Shown here in pieces: positions 1 through 64,000 of a DNA stretch of 64,000 nucleotides. The notes beneath the pieces were generated by a model. The model worked only from the letters and a program-made list of their open reading frames with translations. It was not told where the DNA came from and did no database searches. Origin of the DNA: an uncultured Chloroflexia bacterium (GTDB taxonomy: Bacteria; Chloroflexota; Limnocylindria; Limnocylindrales; CSP1-4); contig CAWFXA010000001.1 of NCBI GenBank assembly GCA_963819655.1, positions 544,001-608,000 on the forward strand. The letters run 5' to 3'. How positions within the stretch are numbered: the first letter of the stretch is position 1; each line of letters starts with the position of its first letter. The position numbers and the translations under genes are program-made.

Positions 1-33
1 GGCCCGGTCCGTGGATGCCGCAGACTTAGAGCC

Positions 34-609
34 ATGCCCGAGCAGGTCGTCACCGCCACACTCGACGGGGACGGCGCGCCGTTCCGTGTCGCGGCGACCG
101 ACCTCGGGATCGCCGCGGCAGCCTGGGAGTCGGACGAGGCCGCCTTTGCCGGCGCGTTACGATCGCGCCTCGGCGTCCCGGTCGTCCCGCTGGCCGAGGC
201 CCGCCCTGACGATCCGGCCGCCACGGTCCTGCGCGCCGCGATCCCGACCATCGAACGCCTGCTACGCGGCCTCCCGACGGACGGCGCTGACGTCGCGGTC
301 GACCTTGGCGATCGGCCGTCCTTCGACCGGCGTGTGCTCGACGCGGTCCGCGATGTCGGCTGGGGCCGGACGGCGAGCTACGGCGATATCGCCAAGCGGG
401 TCGGAGCGCCACGGGCGGCGCGAGCGGTCGGCGGCGCCCTCGGGCGCAACCCGATCTCGCTGGTCATCCCGTGCCACCGGATCATCGCTGGCGACGGGAC
501 GCTCGGCGGATATGGCGGGACGGGCTGGGTGGATCGCGACAAGCAGCTGTCGCGCAAGGAGGCCCTGCTGCTGCGCGAAGGCGTCACAGTCCCCAGGCGC
601 CGCGGCTAG
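34..609 (+). CDS. ogt: Methylated-DNA--protein-cysteine methyltransferase
   Basis: SYGDIA...RAVGGALGRNPISLVIPCHRII, containing the PCHR active-site motif. Confidence 0.92.
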   Translation: MPEQVVTATLDGDGAPFRVAATDLGIAAAAWESDEAAFAGALRSRLGVPVVPLAEARPDDPAATVLRAAIPTIERLLRGLPTDGADVAVDLGDRPSFDRRVLDAVRDVGWGRTASYGDIAKRVGAPRAARAVGGALGRNPISLVIPCHRIIAGDGTLGGYGGTGWVDRDKQLSRKEALLLREGVTVPRRRG

Positions 610-699
610 ACTCCGGCCCACCGGCGCCTCGTCACGGGCCGGGCCGGGGTCCACAACCGCGAGGGATCGGGTGCCGCTGTGGCGCCCCTGGAGGTCGCA

Positions 700-2526
700 T
701 TGACGGCAGCGTCCGTACCCGCCCCATCGATGTTCGCCGTCTTCCGCAAGCGCGACTTCTCGCTGCTCTGGCTCGCCCAGCTGATCTCCACCGCGGGCTC
801 GGCGCTCACCGACCTCGCCGCGGCGATCTTCGTGTTCCGTGTGACCGGCTCGGCTCTGGCGGTCGGCCTGACGTTGATGGTCACAGCCATCCCGAGCCTC
901 ATCGTGGGCCTGCTCGCCGGTGTCTTCGTCGACCGCCACGATCGCAAGCGCATCCTCGTCTGGACGTGCCTGATCCAGGCCGTCATCGTCGGGTCCATCG
1001 CGCTCGTGCTGAACGTGGACTCGATCGCGATCGTCGGGCTGTATGCACTGCTCCTGCTCAACGCCGGCGTCAGACAGTTCTTCGACCCGGCGCACGACAG
1101 CCTGATCCCGGAGATCGCGAGCGACGAGGAGCTCGCAGCCGCCAACTCGTTCCTGTCGATCGCCTCCTTCGGCTCGACGGCGATCGGGTTTGCCGGCGCC
1201 GGCCTGCTGGCCAGTGTCGACCTGCGGATCGCCTTCGTCATCGATGCGCTGTCCTTCGTCATCTGCGCGTTGCTGATATCGCGGATGGGCCGCTACAAGA
1301 TGCCGGTACCGGAAGACGAGGCGAGCGTCAGTGTCATCGTCGCGAACCTCAAGTCCGGCCTGAGCACCCTGTTCGGCACGGAAGTGCTGCGCTCGCTGTT
1401 CTTCGTCGGCGCCCTGATGTTCTTCTCGTTCGGGCTCTGGAACGTCCTCCTGCTGCCGATGTCACTGCGCGAGCTCAACGCGACGGAGTTCGAGTACGGA
1501 CTGCAGGAGGGCCTGACATCGGTCGGGTTCGTGCTCGGCTCGTTCTTCATGGCGCGCTTCTCGAGCCGCCTGCCCGAGTCGATCTGGGTGGTCGTTGGCC
1601 TCACCGGCATGGGCGTCTGCGGGCTTGCCTACGCCTCCGCGACGTCGATCCCGGTCGCGATCGTCCTCGTGATGATCTCGGGATTCTTCAACTCGCCGGC
1701 GTCGGTCGCCCGGTCCGTCCTGCTCCAGCGGAACACGCCGCGCGACATGCGCGGCAGGGTGTTCTCGGCGTACTACGTCATGCGCGATGTGATCTTCCTG
1801 TTCGGGATGGCCGGGGCCGGTCTCGCCGACATCATCAACGTCCGGGTGATGATCGCGTTCGCCTCGGTCCTGCTGTTCGGGTCGGCGCTCTATGCGTTGT
1901 TCGCGCCAGGCCTGGGCATCCGATCGCTCCGCGCCGCGCGGGCGCGACTCGAGGAGGCGGCCGAGCCGGCGCCCACCGCGATCCCCACGCGACTCGCGAC
2001 GATGGCCGACTTCGATCGGCTGCTGACCAACCTCACGACGTTCGCCCGGCTCGACCAGGCGCAGCGCGAGGCGTTCATCCGCGGCGCGACGGTGCGCACG
2101 GTCCCGGCCGCCACGCGGATCGTCGAGCACGGCCACAGCGCGTCGTCCGTGTACTTCGTCCTGGAGGGCTCGGCCACCGCCGGCATCCCGGTCGACGGCG
2201 ACTATCGCGGACTCTCGACGATGCACGCCGGCGACTTCTTCGGCGAGATCGCCGCGCTGACCGGAAGCCCCCGGACCGCCGACGTCGTGGCCGACACCGA
2301 GACGACCCTCCTCGAGGTGCCGGCGGACGCGCTGCGCGCGGTGATGACCGTGCCCGAGATCCGGCGGTTGGTGTTCTCGACCCTCACATCGCGGTTGACG
2401 CGCACCGAGGCCGCCGACCTGCCGCGCCTCGCCGGCCCCGATCAGGAAGCGCTGCGCGACCTGCGCACACCGCGCCCGATCGTGGAGGCCGTCCCCCGCT
2501 CGTCCACCGGCGAGTCGGGCGCGTGA
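700..2526 (+). CDS. MFS transporter (DHA3/MefA-like) with C-terminal cyclic-nucleotide-binding domain
   Basis: About 12 hydrophobic segments; motif A-like GVFVDRHDRKR; C-terminal GDFFGEIAALTGSPRTADV phosphate-binding cassette. TTG start at 700 chosen because GGAGG lies at 690-694. Confidence 0.88.
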   Translation: MTAASVPAPSMFAVFRKRDFSLLWLAQLISTAGSALTDLAAAIFVFRVTGSALAVGLTLMVTAIPSLIVGLLAGVFVDRHDRKRILVWTCLIQAVIVGSIALVLNVDSIAIVGLYALLLLNAGVRQFFDPAHDSLIPEIASDEELAAANSFLSIASFGSTAIGFAGAGLLASVDLRIAFVIDALSFVICALLISRMGRYKMPVPEDEASVSVIVANLKSGLSTLFGTEVLRSLFFVGALMFFSFGLWNVLLLPMSLRELNATEFEYGLQEGLTSVGFVLGSFFMARFSSRLPESIWVVVGLTGMGVCGLAYASATSIPVAIVLVMISGFFNSPASVARSVLLQRNTPRDMRGRVFSAYYVMRDVIFLFGMAGAGLADIINVRVMIAFASVLLFGSALYALFAPGLGIRSLRAARARLEEAAEPAPTAIPTRLATMADFDRLLTNLTTFARLDQAQREAFIRGATVRTVPAATRIVEHGHSASSVYFVLEGSATAGIPVDGDYRGLSTMHAGDFFGEIAALTGSPRTADVVADTETTLLEVPADALRAVMTVPEIRRLVFSTLTSRLTRTEAADLPRLAGPDQEALRDLRTPRPIVEAVPRSSTGESGA

Positions 2527-2638
2527 CGATGTCTCGCAGGCGACACCTCCCTGGTCGGCTGCGGCCTAGGAGTACAGCCACACGGGGCGTATGGTTGGCG
2601 GTAGCGCATCAACCGTCAGATCAGAAGGGATCGGTTCG

Positions 2639-2833
2639 ATGAAGAAGTACAAGCTCCCGAAGGACGCGTCGGTCGAACCGGAGAAGGAAGACCCGAACGA
2701 GGGGTTCATCGACGAAGGGGACGTCGTGGGCCACGGGCTGCCGATCACGGCGCCACCGAGCCTCGGACAGCAGGGACCCGGTCATGGCGGCGAGCTGACG
2801 CCGACCGACAAGGATGAGGACACGACCGACTGA
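2639..2833 (+). CDS. Small acidic peptide, 64 aa (MKKYKLPKD...EGDVVGHGLP...DKDEDTTD), possible precursor peptide
   Basis: AGAAGGGA RBS before ATG 2639; TATGGT -10-like hexamer at 2590-2595; hairpin directly downstream. Confidence 0.7.
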   Translation: MKKYKLPKDASVEPEKEDPNEGFIDEGDVVGHGLPITAPPSLGQQGPGHGGELTPTDKDEDTTD

Positions 2834-2856
2834 TCCGACGCGCCCCGTCACAACAC

Positions 2857-2883
2857 CAACCGCCCGGCACCGCCGGGCGGTTG
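2857..2883. terminator. Hairpin between convergent genes, likely bidirectional terminator
   Basis: caaccgcccggc-acc-gccgggcggttg, a perfect 12-bp stem. Confidence 0.7.
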
Positions 2884-2887
2884 CGAT

Positions 2888-3706
2888 TCAGGCGGGGACC
2901 GTGGCCGTCGCTGCCAGGAGCGCCTTGATCTCGAAGGGCGACGCTGACGGATAGCGCGACCGCAACCGGGCGGCCTGCCCTGCCAGGTGCGGCGCGGCGA
3001 ACGAGTTGCCCGTCGCGCGGATGCGGCCGCCGCCGCGCCACGCGACATCGACGTCGACTCCGTACGCTCCGAACTCCACCGGGGGTGATGGGTTGTAGAA
3101 CCACGTCCCCGGGTCGGCGACGTCGTGGGCCGCCACGGACACGACCGACGCGAACAGCGACGGATACGACGGGCCCGGCACGTTGTTCGCGGCGCACACG
3201 AGCAGCGAGTTCGCGAAGTACGAGCGGTCGGCAAGCGCGTGGAACGCACTGAACATGGCCTCGCTGCGCGATGAGAGGCTGAGATTCACGACGGCGACGC
3301 CCGCACCGATCGTCCACTCGACAGCTGCCGCGAGGGCTCGCCCCTTGCCGCGGTTGTCCGCACCGAGCATGCGGATCGACACGAGGCTCGCTCCTGGGGC
3401 GATGCCCGCCACGATGCCCGCGCATGCGGTCCCGTGCCCGACGATGTCGAGGGCCTCCGGATCGTCGACAACGACGGCGTCGTCTCCGTCGACGTCGACG
3501 CGCAGGTGACGGACGACCCGCCCCCGCACGGCGGGATGATCGCCGTCGACGCCCGAATCGATGATGGCGACGGTCACGCCCTGCCCATCCGCGTCGCCGA
3601 ACACGTCCTGGCGATCCAGGCGGCCGAAAGGTGGGTCACGTCGCGCGAGCCCGTCGCGTGCTCCGGCCGCAAATGCCTCGCTCCACGCGGGCAGTGAGAT
3701 CGTCAC
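2888..3706 (-). CDS. S8 (subtilisin-like) serine peptidase, no signal peptide
   Basis: Triad motifs VAIIDSG, GHGTACAG and GNSFAAPH; GTG start overlaps the upstream TGA (GTGA). Confidence 0.88.
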   Translation of the reverse strand: MTISLPAWSEAFAAGARDGLARRDPPFGRLDRQDVFGDADGQGVTVAIIDSGVDGDHPAVRGRVVRHLRVDVDGDDAVVVDDPEALDIVGHGTACAGIVAGIAPGASLVSIRMLGADNRGKGRALAAAVEWTIGAGVAVVNLSLSSRSEAMFSAFHALADRSYFANSLLVCAANNVPGPSYPSLFASVVSVAAHDVADPGTWFYNPSPPVEFGAYGVDVDVAWRGGGRIRATGNSFAAPHLAGQAARLRSRYPSASPFEIKALLAATATVPA

Positions 3707-5235
3707 GACCGTCCCGATCGGCGTCCGCGCCCGCCGTCGGCGCGATCGCCGTGGCGGATGAGCGCATCCAGCCAGTCGATCGCGAGGCGCTTCGCGTCCG
3801 CATCGACATCGCCGAGGCGGGCGATGCGGTCTGCGATCGCCCACATCGGATCGTCGTCGGCGGGGAGCCCGATCGTGACTCGGGCGACGAGGGCATCGAT
3901 CGCAGCAGGGTCCGTCGGCTCGCCGTTCGACTCGGGCGGCTCACTGAGCAGGTCCGATAGCGCCCGGGCCAGGATGGAACCGGCGTCGTGGCGCAAACGC
4001 CCGTCGCGAACCGCGAGCGTCGCCATGCCCGCCATCGCCGTCGCGATGTCGAGGTCCCGCAGCGAGAATGTGCCGCCATCCTTGTCGAGCGCCTCGAGCA
4101 CGCCGACCGTCCCCGTCTCATCGCTCAGTGGCACGGCCAGCAGCGTCGATGGGACATGACCGGTCGCCTCCGCGACCGAGCGTTCGAACCGCGGATCCGC
4201 CGCGACATCGGCGACCGCCAGGGGCTGCCCGGTCGTGAAGACGTAGCCGGCGATACCCATCTCCGGCTCGATGGCCATCCCCACGATGCCGCCGGCGGCC
4301 GGGCCCGACGCGGCGCGGAACACCAGTCGGTCGGTCGCCGCGTCGTAGAGCGCGATCGAGGCCGCCTGGGCCTCGAGTGCTGTCACCGCAGCCATGGCGA
4401 CCGCCGTCAGCAGCTCGTCATCGTGTCGTGGGGCGAGGCGGTCGGCTGCCGCGACCCGGCGGCCCACCGCCGCGAGGACAGCCTCCACGGAGTCGCCCTC
4501 CCGGCTCATCGTCGTGTGGCGAGCGGCGAGCCGGCCCGCGTCCGGGATGACCAGCTGGTCCCCGTCGAAGCGGACGAGGCCTTCCGCCACCAGATCCGCC
4601 AGCAATCTGTTCACCGATTGACGAGACCCGCCGATCATCCCGGCGAGCTCCGCTTGCGTGTACGGCCACGACAGACGATGCTCGCCGGTCAGGGTGTCGG
4701 CTTCGGCCGGATCGCGGCCGTCCCCGATCGCCAGGGTCCGCAGGAGGTGGCGAGCGAGGCGCCCGGGAAGGTCGAGGAAGTGGAGATCCTCGACCTGCGC
4801 TGTGAGTCGCCGGATCTCGCCGGCCAGCGTGACCAGGAGAGCTCGGCGCAGGGCAGGCTCGCTGTCGACCAGGGCGTCGAACGCGTCCCGCCGCAGCACA
4901 TGCGTCTCGGTCGGGTCCAGCGCGACCGCTGTCGCCGACCGTGGCGCGCCATCGAGCAGCGACAGCTCGCCGAAGAAGCCGCCCGTGCTGATCGTGGTCA
5001 GGATGGCCGGCTCGGACCCCTCATCCGACGGGATCGTGATCTTGACCGAGCCGTCCGCGACGATGAACAGGGCGTCACCCGGGTCGCCCGCGTGGAAGAT
5101 CGTCTCGCCTCGACGGAAGCGCCGCGGGCGAAGGGCGGCCGCTATGAGGTCCAGCGACGTCTCGTCGACACCCGCGAATAGCCGGCAGCCGCGCAGGGTC
5201 TCGCGCATGGGAACTGGACCCGAGGGCGCGACCAT
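3703..5235 (-). CDS. Crp/Fnr transcription factor fused in frame to a GAF-domain protein (GAF part begins at ATG 4509)
   Basis: FGELSLLDGAPRSA cNMP cassette; HTH TQAELAGMIGGSRQSVNRLL; GAF motifs GIAGYV, DPRF, LLAVPL, GVLEALDK. Confidence 0.85.
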   Translation of the reverse strand: MVAPSGPVPMRETLRGCRLFAGVDETSLDLIAAALRPRRFRRGETIFHAGDPGDALFIVADGSVKITIPSDEGSEPAILTTISTGGFFGELSLLDGAPRSATAVALDPTETHVLRRDAFDALVDSEPALRRALLVTLAGEIRRLTAQVEDLHFLDLPGRLARHLLRTLAIGDGRDPAEADTLTGEHRLSWPYTQAELAGMIGGSRQSVNRLLADLVAEGLVRFDGDQLVIPDAGRLAARHTTMSREGDSVEAVLAAVGRRVAAADRLAPRHDDELLTAVAMAAVTALEAQAASIALYDAATDRLVFRAASGPAAGGIVGMAIEPEMGIAGYVFTTGQPLAVADVAADPRFERSVAEATGHVPSTLLAVPLSDETGTVGVLEALDKDGGTFSLRDLDIATAMAGMATLAVRDGRLRHDAGSILARALSDLLSEPPESNGEPTDPAAIDALVARVTIGLPADDDPMWAIADRIARLGDVDADAKRLAIDWLDALIRHGDRADGGRGRRSGRS

Positions 5236-5373
5236 GCACCCATCGTACGCGGCGCGTATCGTCACCAACCGGTCCGATAGTGGTGCGTTCGCGCACCAGA
5301 TAGGTGGTACGTCGGCTGGATGACACAGGCTCTGGGCAGTACGAAGGTACTATCACGGGACAAGACGACCGAT

Positions 5374-5413
5374 TCGCATCAGATCTCGACCGGTCGCATC
5401 AGATCTCGACCGG
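5374..5413. repeat. Perfect 20-bp tandem repeat, 2 copies (tcgcatcagatctcgaccgg), in a divergent promoter region
   Basis: Read directly at 5374-5393 and 5394-5413. Confidence 0.9.
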
Positions 5414-5429
5414 GGCTCGGAGGGGAACC

Positions 5430-6845
5430 ATGTTCTTGACAGCGCGACGGCGTTCGCGACCCATCGGTACCGCGTCGGCGGCACTCCTATCGGCGCTGGC
5501 ACTCGTTGCTGCGCTCGGTGTCCCGGCGACCGCGACAACGACGGCCACCAAGCCGTATTCCGCGACGTGGGTCGTGAGCGGCAGCCCGGTCGCGAATCCA
5601 CCCAACACCATCGCGCTCGCGGGTGGCGCCACGTCGGCCGTCCTAAGGATCACCAATCATGCGAGCCCACAGTCCCTCGGCTCGGCCAACATCACACCCC
5701 CGACTGGGTACACCCTGATCGGTGGGTCGCTCAGCCCCGCCGGCGGGAGCGCCACGAAGGCTGGCAACACGCTCCAGCTGCGCAACCTGGCTCTGGCTCC
5801 ATCCGCGTCCGTCAATGTCACGATCAATGTCCGGACCCCGTGCGCCGGCGGGGCCGCGGCAACGTGGACCCTCGTGGTCAAGCAGGCGAACAACTTCAGC
5901 GGTCCTCCCGGCAACGATTTCGCCCGGGCGCCGGGCACGGTTGCCCCGTCGACCACGGTGTCGGCGTCCGCCTGCCTCCTGCGCTTCGCAAACCAGCCGA
6001 AGACGACCGAGACCGGGGCACCGATCCGGGCCGGTTATGACAGCTCGGGCGACCCGGTCACGGTCGAGATCTACGATCCCGGCACCGGCCTGGTCGTCGA
6101 CTCGGACGCCGCCGTCACGCTGACGCTGGACCGCAACCCCGCGGGTGGCACATTGACGGGTGGCGTCGTCAACGCGGTCGACGGGGTCGCCACGTTCCCC
6201 GCCTTGTCGGTGAACACGCCTGGCCCATACACCCTGAAGGCCAGCAGTCCGGCCGCCTCGAACACGCCCATCTCGGACCTGTTCATGGTCTCCGACACCG
6301 TCACCGAATGCGAGGGCACCGGCTGCAGCTTCATGCAGGAGGGTGGCCCCCACACGTACACGACGACGCCGCAGAATGGCACGACGGGCGCGGATTACGC
6401 CACGTCACTGAACCTGCCTGGGCTGCGGATCTCGTGCGACTTCGGGCCGTTCGACTATCCGGATTCGCGGCAGCCCAACGCGGTCTGGTACATCTACGAC
6501 GATGGGAACGCCAGGTCCGAGAAGACCAACGTGATCGTCATCGACAAGGACTGGGTCCAGATCACGCCTGAGAACGGCACGTCCAAGTACCGGGTCTGCT
6601 ACACGTCTCCCGAGCGATTCACCGACCGCACAGGCAACCCGGCTCAGCCGGACCCAGGAGCATGGAACACGAGCGCGCCAGAAACGATCGGTCCGAGCGA
6701 GTACTTCGGAACGACCTGGTACACGGGCCTCCTCCCCGACTGCGGCAAGAAGCCGGTGGCGCCGTGCGTCCTGAGTTGGACCGGTACTGGCGGCGACCGC
6801 ATCGGGACGTTCCTGACCCCGGCGGGCGATCCGGGCTTCCGGTAA
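5430..6845 (+). CDS. Secreted beta-rich (Ig-like) protein with 8 Cys
   Basis: GGAGGGGA RBS; Arg-rich N-terminus followed by a hydrophobic signal peptide; Thr/Gly/Pro/Asn-rich beta-strand pattern (GVATFPALSVNTPGPYTLKAS). Confidence 0.75.
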   Translation: MFLTARRRSRPIGTASAALLSALALVAALGVPATATTTATKPYSATWVVSGSPVANPPNTIALAGGATSAVLRITNHASPQSLGSANITPPTGYTLIGGSLSPAGGSATKAGNTLQLRNLALAPSASVNVTINVRTPCAGGAAATWTLVVKQANNFSGPPGNDFARAPGTVAPSTTVSASACLLRFANQPKTTETGAPIRAGYDSSGDPVTVEIYDPGTGLVVDSDAAVTLTLDRNPAGGTLTGGVVNAVDGVATFPALSVNTPGPYTLKASSPAASNTPISDLFMVSDTVTECEGTGCSFMQEGGPHTYTTTPQNGTTGADYATSLNLPGLRISCDFGPFDYPDSRQPNAVWYIYDDGNARSEKTNVIVIDKDWVQITPENGTSKYRVCYTSPERFTDRTGNPAQPDPGAWNTSAPETIGPSEYFGTTWYTGLLPDCGKKPVAPCVLSWTGTGGDRIGTFLTPAGDPGFR

Positions 6846-6852
6846 CCGCATC

Positions 6853-6881
6853 GGGCCCCGGGCGATCCGTCCCCGGGGCCC
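6853..6881 (+). terminator. GC-rich hairpin after the secreted-protein gene
   Basis: gggccccggg-N9-cccggggccc; no U-tract. Confidence 0.5.
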
Positions 6882-6922
6882 ACCCAGACGCTCGGCCCTC
6901 GCCTCGGTCCTAGACTGGGCGA

Positions 6923-9900
6923 ATGACAACCGAGATCCGACGCTTCGCGACGGTCGTCAACTCGGACCTCAAGGGTTCGACGGCCCTCGGGGAGATGCTG
7001 GATCCCGAGTCGCTCCGCGAGCTGCTGACCCGCTACTTCGACGAGATGCGGTTCGTGTACGAGTCGCACGGCGGCACCATCGAGAAGATCATCGGCGACG
7101 CCGTCGTGGCCGTCTTCGGCATGACCACGCCGCGCCCTGACGACGCCGTGCGCGCGGTGGAGGCGGCAGCCGAGAGCGTGGCGGTGCTCAACCGACTCAA
7201 CGACGAGTTCGAGCGGACGTGGGGCGTGCGGCTGATCGCGCGCACCGGGGTGAGCAGCGGGGACGTCGTCGTCGGCGAGGCGACCGCCGGTCAGCACGTG
7301 CTGACCGGCGACGCGATGACGATCGCCACCGCCATGGAGCAGAACGCGCCGCCGCTCGAGGTGCTGATCGCCGAGCCGACCTACGCCCTGGTGCGGGACG
7401 TCGTCGACGTCGAGCCCGCGCCCCCGGTCACCCCCAAAGGCATGGACATGTCGATCGGGGCATATCGGCTCATCTCTGTGCGTCGCGAAGGCGGCGAGCG
7501 TGACGCGTCGACCCCGGAAGCTGCGGCCGTCGGACGACGCGGATCACGCGAAAGCCGGAAGACGGTCACGCTCGTATTCGCCGACCCGCGCCCGATGTCG
7601 ATCACCGGTGAACCGATATCGCCTGAGGCGCTGCGGGAGGTGATGACCAGCTATTTCGACGCGATGCGCGCCGCGCTCGCTCGGCACGGGGCTACGATCG
7701 AAAAGTTCATCGGCGACGCCGTGATGGCCGTCTACGGGCTGCCGATCCGGCACGAGGACGACGCGATCCGCGCCGTGCGCGCCGCCGCCGAGATGCAGGC
7801 CGCGCTGCCCAACCTCAACGAGACGTTCCGCGATCGTTGGGGCGTCGAGTTGCACAATCACATCGGGGTCAACACCGGGGAAGTGATCGCCGGGGACGCC
7901 TCCACCGGCCAGCGGCTCGTGACCGGCGATGCCGTCAACACAGCAGCGCGGCTGGAACAGGCGGCCGGTCCGGGCGAGATCGTTCTCGGCGAACTGACGT
8001 ACCGCCTCGCCCGTGACGAGATCCAGGTCGAGGCCATCGCGCCGCTCACGCTCAAGGGCAAGGCCGAACCGGTCAGGGCCTACCGGCTCGTCGGTATCGG
8101 CGCCGGACCGACGGCTCGCGAAAGCACGTCTGCGCCGTTCGTGGGACGCGAGGCCGAGATGAGCCGGCTCACGTCGGCCCTCCTCGGGGTCACGACACAG
8201 GGGCGGCCCGAGCTGTTGACCGTCGTTGGCGATGCCGGCGTGGGCAAGTCGCGCCTCATCAGGGAGTTCGCTGCGACCGCGGGCCGCCACGCGCGGATCG
8301 TGCGCGGCCGATGCCTCCCGTACGGCGACGGCATCACGTTCTGGCCGCTGGCGGAGATCGTCCGCGACGCCGCGGGAGTGGTGGCCGACGACGCGCTCGA
8401 AGAAGCGTTCAGGAAAGTCCGCGACCTCGTGGACAGCGAGGGGATCGACCCCGCCGAACGGGCGGCGGTCGCCGAACGCGTCGCGGCGGCGATCGGTCTC
8501 GCGCAGACACAGTTCCCGGTGGCCGAGCTGTTCTGGGGCGCCCGCAAGCTCCTGGAGTCGCTGGCACGCGAACGGCCCCTGGTCATGATCGTCGATGACA
8601 TCCATGCCGCTGAGCCGACCCTGCTCGACCTGCTAGACCACATCGTGGAGCTGGCCGAGGACGCACCGATCCTCCTGCTGTGTTCCGCCCGCCACGAGCT
8701 CGTTGAGCGCCACGCCGCATGGTCCGAGGCACACGCCGATCAGCTGATCGTGCTCGCGCCGCTGTCGGACGACGACACAGGTCGCATGATCGACGAGATC
8801 CTCGGGCGCGCCGGCCTGGAGTCGGCCGTCATCGAACGAATCGTCGCGGCCGCCGAGGGCAACCCCCTGTTCGTCGAGCAGATGGTGTCGATGCTCGTCG
8901 ACAACGGCACGCTCCGGCGCGACGGTGCACGATGGACCGTCACGGGATCGGCCAACGATGTCGTCGTCCCACCGACCATCCACGCCCTCCTCGCTGCGCG
9001 CCTCGACGACCTCGGCGAGGACGAGCGCGCGGTCGTCGAACCGGCGTCGGTGGTGGGGCTCGTGTTCGCCGAGGCCGCCGTGGAGCACCTGATCGAGGCG
9101 GCCCGCCGCGCGACGGTGTCGCGCGATCTCGGCAGCCTGGCCCGCAAGCAGTTCGTGCGACCCGACCTGCTCGACGAGGAAGAGGCATATCGCTTCGGTC
9201 ATCAGCTCATCCGCGACACCGCCTATGGCAGCCTGCTGAAGCGCGAGCGTGTCGACCTCCATGAGCGGTTCGTCGAATGGGCGGACCGGATGAACCGGCA
9301 ACGCGGCCGCGAGACGGAGTTCGAGGAGATCCTCGGCTATCACCTGGAGCAGGCGTACCGCTACCGGACGGACCTCGGCCCGCTCGACGAGCATGGCGTC
9401 GCCCTCGGCACACGCGCCTCGCAGCGTCTCGCATCCGCCGGGCGGCGAGCCCTCGCCCGTGGCGACTTCCCCGCCGCGGCGAATCTCATAGAGCGGGCCG
9501 CCCGTGTCCTCGCCGAGGAAGACCCCGATCGGGCCAGGCTCCTCGTGTCGGCAGGCGAGGCGTTCATGGAGATCGGCGAGTTCGGCACGGCCGACGCGGT
9601 CCTCGTCCAGGCGACGGCCGAGGCCGACGCCCTCGGGGCGCGCCCCGTGTCGATCACGGCCGACCTGGTCCGCCTGCAACTGCACCTCCGGTCCGAATCG
9701 ACGACCTCGATCGACGACGTGATGCAGCAGACGCTCGACGGGATCCGCGACCTCGAGGGCTCCGACGATGCGAATGCCCTGGCACGGGCATGGCGCCTGC
9801 TGACGCTGGCGTACGGCGTCTCGGGCCGCTACGGCGAGGCCGGTGATGCGAACGAGAAGGCGATCGACTACGCGCGACGTGCGGGCGATCGAGTCATCGA

Positions 9901-10684
9901 GGCGCGACTCCACGCGTCGTCCGCGATGGTCGCGTTCTACGGGCCGACCCCGGTCTCCGACGCCATCGCCGTGTGCGAGGGCCTGCTCCGGCTCAGCGAG
10001 GGCGACCGGCGGGCGCAGGCCACGACCCTCGCGGCGCTCGCCCATCTCCGGGCGATGGTCGGCGAGTTCGAGCGCGCGCGTGAAGACTATCGGGTCGGTC
10101 GCGCCACGCTCGAGGAGCTCGGGCTGCTCTTCGACGCACACACGATCTCGATCGATTCAGGGCCGGTCGAGCTGCTCGCGGGCGATCCGGCGGCGGCGGA
10201 GGTCGAGCTCCGCAAGGATTACCAGGCGCTCGATGCGATGGGTGAGCGCAATTACATCTCGACGATCGCGGGTCTCCTGGCAGAGGCCCTCTACCAGCAG
10301 GGCAGGTTCGAGGAAGCCGGGACGTACGCCTCGGTCTGCGAGGATGTCGCGGCCGCCTCCGACGTGTACTCGCAATACCTCTGGCGGGGCATCCGGGGAA
10401 AGCTGCTGGCCCGCGACGGATCCCACGACGAGGGGGTCGAGCTGGCGCGCTCCGGGGTGGTCGAGACGCGTGCGTCCGACGACATCGAAGGGCAGGCGAA
10501 TGCTCTCGTCTTCCTGGCCGAGGCGCAGGCGGCCGCGGGCCGGTTCGAGGACGCAGCCGGGTCCGCGGCGGAGGCGCGCACGCTGTTCGAGCTGAAGGGC
10601 AATGTCGTGTCCGCGGCGCGGATCGACGAGCTCCTGTCGGTCGCGGGCGTCAGCCCGTCGGGTCGAGCGGTCTCCCCGGCCTAG
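6923..10684 (+). CDS. Tandem class III adenylate/guanylate cyclase domains + AAA/STAND P-loop ATPase + TPR-like helical region
   Basis: Two cyclase repeats (SDLKGST..EKIIGDA; FADPRP..EKFIGDA..GDAVNTAARLE); Walker A GDAGVGKS; Walker B MIVDDIH; GNPLF motif; TAGACT 6 nt before ATG (leaderless). Confidence 0.9.
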   Translation: MTTEIRRFATVVNSDLKGSTALGEMLDPESLRELLTRYFDEMRFVYESHGGTIEKIIGDAVVAVFGMTTPRPDDAVRAVEAAAESVAVLNRLNDEFERTWGVRLIARTGVSSGDVVVGEATAGQHVLTGDAMTIATAMEQNAPPLEVLIAEPTYALVRDVVDVEPAPPVTPKGMDMSIGAYRLISVRREGGERDASTPEAAAVGRRGSRESRKTVTLVFADPRPMSITGEPISPEALREVMTSYFDAMRAALARHGATIEKFIGDAVMAVYGLPIRHEDDAIRAVRAAAEMQAALPNLNETFRDRWGVELHNHIGVNTGEVIAGDASTGQRLVTGDAVNTAARLEQAAGPGEIVLGELTYRLARDEIQVEAIAPLTLKGKAEPVRAYRLVGIGAGPTARESTSAPFVGREAEMSRLTSALLGVTTQGRPELLTVVGDAGVGKSRLIREFAATAGRHARIVRGRCLPYGDGITFWPLAEIVRDAAGVVADDALEEAFRKVRDLVDSEGIDPAERAAVAERVAAAIGLAQTQFPVAELFWGARKLLESLARERPLVMIVDDIHAAEPTLLDLLDHIVELAEDAPILLLCSARHELVERHAAWSEAHADQLIVLAPLSDDDTGRMIDEILGRAGLESAVIERIVAAAEGNPLFVEQMVSMLVDNGTLRRDGARWTVTGSANDVVVPPTIHALLAARLDDLGEDERAVVEPASVVGLVFAEAAVEHLIEAARRATVSRDLGSLARKQFVRPDLLDEEEAYRFGHQLIRDTAYGSLLKRERVDLHERFVEWADRMNRQRGRETEFEEILGYHLEQAYRYRTDLGPLDEHGVALGTRASQRLASAGRRALARGDFPAAANLIERAARVLAEEDPDRARLLVSAGEAFMEIGEFGTADAVLVQATAEADALGARPVSITADLVRLQLHLRSESTTSIDDVMQQTLDGIRDLEGSDDANALARAWRLLTLAYGVSGRYGEAGDANEKAIDYARRAGDRVIEARLHASSAMVAFYGPTPVSDAIAVCEGLLRLSEGDRRAQATTLAALAHLRAMVGEFERAREDYRVGRATLEELGLLFDAHTISIDSGPVELLAGDPAAAEVELRKDYQALDAMGERNYISTIAGLLAEALYQQGRFEEAGTYASVCEDVAAASDVYSQYLWRGIRGKLLARDGSHDEGVELARSGVVETRASDDIEGQANALVFLAEAQAAAGRFEDAAGSAAEARTLFELKGNVVSAARIDELLSVAGVSPSGRAVSPA

Positions 10685-11313
10685 GTGCGCGGGACCGGGC
10701 GCATCGGATAGACACCCACGACGATCGGCGCGAGCGGGTCGAACGAGAGCTCATAGCCGATCTCGCCACCGCGTAGCAGCTCGCCGAGGAGCGATCCCTC
10801 GCGGGACGGCAGGCCGACGTACACGCGCCCGCCCTCGAGCTCGACCTGGGTCACGTCGTCATCCGTGCCGTCGATCGCGAAACGGCGCCGGAGCTCGTGC
10901 ATCGGCACGTACGGGCGGCTCTTGATGAACCGCCGCAGCTGGGGCGCCGTGCAGCCGTTCGGTCGGTCGTTGCGTGGCTCGGTCTCGGCCGCGCCATTCC
11001 CGTTGACGTGGATCGCCGGTATGGGCGCGTGGCCGCCCGAGCCGTTCGTCGCGACGGGAGCCGTCGCGGGCGGTGGCGAGTCAGGCGGCGGGCCTGGCTG
11101 CGTGGCAGACACGTGCTGGACCGGGGCGACCGGGGCGACCGGTCGTTCGGCGGCGGCTTCAGGGCTGGTCGAGCGCGGCGCTGCCGTACCCGGATCGGAC
11201 GGCGCGGTCTCGATCGGTGCGGGTGCGACCGGCCGATTGGCGGTCGCGTCGGGACGTGGTCCGTCGTTGCGGTGCCGGCCGTGGTGCGGTCGGCCGTGGT
11301 GGCGTCTGCTCAT
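10681..11313 (-). CDS. Hypothetical protein: Pro-rich disordered N-terminus, compact C-terminal domain
   Basis: Plausible globular C-terminus (QLRRFIKSRPYVPMHELRRRF...); fills the gap between genes. Confidence 0.65.
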   Translation of the reverse strand: MSRRHHGRPHHGRHRNDGPRPDATANRPVAPAPIETAPSDPGTAAPRSTSPEAAAERPVAPVAPVQHVSATQPGPPPDSPPPATAPVATNGSGGHAPIPAIHVNGNGAAETEPRNDRPNGCTAPQLRRFIKSRPYVPMHELRRRFAIDGTDDDVTQVELEGGRVYVGLPSREGSLLGELLRGGEIGYELSFDPLAPIVVGVYPMRPVPRT

Positions 11314-11471
11314 CGGCTGCACCGATGGCGGCCGGTCCCCCGGCGATCATGCTCGGCGACGGGTCGTCGCCGTCGGAAGGTGGGCATCGAGTCTCGATCA
11401 GTGGGCGGCGGCCGCTCGGATACGACCGTCGGCCGATGATACCCCAGGGCGCCGCTCGACTCCCGCGGTGT

Positions 11472-11527
11472 CGCTCGGCCCGGGCGACCGCTCAGCCCAG
11501 GACGACCGCTCAGCCCGGGACGACCGC
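11472..11527. repeat. Three degenerate 17-18-bp tandem copies of the 3' end of the M24 peptidase gene
   Basis: cgctcggcccgggcgac / cgctcagcccaggacgac / cgctcagcccgggacgac. Confidence 0.75.
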
Positions 11528-13027
11528 CAGTTCGCGCGGTGCCTCGTTGAGCACGATCGGGCCATCCTCGCCGCACACGACGATGTCCTCGATGCGCGCC
11601 CCGTACTCACCGGCGTAGTAGATCCCAGGCTCCACGCTGAACGCCATGCCGGCGGCGAGTGGCATGTCGTTGCCGGCGACGAGGTACGGATCCTCGTGTC
11701 CGTCGAGGCCGATGCCGTGGCCTGTCCGGTGGAAGAACGCCTCACCGTGGCCGGCCGCGTCGATCACCGAGCGGGCGGCCTCGTCGACCTCCTCGCAGGC
11801 GACACCCGGTCGGACAGCCCGCGTCCCGCTGGCCTGCGCCTCGTACAGGACCTCGAACAGATCCCGGAATCGCTCGTCCGGACCCGCTGTCGCGTCTCCG
11901 CCGTTGACCCACAGCGTCCGGGTGATGTCCGAACCGTAGCCGCCGAGCGTGCCGCCGATATCGAGGACGATCGGCTCACCCGGCCCGATGACGCGGTCCG
12001 ACGCCTCGTGGTGCGGTGACGCGGAGTTCGGGCCCGAGGCGACGATCGCGAACTGGGCCGTCTGGTGCCCTTCCTCGATGAGTGCGTCACGGACCTCGCG
12101 TGCCACGTCGGCCTCGGTACGGCCCGCGAGCCGGCCGGCCGCGATCCGCTCGACGACGCGGTCGGCGGCGCGGGCGGCCGCGGTCAGCAGTGCGACCTCG
12201 TCCGCGTCCTTGATCATGCGCAGGTCGCGCAGGACCGTCGAAGCGAGTGAATAGGTCGCCGACCGGCCGACGGCCGCCTGGAGGCGGAGCAGGTGCATCG
12301 CCAGCATCGTGTCCGACACGGCCACACGCCCGGTCGCCGGGATGCCGGCGACACCGATCCTGTAGGGATCGTCCGTTTCCTCCCAGGTCACGATCCTGAC
12401 CGGTGTCCGCAGTCCGTCCTCCGCAGCGCCACGTTCGAGGCGCGGGACGACGATGACGGGCTCCGCGCCGGGGCGAAGGATCAGCATCGTCAACCGCTCG
12501 AGCGGCATCGCCTCGTACCCCGTGAGGTAGCGCATGTCGGACCCGACGCCGACGAGCAGCGCGTCCAGCCCGGCCGCCTCCGTGGCCGCGACTGCCCTGG
12601 CCAGCCGGTCCGTGAAGCGCTCCTCGGGGATGCTCAGCCGGTCGGCCAGCGTCACGTGTTGCGTCCGGGCCACCTGGCCCCGCTCCACGAATGCCGCGAT
12701 CGTGGCCGGGCCGTCCTCGAACAGCTTGCGGTAGGCGTACACACGTTCCGCCCCACGGGCGAGGGCACGCTTGCGCAGCTCGTGGTCGTCGTGCTGGCCG
12801 ACTGCCACCACCCGCGCTCCGGCCGACCGAGCCCGCTCGATCGCCACCAGCGGGTCGTACGCGCGCGCCGTCATGTCGACGATCGCGAGGTCCGCGTCGA
12901 GCAGGGCTTGGTCGAACTCCGGCGCGGTCTTGGCGCGGATGGGCACGCCACCGGCGGCCTGCACAGCTCGGGCCAGTCGATCCGACCAGATCAGGTCCTG
13001 GGCGAGGATCGCGATCCGCGAGGCCAC
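11510..13027 (-). CDS. Xaa-Pro (M24) peptidase with an in-frame N-terminal receiver-like domain
   Basis: M24 motifs PHH, DIGG..GYGSDITRT, HRTGHGIG, HE, EPGIY, RIED; N-terminal ~115 aa have a CheY-like beta/alpha pattern (LAIVDM). Confidence 0.85.
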   Translation of the reverse strand: MASRIAILAQDLIWSDRLARAVQAAGGVPIRAKTAPEFDQALLDADLAIVDMTARAYDPLVAIERARSAGARVVAVGQHDDHELRKRALARGAERVYAYRKLFEDGPATIAAFVERGQVARTQHVTLADRLSIPEERFTDRLARAVAATEAAGLDALLVGVGSDMRYLTGYEAMPLERLTMLILRPGAEPVIVVPRLERGAAEDGLRTPVRIVTWEETDDPYRIGVAGIPATGRVAVSDTMLAMHLLRLQAAVGRSATYSLASTVLRDLRMIKDADEVALLTAAARAADRVVERIAAGRLAGRTEADVAREVRDALIEEGHQTAQFAIVASGPNSASPHHEASDRVIGPGEPIVLDIGGTLGGYGSDITRTLWVNGGDATAGPDERFRDLFEVLYEAQASGTRAVRPGVACEEVDEAARSVIDAAGHGEAFFHRTGHGIGLDGHEDPYLVAGNDMPLAAGMAFSVEPGIYYAGEYGARIEDIVVCGEDGPIVLNEAPRELAVVPG

Positions 13028-13034
13028 GAGCCGG

Positions 13035-13535
13035 TCAGTCGATGGTCTGGGCGAGGTGGTGGAAGATGTCGCGCGCGGTCACCACGCCCGTGGGGCGGCC
13101 GTCCTCGACGATCGGGATGTGGCGGAAACCACCGACCGCCATCTTGTGGATCGCGACCGCGATCGGGTCGTCGTGCCGGAGCACCACCGGATCCGGCGTC
13201 ATGAAATCGCGCACATGGAACGACGACAGCTGTTTGCCGGCGGCCTTCACGACGGCGTCGCGATCGGTGAAGATCCCGACCAGCCGGTCGCCGGCCATGA
13301 CCAGGACGCAATCGGTCTCGGCCTCGTACATGCGGGCGATCGCTACGTCGATCGGCGTGTCCGCGGTGACCGAGATCGGCGGGGGCGCGCCGAGCTCGTC
13401 GAGGTGCTCCCCGAGGAGCTGACCCTTGAACGCCGGGGCCTGCGTGGGTGTGTCGTGGCCGAAGATGTCGGCCCCGCAGTTGTCGCAGATGTCGGCGCCG
13501 CTGAGATTGACGAAGCCGCACACGGGACAGCGCAT
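13035..13535 (-). CDS. Zinc-ribbon + CBS-pair protein
   Basis: CPVCG..CDNCG followed by a CBS pair (GIFTDRD, FRHIPIV); GGAGGG RBS. Confidence 0.85.
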   Translation of the reverse strand: MRCPVCGFVNLSGADICDNCGADIFGHDTPTQAPAFKGQLLGEHLDELGAPPPISVTADTPIDVAIARMYEAETDCVLVMAGDRLVGIFTDRDAVVKAAGKQLSSFHVRDFMTPDPVVLRHDDPIAVAIHKMAVGGFRHIPIVEDGRPTGVVTARDIFHHLAQTID

Positions 13536-13588
13536 CCCGTCGTCGGCGCCCTCCTGACCGGCGACGATGCCGTCGTCGCCACCGGCCA

Positions 13589-14767
13589 CTATTCGACCGT
13601 CCACGTCTCACCGCCGTTCAGCACGCGCGCGAGGTCGCCCTCGCCGGATCGGGCCACGGCAGCCGCCAGCTGCTCGTCGATGAGCCGATCGTGGGTCGGC
13701 CGGATCGTCGCGCGCAGGACACCGACCGGGACCGGGAAGTCAGGCCAGAACATGCGTGACAGGACGAGCGCCAGGTAGGGATCGTCGGCTGCCTCGTCGT
13801 GCACGAGCAGGTCCGCTTCCGTCACGCCGTCCTGGCCGATCGTCACGACCTCGGGGTGGAGACCGCGCAGCCGGATGCCCTTGTCGCGGTCCTTGCCGAA
13901 GATCATCGGCTTGCCGTGCTCGAGGACGAGCATGCGGTCCTCGCGCACCTCGCGGTCGGTGAAGTCCCGCCACGCACCGTCGTTGAAGATGTTGCAGTTC
14001 TGGAGGACCTCGACGAAGGAGCTGCCCTTGTGGCGGCCCGCCCGCTCGAGCGTGTGCTGGAGGTGCTCGGTGTGGGTATCGACCGAGCGCGCCACGAACG
14101 AGGCCTCGGACGCCAGCGCGAGGGTCAACGGCATGATCGGCGTGTCGATCGTGCCCATCGGGGTCGACTTGGTCCTTTTGCCGAATTCCGATGTCGGTGA
14201 CGCCTGGCCCTTGGTCAGACCGTAGATCCGGTTGTTGAACATCACGAGGGTGATGTCGACGTTGCGGCGCATCGAATGGATGACGTGGTTGCCGCCGATC
14301 GACAGCGCGTCGCCATCGCCCGTGATGACCCAGACCATGAGGTCGGGCCGAGCTGCCTTGAGCCCGGTCGCGAGCGTCGGCGCGCGGCCGTGGATCGTGT
14401 GGAACCCGAACGTGTTCATGTAGTACGGCAGCCGGCCCGAGCAGCCGATGCCGGAGATGAAGACGATGTCCTCCTTCTTGTAGCCGAAGTCGGGCATCAT
14501 CTTCTGGGTCTGCGCGAGGATCGAATAGTCCCCGCAGCCAGGGCACCAGCGGACCTCCTGGTCGGACACGAAGTCCTTGCGGGTCAGCGCGATGACCTGT
14601 GCGTTCTCGGGGCTAAGTGTCTGCGAGAGTCCCTCCGAGGGCCGAGGTGAAGCGCCCGCGGGCCCTCGGCCCGAGGATTCCGCGCCGTTGCCGTCGACGG
14701 TCGCTCCGGCGCCGTTCGTTCCGCCGTTCGTGCCGGCGCCGTTCGTACCCATGGTCTCCTCGGTCAT
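13589..14767 (-). CDS. korB: 2-oxoacid:ferredoxin oxidoreductase beta subunit
   Basis: WCPGCGD, SGIGCS, HGR, GDGD..SIGGNH, NNRIYGLTKGQ TPP-binding motifs. Confidence 0.93.
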   Translation of the reverse strand: MTEETMGTNGAGTNGGTNGAGATVDGNGAESSGRGPAGASPRPSEGLSQTLSPENAQVIALTRKDFVSDQEVRWCPGCGDYSILAQTQKMMPDFGYKKEDIVFISGIGCSGRLPYYMNTFGFHTIHGRAPTLATGLKAARPDLMVWVITGDGDALSIGGNHVIHSMRRNVDITLVMFNNRIYGLTKGQASPTSEFGKRTKSTPMGTIDTPIMPLTLALASEASFVARSVDTHTEHLQHTLERAGRHKGSSFVEVLQNCNIFNDGAWRDFTDREVREDRMLVLEHGKPMIFGKDRDKGIRLRGLHPEVVTIGQDGVTEADLLVHDEAADDPYLALVLSRMFWPDFPVPVGVLRATIRPTHDRLIDEQLAAAVARSGEGDLARVLNGGETWTVE

Positions 14768-16623
14768 GCCGGCACTCCCATGATCCTCTCCGCCTCCTCC
14801 ACGATCTCGACGATCCGGAAGGGCTTGCCACGCACGCGGTCGTAGCCGATCGCATCGACGAGGTAGCGGGCCCGGACGAGCAGCAGCAGCTGGCCGAGGT
14901 TCACCTCCGGGATGAGGACCTTGCCATAGCTCCGCAGGACCGCCTCGGTGTTCGCCGGGAACGGGTTGAGGTGGCGGATGTGGGCGTGCGCCACGGAGCG
15001 CCCATCGGCCTGCAGGCGCTCGACCGCCGAGCGGATGGCGCCGTACGTCGAGCCCCAGCCGAGGATGAGCAGATCTCCCTCGGCTGGGCCGAACACCTCG
15101 AGCGGCGGGATGTCCGTCGCGATCCCGGCGACCTTGGCCTGCCGGAGCACCTGCATCCGGTGGTGGTTGTCCGGGTCGTAGCTGACGTTGCCTGTGATAT
15201 CCGCCTTCTCGAGCCCGCCGATCCGGTGCTCGAGCCCAGCGGTCCCCGGCACGGCCCACGGGCGGGCCAGCGTGTCCGGGTCGCGCAGGTACGGCTGGAA
15301 CGGGTCATCGCCCTTGACGGCGTTGGGGACCGCGATCGACGGCAGGTCGGCGATGGACGGGATGCGCCAGGGCTCGGAACCCGTCGCGAGGAACGCATCG
15401 GACAGGTAGACGACCGGTGTCATGTACTTGAGGGCGAGCCGCGCTGCCTCGATGGCGTAATCGAAGCACTCGCCCGGCGTCGCCGGCGCGACGACCGGCA
15501 GCGGCGAGTCGGAGTTCCGCCCGAACATGACCTGAAGCAGGTCGGCCTGCTCGTTCTTGGTCGGCATCCCGGTCGACGGTCCGGCGCGCTGGACATCGAT
15601 GAGGACCAGCGGCAGCTCGACCATCACCGCCAGGCCGAGAGCCTCGCTCTTGAGGGCGATGCCGGGACCCGAGCTTGCCGTCAGCCCGAGCGCACCGCCG
15701 TAGCTCGCGCCGATCGCGGCGCCGATGGCCGCGATCTCGTCTTCGGCCTGGAACGTCTTGACTCCGAACGACTTGTAGCCCGACAGCTGGTGGAGGATGT
15801 CCGAGGCCGGGGTGATCGGATACGAGCCGTAGAACAGCTGGCGGTCGGCCAGCTTCGAGGCGGCCAGGAAGCCAAGCGCGGTCGCCTCGTTGCCGGTGAT
15901 GTTCCGGTACGTGCCCGGCGGCAGCTTCGCGGGGCGGACGCGGTAGTGCGTGTGGAACATCTCGGTCGTCTCGCCGTAGGCGTAGCCGGCCTTGAGCGCG
16001 CGCTTGTTCGCCTCGGCGATGACCGGGCGGGCGGAGAACTTCGAGTCGATCCAGTGCAGTGTCCCGTCCATGCTCCGCTCGTACAGCCAGAACATCAGGC
16101 CCAGGGCGAAGAAGTTCTTGGTCAGGTCCTTCTGCTTACTGGTCATCTCGAGCCCGTCGAGCGAACGTTCGTTGAGCGACGAGATCGGGATCTCGAAGGT
16201 CGTGAAGGCCTTGAGGGAGCCGTCGGACAAGGGGTTCGCGGCATAGGCCGCCTTGTTGAGATTGGCCTGCGTGAACGCGTCGCTGTTGACGATCAGAGCG
16301 CCGCCCGGCGGCAGGTCGCCGATGTTCGTCTTGAGCGCCGCAGGGTTCATCGCAACGAGGACGTCCGGCTGATCGCCCGGTGTGTGGATGTCTGTCGAGC
16401 TGAAGCTGATCTGGAACCCGCTGACACCGGGCAGCGACCCCGCCGGCGCGCGGATCTCGGCCGGGAAGTCGGGCAATGTGCTGATGTCGTTGCCGAACAC
16501 GGCAGCTGTGCGCGTGAACTGGGTTCCGGTCAGCTGCATGCCGTCGCCGGAATCGCCCGCGAACCGGATCGTGACCCGTTCGAGCTCCTGGATCGGGAGC
16601 TCCTGCTCCGTGGTCGTCGTCAT
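14764..16623 (-). CDS. korA: 2-oxoacid:acceptor oxidoreductase alpha subunit (gamma-alpha fusion)
   Basis: FAGDSGDGMQ, YPITPASDI, QAEDEIAA, QRAGPSTGMPTK. Confidence 0.93.
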   Translation of the reverse strand: MTTTTEQELPIQELERVTIRFAGDSGDGMQLTGTQFTRTAAVFGNDISTLPDFPAEIRAPAGSLPGVSGFQISFSSTDIHTPGDQPDVLVAMNPAALKTNIGDLPPGGALIVNSDAFTQANLNKAAYAANPLSDGSLKAFTTFEIPISSLNERSLDGLEMTSKQKDLTKNFFALGLMFWLYERSMDGTLHWIDSKFSARPVIAEANKRALKAGYAYGETTEMFHTHYRVRPAKLPPGTYRNITGNEATALGFLAASKLADRQLFYGSYPITPASDILHQLSGYKSFGVKTFQAEDEIAAIGAAIGASYGGALGLTASSGPGIALKSEALGLAVMVELPLVLIDVQRAGPSTGMPTKNEQADLLQVMFGRNSDSPLPVVAPATPGECFDYAIEAARLALKYMTPVVYLSDAFLATGSEPWRIPSIADLPSIAVPNAVKGDDPFQPYLRDPDTLARPWAVPGTAGLEHRIGGLEKADITGNVSYDPDNHHRMQVLRQAKVAGIATDIPPLEVFGPAEGDLLILGWGSTYGAIRSAVERLQADGRSVAHAHIRHLNPFPANTEAVLRSYGKVLIPEVNLGQLLLLVRARYLVDAIGYDRVRGKPFRIVEIVEEAERIMGVPA

Positions 16624-17120
16624 CCGCCTTCGGGCTGCCTCATGCGCTGGTGCGGACGCGGTGGAAGGTTGAGCAGCTCCTCCGGGAACGACTCGGCGAG
16701 GTACTTGATGATGTCGACCTGGCGGACGACACCGACCAGGCGGCGATCCTCGTCGACGATCGGCACGTTGCGGTATCGCCCGGTCTGCATCAGCTCGATC
16801 GCGTCGCGGATGGTCCCCTCGAGATCCAGCGTGCGCGGCTCCGTCGTCATCAGCGTCTCGACCGGCTGCGCCAGATCGACATGGCCGACGACGATGCGCG
16901 CGAAGATGTCGCGCTCGGTCAGCACGCCGACGAGCCGCCCCGACGGCTCGCACACGAAGACCGAATCGCCGGTCCCGGTCCGCTGGATGGCGCGCAGGCA
17001 CTCAGCGAGGCTCGTGCCGGGCGGCACGGTCACGGGCTGTCGGCGGCTCAGGACGCGCAGGCGCTCGTCGGTCAGGGTTGGGACGCGACGGGCGACCGCG
17101 CCCTCGGTGAGGTCGGTCAC
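16620..17120 (-). CDS. CBS-pair protein
   Basis: GVLTERDI, YRNVPIV; TACACT 6 nt before GTG 17120. Confidence 0.82.
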   Translation of the reverse strand: MTDLTEGAVARRVPTLTDERLRVLSRRQPVTVPPGTSLAECLRAIQRTGTGDSVFVCEPSGRLVGVLTERDIFARIVVGHVDLAQPVETLMTTEPRTLDLEGTIRDAIELMQTGRYRNVPIVDEDRRLVGVVRQVDIIKYLAESFPEELLNLPPRPHQRMRQPEGG

Positions 17121-17178
17121 GCTCGAAGTGTAGTCCGTACCCGCCCGCGATGAGTCCGGGCTGATAGCCTCCGGCGCG

Positions 17179-18162
17179 ATGGATCGACGCACCGCCCTGG
17201 GCATCGGTTTGGTGGTGGTCTCGGCCATCGGATACGGGTCGGGATCGGTGCTCGCGCAACCGATCTACGCGACCGGCATCGACTGGCTGACGCTCGTCGG
17301 ATGGCGCTTCCTGTTCGGTGCTGCGCTCGGTTGGATGTGGGTCCTGGCGTCGAGCGAACGACGGGCGGCTGCTCGGCGCATGCCGCGTCGCCAGGTAGCC
17401 GTGGCACTCGGCTTGGGAGCTTTGTTCACTGGCAATGCCGGGACGTACTACGCCGGCCTGGAGACGGTCCCGGCCGCGCTCGCCGGCGTGCTTGTCTACA
17501 CCTACCCGGTCTTCGTCGCGGTGCTCTCGCTGCGGTTCGCCACCCGCCTGCCCGGGCGGCGGCCGTGGGTCGCGCTCGGGCTGGCCGTGGTCGGGTCGGC
17601 TCTGGCGCTGGGCGGGATCGACGTCGCCAGCGCACCCCCGGCGTCCGGCCTGATCCTCGTCTGGGCGTCGGCCCTGATCTACTCGGTCTGGATCATCCTG
17701 TCGGCGCGGCTGTCGGGCGAGCGCCGCGATCGGCTCGGGAGCGATGCGCCGCCGGGGACCGAGCCGGCGGGCGACGCCGCAGTCACGACGGCGTTGATGA
17801 TGAGCGCGACGGCGGCCGTCTATGGGATCGCCGCGCTGGCGGTCGGGCGTCCGCTGGATCCGCGGACGGTGCCGGCGGAGGCCTGGCCGCTGCTCGCGGC
17901 TGTGGGTCTCGTCGCCTCGTTCCTCGCGATCCAGACCTTCTATGCCGGGGCTCGGCGCATCGGCGCGGCCAAGGCGGCATTGGTGGCGACCGTCGAGCCG
18001 CCGATCATCGTCGTGCTCGCTTGGCTCGTGCTGGGCCAGACGCTCGCGCCGATCCAGCTGGCCGGTGCCGCGCTGATCGTGATCGCCGTGGTCGTGGCGC
18101 AGACCTCGCCACGTCCGCGTGGCGCCCCGGAACCGGCGACGCCGCTCGAGGCGGAGGTGTAG
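17179..18162 (+). CDS. EamA/DMT family transporter
   Basis: About 10 TM helices in two repeats; YTYPVFV and ATVEP motifs. Confidence 0.88.
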   Translation: MDRRTALGIGLVVVSAIGYGSGSVLAQPIYATGIDWLTLVGWRFLFGAALGWMWVLASSERRAAARRMPRRQVAVALGLGALFTGNAGTYYAGLETVPAALAGVLVYTYPVFVAVLSLRFATRLPGRRPWVALGLAVVGSALALGGIDVASAPPASGLILVWASALIYSVWIILSARLSGERRDRLGSDAPPGTEPAGDAAVTTALMMSATAAVYGIAALAVGRPLDPRTVPAEAWPLLAAVGLVASFLAIQTFYAGARRIGAAKAALVATVEPPIIVVLAWLVLGQTLAPIQLAGAALIVIAVVVAQTSPRPRGAPEPATPLEAEV

Positions 18163-18326
18163 AGGGAACTGCGAGTTCCTGATCGCCTGATGAACGTGTA
18201 GAGCTGGTCGTCCCGATCGACAGGAATCGTTGTCTGGGTAGATCAGCCCCGAAGACTCATGGCCGGTCGCGGAACCAGCAGTTCCAGATAAGTCGCCGGT
18301 GAGGGCCATCTGGTGTAGTCCCCACG

Positions 18327-19199
18327 ATGCACACCATTCGATTGACCTTTGGCCGCGCGTGCCTGGATACGCGGTTGTCCCTGGACATCAGCCGACAGGA
18401 ACTCGCCGGGCGTGTCGGTGTCTCAGCGCGGTACATAGCCCAGATCGAGCGCGGCGAGGCGAACCCGTCCATTCGCCTGGTCGAGGCCATTGCCGACGCG
18501 CTGGGACTGGATGTACAGCTGTCGATCCGGCCTCCGATGTTCCCCGGTGGCCCGCGTGTCCAGGATGCCGTCCATGCTCGCTGCTCCTCCTATGTCGACC
18601 GACGGCTTCGTGGGCATGGCTGGGCCACCGCGCGGGAGGTCGAGATCGTCCACGGTCGATCGCACGGTTGGATCGACCTTCTCGCGTTCGATCATCGGAC
18701 GGGCACCCTGTTGATCATCGAGATCAAGACCAGGCTCGATGACCTCGGCGCGCTCGAGCGTCAGATCGGATGGTATGAGCGCATGGCCTGGCAGGCGGCG
18801 CGACCGCTCGGCTGGCGGCCGACCCGGATGGTCGCGGTCGTGTTGGCCCTCGCAAGTGACGAGGTCGAGCGGGTCTTCCGAGCCCATCGCGACCTCATGT
18901 CCATCGCATTCCCGATGCGGGCGAAGGAGATCGGCGACGTGATCCGGGATCGTGGAGCGCCGGTCGCAAGACGCGGTTTCGCGCTGATCGACCCATCGAG
19001 CCGTCGCCGTGATTGGCTGATCAAGACCTCTATCGACGGCCGGAGGTCCAGGCTCCCGTACGCCGGCTACGCTGACGCTGCTCGTCCCGCCGTGGCCAGC
19101 ATCGCGCGGGCGCCCGCCGACACGAACGAGCCTTCCGAACCCAGGCCGATGAACGTGAAGCCGAGTTCGAGCAGCGGCGGCAGGCCGGCGGCGTCGTAG
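18327..19199 (+). CDS. XRE-type HTH protein with a C-terminal PD-(D/E)XK nuclease-like domain
   Basis: SRQELAGRVGVSARYIAQIERGEANPS; E...GWIDLL...IIEIKT. Confidence 0.75.
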   Translation: MHTIRLTFGRACLDTRLSLDISRQELAGRVGVSARYIAQIERGEANPSIRLVEAIADALGLDVQLSIRPPMFPGGPRVQDAVHARCSSYVDRRLRGHGWATAREVEIVHGRSHGWIDLLAFDHRTGTLLIIEIKTRLDDLGALERQIGWYERMAWQAARPLGWRPTRMVAVVLALASDEVERVFRAHRDLMSIAFPMRAKEIGDVIRDRGAPVARRGFALIDPSSRRRDWLIKTSIDGRRSRLPYAGYADAARPAVASIARAPADTNEPSEPRPMNVKPSSSSGGRPAAS

Positions 19200-19837
19200 A
19201 TGAGGATCCCTGCGGCCTTGCCGCCGGATCGGCACGCCGCGACCACCGACCGAAGCGCATCCTGGTACGCGGGCTCGTCGAACCGGCCGGGGATGCCGAG
19301 GCTGTGCGTCAGATCGGCCGGGCCGACGAACAGCACGTCGACCTCGTCCAGCGCGGCGATGTCATCCGCGGCCGCGAGCCCGCCCGTGGACTCGATCTGG
19401 ACGATGCCCACGATCTGCTCGTTCACGACCCGTGCGATGTCGGCGTGACCGATCGTCCCCATGCGCGCGCCACGAGTCCGCAACGCAACGCCACGCTGGC
19501 CGGCAGGCGGATACCGCAGGTAGCCGACCGCCGTGCGGACCTCGTCGATCGACTGCAGCTGCGGCAGCATGATCCCGGCCGCACCCAGATCAAGGGCACG
19601 ACCGACGCGCAGCCGCTCCGATGACTGGGGCCGGACGATGGGCGCCATCGGCGTCGTGCCGACCGCGTAGAGGAGCGCCAGGAGGTCGGCCTCGGTCGCG
19701 GCGCCATGCTCGAGGTCGAGGACGATCCAGTCGAAGCCCGCCTGCCCGCACAGCTCCGCGGCGAGCGGCGACGCCAGGTCCGAGAACACGCCGATCAGCG
19801 TCTCACCGGCTCGGATCCGGGCTCGAAGGTCGGCCAT
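19067..19837 (-). CDS. HpcH/HpaI aldolase family protein
   Basis: DWIVLDLEHG, RALDLGAAGI, QIES, FVGPADL. Confidence 0.9.
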   Translation of the reverse strand: MADLRARIRAGETLIGVFSDLASPLAAELCGQAGFDWIVLDLEHGAATEADLLALLYAVGTTPMAPIVRPQSSERLRVGRALDLGAAGIMLPQLQSIDEVRTAVGYLRYPPAGQRGVALRTRGARMGTIGHADIARVVNEQIVGIVQIESTGGLAAADDIAALDEVDVLFVGPADLTHSLGIPGRFDEPAYQDALRSVVAACRSGGKAAGILIYDAAGLPPLLELGFTFIGLGSEGSFVSAGARAMLATAGRAASA

Positions 19838-19900
19838 GCCGAGATGATGGCGGGTCCGGCGGGCCGGCGTGGCCCGACGAGGCACTCGCCTGACGATCGG

Positions 19901-20920
19901 TCAGCCGTTGACGAAGCCGGTCGTGTCGACGACCTCGAGGTCGCTGCCGGTGATCTCGTCGAGCTCGTGGAGGACGTCGTCGTCGAAGCGCGAGTCGCTC
20001 ATGCCGCTGACGTACCAGTCGGAGCCGTTGTCGGCGAGGATCATGCCGTACTGCTTGAGCGCGACGGCGATGACCCGGGCATGCGCTGAGAGCCCGGTCA
20101 CGTCGTACGACGCCTTGAGTCGCACGCGCAGGCCCATCGGCGGCGCGGATGTGGAGTCCGTCGACCCGGCCTGGTGTCGAGCGGGGTAGATATAGGCGCG
20201 TCTCGTCGGCACGGTCGTGAAGCGGAGCGCGTGGCGGATCGCGCCCGCCGCCACCTCGTCGTAGCGCACGAGCCCGGGCAGGATCGGGAGCCCGGCCGCA
20301 TCGGCGCTCGTCCAGCCGGGCGGCCGCAACGCATCCGAGCGCAGGTCCCACGTCGCGCCGCTGCCGGCGGTCCACTGGCCGTTGGTCCGCCGCGCCGCGA
20401 ACAGCTCGTACAGCCGGCAGGCGTCCTTGTCGACCATGAGGATGTGGCGATCGCCCGTCGCGGCACTGGGATCCTGATCGCCCTCGATCAGCGGGTCGGC
20501 CGGGATCGGGTAACCGACCTGGTCGGACTCGCCGGGCCATTGGAAGGTGACCGTCGAACGCGGGGTCGACGCGGTCACGATCTGGTACGGGATGCCGTAC
20601 TCGGACGGCGATCCGAAGTCCATGTGCAGACCGGTATCGAGCCCGACGTAACCGAGCAGCGTGGACGAGTTCACCGCTACGGGCCGGTCGTCGATGCGGC
20701 GATTCCAGACGTTCGTCGAGGGGAAGACCGTGCAGCCTGGCGCCCCGGGCAGGGTCGGCGCCGGCGGGACCGGCCGGCGCGGGTTGGTCCTGACGTCGAT
20801 CGGTCGCGGTTTCGGGGAGGATGTCGGCCGCGGTGTCCAGGCTGCCGCATCCCCGGCCGGGAGCGCGGCGGCGAGCGCCGCGCACACCGCGACGATCAGG
20901 GCACGTCGACGAGGGGTCAT
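19901..20920 (-). CDS. Secreted hypothetical protein, possible Tat substrate
   Basis: MTPRRRAL plus hydrophobic stretch and AxA cleavage site; soluble domain with GDRH, SADAAGLP, YGMILADNG. Confidence 0.75.
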   Translation of the reverse strand: MTPRRRALIVAVCAALAAALPAGDAAAWTPRPTSSPKPRPIDVRTNPRRPVPPAPTLPGAPGCTVFPSTNVWNRRIDDRPVAVNSSTLLGYVGLDTGLHMDFGSPSEYGIPYQIVTASTPRSTVTFQWPGESDQVGYPIPADPLIEGDQDPSAATGDRHILMVDKDACRLYELFAARRTNGQWTAGSGATWDLRSDALRPPGWTSADAAGLPILPGLVRYDEVAAGAIRHALRFTTVPTRRAYIYPARHQAGSTDSTSAPPMGLRVRLKASYDVTGLSAHARVIAVALKQYGMILADNGSDWYVSGMSDSRFDDDVLHELDEITGSDLEVVDTTGFVNG

Positions 20921-21027
20921 GACCGCAGTGTCGGTCGCCCCGGCGCCGACGGGACCTCACCCACTCGTCAGCTACCGATACTCCGCTGGTCCGGTTCCGG
21001 CAGGCACCAGCCGTGGCTGGCAATTCT

Positions 21028-21053
21028 TGAACGGTCGGCCGGACGGCAGCGTC
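21028..21053 (+). promoter_or_regulatory. ECF sigma-type promoter (TGAAC-N17-CGTC)
   Basis: Matches the AAC/CGT ECF promoter pattern and lies directly upstream of a sigma-factor stub. Confidence 0.45.
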
Positions 21054-21097
21054 GTAGGGTGCAGGTGACCAGATCGGTCGCCGACGGAGGATCCCAC

Positions 21098-21202
21098 GTG
21101 GATCGAGCTCTCGTCGAGGCAGCCCAGCGCGGCGATCACGACGCCTTCGAGGCACTCGCGATCGGTTCGGGCGACCGGCCGTTCGCGATCGCCCGGTCCT
21201 GA
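21098..21202 (+). pseudogene. N-terminal stub of an ECF RNA polymerase sigma factor
   Basis: GGAGG RBS, then VDRALVEAAQRGDHDAFEAL (typical ECF region 1.2 start); stops after 34 codons. Confidence 0.65.
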
Positions 21203-21217
21203 CGACCGGGACCTAAC

Positions 21218-22441
21218 TCAATCCGGGAATGCCTCCGGGCCGCGCTCCGCGAGCTCGGAGGCTTCCTTCACGTGGTCGTCTGACGGAAGCCAGCTGAACG
21301 GGTAGTTCGCATCGTCAAGGTCCATCGCCGCCTGCGTGACGTGCAACGGATGGAACGTGTCGACCATGACCGCCAGCTCCTCGGTCGCCTCCTTGCCGAT
21401 CGACGCCTCGACCGTGCCGGGGTGTGGTCCGTGCGGGATCCCGGCCGGATGCAGCGTGAACGACGCGATCTCCACGCCGCGGCGGCTCATGAAATTGCCG
21501 GCGACGTAGTAGATGACCTCGTCCGAGTTGATGTTGGAGTGGTTGTACGGCGCCGGGATCGCCAGCGGGTGATAGTCGAACTTGCGTGGCACGAAGGAGC
21601 AGACGACGAAGTTCCGCGCCTGGAACGTCTGGTGGACCGGCGGCGGCTGGTGGACCCGCCCGGTGATCGGCTGGAAGTCGCCGATGTTGAAGCGGAACGG
21701 CCACAGGTAGCCATCCCAGCCGACCAGGTCGAAGGGGTGGTGGCGGTAGTGGTACGCCGTGATCCGGTCGGTCGATCGGACATGGATGACGAAGTCGCCC
21801 CCGTCCTCGCTCGGTGCGACCTCGTCGGGGGCATGGAGGTCACGCTGGGAGTACGGCGCGTGCTCGAGCAATTGGCCGTAGTCGTTGCGATATCGCTTGG
21901 GAGGCTCGATCTCCGACGGGGCCTCGAGATACAGGATGCGCTGGGTCGAGCCCGCGTCCGGGTCCAGCCGCCACGTCGTCCCGATCGGCAGGACGAGGTA
22001 ATCGCCCGGCCCGTAGCGCAGCGGCCCGAAGATCGTGTCGCACACGCCCGACCCCTCGTGGACGAACAGCATCTCGTCGGCGATGCCGTTGCGGTAGAAG
22101 ACGCCCGCCGGCATCGACTGCGCCGGGCGAACGACCCCGAACACGACGTCGTGATTGAAGTAGAGCGGGATGCGGCCCGTGATCACGTCGCCCGCCGGTT
22201 CGACGCCGCCGGTCTTCGTCAGTCGATGCCGGTGCAGGCCGTCATCGGCGGGCTCGAGTCGGATCCGATCGCCGGGCTCGATGCGATGCGTCCGCGTTGG
22301 TGGCGTGAGGTGATAGAGCAGAGAGCTGCGACCCGTGAAGCCCTCGACTCCGAACAGCTCCTCGGCGTAGAGGGCGCCATCCGCCGCTCGATGCTGGGTG
22401 TGCCGCTGGCGAGGGACGCTGCCCCGCTGAACGTAGTACAT
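21218..22441 (-). CDS. hmgA: Homogentisate 1,2-dioxygenase
   Basis: HPFDLVGWDG, HQPPPVHQTF, PYNHSNINSDE, HPAGIPHGP, AVMVDTF. Confidence 0.92.
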   Translation of the reverse strand: MYYVQRGSVPRQRHTQHRAADGALYAEELFGVEGFTGRSSLLYHLTPPTRTHRIEPGDRIRLEPADDGLHRHRLTKTGGVEPAGDVITGRIPLYFNHDVVFGVVRPAQSMPAGVFYRNGIADEMLFVHEGSGVCDTIFGPLRYGPGDYLVLPIGTTWRLDPDAGSTQRILYLEAPSEIEPPKRYRNDYGQLLEHAPYSQRDLHAPDEVAPSEDGGDFVIHVRSTDRITAYHYRHHPFDLVGWDGYLWPFRFNIGDFQPITGRVHQPPPVHQTFQARNFVVCSFVPRKFDYHPLAIPAPYNHSNINSDEVIYYVAGNFMSRRGVEIASFTLHPAGIPHGPHPGTVEASIGKEATEELAVMVDTFHPLHVTQAAMDLDDANYPFSWLPSDDHVKEASELAERGPEAFPD

Positions 22442-22598
22442 GGAGCGACTGGCCTCCTCGGCTGACAAGGCCAGTCTAGTGGCGGGCGCAGCCTACGGAG
22501 CGGGCGCGCGGAGCCGAGGCGGCGCGCGACGGCCGCACATCGGGCCTAAAGGCCACCGACCCCACCCTCCCGGAAATAAAGGTCGCCGCCCCCCAAAG

Positions 22599-22643
22599 AT
22601 CGGTCAGTCTCCAGATGGCGAGCGGAGCGCCGCCTCGTACGGT
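22599..22643 (+). promoter_or_regulatory. Imperfect inverted repeat ATCGG-N8-CAGAT, 21 nt upstream of a TACGGT -10 element
   Basis: Read directly; precedes the 60-aa ORF adjacent to the LuxR/AAA regulator. Confidence 0.35.
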
Positions 22644-22702
22644 GATGACATCGCAAAAGGAACGCCATCAAATGGGATGGCAGGACCAGAAAGGAACCCG
22701 CG

Positions 22703-22885
22703 ATGCTCGCCGACTTCGAAACCAGGTTCGAACAGCACAACACCACGATCCGCCGAGCCGAGGCGAATTACGACCTGATGACAGCCTTGACGTCCGGGCA
22801 GCCCGCCCGAACCGTCGACCAGCCGAAGAAGAGGCTGCTGTCGGCCCTTCTGCGGCGGATCGCCGGGACGCCCGCGACGGCGTGA
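22703..22885 (+). CDS. Small hypothetical protein, 60 aa
   Basis: AGAAAGGAA RBS; own promoter-like elements. Confidence 0.65.
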   Translation: MLADFETRFEQHNTTIRRAEANYDLMTALTSGQPARTVDQPKKRLLSALLRRIAGTPATA

Positions 22886-22932
22886 CGATCGTCCGGCCAC
22901 GGCCAGCAGGCCCGGCCCCGTACCATGCGTCC

Positions 22933-25900
22933 GTGGCCACGCGCGTCGCGAGCCCTGACTTCATCGGACGAAAGCGAGAGCTCGGCGCTCTGAGCGACGC
23001 GCTCGTCCGCGGGCGCGCGGGTGACGCCGTCGTCGTGCTCGTGGGCGGGGATGCGGGCATCGGCAAGACGCGGCTCGTGGCCGAAGCCGCCGGTGTGGCT
23101 CGCGAAAGCGGATCCCTCGTGCTCGAGGGTGGCTGCGTGTCGCTCGGCAGCGGCGAGGGGCTGCCGTTCGGCCCGATCGTCGAGGCGCTTCGGCGTTTGC
23201 CCGAACTGATCGCAGCGGGTAGGGCCGGATCGATCACCGACATCGCCGATCTGCGTTCGACCGAGACCAGCGACCTCGGTCGACTCATGCCCGAACTCGG
23301 GACAGGATCGATGCCCGAATCGGGCATGTTCGACCGTCCGGACTGGGTGCAGGCCAGGATCTTCGAGGGGATGCTTGCTCTGCTGCGATCTCTCGGCGAG
23401 CAGCTCCCGGTCGTCCTCATCGTCGAGGACCTGCACTGGTCGGACAGCTCGACCCGCGACCTCCTGTCGTTCCTGGCCCGCAATGCTCGCACGGAGCGGC
23501 TGGCCATCATCGGGACGTATCGGACGGACGAGCTCCATCGCCGCCATCCCCTCAGGCCCTGGCTGGCAGAGATGGAGCGGCTCCCGCGCGTGGTGCGCAC
23601 CGAGGTGGGCCGGTTCGGACGGGCCGAGCTCGTCGCGCTGATCACGGCCATCCTGGGTCATCGGCCACCGACCGACCTGGTCGACGCGATCGCGCGGCGG
23701 GCCGAGGGGAACCCGTTCTTCGTCGAGGAGCTGCTCGCGTCCGGTGTCGGCGACACCGCCGACCGCATCCCGCCGACCCTCCGCGACGTGTTGCTGACGC
23801 GGGTCACTGCCCTGTCGGACGACGCGCAACGCATCTTGGGCGTGGCGGCGGTCGCCGGCCGGACCGTGCAACCCGCCTTGCTCGCGGACGTCGCCGGGAC
23901 AGACGAAGCCGCCATCGAAGGCCCTCTCCGCGAAGCAGTCGCGGCCCAGATCCTCACGACCGACCGATCCGCTGGCGGCGAGGCGTACCGGTTCCGTCAC
24001 GCGCTCCTCGCCGAAGCGGTGTACGACGATCTGCTCCCCAATGAGCGCCGACGCCTGCATGCCGCGTACGCGTCGGTCCTGGACGCGCAGCCGATCCCGG
24101 AGGGAGCCGAGGGCGCCAGCCAGCTGGCCGCGCTCGCCCACCACGCGACGGCCGCCCACGACCAGGTACGGGCGCTGCAGGCATGGGTCGGCGCCGCCCG
24201 CGCCGCCGCGGCGACCCACGCCTTCGGGGAGGCCGGACGAGCCTACGAGCGCGCGATCGAGTTGTGGGACGCGGTGCCTGCCGACGATCGTCCGAGTGAC
24301 ACCGACGCCCCTGCCCTGCATTTCGAGGCTGCCCTGTCCGCGATGGTCGGCGGTCGGACCGAGCGGGCGGTCGATCTGTCCCGGGCGGCGATCCTTGGAC
24401 TCGATCAGAAACGGCAACCCGAGCGGTGGGCTGCCGCCAATGAGCGCCTCGCGCGCACGCTGTGGCGATCCGGGAAGATGGACGACGGCCTGATGCTCCT
24501 GCAGTCGACGGCAAGCGCCCTCGAACAAGCCGGCCCGACGCCCGTCCGCGCGCAGGATCATGGCGGCGACCGCCGGGGCGCACATGCTGCGTGGCAACCA
24601 TCCGCGGGCGATCGCTACTGCCGGTGAGGCCATCGAGGTCGCCCGAGCGACCGGGTCCAGGATCTCGGAGGCCCATGCGCGGAACACCCTCGGCACGAGC
24701 ACGGCCCTGAGCGGCCAGTGCGCCGAAGGGACCGCCATCCTCCGCGAGGCCGTGGCCCTCACGAAAGAGGTGCAGGACGTTGACGACATGGGCCGGGCCT
24801 ATGCCAACCTCAGCTCGGTCCTGACCATCTGCGCGTCCTACGAGGAAAGCCTGGAAGTAGCGCTCGAGGGCGTCGCGTGGGCTAGGTCGGTCGGAGCGTC
24901 CGGCGGGTATGGCCGGTTCATCGCCGGCAACGCGGCAGCCGCCGCGATCGAGCTCGGTCGCTGGGATGAGGCCGACGCGATGTGCGACGACCTCCTCGCG
25001 GGTGACACGGGCGGCGTCAACCGGATCGGGACGATCAGCGTCGTCGGTCCGTTCTATGCGCGACGCGGGCGCGCGGCCGAGGCCGAGCAGCTGCTCGAGG
25101 AGGGACGTTTGCTCGTCGGGCCGCTCCAGGAGGCGCAGTTCACGGGGCCGATCTACGTCGGGCTCGTCGAGCAAGCGCTGACCGCGGGCCGACCCGAGAA
25201 GGCCGTCGCCGATGTGGCGGATGGCGTCGCGCGCATCGACCGGACCGGCGATCGCTACTACTTGAGCGAGCTCCTCGCGATGGGCGCACGCGCCGAAGCC
25301 GACCGGGCGGAGCGCGCGCGGGCGACACGCGACTCGGCTGGGGAGGCAGAGGCCGTGGCGACCGCGAGCTCGTATCGGGACAGCCTGCAGGAATGGGTGA
25401 GCGGGACGTCCGGATCCGACGCGTTCGGCGGTCAGCTGGCCGCGGACGCGGCAGCGAGTGCCGCAGAGGTCCATCGAGCCGCCGGGGCCCCGGACGTCGA
25501 GGCATGGCGCCAAGCGGTCGCGTTGGCAGACCGGACCGGCTCTGCCTGGCGAACGACATATGCCCGCTACCGCCTCGGGGAGGCGATGCTGGCCGCACGC
25601 GCCCCCCGCCGAGACGCTACCGCCGTGTTGTCAGACGCGCGCGCACGGGCGGTCGAGCTCTCGGCAGAGCCGTTGGCCGGCTGGATCGAGGGGCTGGCCC
25701 GGCGGTCGCGCGTATCGATCACCGCAGCGGACGACACCGCAGACGATGGACCATCTGAGCCGACCGGTTCCGACGCGCTCGGCCTGACCGCCCGCGAGCG
25801 TGAGGTCCTCGCCCTGCTCGTCGAGGGCCACACGAACCGGCGCATCGGCGAGGAGCTGTTCATCAGCGAGAGCACGGCCGGCGTCCACGTCTCGAACATC

Positions 25901-25972
25901 CTCGGCAAGCTCGGTGTGGCGACGCGAACGGAAGCGGCGACGGTGGCCGCACGGCTCGGCCTGGTCGAGTGA
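22933..25972 (+). pseudogene. LuxR-family large ATP-binding regulator (AAA + TPR + LuxR HTH), frameshifted near 24550
   Basis: Walker A GDAGIGKT; Walker B VEDLHW; C-terminal LTAREREVL..HVSNILGKL; split over ORFs 22615-24627 and 24560-25972. Could be a sequence error. Confidence 0.8.
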
Positions 25973-25978
25973 GCTCGG

Positions 25979-26494
25979 TCAGGTCCCGATCACCCGACTT
26001 CGCCGCTGCATCAGGACCACGTCACGCCAGAGGCCTGTGCCGTCGCGGCCCATCCCGCGCATGACGCCGACCCGTTCGAAGCCGCAGCGCTCATGCAGCG
26101 CGAGACTCGCTTCGTTTTCGACCATGACCCCCGCGAGGAGGGTCCAGAAGCCGGCCGCCTCCGAAGCCGGAACGAGCGCCTCGAGCAGCGCCCGGCCGAC
26201 GCCGCGACCGCGCTGGCCCGCGGCGACATAGACGCTCTCCCAGGCGACCCCGCTGTAGACGCGACGACCCGAATAGGCCGTCAGCGCGACCCAGCCGACC
26301 GCCGGGCCCCCGCGAACGGTCCGCGCGACCAGCCTGCAGTCCCGCCGATGCGACCGGTCGAAATGATCCCAGTCGGGGGCATCGCGCTCGAGGGTCGCGT
26401 CGCCCGTGGCGATGCCCTCGGCGTAGATACGATGGACGGCAGGCCAGTCGGCCGGAGCCATCGGGTCGATGCGGACGGCGTGACGGCGAGCCAC
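25979..26494 (-). CDS. GNAT N-acetyltransferase (YncA/phosphinothricin-AT-like)
   Basis: [32 protein letters not shown]. Confidence 0.88.
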
Positions 26495-26566
26495 GATCGA
26501 ATCATCCCACGCGCCCAGCCCGCGACGTTGCCGGGCCAAGCGCTCGACGTGCCGCTGTCGTCCAGC

Positions 26567-27379
26567 CTATCGCACGGTCTCGTCGCGCTGGGTGCCGGGA
26601 TCCTGTCCCGACGTGCCCGGTCCCTCGACACGGGTCGGGGAGTCGTCTGCGGGCCCGTCCTCCGCACCCGTTTGGTGGGCGTCACCCTCCCCGGTGTCCT
26701 CCACGAGGGTGGCGAGGTCGTCATCCGGACCGACCGCGGGTGTTGGTGCTGACGGCCCTGACGTATCGGTCGGCGGCGGCGCGCCGGTGCCCGGTCCGCC
26801 TCCCTGGTTTCGCAATGCCCAGATCGCAAGAGCTGCTGCTGCGACCAACAGGATCACGATCAGCAGGATCGGCAGGCTGTCATCGCTGGCCGGCGAGGGC
26901 GTCGGCGCTGCGGAAGGTTCAGGTGTGGGCGCCGCGGTCGGCGAGGGACTGGGTGTTGGAGTCGGCTCCGGGGTCGGTGTCGGAGTCGGCTCGGGTGTGG
27001 GCTCCGGGGTCGGTGTTGGAGTCGGCTCTGGGGTGGGCTCGGGCGTCGGCGTCGGCTCCGGGGTAGGCGTCGGCTCCGGGGTCGGCGTCGGAGTCGGCTC
27101 GGGTGTGGGCTCCGGTGTCGCTTCCGGTGTGGGCTCGGGTGTCGCTTCTGGTGTGGGCTCCGGTGTGGGTCGGTCGGAGCGTTCCGGCAACGTGGGCACT
27201 GGCGGCAGCGATGGCAGGCCCGACGGCAGCGTTGGCAGGCCCGACGGCACGGGCACACCATCGCATGCTGCGGCGACGAGGCCGACGCACGCGAGCACAA
27301 AGACGATCGCCGCTTGCGCGGCGTGCAAGCGACGTCGCCTGGGCGGCCGCCCCAGCGGCAGATGTCGAGGGCTATCCAT
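26567..27379 (-). CDS. Pro/Thr/Glu-repeat membrane-anchored protein, putative lipoprotein
   Basis: Lipobox-like VAAAC; long (PTPE/PTPT)n tract; TM helix [21 protein letters not shown]; acidic tail. Confidence 0.7.
26950..27172 (-). repeat. Coding low-complexity tandem repeats (PTPE/PTPT)
   Basis: Repeated ggctccggggtcgg/gtgtggg units. Confidence 0.85.
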
Positions 27380-27462
27380 CGGCGAAGGGAACTCCGAACC
27401 GGACCGCTTTGCGATCGGCCTGACCAGTCAGTCGATCAGGCGCCGCGGCGGGTCGACCGCGG

Positions 27463-27756
27463 TCAAGCCAGCAGCTTCGCCTTCGCCGCAGCGAACTCCT
27501 CGTCGGTGAGGACGCCGGCCGCCTTGAGCGACCCGAGCTTCTCGAGCTCGGCGGTCAAGTCCATTGCCGGGGCTGCCTGCGGAGGCGCTGCAGCCATGCT
27601 CGCATCGTAGGCGGCTTGCTCCTGCGCCTGCTGCTGCTCGGCTTGGTTCGCGTACTTCTGCTCCTGATGGTGTCGGACCGCGCCCGCCGTCCCGGCCACG
27701 ACCGCGGTGGTCGCGGCCATTCGAACGAGTCCTGGGCCCCTGCGTCGTCGCATCAT
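27463..27756 (-). CDS. SHOCT-domain protein
   Basis: [22 protein letters not shown]...[27 protein letters not shown]. Confidence 0.85.
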
Positions 27757-27800
27757 GATGGTCGTGCTCCCGTGCTTCTCAGTCGGTCGATGGTCCCGGA

Positions 27801-28241
27801 TCAGGCTTCGGCGCCGACCGGTGTCTTCGCATAGTCGATCGCTGCCTCGACAAGGTCGCGCGGGACACGCTGAAGATCCACGACGACGCCGCCGGCGTTT
27901 CGGACGGCGTCGGAGAATTTCGTGGCCCACAGGTCCTCCCAGACCATGACGAGCGCCGACGAGTCCGGATCGAGGGCCGCCCCGATCTCCGCCATGTCGT
28001 TGTCGCTGATCAGGCCATCACGCTGGTGCGTGATCGCCTCGAAGGCCCGAAGGACTTCCGAGCCGGCGTCCTCGAGCTCGAAGCCAGCCACTTTACCGTC
28101 CCGATCCTTGAGGACGAAGGCCAGGTCGATGATCCGGATCGTGCCCGACTTGACGAGTTCCTCGAGTGCGGGCGCGATCTCACCCTTGAACTTGTTGCCG
28201 GGGAATGCCACGACCCCGTACTCCACTGGTCCGATGCCCAT
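27801..28241 (-). CDS. DUF6325/DUF1269-like protein
   Basis: GPVEY..FPG, GTIRIIDL, WEDLWA pattern; AGGAG RBS. Confidence 0.75.
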   Translation of the reverse strand: MGIGPVEYGVVAFPGNKFKGEIAPALEELVKSGTIRIIDLAFVLKDRDGKVAGFELEDAGSEVLRAFEAITHQRDGLISDNDMAEIGAALDPDSSALVMVWEDLWATKFSDAVRNAGGVVVDLQRVPRDLVEAAIDYAKTPVGAEA

Positions 28242-28323
28242 CGTGCTGCTCCTTCCGATCGAATCACCTTCGCTGTAGCAGGTGTGTCCTACCATGAATC
28301 TGCAGGAGGACCGTCACGGCGCA

Positions 28324-28340
28324 TCACCCGCCCCGGGTGA
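28324..28340. promoter_or_regulatory. 17-bp palindromic box 1, TCACCCGCCCCGGGTGA
   Basis: Upstream of the DUF6325-like gene; CAGATT 21 nt downstream on the minus strand. Confidence 0.75.
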
Positions 28341-28351
28341 AGGCCATGAGG

Positions 28352-28705
28352 TTAGTGCACTCGCTCGTCAGGCGCCGGGCCTCCGACCACCTGCTCCTCG
28401 AGCGCCGCTTCGACGTCGTATCCGATGGCAAGCCCCAGCTTCGGCGCGGCCGCGACCACGTGCGCGGTCCCAACGAGCGGTGCTGCCGCGATGAGGATCT
28501 CAACGAGCTCATCCTCGGTCGCTCCGGCCGCCAGCGCCACGCCGGCGGTGGTTTCGAAGGCGGTGCCGGGACCATCAACGGCGATCAGCACGGCAAGATC
28601 GAGCATCGCCCGCGTCTTCCTGTCGAGCGCCACGAGGGGCAGGTGCAAGACCCGTTCCGTGTCGTTCATCGACAGGCGCCGGAGCTTTTCTTCGTGCGGA
28701 CGCAC
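28352..28705 (-). CDS. Carboxymuconolactone decarboxylase (CMD/AhpD)-like protein
   Basis: LDRKTRAMLDLAVLIA...ALAAGATEDELVE; no CxxC. Confidence 0.75.
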   Translation of the reverse strand: MRPHEEKLRRLSMNDTERVLHLPLVALDRKTRAMLDLAVLIAVDGPGTAFETTAGVALAAGATEDELVEILIAAAPLVGTAHVVAAAPKLGLAIGYDVEAALEEQVVGGPAPDERVH

Positions 28706-28777
28706 CGCCCGGCCTCTCGTAGACGCGACGGATCCCGTCGCACCTAGATATCAAGTCACCAGGCATTCGGCACGGCA

Positions 28778-28794
28778 TCATCACAATGGGGTGA
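28778..28794. promoter_or_regulatory. Palindromic box 2, TCATCACAATGGGGTGA
   Basis: Upstream of the CMD gene. Confidence 0.6.
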
Positions 28795-28822
28795 CGGCCC
28801 ACCACCGGAGCACGGTCGGGCG

Positions 28823-31219
28823 TTACCGCCGCTCCACGGTTGCGCCGGGAGGGACCGAGCCATGATCCGCGATGGGCATCAGCTCGGTCGGCGTCTCGGC
28901 GCGGCGGTCGCCATGGAACGCGGGGTCGCGCAATGGATCAGTCAAGCCGATGGTCGCCGCCCGCGCGATGGCATCCCCGCGCGACGACACGTCGAGCTTC
29001 CGGTAGATCGACATCGTCTGGCTCTTGATGGTGTTGGATGACACACCGATCCGTTCACCGATCTCGCGGAACGACAAATAGGTCGAGAGGTATGGCAACA
29101 GGCGCAACTCCGCCGCCGTCAGCGCCGACGCCCCAACGACGACTGATGCCGCCGCGGCCGCCTGCTCTCGAAGGGTCACGATGTCGCGGGCGAGCCGGCC
29201 GAATGGCGGGAACTGGCTCAGGATGTCATTCGCCTCGCGCAACAGAGTCCGAGTCCCGGCGGCGTCGGACTGCGCCAAGGCCAGACGCGCGAGCTCGATA
29301 TCGGTCCCGACGGCAAGCCATGGGACGGCCACCGACAAGCCCGCCCGCAGCCGATGGGCGTGGGCCTGGTCCCTGGCCGCCTGGATCCGGTTTCCACGGC
29401 GCGTCGCGACGCGGGCAGTTAGGGCGAAGACAAGGCTCATGAGCGCGAGCTCGTTCAGTGAGTTGCTCAGGACGACATCGCGTGCCGTTGCGCTCAGCGC
29501 CTCGGCCCGCGCCCAGTCCCCGCGTTCGATGGCGATCATCGCTCGATAGGCCAGCGCGAGCGCTCGGCTCGACGCGGCGACCGGCGGGATCGATGCGCGA
29601 TCGGCCTCGGCCAGGGTCGCGTCCGCGGTCAGGTCATCACCGGCAAGATAGTGAGCAACCCCCAGGATGCCCAGCGCGGCCGTTCTCCTGGTGCTGAGCG
29701 ACGGGATCTGATCGACGGCGATCGCGGCATCCGCGAGCATCGACGCCGCTCCGTTCTGGGCCATGATCGCGCGACTCAACGCCAGCCAGGCGTGGATCGA
29801 ACCGCTCCCGTCGGACATCGGTCCGACGAATTCGGTCGAGGTCGCCATGTGCATCCACTGCCCCGCGCGTGATGGATCGCCGACCAGTGCGAAATAGATC
29901 GCCCCGATGACCGCGACATCGGGGTGGCGACCCATCCATGGAGCCGCCTCGACCTCGTCGAACCAGCGCTGAACGGTCGCGACGTTGCCAGCATTGAAGG
30001 CGGTCTGCGTGTGGGTCACGAGCAGGCGCGCCAAGCGTGTCTCGTCCCCAGCCAGTCGCGCGCAGTCGATGGCCTCGCCCGGGGCGCCGTGCTCCTCGAG
30101 CCAGATCGAGGCGTTGGTCGCCAGTCGGGCGATGTCGTCCGTATCGTTGCTCTCGAGGTCGGCCCGCAACAGGTCGCGAAGAAGGTGATGTTGGCGGTAC
30201 CAGACACCGCGATCGTCGAGTGGCACCATGAAGCGGTTGGCACTCTCGAGCGCCGACAGGATCGCAGCGGAGTCTGTCCGGCCGAGGACCGCATCGCACA
30301 ACGGCCCGCTCATCCGCTCCAGGAATGACGTCCGACGCAGGAACGCGACAAGATCCGGGCCGAGCGGCTCGACGATCTCGGATCTGATATACCGGGCGAT
30401 GCCGCGTGAGGTCCCTGTCAGACCGTGCGTCGTCAGGTCGCCGCGGTCGGCTGTCGCCAGGATCCCGAGGTACAGCCCGGCGAGCCAGCCCTCGGCCTGC
30501 TGGTTGAGCATCGCCGCGGTCGCCTGGTCCATCCCATGATCGATGGCCTCCGCGAGCGCGAACGCCTCCTGATCGTCGAGTGCGAGATCCGTCGAATCGA
30601 GCTCGAGAACGGTTCCCGCGACCCGCCGACGCGACAGCGCGATGGGTGGCGATGCACGGCTCGCTAGCACCAGCCGTGAGCCAGGGGGCAGGAGATCGGG
30701 CAGGGCTGTGAGCGCGTCCGCTGCTGACCCGGGGGCGAGGGTGTCCGCGTCGTCGACGAACAGGACGAGGGCTGGATGATGCTCGAGCGCTGTACTCAAA
30801 CGGGTGACGGCGGACCACGGCGAGATCGCCGGAGCGGCTAGCGCCTGGAAGACCTTCTTGTCGATCGGTCGGACGAGGTGGAGCGCCGCGGCGAGGAGGC
30901 TGACGAGTGTGGCGGGGTCGTCGTCGTGGGCGTCGAGCGAAACCCATGCCACGGCGCGCTGTTCATGGGCTGCGGCTTGGGCCAGGAACGTGGTCTTGCC
31001 ATATCCGGCGGGCGCCGAGACCCACACGACCGTGGCAGGCGAGGCCGCCAGTCGTTCCAGGAGCGCCCGACGCGTGACACTCCCGGCGCGCACCGGGGGC
31101 GGAACAGTCTTGGCCTGGACGCGGACCGCCGGGATGCCGGGTAGATGGGGGGCACGCGGGCTAGAGCGTGTGACAGCTGCGATGAATGCCTCCCCACGCG
31201 CGCCTGCAGATTCTCGCAC
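28823..31219 (-). CDS. MalT-like LuxR-family STAND transcriptional regulator (start uncertain)
   Basis: APAGYGKT Walker A; AWVSLD; VDD; EGW; C-terminal LTAAELRLL..SIYRKLDVSSR LuxR HTH. Confidence 0.9.
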   Translation of the reverse strand: MRESAGARGEAFIAAVTRSSPRAPHLPGIPAVRVQAKTVPPPVRAGSVTRRALLERLAASPATVVWVSAPAGYGKTTFLAQAAAHEQRAVAWVSLDAHDDDPATLVSLLAAALHLVRPIDKKVFQALAAPAISPWSAVTRLSTALEHHPALVLFVDDADTLAPGSAADALTALPDLLPPGSRLVLASRASPPIALSRRRVAGTVLELDSTDLALDDQEAFALAEAIDHGMDQATAAMLNQQAEGWLAGLYLGILATADRGDLTTHGLTGTSRGIARYIRSEIVEPLGPDLVAFLRRTSFLERMSGPLCDAVLGRTDSAAILSALESANRFMVPLDDRGVWYRQHHLLRDLLRADLESNDTDDIARLATNASIWLEEHGAPGEAIDCARLAGDETRLARLLVTHTQTAFNAGNVATVQRWFDEVEAAPWMGRHPDVAVIGAIYFALVGDPSRAGQWMHMATSTEFVGPMSDGSGSIHAWLALSRAIMAQNGAASMLADAAIAVDQIPSLSTRRTAALGILGVAHYLAGDDLTADATLAEADRASIPPVAASSRALALAYRAMIAIERGDWARAEALSATARDVVLSNSLNELALMSLVFALTARVATRRGNRIQAARDQAHAHRLRAGLSVAVPWLAVGTDIELARLALAQSDAAGTRTLLREANDILSQFPPFGRLARDIVTLREQAAAAASVVVGASALTAAELRLLPYLSTYLSFREIGERIGVSSNTIKSQTMSIYRKLDVSSRGDAIARAATIGLTDPLRDPAFHGDRRAETPTELMPIADHGSVPPGATVERR

Positions 31220-31396
31220 TGATTGTCAAATCAACGACGCCTCTTGATAAGCCTGCGGGCCCCCCGTTTTCGCGACATTACCGATCGTCATCGCGAAATC
31301 ACAGGTCGTCATGTCGGTTCTCGCGGGGCCGCGTGATGGCGAGGGTCAGTTGGCGGTGCGCACCAGCGAGCGGACCCACGTCATCGAACGCTCGCG

Positions 31397-31780
31397 CTAG
31401 TCGGTCGTCGATGACCGCCCCGCGGGTGGCATCGCTCCGTTGCCACGCCGCCGCCAGGGAAGGGCTCCCTCCAGCTCGATCTCGAGCGAGAAACTCAGGA
31501 AGGTCCTGACCAACACGATGATGCCAAGGATGGCCGCGCTCTGGAGCGTCGGATCGATCGTGACGGTCAGGATGATGTCGGCGATGATCAAGATCTCGAG
31601 GCCCAGGAGGATCGACCGGCCGACGTTTCGGCGCACGGATTGATAGGCGACCGAGCGCCTACCCTGAGCGAGGAGCAAGCCCCCGCCGACCAGGGCGACG
31701 ACCGAACCCACCGCGAGCACCGCGACACCCGCGATCTCGAACACCTTGACCACGGTGTCCATCCCTTCCTGGAATGTCAT
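31397..31780 (-). CDS. DUF1622-like membrane protein
   Basis: GRSILLGLEILIIADII..IVLVRTFLSFSLE. Confidence 0.8.
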   Translation of the reverse strand: MTFQEGMDTVVKVFEIAGVAVLAVGSVVALVGGGLLLAQGRRSVAYQSVRRNVGRSILLGLEILIIADIILTVTIDPTLQSAAILGIIVLVRTFLSFSLEIELEGALPWRRRGNGAMPPAGRSSTTD

Positions 31781-31811
31781 GAGTACTCCTTGATGGGGAC
31801 CATGGCGCCGG

Positions 31812-32825
31812 TCACGACGGCCTGACGATGCACCGGAACCCGATGTGGCCCGTGCTCGTGTCGACGGTCTCGGCCTGGCGGGCAGCCGGGCGGTAGCGCA
31901 GGCAGTAGTTCGGTGCGCACAGGTGCGAGCCGCCCTTCATCACCCGGCGCGGGATGTGTTCGCCGGGCTGACCGACGCCGAATGACATCTCCGGCGACGA
32001 CGTCCGCGGGTTGTGTGGCGCGCAGCACGAGTGCTCCGCCGGGTCGCTATGGCGGGGCGTGAAGAAATCATCCGTCCACTCCCAGACGTTACCGGCCATG
32101 TCGTACAGGCCGTATCTGTTCGGTGGGAACGAGCGCACCGGCGACGTCCCCTCGAAGCCGTCCTCGAGGGTGTTCTGCCAGGGAAACTCGCCCTGCCAGG
32201 TATTGGCCAACATGCGGCCCTTCGGGGCGAACTCGTCGCCCCACACGAAGCGCGCCCCATCGATGCCCCCACGCGCAGCGAACTCCCATTCGGCCTCGGT
32301 AGCGAGCGCCTTGCCGGCCCACGTCGCGTACGCCTCGGCGTCCTCGAAGGCGACCTGGGTGACCGGATGACGGTCGCGCCCCACGATCGTGCTGTCGGGT
32401 CCCTCGGGCCGGCGCCAGCTGGCGCCGGGCACATAGGCCCACCAGTTGTGGACGTCGGTCAGGTCGACCGGACCCCGTGTCCGCTGGAAGACGAGCGCGC
32501 CGGGGACCAAAGCCGCCGGGTCGGCGCCCGGGAAGTCGGCCGGGTCCAGCGGGCGCTCGGCGACCGTGACGTAGCCGGTCGCCTTCACGAACCGGCGGAA
32601 GTCGGCGACCGTGACCGGATGCTCGTCCATCCAGAACCCGTCGACGCTGACCGGGTGGACCGGTCGCTCTTCGGGGTAGAACTCGTCGGAGCCCATGAGG
32701 AACGTGCCACCGGGGATCCAGGCCATGTTCTTGGCCGGCGCCTGGACGGCTCCTCCATCATTCACCTGGCTCGGGCCATGACCTTCTGCTAGGGGCCCCT
32801 GGAGGACGGCTGGCCGGGCGATCAC
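31812..32825 (-). CDS. Formylglycine-generating enzyme (sulfatase maturase; start uncertain)
   Basis: TEAEWEFAARGG, GNVWEW, KGGSHLCAPNYCLRYRPAAR, GFRC. Confidence 0.92.
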   Translation of the reverse strand: MIARPAVLQGPLAEGHGPSQVNDGGAVQAPAKNMAWIPGGTFLMGSDEFYPEERPVHPVSVDGFWMDEHPVTVADFRRFVKATGYVTVAERPLDPADFPGADPAALVPGALVFQRTRGPVDLTDVHNWWAYVPGASWRRPEGPDSTIVGRDRHPVTQVAFEDAEAYATWAGKALATEAEWEFAARGGIDGARFVWGDEFAPKGRMLANTWQGEFPWQNTLEDGFEGTSPVRSFPPNRYGLYDMAGNVWEWTDDFFTPRHSDPAEHSCCAPHNPRTSSPEMSFGVGQPGEHIPRRVMKGGSHLCAPNYCLRYRPAARQAETVDTSTGHIGFRCIVRPS

Positions 32826-32831
32826 ATTCCC

Positions 32832-35198
32832 CTATTGCCGAGCCATGGCCAGCCTAAATCGCTCCTCCGGGGTGATCAGGTGGTCGATGTCCTCGGCGGC
32901 CTCGTTGATGTCCAGCTGGACCCAGCGGATCCGTCCGTTGAATTTGCTGTCGCGTGGCTCGTAGTCGTCGCTGACCGGTGTGGCGCTGTCCCAGCCCACG
33001 TCGGTCGTCTCGTCGCCCGAGAACATCATCGGCACAGTCCCATCAACGCGCCCTTCGCCGACCTTGTTCCCGTCGACGTACAGCGTGACGTCGCCACCCT
33101 TGGCAAGCCCGCCGCCGTCGTACGTGAATTCCATCCTGACCTGGTGCTCGCCTGACGGGATGTCCGACTCGCCGTACGTCTTGAACCGTTGCAACCCGAA
33201 GAGGTTGTAGCAGTAGGCGGGTTTCCCGTCCTTCGCGTAGAGGGCAAAGCCTCCGAACGCGCCTCCCTGCGACACGATCACACCGTTCGCGGTGACGCCG
33301 TCCTCGATCGTGATCTCGGCAGTCACGGCATGTGACTTGTTCTTGATGTTGACGACAGAGTTCTCCGATAGCCGGCCCATCCCCCCGAAGAGCATCTGGG
33401 AATTGCCCCGGATGAGGCTGGGTCGACCCGCCAGGTCGGGGTTGAAGCGCTCGGCCCTCCGGTCGTCGAGCGGGAGGACGTTGTACTTGGTCGCTTCGAT
33501 GAGGAACAGGCGCTGCAGTCGAGCGAGTTGCTCCGACTGCTCGGCCGCCAGGTCACGAGACTGGGTCCAGTCGTCCGGCGCGTACAACTCCCATCGATCG
33601 TCATCGAGCGGAGGATTTTGGGCTAGGAGCCATGGGATGCTGTGGCGGGTCACCGCCGTCCAGCCCTGGTGGTAGATCCCGCGATTCACGAACATCTCGA
33701 AGTACTGGGTCGGTCGGTGCTCGGCGGCTTGGGCGTCGTCAAAGGCAGGCCGCATGCTTCGCCCGTGCATCGGCATCTGCTGGATACCGTGCACGAACGT
33801 TGGTTCGGGTAGGCCGGCCGCATCGAGGACGGTCGGCGCCAGGTCGATGACATGGCTGAACTGGCTGCGGATCTCGCCGCGCGCCTTGAAGCCGGACGGC
33901 CAGTGGACGATCGTCCCGTTGCGGGTGCCGCCCCAGTGCGACGCCACTTGCTTGGTCCACTGGTACGGAGTATCCATCGCATGCGCCCAGCCGACCGCGT
34001 AGTGGTTGTAGGCGTCGGGCGTCCCGAACTTGTCGATCCGGGCCATCAGGAACTCCGGCGTCTCGATCGTGGTGACCCCGTTCAGCGGCATCAGCTCGTT
34101 GAATGTCCCGTTCGGAGTTCCCTCGGCAGAGGCACCGTTATCGCCGATGATGTAGTAGACGAGCGTGTCGTCGAGGACCTCGAGGTCGGCGAGGGCGTCG
34201 ATCAGGCGGCCGACGTGGTGATCGGTGTGCTCGAGGAAACCGGCGTACACCTCCATCTGCCGCGCGAGGATCGGCTTCATCTCCGCCGGCATGTCCGCCC
34301 AGGCCGGGATCTCGGGGGGACGCGCCGTCAGTTCGGCGTCGGGCGGGATGACGCCAAGCTCCTTCTGGCGGGCGTATGTCTTCTTCCGGAGCTCGTCCCA
34401 ACCCTGGTCGAACTTGCCCTTGTAGCGGTCCGACCACTCGGGCCGGACATGATGTGGCGCGTGGGTCGCGCCCGGCGCAAAGTAGATGAAGAACGGCTTG
34501 TCCGCCATGAGCGCCTTCTGCTGGCGGACCCAATCGATCGCCTGATCGGTCATGTCCTCAGTGAAGTGATAGCCCTCTTCGGGCGTCCGGTCCTGCTCCA
34601 CCGGAACCGTGTTCTTATAGATCGCCGGCGCGTACTGGTTCGTCTCGCCGCCGATGAAGCCGTAGAAATATTCGAACCCGCCGCCGCCAGAGGGCCAGTT
34701 GTCGAACGGCCCCATCGGCGAGGTCTGCCAGACCGGGACCTCATGGCACTTTCCGAACTGGGCCGTGGAGTAACCGTTGAGCTTCAGCGTCTCGGCCAGC
34801 GGAGCGGCAGACTTCGGACGAAGTGAGCTGTAGCCGGGCGCCGACGTGGCGATCTCGGTGATCCCGCCCATCCCTATCGCGTGATGGTTGCGCCCGCTCA
34901 AGAGAGCTGCCCTCGTGGGCGAGCACAGGGCCGTCGTGTGGAAGCGGTTGAACTTCACGCCATTGGCGGCCAGACGTTCGGCCGTAGGGGTGAAGATCGG
35001 ACCGCCGAAGGCAGAGGAGGCGCCGAAGCCGGTGTCGTCGATGAGCACGACCAGCACGTTGGGTGCACCCTTGGGCGGTCGGAGCTCGCGGATCGGCGGA
35101 TAGCTCGTGTCCGGGTCCTTGGCATCGTAGGTCGTAAGTCCGACGTGCGTCCCGTCCGGGATCGGCAGCACGCTTCGCTGGATAGCGTCGTCGCTCAT
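32832..35198 (-). CDS. Arylsulfatase (Cys-type), no signal peptide
   Basis: PNVLVVLIDD, LCSPTRAALLSGR, GDNG. Confidence 0.93.
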   Translation of the reverse strand: MSDDAIQRSVLPIPDGTHVGLTTYDAKDPDTSYPPIRELRPPKGAPNVLVVLIDDTGFGASSAFGGPIFTPTAERLAANGVKFNRFHTTALCSPTRAALLSGRNHHAIGMGGITEIATSAPGYSSLRPKSAAPLAETLKLNGYSTAQFGKCHEVPVWQTSPMGPFDNWPSGGGGFEYFYGFIGGETNQYAPAIYKNTVPVEQDRTPEEGYHFTEDMTDQAIDWVRQQKALMADKPFFIYFAPGATHAPHHVRPEWSDRYKGKFDQGWDELRKKTYARQKELGVIPPDAELTARPPEIPAWADMPAEMKPILARQMEVYAGFLEHTDHHVGRLIDALADLEVLDDTLVYYIIGDNGASAEGTPNGTFNELMPLNGVTTIETPEFLMARIDKFGTPDAYNHYAVGWAHAMDTPYQWTKQVASHWGGTRNGTIVHWPSGFKARGEIRSQFSHVIDLAPTVLDAAGLPEPTFVHGIQQMPMHGRSMRPAFDDAQAAEHRPTQYFEMFVNRGIYHQGWTAVTRHSIPWLLAQNPPLDDDRWELYAPDDWTQSRDLAAEQSEQLARLQRLFLIEATKYNVLPLDDRRAERFNPDLAGRPSLIRGNSQMLFGGMGRLSENSVVNIKNKSHAVTAEITIEDGVTANGVIVSQGGAFGGFALYAKDGKPAYCYNLFGLQRFKTYGESDIPSGEHQVRMEFTYDGGGLAKGGDVTLYVDGNKVGEGRVDGTVPMMFSGDETTDVGWDSATPVSDDYEPRDSKFNGRIRWVQLDINEAAEDIDHLITPEERFRLAMARQ

Positions 35199-35275
35199 CT
35201 GGATCTCTTACCTCCGGATCGCCGTCGCAGCGACCACTACGAAGGCATCGTCGACGTGCGTCACGACCGCGCGCA

Positions 35276-35292
35276 TCACCCTGTTGGGATGC
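35276..35292. promoter_or_regulatory. Palindromic box 3, TCACCCTGTTGGGATGC
   Basis: About 78 bp upstream of the sulfatase start. Confidence 0.6.
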
Positions 35293-35359
35293 TGTCAGCA
35301 AGGTTGCTGTGCCTGCAGGGTCGATGTCGAGGGCTGACCGTCGTGAAGCCCGTAGGCCA

Positions 35360-36079
35360 TCAGGTCGGCGGGCTGTTCAGGACCGGCAGCAGGAAGCCGA
35401 CCGCGGTGGCCGCCCCGGCGAGCGCACCGCCGCGCTCGTAGGCGAACGGCATCAATGAATTCGTGAGCATCGCGAGCAGGCCCCCGGCGGCGATAGCAGC
35501 CGCTCGATCGCCCATGGCGTCAACGGCGACCTGTGTGACGAGGAAGCCCAGCGCGGCGGCGATGCCGCAGGCGAGGACCACCACACCCCAGAGCTGTGCG
35601 AGCTTGGCGGCACTCCAGCCGGCCGCCCTGAGGTCGGCCGATGGGGCGATGGCCTGCGGGATGTTCGACACGAAGACGGCCGTGAGGAAACTCGGGCTTA
35701 CCGTGAGGCCGGCACCGATCTGGATGCCGAAGATGATCGACTCGGGGACGCCGTCGACGACCGAGCCGACCACGATCCCCATCGACGCACCGGCTCCTTC
35801 CGTGCCGAACCGCTTCTCGACCACCGCGTCGCCAACGAGGAAGATGGTGACGCCGAGGAGCGTCCACAAGGCCATCTCCGCCCCGCTGATGTTCGTCTGA
35901 GCCTCGGGGATCAGCTCGAAGGCGATCGCCGCGATCAAGGCGCCACCACCGAACCCGGCCAGGATGCCGATCAGGCGGGTCGGCACGGTGATCCAGCAGA
36001 CCGCCAATCCGGCCAGGAACAGCGACGACTGGGCGATCAGGCCTAATCCGAACGCCTCGAGCAGCATCTGCGCCTCCAT
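35360..36079 (-). CDS. ZIP/GufA-like membrane transporter
   Basis: DGVPES and SNIPQ (ZIP-like TM4/TM5); about 7 TM helices. Confidence 0.75.
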   Translation of the reverse strand: MEAQMLLEAFGLGLIAQSSLFLAGLAVCWITVPTRLIGILAGFGGGALIAAIAFELIPEAQTNISGAEMALWTLLGVTIFLVGDAVVEKRFGTEGAGASMGIVVGSVVDGVPESIIFGIQIGAGLTVSPSFLTAVFVSNIPQAIAPSADLRAAGWSAAKLAQLWGVVVLACGIAAALGFLVTQVAVDAMGDRAAAIAAGGLLAMLTNSLMPFAYERGGALAGAATAVGFLLPVLNSPPT

Positions 36080-36112
36080 GTCGGAGTGTGCGCCCCGCCC
36101 GTGTAGGGTCCG

Positions 36113-36129
36113 TCACCCGTTTCAGGCGA
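36113..36129. promoter_or_regulatory. Palindromic box 4, TCACCCGTTTCAGGCGA
   Basis: CACACT 22 nt downstream, then ATG 5 nt later (leaderless). Confidence 0.6.
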
Positions 36130-38314
36130 CGCTCCGGTGACCGGGACTACCCGGCGGTCGCGGTTCCCGGGCTGCGTCTTCCCCTGACGGAATGACCGGG
36201 CGGGCCGCTTGCGCCGCCTGCGGGCCGAGCTTGATCCCGATCGAGTCCAGCCAGCGCCGGATGTTCCGGTAGATCGCCGGTGCTCCGAGGGGCACCTCCT
36301 CGTCGAGCTCCCATTCGAGCGGGTGAAGGATGAACGGCTGGGTCTGCGGGCCTCCGAGGCCGCCGTGCGAGCCGATGAGCTCCTCGAACGCCGCCACCTC
36401 GCCGAGCTCGGGATCGTACTGGCTGATCAGCAGCAGGTCCGGCGCATGGGTCATCTCGTCTGCGCGCTTGAGGCTCATCACCGTGTGCGGCCCGAACAGG
36501 GTCGTCGGGTCCTCGCCTTCGACTCGGTCCTGGTCGAGGAAGCGCGTTCCCCGCGGCCCGAAGACGACGGCGCCGCGCGCCTTCGAGCGGACCAGGAGCA
36601 TCGCGACGCCCGGATGCGCCGCGACGGCGGCTACGAGACCCGGGTGCAACTCTTCGAGCTCCTCGACCGTGAGACGCTGATCGTGGCCGGTGAACCAGAC
36701 CAATCCGAGGTTCCCGGAACCGACCACCGCGATCGTCGATGCATCGGCGAGCGACAGTTTCTTCTCGTCCTTTTCCTCAGCGGTCTCGTCGAGGTTGACG
36801 ACGCCATCCGTTGTCTTGCTCGCCAGCGCGGCCCGGGCGACGGTGGGACCGACCCCTCGGCTCTGCGTGATCTCGGAGAGCATCGAGTTGACGAACGCCG
36901 ACCCCTCGGCCTTGGTCTTCGTCTCGACGAGGGTGGCCCGGCCGCTCATGAGGCTTCGCACGAACTCGCCCAGGCTGACGCCATACCGCTGGAGAAAGGT
37001 CTCGCCGAGGCTCTGGCCATGGTCGGACAGAACGACGAACTTGTACGGGCGCGGTGCCTCATCCGTCGCCTTGACGAGTGATGCGATCGCCTCGTCGACC
37101 CCGTCAAGCGCCTGGAACGATTCGACGCGTTCTGGCCCGCAGTGGTGGGCCAGCTCGTCGTAGTCGGTGAAATCCGCGTAGATGACATTCGTCCCGCGGT
37201 ACATCTCCTCGATGATCAGCGCGACGTTGACGTCGCGGAGCAGGACATTGCTGGCAGCGCGCATCCCCGCGTATTTCATCCCTCGGTGCATCTGCGGACG
37301 GATTCCCGCGCGTCTCGTGCGTCTGGCCTGGGCCAGCTCCTTGACGAACTCACCGAGGAACAGGGTGAACGAGCGCAGGTACCCGGTCGGGCTGAAGAAG
37401 AACGACATGAACGCCTGGCTGTCGCCGATGCCGCCGCCCTCCGCCTTGATCGCCGCGGTGGTCAGGTACGCGCGGGTGGCGTCGCCGGTCACCAGATTGC
37501 AGATGCTCGCGCCGTTGTTCGAGAGCAGGCCTTCGCCGTTCGAGACGCGCTGCACGATGAGGGCCGCGTCCACGGGGCTGCTCGACACCATCAGGTGCTG
37601 GCGATCGCGTTCGTACCAGCGGAAGGCGGGGATTCCGTCGTTGTTGCCATGGAGGATGCCGGCCTGGCTGGCCGACGTCATCGATGGCAGGATCGCCTCC
37701 CAGCGGGACAGTTTGTGGGTCCCATCACGAACCCAGTTGGCCATCGTGTTGACAGAACCGGCACGCATCCGGCCGGCCAGGATCGGATGGGCGAGTCCGT
37801 CGATCTGGAGGATCACGAGGCCGGGCTTTTCCGAGTGACCGACTGAGCGCTTGACCATCAGGCGCTGGACCAGGAGGCCGTAATAGGAACCGTCGCGGTC
37901 GATGCCCAGGATCGCCGTGAGGATGGTGTTGAAGATCGCGTACACGAACGACCCGATCAACGCCGTCACGAAGCCATCGACATGGACGCCCGGAGCCCAT
38001 TGCGCGACGACGATGAACGAGAGCACCTGGAAGACGAGCACGAGGACCGCGACGAGGATCAGCGACACGGGTGCCGCGAGCGTGAGCGCGACCGGCCGGA
38101 CGGCCGCGTTGAACAGCGCGACGAGGATGACCGCGACTACGGCGTCCAGCGGGCGATCGATGGTGATCCCGGGCATGATCCAGACCGTCGCCAGGAACGA
38201 GATGGTGGCGACGACCAGCGTGATGATCAGCCGGCGCAGCAGCGCCCAGGGCCCGCCACGCCACTCCCAGAGCACGCGAAGCTGTGTCCCGTAGAAGTCG
38301 AGCAGCCGTCGCAT
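36122..38314 (-). CDS. 4-TM holin-like domain fused to an alkaline-phosphatase-superfamily phosphodiesterase
   Basis: N-terminal FNAAVRP 4-TM domain; QIDGL, PSMTSASQ, DYDELAHH, LSDHG, SHGG. Confidence 0.82.
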   Translation of the reverse strand: MRRLLDFYGTQLRVLWEWRGGPWALLRRLIITLVVATISFLATVWIMPGITIDRPLDAVVAVILVALFNAAVRPVALTLAAPVSLILVAVLVLVFQVLSFIVVAQWAPGVHVDGFVTALIGSFVYAIFNTILTAILGIDRDGSYYGLLVQRLMVKRSVGHSEKPGLVILQIDGLAHPILAGRMRAGSVNTMANWVRDGTHKLSRWEAILPSMTSASQAGILHGNNDGIPAFRWYERDRQHLMVSSSPVDAALIVQRVSNGEGLLSNNGASICNLVTGDATRAYLTTAAIKAEGGGIGDSQAFMSFFFSPTGYLRSFTLFLGEFVKELAQARRTRRAGIRPQMHRGMKYAGMRAASNVLLRDVNVALIIEEMYRGTNVIYADFTDYDELAHHCGPERVESFQALDGVDEAIASLVKATDEAPRPYKFVVLSDHGQSLGETFLQRYGVSLGEFVRSLMSGRATLVETKTKAEGSAFVNSMLSEITQSRGVGPTVARAALASKTTDGVVNLDETAEEKDEKKLSLADASTIAVVGSGNLGLVWFTGHDQRLTVEELEELHPGLVAAVAAHPGVAMLLVRSKARGAVVFGPRGTRFLDQDRVEGEDPTTLFGPHTVMSLKRADEMTHAPDLLLISQYDPELGEVAAFEELIGSHGGLGGPQTQPFILHPLEWELDEEVPLGAPAIYRNIRRWLDSIGIKLGPQAAQAARPVIPSGEDAAREPRPPGSPGHRSVA

Positions 38315-38399
38315 CGTCAGCCTCCGCAGGAACCGCTAGGTGCGCGTCTCCGCATCGCGACGTCCCTGATGCGGGAAAGGATAGGCCGGGCCTCCCGGT

Positions 38400-38416
38400 T
38401 CACGTCATCGGGGTGA
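38400..38416. promoter_or_regulatory. Palindromic box 5, TCACGTCATCGGGGTGA
   Basis: About 86 bp upstream of the holin-phosphodiesterase gene. Confidence 0.55.
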
Positions 38417-38504
38417 CTGCCGCCACGCCCAGCGACCGAACGTGGCGATCCGGCTGGAAGTGTCTCAGGCGTCCAGCCGGATCGTGCTGCTTGTTGACGG
38501 GCGG

Positions 38505-38675
38505 TCAGATCCGCCGGCGACCGATTCCCCTCCCGGGGGTGACGGCAGCGGCGACGACCGCGGCCTTCGCGACCGGAGAGGGCCCGGGCTTGACGGCTGC
38601 GGTCACGACCGCGGCCTTCGCCACCGGAGCCCCGATGACGCCGACTCGTCCGATTCGTGCTGGTCGCAGTGGCAT
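38505..38675 (-). CDS. 56-aa cationic peptide with an internal repeat (not in the ORF track)
   Basis: MPLRPARIGRVGVIGAPVAKAAVVTAAVKPGPSPVAKAAVVAAAVTPGRGIGRRRI; AGGAG RBS; starts 2 nt after the upstream stop. Confidence 0.7.
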   Translation of the reverse strand: MPLRPARIGRVGVIGAPVAKAAVVTAAVKPGPSPVAKAAVVAAAVTPGRGIGRRRI

Positions 38676-38676
38676 G

Positions 38677-39135
38677 TCACGCTCCTACGTTGGCGGCAGC
38701 TTCATCGGCCTGGATGGAGGCGATGATGGCCTGGATCGGGATCCGCCCATTGGCGATCAGTCGGCCACCCGAGTGGCGCGCCGCCGCAGCGAATGGCGCA
38801 GCCCACAGATTCTCCCAGATGAGGACGCCTGCCGTGCTGCCGGGCTCCATGGCCGCGGCAAGGTTCACGACGTCCTCCTCGGCCAGCAGCTCGGCCAGCT
38901 GGGCTTCGATCTGCTGCAGCTCTCCGAGCTCGTCCACATCGGACAACTCTGCCGACGAGATCGTGCCGTCCGCGTCCTTGGTCAGGATCAGGATGTCGAT
39001 CACGCGAATGGTTCCAGCGTCGGACAGCTTGACGAGCTCTCTCGCCATGTCGCCCGTGAAGTTGCTGGCACCCGCCGGAAACTCAACGATGAGATAGTCG
39101 ACGGGACCGAGTTCATCGAGGGACGCTTCTGTCAT
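38677..39135 (-). CDS. DUF6325/DUF1269-like protein (second paralog)
   Basis: GPVDYLIVEFP, GTIRVIDI, WENLWA, GRIP; AAGGA RBS. Confidence 0.78.
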   Translation of the reverse strand: MTEASLDELGPVDYLIVEFPAGASNFTGDMARELVKLSDAGTIRVIDILILTKDADGTISSAELSDVDELGELQQIEAQLAELLAEEDVVNLAAAMEPGSTAGVLIWENLWAAPFAAAARHSGGRLIANGRIPIQAIIASIQADEAAANVGA

Positions 39136-39223
39136 GCGCAGTTCCTTCACATCGGCTCGGCCGCGCGCTCCCGGTCGGGACCCGGGGCCTAGGTCAACGT
39201 ACCGTCGAACGCCGGCCTGTCCA

Positions 39224-39240
39224 TCACCTCGAACGGGTGA
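39224..39240. promoter_or_regulatory. Palindromic box 6, TCACCTCGAACGGGTGA
   Basis: TACGTT 22 nt downstream on the minus strand. Confidence 0.75.
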
Positions 39241-39396
39241 CCCAGAGGCCCATGCGCAAGTACCACCATGCGGACGACGGCGATCTGCAGCCAGGGACAG
39301 GGGCGGCATGGCGTTCTTCGACGATGCGCCGACCAGACGGGTCCCTCTCGAGTGCCGGACCCCATCGTTCACCGGCCACGTGGCGGCGGCGGCGCG

Positions 39397-41106
39397 GTGA
39401 CCAGCACGCCGGGCACACCTGACGTGTCCGGCCTCACGGCATGGGTCCCGGCAGTCGGCTGGCTGCGGCGCTACGACCGTGCATGGCTGCGCGCGGACAT
39501 CATCGCCGCCGTGACCGTCTGGGCGGTGGTCGTGCCGCAGGCGATCGCATACGCCGGCATCGCCGGCCTGGAGCCCGGCTCGGGCCTGTTCGCGGCCGCG
39601 GCCGGGCTGGTCGCCTACGGGCTGTTGGGCACCTCGAAACAAATCATCGTCAGTCCGACGTCATCGACCGCGGCGGTCTCCGCGTCGATCATCGCGGCGG
39701 TCGCCGCCGGCAACGTCGAACGGTTCGGGGTCCTCTCGGCAGCCCTCGCGCTCCTGGCCGGGATCGCGCTATTGGTCATGGGCGTCGCGAAGCTCGGGTT
39801 CGTCGCCAGGTTCATCCCGCACGGCGTCCATGTCGGCTTCATGTTCGGGCTGGGTCTCACGATCATCGCCGGCCAGGCGGCCAAGATCCTCGGTGTCCCT
39901 GGAACATCGGGCACGTTCGGCGAGCAACTTCGCCAGGTCACGGCCAGCGTGGCCCAGATGGGAATCAATCCATGGGCCGTCGTCATCGGGGTCGGCGCGC
40001 TGGCTGCCCTGCTCGTCGGCCGTCGGGTCGCCCCGGCACTCCCGGTCGCGATCGTCGTCGTCGTCGCGGGCATCGCCGCCGTCGCCCTGTTCGACCTCGC
40101 CGCCCGCGGCGTCGCCGTCATCGGGCAGGTCACCGGTGGCTGGCCGATGCCGTCCCTGCCGCTCGTCGGCGCAGGGGAACTGTTGGTCCTCGTGCCCGGG
40201 GCGATCGCGCTCTCGATCGTCGCGACGGCCGAGAGCCTGACCGTCGCACAGCAGCTCGCGGACAAGCACCGCAAGGAGATCCGGCCCGACCAGGAACTCG
40301 TGGCCAACGGCGGGGGGAACGCATTGTCCGGGCTGTTCGGAGGCTTCATCGTCGGCGGTGGAGCGAGCCAGAGTGCCGCCAACGACGCTGCCGGCGGGCG
40401 GACGCAGATCGTGTCGTTCATCGTCGCGGCCCTCACCGTCCTGACCTCGGTCGCGCTCCTGCCGCTGTTCGCCGATCTGCCCCAGCCGGTCCTTGGGGCC
40501 ATCGTCATCAGTGGGGTGGTCGGCTTCCTGCGCGTCGTCGAGGTGCGCCGCATCCGCTCACTCCGGCGCGACGCATTCGTCGGCACGCTGGTGGCGCTCG
40601 CCGCCACGCTCGTCCTCGGCATCCTGCCGGGCCTCATCGTTTCGATCATCCTCGCGCTGCTGGTGCTGCTCGTGCGTCTCGCCAAGCCGACCATGTCGGC
40701 GCTGGGGCACCTGGCCGACCGCCGGACCTGGGTCGCGCTCGAGCGGGCGCCGGACGCCCGAACCGAGCCCGGGCTGCTGGTGTTGCGCATCGACGCCCCC
40801 TTGCTCTACCTGAACGCCGGGCTGATGCGGGACGAGCTTCGGTCGGCGCTGGCCGCTGCGGACCCACCGCCGACGGTCGTCATCCTCGACCTCTCGATGT
40901 CGTCCGATCTCGACATCGAGAGTCTCGATATGCTGGTTCGCCTGGCCGAGCATGCCGCAGGGGCCGGCACGGAGCTCTGGCTCGCCGAGGTCCGTGGGCC
41001 GTTACGCGACATGTTCGAGCGGGCCGGGATCGATGCGGAGACCGGGAAACCACGCGTCTTCCGGTCGATGTCGGACGCGATGGCCTCTTTCGAGGCCGCA
41101 ACGTGA
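39397..41106 (+). CDS. SulP/SLC26 anion transporter with STAS domain
   Basis: PQAIAYAGIAGL, GTS, PDQELVA; STAS LRIDAPLLYLNA..VILDLS. Confidence 0.92.
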   Translation: MTSTPGTPDVSGLTAWVPAVGWLRRYDRAWLRADIIAAVTVWAVVVPQAIAYAGIAGLEPGSGLFAAAAGLVAYGLLGTSKQIIVSPTSSTAAVSASIIAAVAAGNVERFGVLSAALALLAGIALLVMGVAKLGFVARFIPHGVHVGFMFGLGLTIIAGQAAKILGVPGTSGTFGEQLRQVTASVAQMGINPWAVVIGVGALAALLVGRRVAPALPVAIVVVVAGIAAVALFDLAARGVAVIGQVTGGWPMPSLPLVGAGELLVLVPGAIALSIVATAESLTVAQQLADKHRKEIRPDQELVANGGGNALSGLFGGFIVGGGASQSAANDAAGGRTQIVSFIVAALTVLTSVALLPLFADLPQPVLGAIVISGVVGFLRVVEVRRIRSLRRDAFVGTLVALAATLVLGILPGLIVSIILALLVLLVRLAKPTMSALGHLADRRTWVALERAPDARTEPGLLVLRIDAPLLYLNAGLMRDELRSALAAADPPPTVVILDLSMSSDLDIESLDMLVRLAEHAAGAGTELWLAEVRGPLRDMFERAGIDAETGKPRVFRSMSDAMASFEAAT

Positions 41107-41255
41107 CCAGCGACCCGGTGGCCTCGCCCGACACGCCCGCATCGCCCGAAGAGGATGGCCGATCCCTGCGACGAGCGGCGACTCTGACCGCCGCTGTCGG
41201 GATCGCCTTCAGCGTCCTGTTCGTTTCGTATCGTGACCGGGAGGGGGGTCGCTAG
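41103..41255 (+). pseudogene. Truncated membrane-protein fragment
   Basis: GTGA-coupled to SulP; one TM segment (LTAAVGIAFSVLFV) then an abrupt end. Confidence 0.4.
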
Positions 41256-41936
41256 ATGCTCGACCAGGCGCTCGGGGACCTGTTGCCGCTGGCAATCGGG
41301 ATCGCGATCAGCCCGATCCCGATCATCGCCTGCATCCTGATCCTGTTCTCCCCCAGTGCCCGGGTGAACGGGCCCTTGTTCCTGCTCGGCTGGGTCATCG
41401 GGGTCGCCGCGGTCACGACCCTCGTGCTGCTCCTGTCAGGTACGGCGGGGGCGACAGACTCGTCAGCGAGCGGGCCACCGATCGGGGCAGTCGTCATGAC
41501 TCTCCTCGGCCTGGCGGCGATCGCCCTCGGGATCAGGCAATGGCGCTCGCAGCCCAAGCCGGGTGAAGAGGCGAAGCTGCCCGCCTGGATGTCGGCGATC
41601 GCGGACTTTCCGCCGCTGCGTGCGCTGGCGTTTGGGATCCTGCTGTCGGCGCTGAACCCGAAGAACCTGGCGTTCGCCGCCGCGGCCGGCGTGACCATCG
41701 ATGGTGCCGTGGCAGCCGGTGGCAACGCTGTGGCGATGATCGTCCTGTTCGTGATCCTGGCGAGTCTCTCGATCGCGGTTCCGGTGGGTTACGTCCTCGT
41801 CGGCGGTGCTGGCGCGCGTCAACGGCTCGAGGGCTGGCGATCGTGGTTGACCGCGCACAACGCTGCGGTCATGGCGGTGCTGTTCGTCGTCATCGGCGCC
41901 AAGTTGCTGGGAGAGGGGCTGGACGGGCTGCAGTAG
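41256..41936 (+). CDS. GAP/Sap-family (LysE superfamily) membrane protein
   Basis: LAIGIAISPIPII, LNPKNL, WLTAHNAAVM. Confidence 0.8.
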   Translation: MLDQALGDLLPLAIGIAISPIPIIACILILFSPSARVNGPLFLLGWVIGVAAVTTLVLLLSGTAGATDSSASGPPIGAVVMTLLGLAAIALGIRQWRSQPKPGEEAKLPAWMSAIADFPPLRALAFGILLSALNPKNLAFAAAAGVTIDGAVAAGGNAVAMIVLFVILASLSIAVPVGYVLVGGAGARQRLEGWRSWLTAHNAAVMAVLFVVIGAKLLGEGLDGLQ

Positions 41937-41953
41937 AGGGGGCGCGCCCAGCT

Positions 41954-43240
41954 TCAGGCGGGCTCGTCCGAGGCGATCGATCGGCGGTCAAGGCCGCCAC
42001 GGGTCCTGAGCTCGGTCGTCTGTTTGTGCTCGGCGGCGTCGTCGGGGAGGGTGGCCACGAACGCCCCGTAGCGGGCCACAGCGGGACCCGCGGACAGGCC
42101 GTGGGCGATGACGCTCAATGCGATCGTCAAGGCCACCGCTGCCACGACCGTCGCACCGAACGGCGGCGGTCCGCCGCCGTCACCGAGCGCGACCAGCGCG
42201 AGCACGATCGATGCAAGGCCGCGTGGACCGAACCAGCCGATGAAGGCGACCGTGGGCGAACGGAGCCTCGTCCCGCGCAGGGAGAGCACCACGGGCAGCA
42301 TCCGGACCACGGTCAGCGACAGGACCGTGTAGATCACGACGGATACCGAGAACGCGGTAGCGATCCCCACGAGCAACACGCCGAACAGGAAGAACACGAT
42401 CAGCCCGAGGAGCTCGCTGCCGATCTCGGCGAACTCCAAGAATGCCTCCGGCACCCGGCCGTACGTTGCCGTCGTCGCAAGGCCGGCGGCGAAGGCGGCC
42501 ACGAACACGTTGCCGCCGAGCTCGTGGGCCACGAACCAGGCCAGGAGGCCGATCGCCGGGATCACCACCCAATACGCGCCCTCGAGCATCCACCGGCGCG
42601 CGATGGCGACTCGCACGGCAAGCGCTCCCACGACCCCGACGACCACGCCGGCGATGGTGCCGAGGGCGATCTGCGCGAACGCATCCGAGATCCAGGCCGT
42701 GTCCCCGAGATCGCCGCCAGACACGGCCAACGTCGCGGCGACGACGACGATCGGCGTCACGAGGCCGTCGTTCAGCCCCGACTCCACGTTGAGCGCCTGT
42801 CGGATGCGGCGTGGCACGACCGGGCTGTTGACGACCATGGCTCCGAGCGCGGCGTCGGTCGGCGCCAGGAGGGTCGCGAGGATGACGGCTTCGATGACGG
42901 TGATCCCCGGCAGCACTACGAGTGCCGCCGCCGTCCCGGCCACGATCGTCAACGGCAGCCCGATGGCGAGGAGCCTGAGCGGAAGGCCTGCGGTCCGCCG
43001 CAGGGCCCCGATGTCGATCCGCGCGGCATCGACAACGAGGGCAAGGATGAGCGCCGCTTCCCCGGCGGCCCCCAGCAGCTCGACGTCGACCGTCATCTCC
43101 GGCGTCCCTCGGACGGCGATGCCGAGTCCGATCCCGAGGGCGAGCATGACGATCTGGGCCGTGACGCTGCGCCGGTCGAGCAGCCTCGAGAACAGCGCGT
43201 AGGCGAGCAGCCCCGCGAAGAACAAGCCGACCGTCAGCAT
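41954..43240 (-). CDS. Cation:proton antiporter (CPA1/NhaP-like)
   Basis: LAPTDAALG, NVESGLNDG, WFGPRGLAS. Confidence 0.9.
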   Translation of the reverse strand: MLTVGLFFAGLLAYALFSRLLDRRSVTAQIVMLALGIGLGIAVRGTPEMTVDVELLGAAGEAALILALVVDAARIDIGALRRTAGLPLRLLAIGLPLTIVAGTAAALVVLPGITVIEAVILATLLAPTDAALGAMVVNSPVVPRRIRQALNVESGLNDGLVTPIVVVAATLAVSGGDLGDTAWISDAFAQIALGTIAGVVVGVVGALAVRVAIARRWMLEGAYWVVIPAIGLLAWFVAHELGGNVFVAAFAAGLATTATYGRVPEAFLEFAEIGSELLGLIVFFLFGVLLVGIATAFSVSVVIYTVLSLTVVRMLPVVLSLRGTRLRSPTVAFIGWFGPRGLASIVLALVALGDGGGPPPFGATVVAAVALTIALSVIAHGLSAGPAVARYGAFVATLPDDAAEHKQTTELRTRGGLDRRSIASDEPA

Positions 43241-43263
43241 CGCATCAATCTACGTCCGCGTGG

Positions 43264-45795
43264 TCATGGCGATGGGGTCGGTGCGTCGCTCGCGGGCGAT
43301 GCTGGGGCCGTCGACTCGGGCGGCGCCGATGGCCCGGGCGTCGACTCGGGCGGCGGCGGCGCGGACGGGAGTGCTGTGGGGGTCGGAGTCGGTGGCGGTG
43401 CGCTCTCGAGTGGCGGTCCGCTCGACACGATGAGCGTGACCGGGGCGCGGAATGCAACTTCACGGCCGGCCGCCGGCTCGGTCGCGATGACAAGCCCGCG
43501 CGGCGCATCGGCGTCCGGTTGATCCGATGTGGCCGCGACGAAGAGGCCGGCGCTCGTCAAGGCGACGATGGCGTCCGCCGCAGCCATGCCGGCCACATCC
43601 GGTATGACGACCGTCCCCCGCGCGGTCGACACCGAGATCTCGATCGTGTCGCTGCTCACGACGGCCGCTCCGGGTGGGGGGTCCTGTTCGATGACGGTCG
43701 CCTCCGGTAATCGGTCGGTCTGAACGAGCGTCGGCTCCCCGAGGATCAGCCCGACGGCCTGGGCCTGGGCGCGCGCCCGTTCGAGCGGCAACCCGATGAG
43801 ATTGGGCGACACGACAGCAGCCGGAGCCCTGGCCGGGCGGTCGCCAATGAGGAGTGCAGCGACCAGCGCGGCGACGACCACGGCACCGACGACGATGGCC
43901 CCGGTCGACCAGCGTCGTGGGGGCTCCTTCGCCTCGTGCGACGGTGTGGCCGTCACACCACCGGGCTGCGCACCACCGTCCACGGTCACCGGGGTGGGAG
44001 CCGTCGTGCCGGGCGTCGCCTGGCCGGTGACGGCCACGCCGACGTCCCCATCGCGCGGTTCGGCGACGACTTCGCCGAGGGTCCGCGTGACGGCAGCCTC
44101 GTCGCCGGCGAGGTCATCGAGGCCGAAGTCGCGCAGCAGATCCCGGAGCTGGCCGTTGGGCCTGGCCATGACCAGCTCCACGTCGTGCTCCGCGAGGTCC
44201 CGCTGGAGCGTCCGAAGTCCATCGGCAGCCGTGATGTCGAGGTCGACGATCGGAGCGGCATCGATGACGACGCGGTTGATGTCGGGACGTTCGGCCAGCA
44301 GCGACCTGATCCGCGAACGGATCGCCGTGGAGGTGGCAAAGAACAGCGGCCCGGCGAACCGCACGATCAACGTGCCCGGCACACGCCGAGCGGTCGTGTC
44401 CCGCTGCAGGTCCGCGAACGCGCCCGATCCGGGGAGCCGGCCGAGCTCGTCGATCCGTGGCTGGGCGGCGCGCCGGAACACGTTGAGCGCCGCCAGCATC
44501 GCGGCGATGCCGACGCCGGCCAGCGTTCCGTACACGAGGACCCCGACCGTCGCCGCGACGGCGATCGCGCCTTCGACCCGCTGGAGCCGCCACACCCTGA
44601 TCACCCCGCGAACGTCGATGAACCGCAAGGCCGAGGCGAGAACGACGGCACCCAGCGCCGGGATGGGCAGGTTGGTTAGGAGCCCGGCGAGGAACAGCAG
44701 CACGAGCGCGACCGCTCCTGCGGCGATGACGCCGGCCACCTGGGTCGTAGCTCCGGACGCCTCGGCCGCGGCGGTGCGCGATGGGCTGGAACTGATCGGA
44801 TAGCCGCTGGTCAGGCTGCCGCCGAGATCCGCCGCGGCGAGTGCCACGAGTTCGCGATCTGGATCCGTTTCCTCGCCGTGTCGGCCGGCGAAGCTCCTTC
44901 CCGTCAGCACGGTGTCGGCAAAGCTCAGGATCGCGATGCCAAAAGCGCTCGGGAGTAGCGCGACGGCCTCATCGATGGAGACCAGCGGGAGGCCGACCGG
45001 GGGCAGGCCCGACGGCACCGGACCGAGGACGAGCACGCCACGGTCCGGCAGGCCCAGGACGACGGTGGCGACGAGGGCCGCGACGAGCGCGGGCAGGGCG
45101 ACCGGAACGCCCGGCAGCCACCGATCCCCGGCCGTGATCGCCGCGAAGACCAGGACTCCGATCACGATCGACGGCAGGTTCACGGGGCCCTGCGACAGGG
45201 CGATGCCGACGGCTTCGATGACGGACCCGGGATCCACCTGGGTGAGGTCGGTCCCGACCAGGACCGAGAGGACGTCCGCAAGCGGCTGCCCGCCCAGGAT
45301 CTTGGGAATCTGGTCGAGCGCGACGCTGATGCCCACGCCGGTCATGTACCCGACGAGGATGGGCCGGGACAGGAAGTCGGCCAGGAACCCGAGCGACGCC
45401 GCGCGCATGCCGACGAAGACGATCGCGACCAGCAGGGCCAAGGCTGACGCCAGGCGGATGCGATCGTCGGCGACGACGGCAAGGGGGACGACAGCCGCCC
45501 CGACGAGGGCCGCGGTCGCGGCATCCGGGCCGACGATCAGTCGCCGAGCGGAGCCGAAGACCGCATAGGCAAGGAGCGGAACGAGCGAGGCGTACAGGCC
45601 GGCTTCCGGCGGGAGCCCGGCGACCTGGGCGTAGCCGATGCTGAGCGGGATGATCAGCGCTGCCACGGTGATGCCGCCGATCGCGTCGCCGCGCAGGGCA
45701 GACCGACGGTAGTCGCGGACGGTCCAGGCGAGCGGGGGGCCGCCGGCCGTCAATCGTGCCGCCAACCGGCCAAGCAGCCCTTTGATCTGGCTCAC
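43264..45795 (-). CDS. SulP anion transporter + STAS + extra TM + two PASTA-like domains + Pro-rich tail
   Basis: GYAQVAGLPPEAGLY, DPDRELVA, RFAGPLFFA; PNLIGLPLERA..QDPPPG and PDVAGMAAADA..LIVSSG. Confidence 0.85.
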   Translation of the reverse strand: MSQIKGLLGRLAARLTAGGPPLAWTVRDYRRSALRGDAIGGITVAALIIPLSIGYAQVAGLPPEAGLYASLVPLLAYAVFGSARRLIVGPDAATAALVGAAVVPLAVVADDRIRLASALALLVAIVFVGMRAASLGFLADFLSRPILVGYMTGVGISVALDQIPKILGGQPLADVLSVLVGTDLTQVDPGSVIEAVGIALSQGPVNLPSIVIGVLVFAAITAGDRWLPGVPVALPALVAALVATVVLGLPDRGVLVLGPVPSGLPPVGLPLVSIDEAVALLPSAFGIAILSFADTVLTGRSFAGRHGEETDPDRELVALAAADLGGSLTSGYPISSSPSRTAAAEASGATTQVAGVIAAGAVALVLLFLAGLLTNLPIPALGAVVLASALRFIDVRGVIRVWRLQRVEGAIAVAATVGVLVYGTLAGVGIAAMLAALNVFRRAAQPRIDELGRLPGSGAFADLQRDTTARRVPGTLIVRFAGPLFFATSTAIRSRIRSLLAERPDINRVVIDAAPIVDLDITAADGLRTLQRDLAEHDVELVMARPNGQLRDLLRDFGLDDLAGDEAAVTRTLGEVVAEPRDGDVGVAVTGQATPGTTAPTPVTVDGGAQPGGVTATPSHEAKEPPRRWSTGAIVVGAVVVAALVAALLIGDRPARAPAAVVSPNLIGLPLERARAQAQAVGLILGEPTLVQTDRLPEATVIEQDPPPGAAVVSSDTIEISVSTARGTVVIPDVAGMAAADAIVALTSAGLFVAATSDQPDADAPRGLVIATEPAAGREVAFRAPVTLIVSSGPPLESAPPPTPTPTALPSAPPPPESTPGPSAPPESTAPASPASDAPTPSP

Positions 45796-45889
45796 GTGAT
45801 CGGTCGAACGGTCGTCGGAGGGTGCGTGCCGGCCTCCCGAGAGCACGGGTGGATGGTCGTACGATTGCGACTGCGCATCTAGGCGAGCA

Positions 45890-45906
45890 TCGTCCGGTTC
45901 GGATGA
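45890..45906. promoter_or_regulatory. Palindromic box 7, TCGTCCGGTTCGGATGA
   Basis: About 95 bp upstream of the SulP-PASTA start. Confidence 0.6.
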
Positions 45907-45937
45907 AGGGCGTAGCCACGCGCGCTCTGCCCCGCAA

Positions 45938-45954
45938 TCACCCGCTTCGAATGA
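45938..45954. promoter_or_regulatory. Palindromic box 8, TCACCCGCTTCGAATGA
   Basis: CACAGT 22 nt downstream on the plus strand, toward the K+ channel gene. Confidence 0.65.
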
Positions 45955-46049
45955 CGACCCGCCCCCGTTTCACGGGCACAGTCGGGCGGGATCACGCGAG
46001 CGCATCGTGGACGGTCAACCGGCCGCGCGGCGCAGCAGGAGGGATCACG

Positions 46050-46880
46050 ATGACCGCGGATGACGTAGCCGTCGCGCCGTTGGATCGGCAGGCGGCCGCC
46101 ATGAACGAGAGCCCGGTATATGAGCTTTTCATCGGGCTCATGACCATCATCTCGCTCATCATCGTGTTCTTTCATGTCATCGTCCGCGTTCCACAGGTCG
46201 ACGCCATCCTGACCTCGACGGACACCCTGGTCTGCTTCCTATTCCTGTTCGACTTCGCGCGGTCGTACCGGCGCGCGCCCGACAAGCGTGTCTACATGTT
46301 CGGCGAGCAACCTGGGAGGACATTGCCCCGCGGGCTGTTCGACCTGCTCGGGAGCATCCCGAGCGCTGAGATCTTCCGGGTGCTCCGGATCTTCCGAGTC
46401 GCGCGATTGACGCGGCTGGTGCGAGCCAGCGGGTCACGCGGTCTGGCGGCAGAGTTCTTCAAGCGTCGCGCCGAATCGGCCGTGTACGTGATCACCCTGA
46501 TGTCGTTCGTGGTCCTCCTCGTGGGCAGCATCCTGATCGCGTACGTCGAGCCGCCGGCACAAGGCTCGAACATCAAGACCGGGGGCGACGCGTTCTGGTG
46601 GGCGTTTGTCACCATCACCACAGTCGGGTACGGAGACCGATTCCCGGTGACCGAGGCCGGCCGGATCGTCGGGATGTTCACCATGGCGGTGGGGATCGGT
46701 ATCTTCGGTGTCCTCACGAGCTACCTCTCGACGGTGTTCCTCGCTCGGCCGGAGGACGATCCGGCCGCGACCACGCCGGCGCCCAAACCGGCGCCGGACC
46801 CGATCCAGGCCGAGCTGGCCGCATTGCGGGCCGAAATGGCCGGCCTGCGCCGAGTGCTGGAGGTACAGGAGAGTGGCTGA
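46050..46880 (+). CDS. Voltage-gated-type potassium channel
   Basis: S4-like RVLRIFRVARLTR; selectivity filter TTVGYGD; C-terminal coiled coil. Confidence 0.92.
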   Translation: MTADDVAVAPLDRQAAAMNESPVYELFIGLMTIISLIIVFFHVIVRVPQVDAILTSTDTLVCFLFLFDFARSYRRAPDKRVYMFGEQPGRTLPRGLFDLLGSIPSAEIFRVLRIFRVARLTRLVRASGSRGLAAEFFKRRAESAVYVITLMSFVVLLVGSILIAYVEPPAQGSNIKTGGDAFWWAFVTITTVGYGDRFPVTEAGRIVGMFTMAVGIGIFGVLTSYLSTVFLARPEDDPAATTPAPKPAPDPIQAELAALRAEMAGLRRVLEVQESG

Positions 46881-49137
46881 TCTCGGGTTCGGCGCCGTCT
46901 CGACCGAGGACCCCCTGGTCCCCGGATGGCTGGAGCGCCTTGCCGCGGTCGGCTGGCGTGTCCTGGTCACGCTCGCTCTCGGTGTGGTCCTGTTCGGGAT
47001 CGCCGGGCAGTTGGCCACGGTCGTCGCGTCGATCATCGTTGCGCTGATCCTTGCCGCCACGCTCGCCCCATACGTCGCGGAGCGCCGCGCACGGGGTTGG
47101 GGTCGCAGCAAGGCGGCCGGGGTGGTCTCCCTGATGGCGGTCCTGGTGCTCGGCACCGCCATCGCCGCGATCGTCATCGCGGTGGTCCCGTCCCTGAGCG
47201 CGATCGTGACCGCGTTCGACGTTGGGGTCGGCAACGCCCGGGCAGAGTTGGCGTCGATCGGCCTCCCGGCCGAAGTCGCGGACATCCTCCAGCGCATCTC
47301 GGACGCCATTCGCGGGCTCGCCCTGGACGGACTCGCCGACATCGTCGGCGCCGCAGCAAACGTCGTGACGATCGCGATCCTGGGCGGATTCCTGACGTTC
47401 TTTCTGTTGCTCGACGGGGACAAGGCATGGGACTGGGTGTTGGCGGCGACCGACGGTTGGCGCCGCGAGGCACTGATGACCGGTGGCCGACGCGCGGTCG
47501 ATCAGGTCGGTGGGTACATCCGGGGCACATCGCTGATGGCGGCCGCCACAGCCGTCCTGGCCGGCGTCGTCATGTGGCTCTTGGGGGTCCCACTCGCCGG
47601 GCCATTGGCCGTGGTCGTCCTGCTCGGCGCGTTCGTGCCGTATGTCGGGCGTGCCTTGACGGCATTGGTCATCGTCGCCGTCTGCTGGGCGACGCGCGGA
47701 GCCGCGCCCGCGTTCGTCCTGCTCGCCGTCTTCGTGATCGGCTCGATCGTACTCGAGCGCACCCTGGCTCGGCTCACGTCAGGACGGCGTCTCGAACTCC
47801 ACCCGATCCTCGCGGTCATCGGACTGCCGTTGGGCCTGGCGGCAGGTGGGTTCGGTGGCCTCGTGGTCATCCTGCCGGTGCTCGCCTTCGCGCAGACGGC
47901 GGCCGGCGTCCTCATCACGGCCCTGGGCCGCGAACCGGTCAAGCCGGGTGCGACCACGGCGGGCGCGATCGAGGCGACGGCGACGGAGGCGACTCCGACC
48001 CCGGCCGACTCGGCGACTCCCGCGACCCCGGCAACATCGAGATCTTCGATGAGTTCGGGCCTTGTCCCGGTCTGGCTGGATCGCCTGGGTCAATGGAGCT
48101 GGCGTTCCTTGATCGTCGCGGCGATGTTCCTCGTCGTCGCCCAGGTCGCTCTCCAGTTCCCCGGCGTGATCATGCCGGTGGTCATCGCGGTCATCCTGGC
48201 GGCGACGCTCGCCCCGGCGGCCGCGGCACTGGAGCGACGCGGCGTGAACCGGGGCACGGCCGCGATGGCCGTGACCGTCGGGACGAGCGCCGCGATCATC
48301 GCCGTGGTGATCATCACGCTCGCATCCCTCGTCGGACCGATGTCGCAGGTGGTCTCCAGCGCCACCCAGGGAGCGGAGGCGTCCGGCGCCCAGGCGGTCG
48401 GGATCGGGTCGTTCGTGGCGGCCATCGGCGACGGCTTGCTCGCGACGGTCACGGGTGCCGCGGCGAATGTCATCGGGATCGTCGTCGTGTTGCTGCTCGG
48501 CGGGTTCCTCACGTTCTACTTCATCCGGGACGGCGGGCGCGTGTGGCACGAGCTCACGCGCGGTGTACCGGCCGACCGCCGCGGACTGCTCGACGCCGCG
48601 GGCACACGCGCCGTCGACGTGCTCGGCGGGTACATGCTCGGGACGGCGGCGATCTCGGCCTTCGGAGCAGCCAGTCAGTGGGTGATCATGGTGCTCCTGG
48701 GGCTTCCGCTCGCGCTCCCCCTGGCGATCCTCGCGCTCTTCGCCGGGTTCGTCCCGTACGTTGGCGGGTTCATCGCGACCGGCCTGGCGTTCCTCGTAGC
48801 GGTTGCCGTCGGCGATCAGACGGACATCGTCGTGATGTTCATCTACACGATCGTCTTCAACATCGTCCAGGGCAACTTCGTCACCCCGCTCGTGTACGGC
48901 AAGGCCGTGAGCCTCCACCCGGCGATCGTCCTTCTCGCCGTGCCGATCGGGAATGCCCTGGCGGGGATCGTCGGCATGTTCCTCGTGGTGCCGGTGGCCG
49001 GCGTCATCGCGACGACGTGGCGAGCGGTGCTGCAGGTCATCGATGCGGGCGACCTCGTGAAGCCGGAGCCGCTCAGCAGCACGGCACCGAGCGAGGAGAC
49101 CGGCCCGATCGTGCCTGACGCGGTGGTGGGAGGGTAG
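46873..49137 (+). CDS. Tandem double AI-2E (PerM) family transporter
   Basis: Two homologous halves (VPxWLxRL..W; FLTF..DG..W; FVPYVG; LHP) joined by a Pro/Thr linker. Confidence 0.85.
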   Translation: MADLGFGAVSTEDPLVPGWLERLAAVGWRVLVTLALGVVLFGIAGQLATVVASIIVALILAATLAPYVAERRARGWGRSKAAGVVSLMAVLVLGTAIAAIVIAVVPSLSAIVTAFDVGVGNARAELASIGLPAEVADILQRISDAIRGLALDGLADIVGAAANVVTIAILGGFLTFFLLLDGDKAWDWVLAATDGWRREALMTGGRRAVDQVGGYIRGTSLMAAATAVLAGVVMWLLGVPLAGPLAVVVLLGAFVPYVGRALTALVIVAVCWATRGAAPAFVLLAVFVIGSIVLERTLARLTSGRRLELHPILAVIGLPLGLAAGGFGGLVVILPVLAFAQTAAGVLITALGREPVKPGATTAGAIEATATEATPTPADSATPATPATSRSSMSSGLVPVWLDRLGQWSWRSLIVAAMFLVVAQVALQFPGVIMPVVIAVILAATLAPAAAALERRGVNRGTAAMAVTVGTSAAIIAVVIITLASLVGPMSQVVSSATQGAEASGAQAVGIGSFVAAIGDGLLATVTGAAANVIGIVVVLLLGGFLTFYFIRDGGRVWHELTRGVPADRRGLLDAAGTRAVDVLGGYMLGTAAISAFGAASQWVIMVLLGLPLALPLAILALFAGFVPYVGGFIATGLAFLVAVAVGDQTDIVVMFIYTIVFNIVQGNFVTPLVYGKAVSLHPAIVLLAVPIGNALAGIVGMFLVVPVAGVIATTWRAVLQVIDAGDLVKPEPLSSTAPSEETGPIVPDAVVGG

Positions 49138-49139
49138 CG

Positions 49140-50282
49140 ATGGATACAGGCCACCCCGAACGGAGACCGCTGGCCCGCGTGATCTCGCCGCGCGAGATGC
49201 GGCTGCTGTTCTGGCTGGTCGTGATCGCGCTCGTCGGAGTCATCGGCGTTCTTGGCTCCGGGATCGCAGATACGCTGTCGGGCCCGGCCGTCATCCTGTT
49301 CGTGGCCTGGCTGATGGCCTACGTCCTCGAGCCGGCGGTCACATGGTTGGCCCGCCATATGCCGTTCCACTCGCGCGGCCTCGGGGTCGCGGTGACGTAC
49401 CTCCTGACGGTCATCGTGACCTTCGCCGTCCTGCTCGGTGCCGGTGCCGCCCTCCTGAGCGCGGCGGTCACGTTCGTGGAGCAGCTGCCCGCGATCAAGG
49501 CCCGGGTCTCCGAGCTGGTCCAGCCGCTCGCTGCGTCAATGGGGCTGAGCCCACCAGGGCCCGTGGATCTGGCCGACGCCGTCGCGGGCGAGGTGGTCGC
49601 GAACGGGGAGGCCATCGGCGATGCGGTGAGCGCCTCGTTGCAGAACATCGTGGCCGTGGTTGCTGGATTGTTCACGGCGGTGGTCATCTCCGTCGGCATG
49701 GCCGCCGGTGAGGTGACGCTGCTCGGCTGGCTTCGTCGTTTCCTGCCCGAGCGGTCCTACGCCGACATCGCCGCCCTCGAGCGGGCGATCGCCTTGTCGT
49801 TCGGTGGGTTCATCCGCGGCCGGGGCCTGATCGGGCTGATCTTCGGTGTCCTGATCTCGGTCGCGGCGGTCGCCCTCGGCGTCCCGTTCGCGCCGCTCAT
49901 CGCGGTCATCGCGGGGCTCATCCAGTTCATCCCGTTCGTCGGCCCGCTGCTGGGCTGGGCCGTCCTGCCGGGCTTTGCCCTCGTCCTGGAACCGACCGTC
50001 GCAGGCCCAGCCCTGGTCGTCAGCCTGCTGATCGCCGGCATCCTTCAGGCGATCGTCACCCGGATGGTGATGGGCCGGGCGGTCAAGATCAGCGCCGCGG
50101 CAGTCCTGGCCGTCGTGATGCTCGGGACGGCGATCGCCGGCGTCATGGGCGCCATCTTCGCGATCCCGACCGCCGGGGCGATCCTGGCCATCAGCGACTA
50201 CCTGCGCAAGCGCGACGTCCTGTTGCGACCCCAGGACGAAGATCTGACGCTGACCGATCCCGAGGCCGTCACGCCGGCCTGA
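49140..50282 (+). CDS. AI-2E family transporter
   Basis: AYVLEPAV, FIPFVGP, GAIFAIP. Confidence 0.85.
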   Translation: MDTGHPERRPLARVISPREMRLLFWLVVIALVGVIGVLGSGIADTLSGPAVILFVAWLMAYVLEPAVTWLARHMPFHSRGLGVAVTYLLTVIVTFAVLLGAGAALLSAAVTFVEQLPAIKARVSELVQPLAASMGLSPPGPVDLADAVAGEVVANGEAIGDAVSASLQNIVAVVAGLFTAVVISVGMAAGEVTLLGWLRRFLPERSYADIAALERAIALSFGGFIRGRGLIGLIFGVLISVAAVALGVPFAPLIAVIAGLIQFIPFVGPLLGWAVLPGFALVLEPTVAGPALVVSLLIAGILQAIVTRMVMGRAVKISAAAVLAVVMLGTAIAGVMGAIFAIPTAGAILAISDYLRKRDVLLRPQDEDLTLTDPEAVTPA

Positions 50283-50334
50283 CGATGCAGCGGAACCCGA
50301 TGTGGCCCGTTGCTCGTTGGCTGTCCCAGGTCGG

Positions 50335-51531
50335 CTATGTGGACGTGCGCCGCCGAGGCGAGCTCGTCGGCGCTTTGGGTGACGGTGCCCCAGGCGGCGC
50401 GTCCGTGAGCGTGTGCATGATCAGCGCGTCCGCGACATCGGCGTTGGAGCCCACCTGCACCATGGCCCTGGTATTGGCGGCCAGCGAGCGAGCGACCTCG
50501 ATCCGCTCCTCCTCGAGGTCTCGGCGTGCGGCGTTCGGGAATGCGGCCAGCCTCGACTCGAGATGCTGGAGGCGGAGCGCCTCATTGGCCGCCTCGAGCT
50601 CGATCCGTTCGCGCTGGTGGGCAACGCGCTGGCGTTCGAGCGACTCCCGGTCTGCCAGCAGTCGCTCCTCGAGCGCATGCTGCTCGGTCTGCTCGTCGCG
50701 CCGCACCGACGCGAGCCGGCGCGATTCGCGCGAAGCCATGTACTCGAGCGGCGGCTGGACGCGGATGATCACGACACGTCTGACCTCGACGCCATAGGGC
50801 GCAAGCGAGGCCTCGATCGCAGTCTGCAGGGCCGACGTGTCCGCGGACGACAGGTCGAGGATCTCGTCCGAGCGCTTCGCCCGGACGAGCGTCCTGATGG
50901 CATCGAGAGCGGACGCCTGGCAGACCTGGTCGAAGTCGGGTGCGGAGATCGCGAACACGAAGCGCTCCGGGGCCGTGATGCTGAAGGTGAGGAGCATGTC
51001 GAGATCGACCCGCACATCGTCGCGGGTCGACAACGCCGATCCAGGTGTATCGAACGGGATCTCGCGCGTCGTGACCACGTGCGACACGACGATCCAGGGC
51101 GGGACGATATGCCGCCCCGCACCGAGCGTCCGGTGGTAGCGACCGCTCTTGAGCAGCAATGCGCGCGCTCCCTCGGGGACCGGCACGATGAACGACTGGA
51201 AGACGCCCAGGAAGATGGCGACAGCGCCGACGCCGAGGAGCCCACCCCGGACGGCGACGTCGACTTCGAAGAGCAGCGCGAGCACGATGGCGATGGCGCC
51301 GGCGATGACGAACGCATTCCGGATGCGGAAGGGCTGCTTGGGCAGGACCACGATCGGGAGGCGACCGGACGGATCGGGCACGGTCAAGGCCTCGCCGGCC
51401 TCTTCGAGGGGGACGCGTGCCTGAGTCAGCTGGACCGGGACGGGCTGCGGCACGGCCGGTTCTCCGGGCGCGGCGGCCGTGGCTGGAGACGGCGCCGTCG
51501 ATGCGCCCTGAAGGGTCGGATCGTCTGCCAT
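50335..51531 (-). CDS. SPFH/band-7 membrane scaffold protein
   Basis: Two TM helices, VPEG, TRDDVRVD, YGVEV, coiled-coil C-terminus. Confidence 0.82.
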   Translation of the reverse strand: MADDPTLQGASTAPSPATAAAPGEPAVPQPVPVQLTQARVPLEEAGEALTVPDPSGRLPIVVLPKQPFRIRNAFVIAGAIAIVLALLFEVDVAVRGGLLGVGAVAIFLGVFQSFIVPVPEGARALLLKSGRYHRTLGAGRHIVPPWIVVSHVVTTREIPFDTPGSALSTRDDVRVDLDMLLTFSITAPERFVFAISAPDFDQVCQASALDAIRTLVRAKRSDEILDLSSADTSALQTAIEASLAPYGVEVRRVVIIRVQPPLEYMASRESRRLASVRRDEQTEQHALEERLLADRESLERQRVAHQRERIELEAANEALRLQHLESRLAAFPNAARRDLEEERIEVARSLAANTRAMVQVGSNADVADALIMHTLTDAPPGAPSPKAPTSSPRRRTST

Positions 51532-51544
51532 CGTGCTCAGGACC

Positions 51545-52840
51545 TCATGGGGCGGGGCTGGCGGGGCGGCTCGCGGTCCGTCCGGCGGCCACTGGTACCC
51601 GACGCCGCTGGCGATAGACCGCTGGGACGACCGCGGTCACGGTGGCCGTCGTTCGAGCCGGCAGCGGTTCACCGGGGAGCAACCCGGCCGGCCGTGCCGG
51701 TTCGGAAAGCCGACCGTGCAGGTATCGGACCAGGTCGCTCGCGAAGGCGAGGATGGGGGCCGACAACAGCAGCCAGATGATTCCGAGCTGGCTGAGCGCG
51801 ACGATCCCCGGGATCAGGACGATCGGATGCACCCCGAGCCGTCTCCCGCTGATCCGCGACCCGATGACGTTGCCGCTCAGCCAGCGGGCGCCGAGGTACA
51901 CGGCCAGGTAGACGCCGGCTCGCTCGGGATCGATCAGGAGCAGGATCGGTACCGGGATCAGTCCTAGGAACCATCCGAGCTCGGGGATGAGCTGCAGGGA
52001 ACCAGCGAGGACCGAGAGCGCGAGTGCCCCGGGAAACTCCGGTCCCCCAAGCCGCGCCGAAAGGGTCAGGCCGATGAACACCAGCAGACCGACGAGGAAG
52101 CCGACCACGACAAACCCGCGCAGGTACGTCCCCGCGGCCCGGTCCAGCATACGAACTATCGCCCAGAAGTCGGGCCGAAGCCAGCCCGCGACGCGCCGAT
52201 CGACGGCAGCCGCCCCTCGACGCTTGCTCGAGAGGACGCTCAGCACCCAGACGGGCAGGACCACGAGCCCGAGCGCCGCGCCGGCGACCCCGAGCGCCGC
52301 GTTGACGACGGCCGGGCCGAGGTCGCCCAGACCGCCGGACGCGCCGGCGAGTGCGTCCTTCACGGTCACGGCGACGGCGACGACGATGGGGCCCACGAGC
52401 TCCCTGGCTGAGTCCGGGACCTGGGCCAGCGCCCCTGCGATGAGGCGATCGATCTCGGTCGTGCTCGGGACGACCCCAGCCAGATCGACGACCGCCGCGG
52501 CCAGCGGCGGCACCACGATGACGAAGACGCCGACGACGATCGCCAGGACGGTCAGGATCGCGACCGTCGCCGCGAGGGCCCGCGGCATGAACCGGTCCAG
52601 AGTGTCGACGACGGGCAGGGCCGTGTAGGCGATGAGGCCACCGAGTGCGAAGGGCAGGAGAGCCGGCCACGTGCCCCCGACCACGGTGATCGACGCCGCG
52701 ACGACTGCGGTCGCCAGGAGGGCACGCCCTAGTGCGGCAGGGGTGACGGTGGCGAGTCGGCCACCCAGATCGGCCCAGGCTGCGTGGGCCCGCGTCCGGG
52801 CGGCTTTGCGATCGATCAGGGGTCGGGGAGCATCGGCCAT
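51545..52840 (-). CDS. AI-2E family transporter
   Basis: PFALGGLIAY..PVV, YLRG, LIPELG, VHP. Confidence 0.82.
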   Translation of the reverse strand: MADAPRPLIDRKAARTRAHAAWADLGGRLATVTPAALGRALLATAVVAASITVVGGTWPALLPFALGGLIAYTALPVVDTLDRFMPRALAATVAILTVLAIVVGVFVIVVPPLAAAVVDLAGVVPSTTEIDRLIAGALAQVPDSARELVGPIVVAVAVTVKDALAGASGGLGDLGPAVVNAALGVAGAALGLVVLPVWVLSVLSSKRRGAAAVDRRVAGWLRPDFWAIVRMLDRAAGTYLRGFVVVGFLVGLLVFIGLTLSARLGGPEFPGALALSVLAGSLQLIPELGWFLGLIPVPILLLIDPERAGVYLAVYLGARWLSGNVIGSRISGRRLGVHPIVLIPGIVALSQLGIIWLLLSAPILAFASDLVRYLHGRLSEPARPAGLLPGEPLPARTTATVTAVVPAVYRQRRRVPVAAGRTASRPASPAP

Positions 52841-52919
52841 GCGACGGTCCCCCGTGCTCGCCCGATCGATGACCGGCGGTCAGCCAGCCATCGATCTGGG
52901 CCTCGTCGATGTGTCGCTG

Positions 52920-53390
52920 CTACGACGACATCGCCTTTTGCTTGAGCGTTTCGAACTCGGCGTCGCTGATCGCACCGGCTGCCTTGAGCTCCTGGAGCTT
53001 GGCGATCTGATCCGCGACCGAGACTGACGCGGCAGCCTTCTGACCGGCTTCCACCCGGGTCATGATCTCGACATCCTGGGCGGTGACCTTCGGGCGCATC
53101 GCGATGTAGATCAAGGCGCCAAGGAAGGGCAGCAAGACCAGGACGAGCAGCCAGCCGGCCTTTGCCCCGCCCGAGAGATCGTTGCGACGGAAGATGTCTC
53201 CGAAGAGGCCGATGAAGATCCAGATGAACATGAACCAGAAGAAGAACGCGATCAGCGAGTAGATCGCGTCCCAGAACGTGAAGCTGGACGTCCCGACCGA
53301 GCTACACGCGGCAAGCAGGACGGTCATGGCGGCAAGCAACGGCACGACGGGCCGCCCGATGATCTGCCTGGCCCTGGAGAGGGTGGTCAT
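52920..53390 (-). CDS. PLDc_N-like membrane domain + SHOCT protein, with lipobox-like LLAAC
   Basis: DIFRRNDLSGGAKAGW..LPFLGALIY; QIAKLQELKAAGAISDAEFETLK. Confidence 0.82.
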   Translation of the reverse strand: MTTLSRARQIIGRPVVPLLAAMTVLLAACSSVGTSSFTFWDAIYSLIAFFFWFMFIWIFIGLFGDIFRRNDLSGGAKAGWLLVLVLLPFLGALIYIAMRPKVTAQDVEIMTRVEAGQKAAASVSVADQIAKLQELKAAGAISDAEFETLKQKAMSS

Positions 53391-53489
53391 CCGGTCCTCC
53401 TGATCAAATGCCCGGCTCATTGGCCGGCCTCGGCGCGGACGATGGCCGCCTCGCGACGACGATACTCCTATGGCAGCGGCGCGCGCACC

Positions 53490-53506
53490 TCACACCAAGC
53501 GGGTGA
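53490..53506. promoter_or_regulatory. Palindromic box 9, TCACACCAAGCGGGTGA
   Basis: About 100 bp upstream of the SHOCT gene. Confidence 0.65.
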
Positions 53507-53559
53507 AAGGGGATTTCGGGAGGCAGGGATCACTCCGCGGAGCGAGCCTCGTGTCACGG

Positions 53560-53853
53560 TCACACGGAGCGCCAGCCGCTCCGATAGCGCTGGTCTGTTG
53601 CAACGGCGGCCGTGTGCGAGATGTCGATGATCAACGCGATGCCGACCCAGATCCAGTCGGACCCGGCCAGACCGACGCCTGGGGTGTACACGAGCACATA
53701 CATGAGGGTCGTGAACGGCAGGAAGAGGATGCCCAGCAAAGGGATGATCGGCCCGCCGAATGCGGCATCGAACTGGACCGGTCGAGCCAACCAGAACAGG
53801 AAGATGACGAAGCGTGGCGAAAGCGCGGCCAACAAGGCCAACAGGCAGCCCAT
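53560..53853 (-). CDS. Small membrane protein
   Basis: Three hydrophobic segments, LFLPFTTL; GGAGG RBS. Confidence 0.75.
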   Translation of the reverse strand: MGCLLALLAALSPRFVIFLFWLARPVQFDAAFGGPIIPLLGILFLPFTTLMYVLVYTPGVGLAGSDWIWVGIALIIDISHTAAVATDQRYRSGWRSV

Positions 53854-53947
53854 CGTTCGGATCCCTCCCTATGTGTGCGATCCCACCCGACCGCGCGTGG
53901 CGGGGAGCGGGTCAATGCGATTCCATGGTCAGCGGGCTCGGGCGACA

Positions 53948-53964
53948 TCATCCGGTCTGGGTGA
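53948..53964. promoter_or_regulatory. Palindromic box 10, TCATCCGGTCTGGGTGA
   Basis: TGGAAT 22 nt downstream on the minus strand. Confidence 0.75.
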
Positions 53965-53976
53965 ATGGGCAGGCGC

Positions 53977-56325
53977 TCACTGGCGAGCCAGTGCCACGCG
54001 GATCTCGGCCTCATGGTCGACCACGTGCTCCCCGGAGACGTCGTAGACGACCCTGTCGATGGTCCCGTTGAATGCGAAGGGTGCGGGATAGGCGTCGGTC
54101 ACTGGGGCGCCGCCATCCAGCCCGATGCTGATGCCGGAGGCGAGGCCCATCGTCAACGGGATCGTGACTGGCAGCTCGCCTGATCCGATCTGTTTTCCAT
54201 CGACGAACAGCAGCGCCTTGCCCGGGGCGCCCTTGCCCTTGAGTGGTTCTGGTTTGCCGGTGGGCTGGAACTCGAAGCTCAGGGCGTGGTTGCCGGTCGG
54301 GACATCGCTATCGCTCTCGATGTGGAAGACCTGGTCTGCGACGTAGTTGTATGTGTACCGCAGCTTGCCGTCCTTGATGTAGAGCGAGAAGCCGCCGTCC
54401 ACGCCGCCCTGGCTGACGAGCACCCCCTGTGCGCCGTCCGGCAGGTTGGCGAGGACAGTGATCGTGTGCGGCCGGTTGAGCAAACGCGGTGCTGCCGCGG
54501 CCGGGACCTCCTGCGTTCCCGGGTAGTAGCGATACCGACTGCGCTCCTTGGCGATCGTCGGCCGCTCCTCGGCGAACCGCTGCTGCCCCCGCCCGTCCAC
54601 CGGCAACACGTTGTACTTGCCGGCTTCGACGTACCACAGGGCGATCATCTCGATGAGCTTGGATCGATTCTCCTTGGCGAGATCGTGGTTCTCCGCGAAA
54701 TCCTCGGCCACGTGGTAAAGCTCCCATCCCGTGGCGTCGAGCTCGGTCAGGGTCTCGGCCGGCAGCGGCGTTCCGAATGGGAGACCTTCCGCGAACGACG
54801 TACCAGGCCACGGGCAGACCGCCCGCCAGCCGTCGTGGTAGATGGACCGGTGGCCGATCATCTCGAAGTACTGGACGATGTGCTTCGAGGGCGCCTTGGC
54901 GTCGTCGAACGTGTCGGCCATGCTGACGCCCTCGATCGGCGACTGGCTCACCCCGCGGATGGAGGCCGGTGGCTCGATGCCGAGGGCGTCGAGGACGGTC
55001 GGCACCATGTCGATGGCGTGGGCGTACTGCTCGCGGATCTCGCCGCGGGCCTCGATGCCATCGGGCCACGACACGATGAACGGATCGCTGATCCCGCCAC
55101 GGTAGGTCTCGCGCTTCCAACGCCGGAACGGGGTGTTGCCCGCGAAGGTCCAGCCCCACGGATAGTGGTTGAAAAACCTCGGACCTCCGATGTCGTCGAT
55201 CGCGGCGAGGTTTTGCTCAAGTGAATCCTGGACGAAGTTGAAGAACTTGTTCTCGTTGACCGACCCCGCCGGTCCGCCCTCGGACGACGCGCCGTTGTCC
55301 GAGATCAGCATCACGAGGGTGTTGTCGAGCTCGCCAAGGTCCTTGATGAACGCGAGCAACCGGCCGATGTGATGGTCGGCATGCTCGAGAAAGCCCGCGA
55401 AGACCTCCATCATCCGGGCGTACAGCCGGCGCTCGTCCGGTGATAGGGAATCCCAGTCCTGGACGTCCGGGTCGTGGCGGGACAGCTCGGCATCCTTGGG
55501 GACGAGTCCGAGCTCCTTCTGGCGCGCGAAGGTCCGCTCCCGATAGGCGTCCCATCCATCGTCGAAGACGCCCTTGTACTTGTCTGCCCACTCCCTCGGG
55601 ACGTGGTGCGGGGCGTGCTGCGCCCCGGTCGCGAAGTACATGAAGAACGGCTTGTCCGGGGCCACCTGCTTGCCGTCGGCGATGAAGGAGATCGCCTTGT
55701 CGACCAGGTCCTCGGTGAGGTGGTAGCCCTCCTCCGGCGACTTCTCCGGCTCGACCCGATGGTTGTCGTATGTCAGTTCCGGGTAGTACTGGTGCGTATC
55801 GCCGCCGAGGAAGCCGTAATAGCGCTCGAAGCCGCGGCCGAGTGGCCATCGGGTGTACGGCCCGGCGGCCGTGACCTGGTCCGCCGGGGTCAGGTGCCAT
55901 TTCCCGATGGCGTACGTGTTGTAGCCCTCACCGCCAAGGATCTCGGACAGGAAGCCGTTCTCCATCGGGATGTAGCCGTCGTATCCAGGGAAGCCGGTGG
56001 ACACCTCGGTGATCGCGGCCATGTGGTTCGAATGGTGGTTTCGACCGGTGAGAATGCACGACCGGCTTGGCGAGCAGAGGGCGGTCGTGTGCATGTTCTG
56101 GTAGCGCACGCCATCGGCTGCGAGAGCGTCGATGTTCGGTGTGTTGATGGGGCTGCCGTAGCAGCCGAGCTGCCCATAGCCGGTGTCGTCGATGACGATG
56201 AACAGGACGTTCGGGGTACCCTCGCTCGCGCGCTGCGGTTCGGGCCAGGCCTGCGTCGACTGATCGAACGTCCGCCCGACGACACCCGGAAATGCGGTCC
56301 CGGGTCGGTATTCCTTGAGCGGCAT
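53977..56325 (-). CDS. Arylsulfatase (Cys-type), second paralog
   Basis: PNVLFIVIDD, LCSPSRSCILTGR, GKWH, SDNG; GGAGGG RBS. Confidence 0.93.
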   Translation of the reverse strand: MPLKEYRPGTAFPGVVGRTFDQSTQAWPEPQRASEGTPNVLFIVIDDTGYGQLGCYGSPINTPNIDALAADGVRYQNMHTTALCSPSRSCILTGRNHHSNHMAAITEVSTGFPGYDGYIPMENGFLSEILGGEGYNTYAIGKWHLTPADQVTAAGPYTRWPLGRGFERYYGFLGGDTHQYYPELTYDNHRVEPEKSPEEGYHLTEDLVDKAISFIADGKQVAPDKPFFMYFATGAQHAPHHVPREWADKYKGVFDDGWDAYRERTFARQKELGLVPKDAELSRHDPDVQDWDSLSPDERRLYARMMEVFAGFLEHADHHIGRLLAFIKDLGELDNTLVMLISDNGASSEGGPAGSVNENKFFNFVQDSLEQNLAAIDDIGGPRFFNHYPWGWTFAGNTPFRRWKRETYRGGISDPFIVSWPDGIEARGEIREQYAHAIDMVPTVLDALGIEPPASIRGVSQSPIEGVSMADTFDDAKAPSKHIVQYFEMIGHRSIYHDGWRAVCPWPGTSFAEGLPFGTPLPAETLTELDATGWELYHVAEDFAENHDLAKENRSKLIEMIALWYVEAGKYNVLPVDGRGQQRFAEERPTIAKERSRYRYYPGTQEVPAAAAPRLLNRPHTITVLANLPDGAQGVLVSQGGVDGGFSLYIKDGKLRYTYNYVADQVFHIESDSDVPTGNHALSFEFQPTGKPEPLKGKGAPGKALLFVDGKQIGSGELPVTIPLTMGLASGISIGLDGGAPVTDAYPAPFAFNGTIDRVVYDVSGEHVVDHEAEIRVALARQ

Positions 56326-56427
56326 GGCGCGTATCCCTCCGGCGTGTCCGTGCACGTTGGCGCAAGCCACGAGCGGTTCAGGCGAGTCGTGTCACCCGAA
56401 TTCCAACCCTCTCGGAGGCGTACCACA

Positions 56428-56444
56428 TCATCCGGTGGGGGTGA
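56428..56444. promoter_or_regulatory. Palindromic box 11, TCATCCGGTGGGGGTGA
   Basis: TGGAAT 22 nt downstream; nearly identical context to box 10. Confidence 0.75.
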
Positions 56445-56459
56445 ATGGACGCGCGAGGG

Positions 56460-58262
56460 TCAGCCCCGCAGCTCGCGCACGTTATCGATGATCGCAAGGA
56501 GCGCGACACCCGCGATCGCCGCGACGATGAGCAGCGGCAGGAAGGCGATGCCCAGCGCGATCGCTCCGAGGATGGCGAGGAGGAGCGTTAGGCGCAGGAC
56601 GAACTGGACGAGTCGGCGCCGGAACGCTGCCTCGAGCGCGACATAGCCGCCGATCGTCAGCAGCAGCGCGCCCCAGATCGGCACCAGCTCGAGATAGAGG
56701 AGGACCACCAGCACGATGAGGAGGACTCCGGCGCTGACTGCGGACCAGAACTCCACGATGCGGCCGTACTCCTGCTCTTCCCGGGGCTGCGGCCGATGGT
56801 CGTGGCGTAGGTGTGCGCGCGGGTCGCCAGCCTGGCCCCCTTCGGCTCGCGCGAGCGCCGCATGCGCCTCCTCCAGGTCATCGGCGAGCGTGGCGTCGCG
56901 GAACCGCAGCGCGGCGAGTTCGGACTCGGCGACGCGGAGGGCGAGCTCGTCCTTGGTCGGGCCGGTCTCGGCTTCGGTCTCGGCGTTGCGGACCGGGAGC
57001 GCCGCGAACGCACGACGGACGTCGACGGCCCTGGCGTCGGCCTGGTTGCCGTTGGCGACGCGTTCGGCTTCGAGTGTCGCGATGCGTTCGCGCAGGGCCG
57101 CTGGCACGCGATGCGGCGGTGGGGACTTGTCCAGGCCGAGGAACCCGAGGGGATCGTTCCAGGACTGCCGCGCCGTGGCGCTCCGCGTGTACTTCGGTCC
57201 GGCGGGAGCGCGCTCGCCGGCAAAGCGGTCTCTCGTGTCGAGCCCCCACAGTCCGCGGAAGCCGTCGATCCAGCCCGTCGTCCCATCCACGACGATCGGC
57301 GTCCAGCTGACATCGCCGCCCGGTCCGATGACCAGCCCGTCCCCCCGCGCGTAGTCGATGAACGGGATGCTCAGGGCCGTCTCGACGCTCGCCGCCAGAT
57401 CACCAGGGTCGTCCTGCCGCAGGACATCGCGCCACAGCCGACGGAGTCCTTCGAGGAAGCCGCGAACCGGGCGCATGGCGGGGAGCGGGACAGGGGTCAC
57501 GTATTCCCCGGGTTCGAAGTAGGAGGCATGCGACCCGGCGCCGGCGAAGATCACCGGATGGCCTTCGACGAACGACAGGGTCGGGTCGTCCCAGCGCCGC
57601 CGCAGATCGTCCCCGGCGTAGTCGTGCGCCGCACAGCCGAACCAGCGAGGGATCGGCTCGCCGCTGCCGGCGTCCTCGAGGACGACGAACGCCTGCTCGA
57701 GGTCGGCTTCGTGGTCGTTGGCGCCGAAGAAGGAGGACCGCCAGTCGTTCATGCAGTACACGAACAGGTAGTGGAGGACGATCCAGCCGTCGGCACGCAC
57801 GACACGGCCGTGATACACGACGCGCTGGTCGGCCTGGCGGATCGTCGCGTAGCGCTGGGCCGCCGCCGCTGCGGTCCCGCCGGGCACGCTGCCGCGCACG
57901 AGCAATGATCCGGTGAAGCCCGCATCCACCAGTCGTGCAAAGAGACCTACCCGGGCCAGGCGCCCGGGCGCCCGAAAGACCGGCCGATCCGCCCGACGAT
58001 TCCAGCGCGCCAGCGACAGCCGATCCATGGGCCTGGGCACGAAACGCAGGTACCGCTCCTCGCCCGGCACGGGCCGTTCCGCGGCGAGGTGCTCCAACGT
58101 GAGCTCGCCTGCTGGGACCTCCACGTAGGGCCGTTCGCCCGCCACCGCCAGCAGGAGGTCGCAGGCGCGCACATAGGTCTCGGCGGCCATCGGGAAGAAA
58201 TGCTCGCCTTCCGTGAACCGCACGACCGGCTCATGGCGTTGGAGCAGCGTCAGGTCATCCAT
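56460..58262 (-). CDS. Hypothetical protein: Vps62/NPP1-like soluble domain, coiled coil, C-terminal TM helices
   Basis: EHFFP, HYLFVY..ND..NDHEADLE, GSHASY, WG..GP; TGATG-coupled to the upstream gene. Confidence 0.7.
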   Translation of the reverse strand: MDDLTLLQRHEPVVRFTEGEHFFPMAAETYVRACDLLLAVAGERPYVEVPAGELTLEHLAAERPVPGEERYLRFVPRPMDRLSLARWNRRADRPVFRAPGRLARVGLFARLVDAGFTGSLLVRGSVPGGTAAAAAQRYATIRQADQRVVYHGRVVRADGWIVLHYLFVYCMNDWRSSFFGANDHEADLEQAFVVLEDAGSGEPIPRWFGCAAHDYAGDDLRRRWDDPTLSFVEGHPVIFAGAGSHASYFEPGEYVTPVPLPAMRPVRGFLEGLRRLWRDVLRQDDPGDLAASVETALSIPFIDYARGDGLVIGPGGDVSWTPIVVDGTTGWIDGFRGLWGLDTRDRFAGERAPAGPKYTRSATARQSWNDPLGFLGLDKSPPPHRVPAALRERIATLEAERVANGNQADARAVDVRRAFAALPVRNAETEAETGPTKDELALRVAESELAALRFRDATLADDLEEAHAALARAEGGQAGDPRAHLRHDHRPQPREEQEYGRIVEFWSAVSAGVLLIVLVVLLYLELVPIWGALLLTIGGYVALEAAFRRRLVQFVLRLTLLLAILGAIALGIAFLPLLIVAAIAGVALLAIIDNVRELRG

Positions 58263-58717
58263 CAGCGGTACGTCGGCTCGCCGTCGAGGTGTTGGCCGGC
58301 GATCGCCCGGACGGAGCGCTGGTTGAGATAGAACGCGCTCACGACCAGCAACAGGAGCCCGAGATGATCGGGCTGCCCGATCGATAACCTGACAAGCTCG
58401 GCGCCAAGCCCGAGACCGACGAGGATCATGGTCAGCACCCACCCCCAGCGACGGAAGGCGAGCAGGCCGACGACGCCCAGGATCGTGGCGCCAGCGATGG
58501 CGAGCTCGACGGTTTGGGTCAGGACCGGGGAGCTGGCAAGGATCGGGAGGCCCTCGACCGGCAGGGTCCCGACGCCGAGGGCGATCGCGGCGAGCGTGAC
58601 CGCGTCGAAGATCCGCAGGGCCGCGACGACCAACATCCCGAATGGCCAGCGCCCGATCCGGAACGCAGGCTCGAACGACTCGGGGTCGCGCACACCATCC
58701 GCCCGATCCAGGGTCAC
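58262..58717 (-). CDS. 4-TM membrane protein (start uncertain)
   Basis: GLLAFRRWGW, YLNQRSVR; resembles the 62870-63277 protein. Confidence 0.7.
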   Translation of the reverse strand: MTLDRADGVRDPESFEPAFRIGRWPFGMLVVAALRIFDAVTLAAIALGVGTLPVEGLPILASSPVLTQTVELAIAGATILGVVGLLAFRRWGWVLTMILVGLGLGAELVRLSIGQPDHLGLLLLVVSAFYLNQRSVRAIAGQHLDGEPTYR

Positions 58718-58797
58718 GGGGCGCGCTGCCGGAGGCGAACAGGGTGCGTCGTGCGCATCACGCAACGATGGTACGCGGGGCTGATATGCCCGACGCA

Positions 58798-58814
58798 TCC
58801 TCCGCTGCGGGTGA
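58798..58814. promoter_or_regulatory. Palindromic box 12, TCCTCCGCTGCGGGTGA, in a divergent promoter
   Basis: TACAGT 21 nt downstream on plus; TACCAT 24 nt downstream on minus. Confidence 0.7.
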
Positions 58815-58891
58815 TGCTCGACGATGCACGGCGGGTACAGTGACGTTTCCGCATGATCGCTCTGCGGCGCGGAACCTAGGAGGATGATCCC

Positions 58892-59674
58892 GTGGCCAAG
58901 GCTACCGGCCCCGCGCCTGCACTGACGGGCGCTCAGCTCTCGGAGCTGCTCGGGCTTATCAAGGGCGCTGACACCGTGGAGCTGAAGCTCACGGTCCCCG
59001 AATCCGACCACCGCTCCGCGGCGGCCTCGCTCGACCTGGATGTGTTGGAATCCCAGATCCGCCAGGTCGTGTTCTTCGACACCCCGGATCTCACGCTGAG
59101 CCGGAACGGCATCGTCGTTCGCGCACGACGGGTCCAGGGCAAGGGCGACGACTCGGTCGTGAAGCTGCGGCCGGTGGTTCCCAGCGAGCTCTCCCCGAAA
59201 CTTCGCAAGTCGCCGAACTTCGGCGTCGAAGTCGATGCCATGCCGGGTGGGTTCGTGTGCTCGGCATCACTCAAGGCGCAATGGGGCGCAGGCTCCGTGA
59301 AGCCCGTCCTTGCTGGCGTGCGGTCGATCCGCAAGGTGTTCTCGCGCGAGCAACGTGACTTCTTCGCAGCGAACACTCCCAAGGGCCCCACCCTGGACGA
59401 TCTCGTGGCGCTGGGTCCCATCAATGTCCTGAAGTTGAGATTCGTCCCAAAGGCCTTTCCGCGACGGATGGTCGCGGAACTGTGGTTCTACCCGAACGGG
59501 TCACGCATCCTCGAACTCTCGACGAAGTGCCAGCCCGGAGAAGCGTTCCAGGTCGCGGCCGAGGCGCGGGCGTTCCTCTCTGAAAGCGGTGTGGACCTCA
59601 CCGGTCAGCAGGAGACCAAGACGCGGACGGCGCTCGAGCATTTCTCCAAGGTGCTTCGAAGCAGCCCTGCATGA
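58892..59674 (+). CDS. CYTH-like (triphosphate tunnel) protein
   Basis: VELKL, FFDTPDLTL, VRARR, VVKLR, ELSTK, TKT; AGGAGG RBS. Confidence 0.75.
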   Translation: MAKATGPAPALTGAQLSELLGLIKGADTVELKLTVPESDHRSAAASLDLDVLESQIRQVVFFDTPDLTLSRNGIVVRARRVQGKGDDSVVKLRPVVPSELSPKLRKSPNFGVEVDAMPGGFVCSASLKAQWGAGSVKPVLAGVRSIRKVFSREQRDFFAANTPKGPTLDDLVALGPINVLKLRFVPKAFPRRMVAELWFYPNGSRILELSTKCQPGEAFQVAAEARAFLSESGVDLTGQQETKTRTALEHFSKVLRSSPA

Positions 59675-60024
59675 CCGCCCGACCCGCGGCAGCGGCGGGA
59701 TCCGGCGGCAGCGGCCGCTGATTCGCGATCCTCATCCTGGCGTCCGCCCAGTTCGTGATGGTGCTGGACAGCAGCGTCATGAACGTCGCGATCTCACAGA
59801 TCGTGGCCGACCTCGATACCACGATCCAGGGTGTCCAGCTGGCGATCACCCTCTACACCCTGGTGATGGCCGCGTTCATACTGGTCGGCGCCAAGATCGG
59901 CGACATCTGGGGACGCGACCGGGCTTTCGCGCTCGGTGCGGTCGCCCTCTTCGCGACGCTCGGGCTGTGGTTCACGCGCCGGCTGCCGACCGGGCCGCCC
60001 GAAGGGGCGATGTCGACGGCCTGA
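59671..60024 (+). pseudogene. DHA2-type MFS transporter remnant (nonsense codon and large internal deletion)
   Basis: In-frame TGA at 59719; QFVMVLDSSVMNVA..GDIWGR joined directly to a terminal helix. Confidence 0.8.
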
Positions 60025-60073
60025 CCGCCGGCCGCCGCCACGAACGCGCGGTCTCGTGGGGACAATAGGGGGC

Positions 60074-60574
60074 ATGCTGGGTCAACCTGCCGACCCCGTC
60101 GAGCGCGCCTCGTGGATGAGCGAACTCGTCTACGGGACCCTCACGGTGTTGATCGCGATCGCGGGCATCGAGGTGGCCGGTGGGGCGAGCCCAACGGGTG
60201 CAGGGGTGATCATCCTTGTCGGTGCGGGGGCGACATGGTTCGCGCACGCCTACGCGGGCCTGCTGGGTCGGCGTGCCGCCCATGGACATCCGGCATCGCC
60301 CGCGCAGATCCGTCACGCGCTGCGACATGCCTGGCCGATCGTGCTCGCCGCGTTCCCGTCCGTCCTTGCGTTCGGCGGGGCGTCACTCGGCCTGTGGTCA
60401 TCGGGAGTGGCGATGGGCTTCTCGAATAGCGCCGGGATCGCGGTGCTCGCGGGAGTGGGGTACCTGGCGGGGCAGGCGGCCGGCGAGGATCTGCGTGGCA
60501 AGGTCAGCTCGACCGTGCTGACGGCATCGATCGGCATCGCGATCGTCGTCGTGGAGCTCCTGCTTCATCTCTGA
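60074..60574 (+). CDS. VIT1/CCC1-like membrane protein
   Basis: VYGTLTV, WFAHAYA; about 5 TM helices. Confidence 0.65.
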   Translation: MLGQPADPVERASWMSELVYGTLTVLIAIAGIEVAGGASPTGAGVIILVGAGATWFAHAYAGLLGRRAAHGHPASPAQIRHALRHAWPIVLAAFPSVLAFGGASLGLWSSGVAMGFSNSAGIAVLAGVGYLAGQAAGEDLRGKVSSTVLTASIGIAIVVVELLLHL

Positions 60575-62078
60575 GCGGGGCCGAATCGATCGGCCAGCAG
60601 CCCGTGGCGAAGGCCGCGGTCGCTCACCGTCACGGATCCCTGTCCGAGCTTGTCCATGACCGTGCGGACGATGAGGGCGCCGGCGAGGATGACGTCGGCG
60701 CGCTTTGGTTGGAGACCGACGATCGACCGTCGTGCCTCGGCATCACGCGATCGATAGAGCTCGATCTGGCGGTCGATCTCCGACCGTTCGAGGACCGTGC
60801 CCTGGACGACGTCCGGATCGTAGACGGCGAGCATGTGCTTGACGGCAGTGATGTTCGTCACGGCACCGCCCATCGCCACGAGGGTGTCGGGAGCCTCGCG
60901 GTCGTCGAGGCTGGACAGGTCCCGAGCGATCGCTGCGAGCGCTTCGGCGATCACGGCCGGCGTGACCGAGGCGCCCAGGCCGAACCGCTCGGTGTACCGC
61001 ACGGCTCCGACCGGAACGCTGAACCGCTCCTCGACGCGCCCGCCTCGGCCGAACGAGAACTGGCTGCTACCGCCACCGGTATCGAAGACGACGAGGCGAT
61101 CCTCGACAAGGCCCAGGGCGGTCCGGGCGGCCACATAGGCCAGTCGGCTCTCCTCCTCGCCGGGGATCACCTCGACCGTCAGACCGGTTCGATCCCGGAG
61201 GGCGGCCAGCGCGACAAAGCGATCGCTGGCCATCCGTAATCCCGCAGTGCCCACCGCGGCGATGGCAAGCGCGCCCAGCTCCTTCGCCTCATCGACCATG
61301 CCCGCGATCGCCTCCATCGTTCGCTCGACCGCTTCCGGCGCGAAGGTGCCGCCCGCGACCAGTCCCTCGCCGAGCCGGGTGACCTCAGCGCGGTCGACCA
61401 CCGTGCGCCAGCCACCGTCGTCCCCGCGATCACCGACGAGGAACTTGACCGAGTTCGTGCCCACGTCGATCACCGCAAAGCGCGCCGGCCGATCCTCGAG
61501 CTGCGCCGCCAGCCCGCGCGGGTAGTTCGTGTTGACGTAGTCCCCGAGACCCACCTCGCGGATGGCCGCCACGACCGCGGCCGGGTCCTCAGCCTCGATG
61601 GCGATCGTCCTGGTCGGCCGACCGTCGGCGGTCACGTCGGAAAGGTCGGCCATGCATCCGCCGATCGTGAAGCGGACCCGCCGCTTGTGGACACGGACCG
61701 TGCGGACCCTGTCACTCGGTCCGACGAGCTCGTCGAGGAGCTGGTCGAGGGTGTAGGCCTCCCGCGTGAGGGACGCGGGGGCAGGTGCAGGGCCTCGAGC
61801 ACCCGGCCCACGTCGGCCGCCGCGATCGGGAACCCGACCTTGAACACCGGCTCCCACCGTTCGAGCCCGTCCGCCGATACCTCGCGGAGCGCTTTCACGT
61901 CCATGAGGTCGTCGCGCACCTTGACGACGTTGGCGGCCGACGCCTCGTCCCGCGACAGGAGGTACAGCTCGTCGCTGTCGTGGGGCTCACCCGGCGTCAG
62001 CACGGCGAAGGATGCCTCGGCTGCCCCGAAGTCGTTCCCGAAGGTCCGGAACTCCCAGCGCGGGATGATCGCGGTCAC
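60565..62078 (-). pseudogene. CYTH-like domain + Ppx/GppA phosphatase fusion, frameshifted near 61780
   Basis: PRWEFRTF N-terminus; IDVGTNSVK, TAGLR, EESRL, DTGGGSSQ, RADVILAG, GLRHG; shift falls in a G5 run, so possibly a sequence error. Confidence 0.8.
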
Positions 62079-62722
62079 CGTTTGTGTCGAGGCCCCGTGG
62101 CGACGACGAGCAGCGTCCCAGCGCCGCGGGTCACCTGCGTGTTCATGAATGCCAGGTCGATGCGATCACCCAGGGCCGCGTCGGCGGGGACGGCATCGAC
62201 CTGCTTCGGGACCGGGATACTCTCGCCGGTCAGCGCCGATTCGTCGATCTCGAGGGTGGCGGCGGTGAGGATCCGCGCGTCCGCAGGGACGAGGTCGCCG
62301 GCTTCGATGTTGACGATGTCGCCCGGCACGAGGTCGCCCATCGGCAACTCGACGAGGTCCCCATCGCGACGCACCTTCGCCTTGACGACCATCATCTTCT
62401 GGAGGGCGGCCACGCTCGCCGACGTCTTGCCCTCCCTGGCTGAGGCCCATCGCCGCGTTCAAGAGGGTCAGGGCGATGAGGACGCCCGCCGCCAGCAGGA
62501 CGATCTGCATCGGGTCCTTGTACTGGCGGACGAACGCCTGCCAGCGCGGCTCCCTGGCGGCCTCGGCGAACTTGTTCGGCCAAAGCGCGCTGGCCGAGCG
62601 TCGGCATCCGCGGCGGTCAGTCCCGCAGCTGGTATGACGGCCATGCGTTCGATCGCATCGGCCGGGTCCAGGGCGTGCCAGTCGACCGCCGCGTCCATAG
62701 CGCCGGCACCGCTGTCAGTCAT
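62075..62722 (-). pseudogene. P-type cation ATPase 5' remnant
   Basis: DWHAL, G/PNKF, LVPGDIV, VPADARI, DESALTGES spread over three frames; no DKTG domain. Confidence 0.85.
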
Positions 62723-62869
62723 CGTGAGGCGCTCCTCCCCCGCTCGATGCTGCTGAGTGCCCGATCTCGACCGGTGACCGACGGGCCCTGGTCGGCGTGT
62801 ACCTACCCGTGACGTGGCGATCGGGTCGATCCCGATCGCCGCGTCCGGATTCGAAAACCGTCCCCGGTG

Positions 62870-63277
62870 TCAGGCAGCGCGGGCGGCGTCGGCCTTGCCG
62901 AAAGCTTCCCGAACCTCGCGCGAGTTGAGGTACCAGATGATGATCACGGGCATGATCGCGGCACTGAATCCTACGCCGCTGCCGGGTGCTTCGAGGAACC
63001 ACAGGAACGCCTCGAACAGCGCCAGCCCCGCGACGATGATCGCGAACCCCCACGCCCAATCCCGGAGCGCCCAGAGGCCTGCCGCAGCCGCGATCCACGC
63101 GATTCCCGCCCCGATGGCGAGCCATGCCCACAGCCCGCTCTGCTCGAAGGCGGGAAGGTCGCCGAGGACCCCGAACCAGTCGAAACCAAGGAGCCGTAGG
63201 CCCAGATACAGCCAGTAGAAGCCGGCCAGGGCTCCGAAGAAACCGATGACCGAGATGAGGACCGGTGGGTTTCGCAT
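62870..63277 (-). CDS. 4-TM membrane protein
   Basis: GLWALRDWAW, YLNSREVREAF; GGAGGGAG RBS. Confidence 0.75.
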   Translation of the reverse strand: MRNPPVLISVIGFFGALAGFYWLYLGLRLLGFDWFGVLGDLPAFEQSGLWAWLAIGAGIAWIAAAAGLWALRDWAWGFAIIVAGLALFEAFLWFLEAPGSGVGFSAAIMPVIIIWYLNSREVREAFGKADAARAA

Positions 63278-63379
63278 CTGATATCTCCCTCCAACAGAGA
63301 CGTGATGGACGACGGGAGCATATCCCCTGCGTTCGTCGGTGTGACGTCCTTTTTGGTGAGACGGGCCGATTCGTGCGCG

Positions 63380-64000
63380 TCAGGCCGGCCGGGCGACGAT
63401 GGGAACACGCAACGATCCGAGCCGCTCGACGGTGAGCGTGACCTCGTCGCCCGGCTGAAGGTAGCGGCCGATGGTCCCCTCCCGGATCTCGAGCAGACAT
63501 CCGCCAGCCACGGTGCCGGACCCAAGCAGCTCGCCTGGTCGCAACCGGACGTCAGCCGACGCACGCGCCGCGAGCTCGGCGAACCCGTGGAAGATGTCTG
63601 ACCAGCGCCCACGCGACGTCTCGGCACCGTTGACCGTCGCGGTCATCGTCAGGTCGAAGCCGTGACCCGACCGTGCGTCGGCGAGCTCGTCCGGCGTAAC
63701 CAGGTACGGCCCGATCGAGCTCGCGAAGTCCTTGCCCTTGGCCGGACCCAGGCGCACCGCGCTCTCGTCCCGTTGCAGGTCGCGGGCCGACCAGTCGTTG
63801 AGGATCGTGTAGCCGCCGATCGCCTCCTCGGCACGCTCGGGGCGCAGGTCGCGGACCGGCGTGTCGATCAGCGCCGCGATCTCGAGCTCGTAGTCGAGCT
63901 CGTCCGAGCCGGCAGGCGCCCAGACCGGCTCGCCCGGACCCCGCATCTCGGACACATTCGAGAAGTAGAAGATCGCGAGTCGATACCAGTTCTCCGGGAT
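63380..64000 (-). CDS. Fumarylacetoacetate hydrolase family protein (5' end outside the window)
   Basis: LDYELE, NDWSARDLQ, KGKDF, GSGT. Confidence 0.9.
   Translation of the reverse strand: MPENWYRLAIFYFSNVSEMRGPGEPVWAPAGSDELDYELEIAALIDTPVRDLRPERAEEAIGGYTILNDWSARDLQRDESAVRLGPAKGKDFASSIGPYLVTPDELADARSGHGFDLTMTATVNGAETSRGRWSDIFHGFAELAARASADVRLRPGELLGSGTVAGGCLLEIREGTIGRYLQPGDEVTLTVERLGSLRVPIVARPA

Follow-up and report, generated by a model that had tools for sequence, protein, structure and literature searches.

The window analysed here, a stretch of 64,000 nucleotides, carries close to its beginning a compact locus with the following features:

679..2526, forward strand: MFS-CNB, a DHA3/EntS-like MFS transporter with a C-terminal cNMP-binding domain
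2530..2545, no strand assigned: CRP/FNR-type palindrome TGTCTCGCAGGCGACA (TGTC-N8-GACA) upstream of pep64, a candidate operator
2590..2595, forward strand: -10-like hexamer TATGGT (TAnnnT)
2639..2833, forward strand: pep64, a 64-aa acidic protein and candidate precursor or substrate, with a DVVGH motif (relatives have DVEGH) and an invariant GGE
2857..2883, no strand assigned: hairpin of 12 bp between the convergent stop codons of pep64 and S8
2888..3706, reverse strand: S8 subtilase of 272 aa, in which no pro-domain and no signal peptide are seen
3703..5268, reverse strand: Crp-GAF, with cNMP_binding, HTH_Crp_2 and GAF_2 domains and a helical tail of about 100 aa
5310..5325, no strand assigned: uncertain copy of the palindrome with one mismatch, in the divergent intergenic region between Crp-GAF and 5430-6845
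6923..10684, forward strand: tandem class III cyclase with AAA_16/STAND NTPase and TPR parts (two Guanylate_cyc stretches by Pfam)

Pfam domains and open reading frames at 679-10684 verify the gene set proposed in the sequence-only reading, namely a STAND cyclase, Crp-GAF, a CNB-bearing MFS transporter, a subtilase and a small acidic peptide. The translational coupling of S8 to Crp-GAF is equally real, since the S8 start codon GTG (3706-3704) overlaps the Crp-GAF stop codon TGA (3705-3703) as GTGA, and pep64, preceded by a GAAGGG ribosome-binding site, does converge on S8. Absent from that reading was the gene at 5430-6845 between Crp-GAF and the cyclase, which encodes a 471-aa protein with a signal peptide and without a Pfam family. 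Positions 1-15259 hold Ogt, MFS-CNB, pep64, S8, Crp-GAF, the secreted protein, the cyclase, orf213, an M24 peptidase and a TPP enzyme; Ogt, the M24 peptidase and the TPP enzyme form the flanks of a locus that keeps a fixed chromosomal position with housekeeping genes on either side. No modifying enzyme is encoded in 1-15259, so that the precursor-plus-modifying-enzyme pair of a RiPP cluster is not found there, and proteolysis alone would give an unmodified processed peptide. In the 3.49-Mb genome, tblastn finds only 6 CNB, 6 cyclase, 3 S8 and 3 GAF places, of which 2, 1, 1 and 1, respectively, fall inside the 10-kb locus. Because these places are few genome-wide yet concentrated here, their clustering is not due to chance.

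The S8 protein is a member of Pfam Peptidase_S8 (PF00082; 6.1e-31, 108.2 bits against a cut-off of 21.8) and has subtilisin BPN' as its best PDB match (4.5e-22). D51, H92, N142 and S236 are invariant in 30 aligned orthologs (alignment A3) and in 66 orthologs from two phyla, and homologs are typically annotated at 271-272 aa. The protein is predicted to be cytoplasmic solely because it lacks an N-terminal hydrophobic stretch or pro-domain. Among named NCBIfam families the closest are subtilases of the leader or maturation type, all of them below cut-off (QhpE, 101.9 against 165; mycosin, 114.1 against 278.75; PatA, 23.2 against 421), and S8 is therefore not a member of any of the three. Crp-GAF, which likely starts at ATG 5235 or 5208, is a CRP/FNR-domain protein with cNMP_binding (84.3 bits) and HTH_Crp_2 (51.8 bits) both above cut-off; Crp and GAF are encoded separately in family f4 and in Actinomycetes. 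The GAF profile (alignment A4) has 4mcw as its best PDB match (9e-31) and also matches the cAMP-bound Lcd1 GAF domain 5w10 (4.9e-28), CyaB2 1ykd (4.1e-26) and the PDE5/2/10 structures (1e-19 to 1e-23). Foldseek, run on a GAF model with pLDDT >90 in the core, ranks the identical set of structures at the top. Judged by profile and predicted fold, the GAF domain is of the cNMP-binding kind (CyaB2, Lcd1, PDE2/5/10 type), in line with its earlier proposal as a potential cNMP receiver. Both CNB domains, that of the transporter and that of Crp, show G-E...R-[ST]-A in their translations, which we take to be the phosphate-binding cassette.

The transporter matches MFS_1 (1.3e-29), MFS_3 (5.1e-25, residues 17-407) and cNMP_binding (1.1e-16) in Pfam, and the matches to NCBIfam 2A0121 and EntS-like models stay under cut-off. 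Its family (EntS/Mef-like) is known for small-molecule efflux, and the cargo could be cAMP or something else instead of a peptide. In the cyclase protein, Pfam finds AAA_16 (86.7 bits), nSTAND1 (29.4) and weak TPR matches, and no LuxR HTH. The two cyclase domains are 46% identical and have complementary losses: domain 1 keeps D-L-K-G-S-T and has T and M in place of N and R, while domain 2 keeps N and R, shows D-P-R-P-M-S and matches Cya2 (2w01) at 3.6e-28 with a Lys at the position of the Cya2 Glu.

pep64 is kept as a protein in all 11 related loci (alignment A1: 11 sequences, 12 invariant columns) and has 673 metagenomic homologs, every one unnamed; no family in Pfam, NCBIfam or PADLOC matched it. 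It is the sole DVEGH-type small ORF of the whole genome, so the background of the motif is near zero. Outside the genus its profile gives two weak matches, both inside DVEGH-repeat ORFs (L022 and L045). pep64 belongs to a small-protein family without a name, whose members carry one or many [DE]-V-[EQ]-[GA]-H ("DVEGH") motifs, and is the form found at this locus. Motif proteins come in three forms: with a single motif, as pep64, with many tandem motifs, or, in large actinomycete genomes, with the motif at the end of an aroma-sacti leader. The number of motifs per protein spans 1 to at least 12, the intervening sequence is not conserved, and the repeat units differ between species while the motif alone stays constant, a pattern of recognition sites flanking variable cores. 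pep64 is acidic, unlike most bacteriocins or pheromones, which counts against the peptide-processing reading given below. Metatranscriptome contigs may stem from DNA carry-over.

CRP/FNR sites are 16-bp palindromes with TGT-N10-ACA geometry near the target promoter. In 11 aligned upstream regions that are elsewhere 56% identical, TGTC and GAC of the palindrome are invariant. The exact TGTC-N8-GACA pattern has one match in the 64-kb window, the pep64 site itself, and 24 in the whole genome. Ahead of the first motif, an exact palindrome lies at a distance of no more than 450 nt in 10 of 11 genus loci (plus L011 by eye), 16 of 20 class loci and 15 of 21 actinomycete peptide loci, against a chance expectation of about 0.003-0.007 sites per 450 nt. 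Its occurrence before peptide genes in both phyla supports a conserved CRP-type candidate operator, and the proposal that cNMP switches on Crp gains support at sequence level. Since a scan for consensus promoters found nothing, we infer the -10 hexamer from conservation (in alignment A5, T91, A92 and T96 vary little or not at all); as a -10 element, TATGGT would set the palindrome centre near -62. The hairpin behind pep64 folds at -31.4 kcal/mol (z = -5.43; none of 200 shuffles folds as well) and is likely a bidirectional terminator; it is not listed by a simple terminator scan because it has no T-run. One-mismatch sites show no enrichment in the window (17 against 25 expected), so the copy at 5310..5325 carries no weight on its own.

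A GAF gene adjoins the S8 ortholog in all 89 loci, that is in 11 of 11 loci of the genus, 26 of 26 of the class Limnocylindria, 39 of 39 of Actinomycetes and 13 of 13 of other Chloroflexota. Both gene orders are seen, with overlaps such as the GTGA described above and overlapping ORFs in L200, and S8 identity to the orthologs of Actinomycetes and other Chloroflexota is 43-57%. All genus and class loci (11/11 and 26/26) and 36 of 39 actinomycete loci have a CNB or cyclase gene no more than 7 kb from S8; by reading of the loci, a CNB gene is near S8-GAF in 7 of the 13 further Chloroflexota loci. An MFS-CNB gene of this architecture, either the ortholog or a paralog with 26% identity, stands beside S8 in 11/11 genus and 22/26 Limnocylindria loci, and at least 10 of 39 actinomycete loci are read as having MFS and CNB. 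The cyclase varies as a neighbour (8/11 genus, 3/26 class and 14/39 actinomycete loci), which counts against a module of constant composition. The invariant core is the GAF-S8 pair, not the full six-gene set.

The peptide follows this core widely. A pep64-type ORF is present in every genus locus (11/11) and a DVEGH-repeat ORF in 21/26 class loci; in Actinomycetes, 21/39 loci have at least two motifs and one further locus (L197) a variant motif, counts that are biased upward because three of the 39 loci (L204-L206) were first found via the peptide pattern. A reverse search with a DDDVEGH DNA pattern over all species genomes recovers repeat ORFs, and 10 of 13 tested have S8 and GAF within 2 kb. 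The check named in the sequence-only reading, co-occurrence of S8, GAF, MFS-CNB and cyclase with a DVxGH peptide, is thus positive in two phyla and wider than expected. That reading knew of no description of the combination, and we found none in the literature searched. Counting against a module, S8-GAF has no DVEGH neighbour in five loci of a divergent subclade of the same genus, and DDVEGH-coding sequence occurs in none of these five genomes (completeness 75-95%). No DVEGH candidate is found within 7 kb in 8/39 actinomycete and 9/13 other Chloroflexota loci. S8-GAF can therefore do without a detectable DVEGH neighbour. Synteny within the class is partly shared descent and to that extent counts against a functional grouping.

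Several known systems share parts of this arrangement. QhpE, cyanobactin PatA/PatG and yeast Kex2, which acts on the tandem-repeat alpha-factor precursor, are leader- or spacer-cutting subtilases. Like them, S8 is expected to cleave at a short conserved motif bordering units that vary or repeat; unlike in those systems, the precursor here is without a signal peptide, and we know of no leader- or spacer-cutting subtilase with a GAF partner or cNMP control. The mycobacterial proteins Rv0386, Rv1358 and Rv2488c are cyclase-ATPase-TPR(-LuxR) fusions, and Rv3239c and Rv3728 are MFS transporters with a CNB domain. Both architectures, the class III cyclase-AAA_16/STAND-TPR fusion and the CNB-MFS fusion, are common to this cAMP toolkit and our locus, which differs in that no LuxR HTH was found and two cyclase domains show complementary degeneracy. 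To our knowledge neither an S8-GAF pair nor a DVEGH peptide has been linked to the mycobacterial proteins. Haft's TIGR03896 (cyc_nuc_ocin) and TIGR03903 (TOMM kinase/cyclase) set a precedent for CNB or cyclase-NTPase-TPR proteins encoded next to genes for the export or maturation of peptides; they work with ABC/C39 exporters and TOMM enzymes, unlike this locus, whose proteins are not members because they score far under cut-off (57.7 against 161.05 and 247.1 against 705.75 bits). A likeness in organization is also offered by the actinobacterial 'peptide-processing systems', found also in other multicellular-type bacteria (Kaur, Burroughs, Iyer and Aravind 2020, PMC7159879). In the accessible passages of that paper, these systems combine a small fast-diverging precursor and a dedicated peptidase with a STAND (AP-ATPase)-TPR protein, and some also have a CRP-like regulator that senses cNMP. 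Their peptidase is described there as zincin-like metallopeptidase, their peptides as FxSxx-COOH, RxD or acidic C-terminal, and radical SAM enzymes and vWA-MoxR as frequent companions, whereas our locus pairs S8 with a GAF protein and has the DVEGH motif; those passages mention GAF and subtilisin in other contexts only.

A further link leads to curated RiPP leaders. In 9 of the 39 actinomycete loci, namely all nine from large genomes, the peptide slot immediately before a cyclase-STAND>S8>GAF operon is filled by leaders of NF045560, the 'aroma-sacti cluster domain', as judged for five ORFs from four of the nine loci, which score 52-76 bits (cut-off 30). Matches to the model stop precisely at [DE]V[EQ][AG]H, the pep64 motif, which places the motif at the leader-core junction of a curated RiPP-leader family. 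These loci have short aromatic-ended tails of 5-12 residues and up to four tandem precursor genes, and L200 has a radical SAM/SPASM maturase at a distance of 5 kb. NF045560 membership (at least 30 bits) does not extend to pep64 or to three DVEGH-repeat proteins, which give no match at E <= 0.01, and the repeat protein of L170 gives none at E <= 1. Between pep64 and the aroma-sacti leader the motif alone aligns (hhalign probability 8%), which counts against a common precursor type. Our window also differs from StsA-type sactipeptide loci, as it contains no radical SAM enzyme. For StsA of Streptomyces sparsogenes, whose related sactipeptide precursors make up NF045559, the leader cleavage site is stated as unknown, and the accessible text of that paper names no S8, GAF or cyclase (PMC10288494).

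We read the locus as a cyclic-nucleotide-controlled peptide-processing module that recurs in two phyla, and assign this reading a probability of about one half. A signal sensed by the STAND/TPR part would turn on the cyclase, which probably has adenylate cyclase activity and a single pseudo-heterodimeric active site. Crp loaded with cAMP would then bind TGTC-N8-GACA and activate transcription of the peptide gene, while cAMP on the GAF partner would activate S8 to cut the precursor at the DVEGH motif, and the CNB-gated MFS transporter would export what is released. Here that would be a piece of pep64; relatives would release either a short, often cationic unit in many copies or an aromatic-ended tail of 5-12 residues. 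Precursor cleavage, peptide export and the cyclase product are steps that we infer. The sequence-only reading is partly supported, by the synteny, the candidate operator and the cNMP-type GAF; a constant cyclase and an immune-like role find no support.

The same parts might instead serve regulated intracellular turnover, an explanation that we regard as unlikely, if worth serious attention. The DVEGH proteins would then be disordered cytoplasmic proteins (stress, charge-buffering or metal-binding through Asp/Glu/His), made under cAMP-Crp and removed by cAMP-GAF-S8, and the CNB-MFS transporter would export other cargo, for example cAMP as a homeostatic valve. This would suit low-complexity, highly charged peptides of very different lengths that lack a signal sequence, and a transporter family typed as small-molecule exporter. 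It would also suit a window without modifying or immunity genes, an absence that counts against peptide processing. S8-GAF is also present where no DVEGH gene was found, so S8 may have other substrates. Turnover accounts poorly for an actinomycete motif placed exactly at a curated RiPP-type leader end, followed by short aromatic tails in up to four tandem precursors, for repeat units that vary between species around an unchanged motif, and for two MFS-CNB lineages, 26% identical, recruited to differing positions of the locus. That the small protein acts in trans on S8, as inhibitor, pseudo-substrate or folding chaperone in place of the missing pro-domain, seems improbable. Subtilases usually need a pro-domain, the Pfam match of S8 begins only about 40 residues into the 272-aa protein, and pep64 and S8 are adjacent and convergent, with a predicted promoter and terminator of their own. 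However, one to at least a dozen motifs with unconserved spacers fit a folded chaperone or a stoichiometric inhibitor poorly, and many S8-GAF loci retain the S8 catalytic residues without any peptide.

A Pycsar system consists of a PycC cyclase and one TM or TIR effector that bears a CNB domain, and such systems occur patchily in defence islands. Anti-phage defence of the Pycsar or STAND kind, with STAND sensing infection, the cyclase making cNMP and CNB-bearing effectors (MFS, S8) arresting or killing the cell, is very improbable here. PADLOC models do match: the cyclase domains are recognized by PycC (best 3.9e-26), S8 by a 'subtilase' model (6.6e-15) and the CNB parts by PycTIR/effector models. 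STAND NTPases are common in defence according to the accessible part of PMC7159879. These matches are to generic domains only, with none at system level, and the immune-like circuit once suggested is not supported, given a core that is single-copy and conserved widely and by vertical descent in two families (52/91 genomes in f1, 78/103 in f4) amid housekeeping genes. Moreover, the CNB domains belong to a full-length MFS transporter and a transcription factor, not to a Pycsar-type effector, and a candidate CRP operator precedes the peptide gene. Slighter still is the probability that unrelated genes stand together by descent or chance, with no common function beyond their family roles. Shared ancestry alone predicts synteny inside one genus or class, but the partners recur in Actinomycetes and other Chloroflexota at the S8 identities given above, with altered order, fusion or fission of Crp and GAF, and different MFS lineages. 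The low genome-wide density of CNB, cyclase, S8 and GAF domains and the operator conserved ahead of peptide genes speak against it as well, and the reverse search that starts from the peptide motif lands on S8-GAF.

We show here that a subtilase (S8) and a GAF-domain protein form the invariant core of a functionally linked module, and that peptides, Crp, CNB-MFS and cyclase-STAND proteins are frequent partners of this core. In the window, the module belongs to a genome of 3.49 Mb with a G+C content of about 70%, and protein relatives of the window genes are labelled Candidatus Limnocylindrales, phylum Chloroflexota. The sequence-only reading had listed a cNMP-gated transporter, a subtilase, a Crp-GAF protein and a STAND cyclase, and this gene list is matched by the Pfam domains.

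Features of the locus and its flanks (window positions, strand)
1-606, plus: 6-O-methylguanine DNA methyltransferase DNA-binding domain (5.7e-29), upstream neighbour
679-2526, plus: MFS_1/MFS_3 transporter with C-terminal cNMP-binding domain (Pfam), MFS-CNB
2639-2833, plus: 64-aa ORF with GAAGGG ribosome-binding site, convergent with S8, pep64
2888-3706, minus: Peptidase_S8 (Pfam), S8
3703-5268, minus: CNB, HTH_Crp_2 and GAF in a single protein (Pfam), Crp-GAF
5430-6845, plus: 471-aa protein with signal-peptide-like N-terminus (MFLTARRRSRPIGTASAALLSALALVAALGVPATA), between Crp-GAF and the cyclase
6923-10684, plus: two class III cyclase domains, AAA_16/nSTAND1 NTPase and TPR repeats (Pfam), cyclase-STAND
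10681-11322, minus: orf213, conserved protein between the module and an M24 peptidase

The translational coupling proposed for S8 and Crp-GAF is evident from the S8 start codon GTG (3706-3704), which overlaps the Crp-GAF stop codon TGA (3705-3703). A hairpin of -31.4 kcal/mol (z = -5.4) lies between the convergent stops of pep64 and S8; the simple terminator scan did not list it because it has no T-run. Whole-genome tblastn found 6 CNB, 6 cyclase, 3 S8 and 3 GAF places, of which 2, 1, 1 and 1 fall inside 10 kb, and with so few places genome-wide their grouping is therefore not chance. The flanking genes are ordinary (O6-methylguanine methyltransferase domain, orf213, M24 peptidase, TPP enzyme). 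orf213, which in every case separates the module from the M24 peptidase, matches no family in Pfam or NCBIfam; its N-terminal half is Pro/Ala-rich and its C-terminal ~90 aa are 64-90% identical across family f1. The secreted-type 471-aa protein, absent from the earlier gene list, matches no Pfam, NCBIfam or PADLOC family and has relatives in some loci of the genus only (L011, L012, L013 and, weakly, L016). A frame at 2-703 was rejected as an off-frame artefact of the methyltransferase-domain gene.

The S8 ortholog is single-copy in the genomes sampled. It occurs in 62/101 genomes of the genus, with 5 further genomes holding only a ~35%-identical paralog, and by family in 52/91 genomes of f1 and 78/103 of f4 (a tally that takes in the four unpublished genomes G273, G122, G156 and G319), while f2 (0/12), f3 (0/92) and f5 (0/2) gave none. 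Outside the class it was found in 18 Chloroflexota genomes, including the unpublished G828, among 301 of the phylum sampled, and in 39/301 genomes of class Actinomycetes (E <= 1e-45, 43-57% identity). We fetched 26 class, 13 other Chloroflexota and 39 actinomycete loci; 36 of the latter come from the 301-genome draw and three (L204-L206) were first found via the peptide pattern, so that actinomycete peptide counts are biased upward.

Neighbours of the S8 ortholog in the fetched loci
GAF gene adjacent: genus 11/11, class 26/26, Actinomycetes 39/39, other Chloroflexota 13/13
CNB or cyclase gene within 7 kb: genus 11/11, class 26/26, Actinomycetes 36/39
CNB gene near: other Chloroflexota 7/13 (read by eye)
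Crp-type regulator near: genus 8/11, class 22/26, Actinomycetes 24/39
MFS near: genus 11/11, class 22/26, Actinomycetes 15/39
Cyclase near: genus 8/11, class 3/26, Actinomycetes 14/39

Hence the synteny expected if these genes form one system is conserved, with S8 ortholog and GAF adjacent in all 89 loci from two phyla, in either gene order. Crp and GAF are one fused protein in f1 and separate genes in f4 and Actinomycetes; two loci (L028, L029) lack Crp. Two MFS-CNB lineages, ~26% identical, hold different positions at the locus, and in at least 10 actinomycete loci, read by eye, an MFS gene is followed by a CNB gene. Within the genus the order MFS-CNB, pep64, S8, Crp-GAF, with the peptide gene and the latter two convergent, is kept in 11/11 fetched loci, and cyclase-STAND adjoins in 8/11, being absent from L014, L017 and L021. 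In three loci (L014, L015, L020) and others, tblastn recovers orthologous genes as neighbouring fragments that differ in reading frame, likely assembly frameshift errors rather than pseudogenes.

pep64 is a genuine gene and part of a wider family. Relatives at E < 1e-3 occur in 11/24 same-genus genomes, and their alignment has 12 invariant columns, including D-V-x-x-H and G-G-E. A profile search recovered 673 metagenomic homologs, none of them named; against 301 class genomes the profile matched 9/15 genomes of the genus and, outside it, gave only two weak matches (7.9e-4 and 9.2e-4), both inside small ORFs with DDDVEGH repeats that adjoin S8 (L022, L045). Small ORFs with at least two [DE][VTI][EQ][GA]H motifs beside (Crp-)GAF-S8 were found in 21/26 class, 21/39 actinomycete (plus L197 with a variant motif) and 4/13 other Chloroflexota loci. 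Neither pep64 nor the repeat proteins belong to a Pfam or NCBIfam family, and the window's own genome has no second small ORF with a DVEGH-type motif. The five class loci without a repeat ORF (L042, L043, L044, L046, L047) form a divergent subclade within the genus, in which the order is a compact MFS-CNB, Crp-GAF, S8 with no peptide gene; DDVEGH-coding sequence was absent from the whole of their genomes, which are 75-95% complete (G010, G001, G388, G342, G350; 0/5).

Between species the repeat proteins keep only the acidic motif, and the units between motifs vary by species and are often basic (KMKLPKA, VSRPRAN). Many of them, in both phyla, have S-[RK]-G-[ED] as their last residues (L024, L026, L027, L031, L147, L158), unlike pep64, in which the invariant G-G-E is internal. 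In f4 the peptide gene is located between Crp and GAF. Other genera of the family, but not the window, have a second type of repeat protein with a conserved helical tail (MNPxLARxLARxKERDIQR, then EAK or EAR) and no Pfam family; it lies upstream of Crp-GAF in L022, L023, L025, L026 and L027, upstream of Crp in L024, and occurs also in L167. The reverse search from the motif also leads to S8-GAF: a DDDVEGH DNA pattern, run on one genome per species, gave at least 120 loci, many of them off-frame chance matches, and among the matches listed 10 of the 13 multi-motif loci with 2-kb flanks have S8 ortholog and GAF next door, the other three (L058, L100, L112) having no such pair in these flanks.

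In the 140 nt preceding pep64, conservation is low outside three elements: the ribosome-binding site, a TAnnnT box and a palindrome (TGTC-N8-GACA; genus consensus TGTCGGCTAGCCGACA). TGT-N10-ACA is the geometry of CRP/FNR sites. Exact copies number 1 in the window (0.95 expected) and 24 in the genome. The 450 nt that precede the first motif hold an exact palindrome in 10/11 genus loci by script, and by eye in L011 too, as well as in 16/20 class and 15/21 actinomycete loci; L018 has a copy with one mismatch, and in four actinomycete loci (L196, L197, L198, L206) two exact palindromes 23 nt apart precede the peptide gene. Given the -10-like box at 2590-2595, the palindrome would be centred near -62; a scan for consensus sigma-70 promoters returned 0 sites. 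One-mismatch copies are not enriched (17 found vs 25 expected), and whether the one at 5310-5325 serves as operator is uncertain. The regulator may also act on two near-consensus copies elsewhere in the genome, at C1:244432 (TGTCGGCTGGCCGACA) and C2:478731 (TGTCGGCTAGTTGACA).

A link to RiPP biosynthesis emerges from nine large-genome actinomycete loci with an operon of cyclase-STAND, S8 and GAF, in that order, the genes overlapping in L200. Directly upstream of each operon lie one to four small ORFs, and the five tested (from L199, L200, L202 and L203) pass the NF045560 model 'aroma-sacti cluster domain' with 52-76 bits (cut-off 30). In these ORFs EVQAH, DVEAH or DVEGH is precisely where the match stops, and another 5-12 residues follow as a tail, for example ...GGALF, ...GAGLW or ELKLV; in L200 a radical SAM/SPASM maturase is found 5 kb off. 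pep64, in contrast, is not a member of NF045560, and we claim no homology of its family to the aroma-sacti peptides (hhalign: 11 motif columns only, probability 8%). The paper on the related sactipeptide StsA gives its leader cleavage site as unknown, and the parts consulted name no S8, GAF or cyclase (PMC10288494). We propose a cleavage motif and a peptidase for this leader family.

Asp, His, Asn and Ser of S8 are kept in 66/66 sequences compared, and by profile and model (core pLDDT above 90) the GAF domain comes closest to GAFs whose solved structures contain cAMP or cGMP. The two cyclase domains share 46% identity and their losses are complementary, which suggests a single active site, the arrangement of pseudo-heterodimeric cyclases. 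Domain 2 has a Lys at the position of a Glu in the guanylate cyclase Cya2, and relatives from L015 and Actinomycetes have a single cyclase domain. In the mechanism that we infer, cAMP would act at three points: on transcription of the peptide gene via Crp, on cleavage at the motif via GAF, and on export via CNB. This would be a rare instance of possible cyclic-nucleotide control over a single pathway at the levels of transcription, processing and export. The main weaknesses of this mechanism are the S8-GAF loci without a detectable peptide and the MFS family, which is better known for small molecules. A complex prediction of S8 and the GAF part with pep64 as partner scored 0.17 (mark 0.32) and is evidence neither for nor against the model.

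At its boldest, the module would be a peptide-to-cAMP autoinduction circuit common to Actinomycetota and Chloroflexota, to which we give a probability of roughly 15%. S8-GAF would cut DVEGH-marked precursors to short peptides, the CNB-gated MFS would export them and the STAND cyclase would sense the mature peptide with its TPR arm, with cAMP feeding back via Crp on TGTC-N8-GACA, via GAF and via the CNB gate. The sensing step would resemble peptide binding by the TPR receptors in pheromone systems of Gram-positive bacteria. If true, this would be a hitherto unrecognised quorum-sensing or developmental signalling system, in which a second messenger ties peptide sensing to production, and the missing leader peptidase of the aroma-sacti/StsA family would be named. 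The immune-like role considered earlier would instead make the locus a defence system; PADLOC does return matches, although at the level of generic domains only, and defence fits poorly with a locus that is single-copy, vertically conserved and set among housekeeping genes.

The closest published theme that we found are zincin/FxSxx-COOH 'peptide-processing systems' with STAND-TPR proteins and sometimes CRP regulators, described in the consulted part of PMC7159879. Searches of openly accessible main texts yielded no earlier account of S8-GAF together with DVEGH peptides; 'DVEGH' retrieved unrelated papers only and 'aroma-sacti' nothing. The module is a conserved, unnamed one of soil and sediment bacteria in two phyla; among its carriers are actinomycete genomes of Streptomyces size and a MAG of Nocardioides (L090). 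It offers a testable function for thousands of proteins annotated only as 'S8 family serine peptidase' or 'GAF domain protein' (S8 relatives at E <= 1e-30 number at least 6706), and likewise for the small repeat proteins, a family without a name in any database. Short contigs of the rhizosphere metatranscriptome X20, about 90-99% alike, cover parts of MFS-CNB, the pep64 3' end, S8 and Crp-GAF; DNA may be present there and the contigs give no strand or level, hence we claim neither expression nor habitat from them. The window's genome has further cyclase-STAND genes at C3:241119-244160 and C2:338305-340744, one with a CNB gene 3 kb away, and the STAND/TPR part of the cyclase protein has another tblastn match at about 22950 of the window (C1:566951).

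Follow-up and report, generated by a model that had tools for sequence, protein, structure and literature searches.

Large ATP-binding LuxR-family (LAL) regulators such as PikD, AveR and SCO6993 are activators encoded within the gene set that they control. In actinomycetes, LAL regulators control secondary-metabolite biosynthetic clusters, unlike the island described below, and we know of no palindromic TCAYCC box that they share. Droste et al. 2020 (PMC7567727) described the palindrome TCATCC-N5-GGATGA in an island of 51 genes of Actinoplanes sp. SE50/110, where it overlaps the -35 region at 17 promoters and the 3' end of the box lies 34.4 ± 1.0 nt from the transcription start site. The island, whose cargo includes SHOCT, DUF1269, AI-2E and MFS genes (Table S3 of PMC7567727), is activated by a MalT-like LuxR regulator embedded in it. 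Deletion of this malT gene lowers expression and overexpression raises it, with 40 of the 51 genes affected. The evidence is genetic only, the terms 'EMSA', 'mobility shift' and 'in vitro' being absent from the main text of the paper. In its discussion, the half-site is compared with the core of the E. coli MalT box, GGA(T/G)GA, and E. coli MalT boxes are given as asymmetric and used as direct repeats (PMC7567727).

The window that we analysed, a stretch of 64,000 nucleotides, holds 12 boxes of the 17-base palindrome TCAYCC-N5-GGRTGA, which precede about 14 transcription units within 30.5 kb. All 12 positions listed in an earlier, sequence-only reading of this DNA bear the motif, three of them exactly (28324, 53948 and 56428), two with two mismatches (36113 and 38400) and the remaining seven with one. 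That reading had noticed no copy in the first 27 kb, which is correct: no match with up to two mismatches occurs before 28324, and the top PWM match outside 27-60 kb of the window reaches 11.4 bits. When genes were called anew for the window, all 12 boxes, which the earlier reading had put in or at the edge of intergenic regions, were found to be intergenic, and a start codon lies 45-102 nt downstream of every box in at least one direction. Of the 12 boxes, 11 have A or T at the centre, and position 4 of the half-site tolerates both Y and R, with TCACCC as common as TCATCC. We observed three exact matches in the window against 0.03 expected and 10 with at most one mismatch against 0.90 expected, and neither count was reached by any of 100 shuffles. 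At up to two mismatches, 16 matches compare with 12.7 expected, and 16 was reached by 20 of 100 shuffles; the pattern alone is therefore not enriched at this level, and boxes 36113 and 38400 rest on context. This lack of enrichment is the one point in favor of clustering by chance or base composition. Genome-wide, 10 of the 31 matches with at most one mismatch (3.49 Mb searched) fall within the 30.5-kb stretch (binomial P ~1e-13), and we rejected such an origin, which the counts in the genome and the shuffles, together with the recurrence of the boxes in other genomes, refute and leave with a negligible probability.

The boxes and their genes are as follows, with the start of each -10-like hexamer counted in nucleotides past the box. 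Box 1 (28324..28340; CAGATT at +22) lies 82 nt before a DUF6325 gene (27801-28241, -), downstream of which is a SHOCT gene (27463-27720, -). Box 2 (28778..28794) lies 28 nt past the regulator stop codon and 72 nt before a CMD-family gene (28352-28705, -). Box 3 (35276..35292; GACGAT at +24) is 77 nt before a sulfatase gene (32832-35198, -) that is followed by FGE (31812-32825) and DUF1622 (31397-31780) genes and possibly by the regulator gene too. Box 4 (36113..36129; PWM score 17.4 bits; CACACT at +23) lies 45 nt before a ZIP-like gene (35360-36067/36079, -). Box 5 (38400..38416), for which no nANNNT hexamer was found at +19 to +27, lies 85 nt before a holin_4_2-phosphodiesterase fusion gene (36122-38314, -); this fusion gene is also present in the box clusters of genomes G012, G015, G020 and G010, immediately behind a box in the first two. 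Box 6 (39224..39240) is situated between divergent genes, with a second DUF6325 gene (38677-39150, -) at 73 nt and, on the plus side, a SulP-STAS gene (39268 or 39424 to 41106, +) followed by SfLAP (41256-41936, +); it has a -10-like hexamer on both sides (TACGTT at +23 and CACCAT at +24). A possible weak 13th box (41142..41158; two mismatches, 9.8 bits), which we left uncounted, lies in intergenic DNA with the SfLAP start 97 nt downstream, and SfLAP is placed after a box in loci L032 and L047 too.

Box 7 (45890..45906; AATCGT at +24) precedes a SulP-STAS-PASTA gene (43264-45795/45846, -) and a Na/H exchanger gene (41954-43240, -). Box 8 (45938..45954; CACAGT at +23) is 95 nt before an ion channel gene (46050-46880, +), after which come a fused AI-2E gene (46873-49137) and a further AI-2E gene (49179-50282). 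Behind box 9 (53490..53506; GAGTAT at +23) are PLDc_N-SHOCT (52920-53390/53420, -), AI-2E (51545-52840, -) and Band7 (50335-51453/51531, -) genes, and a box in G012 is followed by the identical order. Box 10 (53948..53964; TGGAAT at about +24) lies 94 nt before a 97-aa ORF (53560-53853, -) that matches no Pfam family; Pfam-less ORFs of comparable length lie beside boxes in G012 and G015. Box 11 (56428..56444; TGGAAT at about +24) precedes a second sulfatase gene (53977-56325/56370, -). Box 12 (58798..58814) again lies between divergent genes, with orf151 (58262-58717, -) at 80 nt, followed by orf600 (56460-58262, -), and orf260 (58892-59674, +) at 77 nt, and it likewise has hexamers on both sides (TACCAT at +25 and TACAGT at +22). 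Pfam-less ORF pairs of matching sizes are present in G012, G015 and G017. The predicted targets in the window comprise two sulfatases along with the enzyme that matures them, two SulP permeases, channels, exchangers, AI-2E transporters and uncharacterised small membrane proteins.

The regulator encoded within the island (28823..31219, -) is 798 aa long, with an alternative start at 31093. Its Walker A motif, APAGYGKTT, is invariant in an alignment of 8 homologues. The Pfam AAA_16 model matches at 31.1 bits, slightly below its cut-off of 32.6, and nSTAND_NTPase5 is also matched. A GerE domain spans residues 699-752 (24.3 bits against a cut-off of 23.5), a stretch that is conserved in the alignment. 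In a phmmer search of the PDB, the sole relative was MalT (8bob; E 2.4e-28, residues 41-431). TPR_MalT gave no match in the window regulator at E <= 0.001; the same model scores 37.6 bits in the G012 orthologue and 24.7-53.5 bits in other homologues, against a cut-off of 45. As judged from these domain and homology searches, the window regulator is a MalT-type STAND/LuxR protein.

We examined the recurrence of the boxes in genomes of the same genus and scanned four genomes whole, namely the source genome (G000), G012, G015 and G007. The motif gave 7-37 matches per genome against 0-7 for a reversed control and was ahead in 41 of 41 same-genus genomes. In G012, 6 of 16 matches lie within 18 kb around a 69%-identical orthologue of the regulator, next to the same boxes. 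G015 likewise has 6 exact matches in the 17 kb that surround a 38%-identical homologue. Across 11 same-genus loci, 30 of 36 PWM matches are intergenic. These boxes precede the DUF6325-SHOCT, PLDc_N-SHOCT, sulfatase and AI-2E genes that the sequence-only reading had expected, and also CMD, holin-phosphodiesterase, SulP, Na/H exchanger, channel and DUF1269 genes. Gene order is shuffled among the relatives, and the boxes keep their place in front of genes, a trait shared with the Actinoplanes island (PMC7567727). In G007, a box cluster has no close regulator homologue adjoining it.

Beyond the genus, we fetched 63 high-GC loci around regulator homologues, a choice by regulator that makes the association outside the four whole-scanned genomes partly one of design. 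The box arrangement recurs in 49 of these 63 loci, and the motif gave 186 matches against 1 for the reversed control. Coding DNA and intergenic DNA are not hit equally often: 165 of the 186 matches are intergenic, although the called coding fraction is 0.835. The other 14 loci contain no motif match whatever, indicating that regulator homology alone is no predictor of boxes. The cargo families that recur are SHOCT/PLDc_N, DUF6325, DUF1269, CMD, AI-2E and sulfatases. When perfect 6-N5-6 palindromes in intergenic DNA were counted without bias, TCATCC came up 24 times, TCACCC 13, TCCTCC 6 and TCATGC 5, with every other such palindrome at 6 or fewer. The TCCTCC variant, with a GGAGGA half-site, accompanies one distinct pair of regulators, those of G017 and G010b, which the tree places in one group at 100.

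The geometry of the predicted promoters could be read both in the window and in the high-GC loci. The claim that a -10-like hexamer follows most boxes holds: of 14 box-to-gene orientations, 10 have an nANNNT hexamer that starts 22-25 nt past the box and four lack one at the expected place, and the earlier TGGAAT reading stands for two orientations other than the 10 (boxes 53948 and 56428). When the high-GC loci are anchored on the box, 50% have A at +24 and 62% have T at +28, and nANNNT starts at +23 in 90 of 209 orientations and at +24 in 23 (113 of 209 together). A predicted -10 element at +23 to +28 past the box would place the box at about -51 to -35. Box-to-start distances in these loci are bimodal, and 28 of 234 fall at 32-40 nt, the pattern expected from leaderless mRNAs beginning about 35 nt past the box. 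The geometry predicted for the window would equal the TSS-mapped geometry of Actinoplanes (PMC7567727), and the hexamer positions and the peak of start codons support this indirectly.

This geometry bears on whether the palindromes are sites for a protein at all, and whether that protein activates. The boxes might instead be RNA or DNA hairpins, such as terminators, REP-like elements or processing sites; the half-sites can pair into a 6-bp stem closed by a 5-nt loop, and five boxes lie within 28 nt of the stop codon of the upstream gene, one of them overlapping it. Yet conservation extends beyond pairing to the sequence itself, with only TCAYCC, TCCTCC and TCATGC stems enriched among perfect 6-N5-6 intergenic palindromes, and a T run after the boxes is absent. 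The constant spacing between box and -10 hexamer and an asymmetric flank, TGC, towards the gene point to promoters, and some boxes lie between divergent genes, where no transcript ends. We regard hairpins as an extremely improbable explanation. The boxes could also be repressor operators, which are typically palindromic. A repressor is very unlikely, however, in that the box precedes the -10 element by a constant 23 nt, covers the -35 position and spares both -10 and +1. Moreover, in the published Actinoplanes genetics, expression falls on deletion and rises on overexpression (PMC7567727), and MalT-family proteins are described as activators (PMC4381067).

Given that the boxes appear to be activator sites, the identity of the protein that binds them has to be considered. 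A paralogous MalT-like regulator or an unrelated factor might be the main binder of real operators, and the island regulator would then be a mere target or co-regulator. At least three further regulator homologues are present in G000 (C3:80902-82854, C3:90487-92661 and C2:719385-721385), and a second small box cluster on contig 3 adjoins two of these paralogues. The Actinoplanes island, as published, has two such regulators (PMC7567727). In addition, the window regulator has no box directly upstream, where the top PWM score is -1.0; a box in this position was observed for regulator homologues in 14 of 52 other loci. Against another binder, the G012 orthologue and the homologues in G015, G020 and G008 sit within their own box clusters, and a box lies at or just past the regulator stop codon in 16 of 52 loci, as box 2 does here. 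The TCCTCC boxes track the single G017 and G010b regulator pair, and no second DNA-binding family recurs in the box clusters. We therefore think it unlikely that another protein is the main binder. The sequence-only reading had proposed that the palindrome is the operator of the MalT-like regulator, and this is supported by the MalT-like nature of the protein, the clustering of boxes beside its homologues and the same families downstream. Taking the comparative evidence together, we consider it highly probable that the boxes are bound by an activator of the MalT-type STAND/LuxR kind, most likely the island's own (28823-31219, -).

Activation of the window island by this regulator is inferred by analogy with Actinoplanes genetics and TSS mapping, and the proposed mechanism is drawn from MalT/STAND proteins (PMC4381067). 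An inducer would bind the repeat sensor domain, upon which the nucleotide-binding domain would open and the protein would multimerise. Paired C-terminal GerE helix-turn-helix domains would then dock on the inverted pair of GGRTGA half-sites. The bound protein would occupy about -51 to -35, with its centre near -43 and in overlap with the -35 region, and would recruit RNA polymerase to promoters predicted to have a -10 element and to lack a good -35. The outcome would be that about 25 genes in about 14 units of the window are switched on.

One putative switch with a predictable promoter design thus ties together about 25 window genes, most of them poorly characterised, so that co-regulation can be used as a functional clue. 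This clue serves DUF6325, SHOCT/PLDc_N, DUF1269, DUF7144, the holin_4_2-phosphodiesterase fusion and the large FGE-dependent sulfatases. For annotation, transcription starts, leaderless ones included, could be predicted in the genomes of unculturable organisms from a box that is followed by a -10 element at 23 nt. The Actinoplanes finding is no peculiarity of the Micromonosporaceae, as many high-GC soil lineages share the box, the regulator type and the core cargo; our literature search turned up no paper besides PMC7567727 stating such recurrence. More tentatively, the 'maltose-regulated region' of Actinoplanes could be one case of an old, phyla-spanning stress or reserve-mobilisation regulon, a possibility that we hold to be rather doubtful. 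Its range may include high-GC Actinomycetota of several classes and Chloroflexia-labelled soil bacteria, the present one among them. The inducer of such a regulon might be a malto-oligosaccharide made inside the cell as trehalose or glycogen is turned over, and if so, the island would answer to reserve or osmotic state and not to food maltose. In this regulon, one fixed promoter design together with a MalT-like sensor would govern two gene sets: a conserved core of small membrane proteins (PLDc_N-SHOCT, DUF6325, DUF1269, DUF7144 and CMD), and a changeable cargo that would comprise sulfatase with FGE, SulP, channels and AI-2E, as well as G6PD, GH15 trehalase-like enzymes, cytochrome bd and polyphosphate enzymes.

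Compared with the Actinoplanes island as it is published, the window island has the same TCATCC-N5-GGATGA boxes before many units of one island, the same kind of MalT-like LuxR regulator embedded among tens of poorly annotated genes, and likewise many membrane-protein genes. SHOCT, DUF1269/DUF6325, AI-2E and MFS families are common to Actinoplanes and the window or its relatives, and class-II GATase, DUF308 and amino-acid permease are shared with it elsewhere. The host, an uncultured soil bacterium, belongs to a lineage other than that of Actinoplanes, and its island has one regulator instead of two. The window cargo goes beyond that reported for Actinoplanes in two sulfatases with FGE, two SulP permeases, a Na/H exchanger, a channel and a ZIP-like protein, and unlike Actinoplanes the window island is without glucosidase, amylase or arginine-deiminase genes. 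This type of regulon is already published for Actinoplanes (PMC7567727), and the window represents no new type. With the E. coli / Klebsiella MalT system, the window regulator shares its architecture, with homologous nucleotide-binding and arm domains (8bob), and the site abuts or overlaps -35 in that system and, as predicted, here. Unlike the E. coli regulon, the window island has no maltose or maltodextrin uptake or catabolism genes. The earlier reading held that the recognition mode would differ from that of classical MalT boxes, which stands for the arrangement, a single inverted repeat with 5-nt spacing here and a direct repeat in E. coli as described in PMC7567727, and probably fails for the half-site, in that GGRTGA equals the core of the E. 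coli box, GGA(T/G)GA, down to the GGAGGA variant of G017 and G010. The half-site is probably recognised as it is by E. coli MalT, with only the inverted-repeat arrangement being different.

We scanned the window for the palindrome TCAYCC-N5-GGRTGA and observed three exact matches where 0.03 would be expected. When one mismatch is allowed, there are 10 boxes against an expectation of 0.90, and none of 100 shuffled sequences reaches 10. At up to two mismatches, 16 matches compare with an expectation of 12.7, and shuffling yields at least that many in 20 of 100 sequences; the pattern is not enriched at this level, and thus the two boxes with two mismatches, at 36113 and 38400, depend on their context. 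All 12 positions named in the sequence-only reading carry the motif, three of them exactly, seven with one mismatch and these two with two, and its observation that the first 27 kb hold none was borne out, as there is no match at up to two mismatches within the first 28.3 kb. Across the whole genome (3.49 Mb in three contigs), 10 of the 31 matches with at most one mismatch lie inside this 30.5-kb stretch, hereafter the island (binomial P of about 1e-13). Against these counts, an origin of the boxes by chance is of practically negligible probability. We also trained a position weight matrix (PWM) on the 12 boxes, with which scores in the island are circular and only matches elsewhere are informative. 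The two-mismatch matches at 32859, 34868, 38526 and 41142 each score less than 12 bits; only that at 41142 is both intergenic and placed before a plausible target, and is a possible extra box. The weak box-like sequence at 32859-32875 (two mismatches, 8.9 bits), which falls inside the sulfatase gene at its 3' end, stands 33 nt upstream of the start codon of the FGE gene and may be either a chance match or an internal promoter for a leaderless mRNA.

Genes were called using a codon-usage score trained on the long ORFs of the genome, and were named from Pfam. By these calls, every one of the 12 boxes is intergenic and lies 45-102 nt upstream of a start codon, and 11 of them have A or T as their central base. 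The divergent gap at 45.8-46.0 kb holds a single box for each direction, as the sequence-only reading had it. The boxes at 39224 and 58798 are each shared by two divergent units. There are about 25 genes between 27.4 and 59.7 kb, and all 25 island genes can be assigned to 14 box-headed units. They encode SHOCT, DUF6325 and CMD-family proteins, the STAND/LuxR regulator, DUF1622, FGE, a sulfatase of 788 aa, a ZIP-like protein, a holin_4_2-phosphodiesterase fusion, a second DUF6325 protein, SulP-STAS, SfLAP, a Na/H exchanger, SulP-STAS-PASTA, an ion channel, three AI-2E proteins (one with an internal duplication), Band7, PLDc_N-SHOCT, the product of a 97-aa ORF and a second sulfatase, together with the orf151-orf600 pair and orf260, all three of which are without a Pfam family.

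Three of these genes encode unusual fusions. One joins SulP-STAS to two PASTA domains (43264-45846, minus strand), and another joins a holin_4_2 membrane domain to a type I phosphodiesterase (36122-38314, minus strand) and also belongs to the regulon in several other genomes of the genus. The third is the internally duplicated AI-2E transporter, at 46708-49137 on the plus strand. The orf600 (56460-58262) and orf151 (58262-58717) genes form a minus-strand pair behind the box at 58798. Protein Atlas look-ups returned just unnamed 'hypothetical protein' clusters for both, with faint DUF2127 and DUF7144 leads for orf151. Box clusters in three same-genus genomes (G012, G015 and G017) hold ORF pairs of matching sizes, likewise without a Pfam family, which are candidate counterparts of orf151-orf600. 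Several features connect the system with polyphosphate and triphosphate metabolism. The orf260 product (58892-59674, plus strand) matches CYTH weakly (E 0.0017), immediately beyond the island is a Ppx/GppA gene (60565-61857, minus strand), an operon with Ppx/GppA and adenylate kinase genes stands behind a box elsewhere in the genome, and a PPK gene follows a box in L043, one of the loci fetched from other genomes. A paper on Actinoplanes notes ppk2 in related regions (PMC7567727).

The regulator encoded in the island (28823-31219, minus strand; 798 aa) carries APAGYGKTT as its Walker A motif and ends in a region with a conserved helix-turn-helix, and matches AAA_16, nSTAND_NTPase5 and GerE in Pfam. 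Of the proteins with a solved structure, MalT alone is related to it in sequence (8bob; E 2.4e-28, residues 41-431). Judged by its sequence, the island protein is a MalT-type (LAL) regulator. We looked for a box upstream of its gene and found none, the top PWM score there being -1.0. In a FastTree phylogeny rooted at the midpoint, the regulator groups in a five-member clade (support 96) with proteins from three same-genus genomes (G012, G020 and G008) and one Chloroflexia-titled MAG, and this clade is nested in a larger group that is otherwise from Actinomycetota. As the tree lacks a true root, it is not used to argue for either direction of transfer. Outside the genus, the homologues most similar to the regulator (55% and 43% identity) come from two MAGs titled 'uncultured Chloroflexia bacterium', one of which is the MAG in this clade.

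All 24 same-genus genomes searched at the protein level have homologues of the regulator, with a sole close orthologue in G012 (69% identity) and several homologues at 33-38%. The box pattern is commoner than its reversed control in all 41 same-genus genomes (7-37 versus 0-7 matches), the control being a rough one in that reversal loses codon bias. In whole-genome listings, six of the 16 matches in G012 fall inside 18 kb around the orthologue, six exact matches in G015 fall inside 17 kb around a homologue, and four matches in G007 fall inside 8.4 kb with no close homologue adjoining. Among the fetched same-genus loci, 30 of 36 PWM matches are intergenic. The boxes there precede, in altered order, DUF6325-SHOCT, CMD, PLDc_N-SHOCT followed by AI-2E and Band7, and holin-phosphodiesterase genes, and also sulfatases, SulP, a Na/H exchanger, channels, DUF1269, MgtC and MFS genes. 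Since the boxes stay before the same families despite the change in gene order, the pattern is regulon-like.

Matches elsewhere in the source genome fit this picture. One box lies upstream of an MFS gene, and another heads an operon of P-type ATPase, Ppx/GppA and adenylate kinase genes (C2:767.9-772.2 kb, L103). A second, smaller cluster on contig 3 (85.2-97.5 kb, L105), with slightly different boxes before DUF1269, DUF1003 with LPG_synthase_TM, and DUF6325 genes, lies beside two paralogous MalT-like regulators. That the island's boxes are bound by a regulator other than the island's own, most likely a paralogue, is in our estimation unlikely. The inference in the sequence-only reading that the island's own MalT-like protein acts through the boxes on a regulon is sound.

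Beyond the genus, an alignment of four regulator sequences was searched against one genome per species, yielding 78 loci, of which 63 have a GC content of at least 0.6. These high-GC loci contain 186 matches with at most one mismatch, versus 1 for the same rough reversed control; at least one match is present in 49 of the 63 and at least two in 34, and 14 have none. The other 15 loci, which are of low GC content and come from Anaerolineae, Dehalococcoidia, Ktedonobacteria and others, contain 2 matches. In the high-GC loci, 165 of the 186 matches are intergenic, although coding sequence makes up some 83% of the DNA by the gene calls. When perfect 6-N5-6 palindromes are counted without bias over the intergenic DNA of the 63 high-GC and 12 same-genus loci, the most frequent are TCATCC (24), TCACCC (13), TCCTCC (6) and TCATGC (5). 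Pfam scans of 145 of the 178 first genes after boxes found PLDc_N/SHOCT and the regulator itself 11 times each, CMD and DUF7144 seven times each, DUF6325 and DUF1269 six times each, sulfatase (plus one FGE), G6PD, GH15 trehalase-like and DUF1214/DUF1254 four times each, cytochrome bd three times, and other families once or twice each.

A box lies at most 300 nt upstream of the regulator gene in 14 of the 52 loci where that gene is complete, and at or just past its stop codon in 16 of the 52. In six of these 16 (L026, L038, L039, L042, L045 and L048), the last TGA of the box is the stop codon, the box being the last 17 nt of the reading frame, so that the promoter of the next gene begins within the regulator gene. 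That next gene encodes CMD in some of the six and has no Pfam family in others. The variant TCCTCC-N5-GGAGGA occurs at 4636, 8493, 8655 and 12487 of L021 (from G017) and at 14827 and 14902 of L024 (from G010); GGAGGA is the other permitted form of the E. coli MalT-box core. The two regulators amid these boxes are sisters (support 100) that differ in the third helix, and in these two regulators box and helix-turn-helix may have co-varied.

The spacing downstream of the boxes resembles that of a promoter. The -10-like hexamers reported in the sequence-only reading are present in the window, where an nANNNT hexamer begins 22-25 nt past the box in 10 of 14 orientations and TGGAAT stands there in two more. 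In 209 box-anchored, gene-oriented cases from the 63 high-GC loci, A occupies +24 (counted from the box edge) in 50% and T occupies +28 in 62%, an asymmetric T-G-C immediately follows the box on the gene side, and nANNNT begins at +23 in 90 and at +24 in 23. This hexamer position predicts a -10 element at +23 to +28 and a start near +35. Hairpins or terminators would also be palindromic, but what is conserved here is sequence and not pairing, and a -10 stands at a fixed place, making this explanation scarcely credible. Distances from the box to the start codon in the high-GC loci (L025-L101) are bimodal, with 28 of 234 at 32-40 nt and just 3 at 45-53 nt. Leaderless mRNAs with a start about 35 nt past the box would produce this peak, which suggests that many genes of the regulon have such transcripts. 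Three metatranscriptome runs cover small shares (0.11, 0.06 and 0.05) of 52800-59800; aligned to 40001-60000, they yield short contigs, already assembled and in most cases derived from relatives (90-99% alike), which are uninformative on starts, strand and level. One contig end, at 53458, falls near the predicted start of the PLDc_N-SHOCT unit (about 53455) and was discounted as evidence of a start.

Using the MalT mechanism as a model (PMC4381067), and by analogy with Actinoplanes genetics, we propose that an inducer would convert the regulator to an ATP-bound multimer, that a pair of its GerE domains would bind each inverted repeat, and that the regulator, at about -51 to -35, would recruit RNA polymerase to promoters with a -10 but without a -35. 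A single box could serve two divergent promoters because the site is symmetric. Binding, activation and inducer in this organism are inferred by analogy.

The closest known system is that of Actinoplanes sp. SE50/110, in which 5'-TCATCC-5nt-GGATGA-3' overlaps the -35 of 17 mapped transcription start sites in a 51-gene region (Droste et al. 2020, PMC7567727). The 3' end of that motif lies 34.4 ± 1.0 nt from the start site, the value to which the hexamer positions point here. Deleting and overexpressing the MalT-like LuxR gene that lies within the region showed that 40 of the 51 genes are activated by it, with none of the maltose-metabolism genes affected (PMC7567727). Operators for a repressor could also be palindromes before genes, but both the position of the boxes and the Actinoplanes genetics speak against this, and we consider it very improbable. 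The terms 'EMSA', 'mobility shift' and 'in vitro' are absent from the main text of that paper, and the evidence is therefore genetic. Its authors likened the motif to the E. coli/Klebsiella core GGA(T/G)GA and described the boxed region, rearranged, in four other Micromonosporaceae; Table S3 includes SHOCT, three DUF1269, AI-2E, MFS, DUF308, class-II GATase and many unnamed membrane proteins (PMC7567727). Further literature searches on the regulon, its motif and its DUF families turned up no second paper on such a system. It is conceivable, if rather doubtful, that these regions represent a regulon for reserves or stress that spans phyla, in which the conserved core would consist of small membrane proteins of unknown function and the signal would be a malto-oligosaccharide from within the cell. 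This kind of system is already published, and the window adds another lineage and a different cargo to it.
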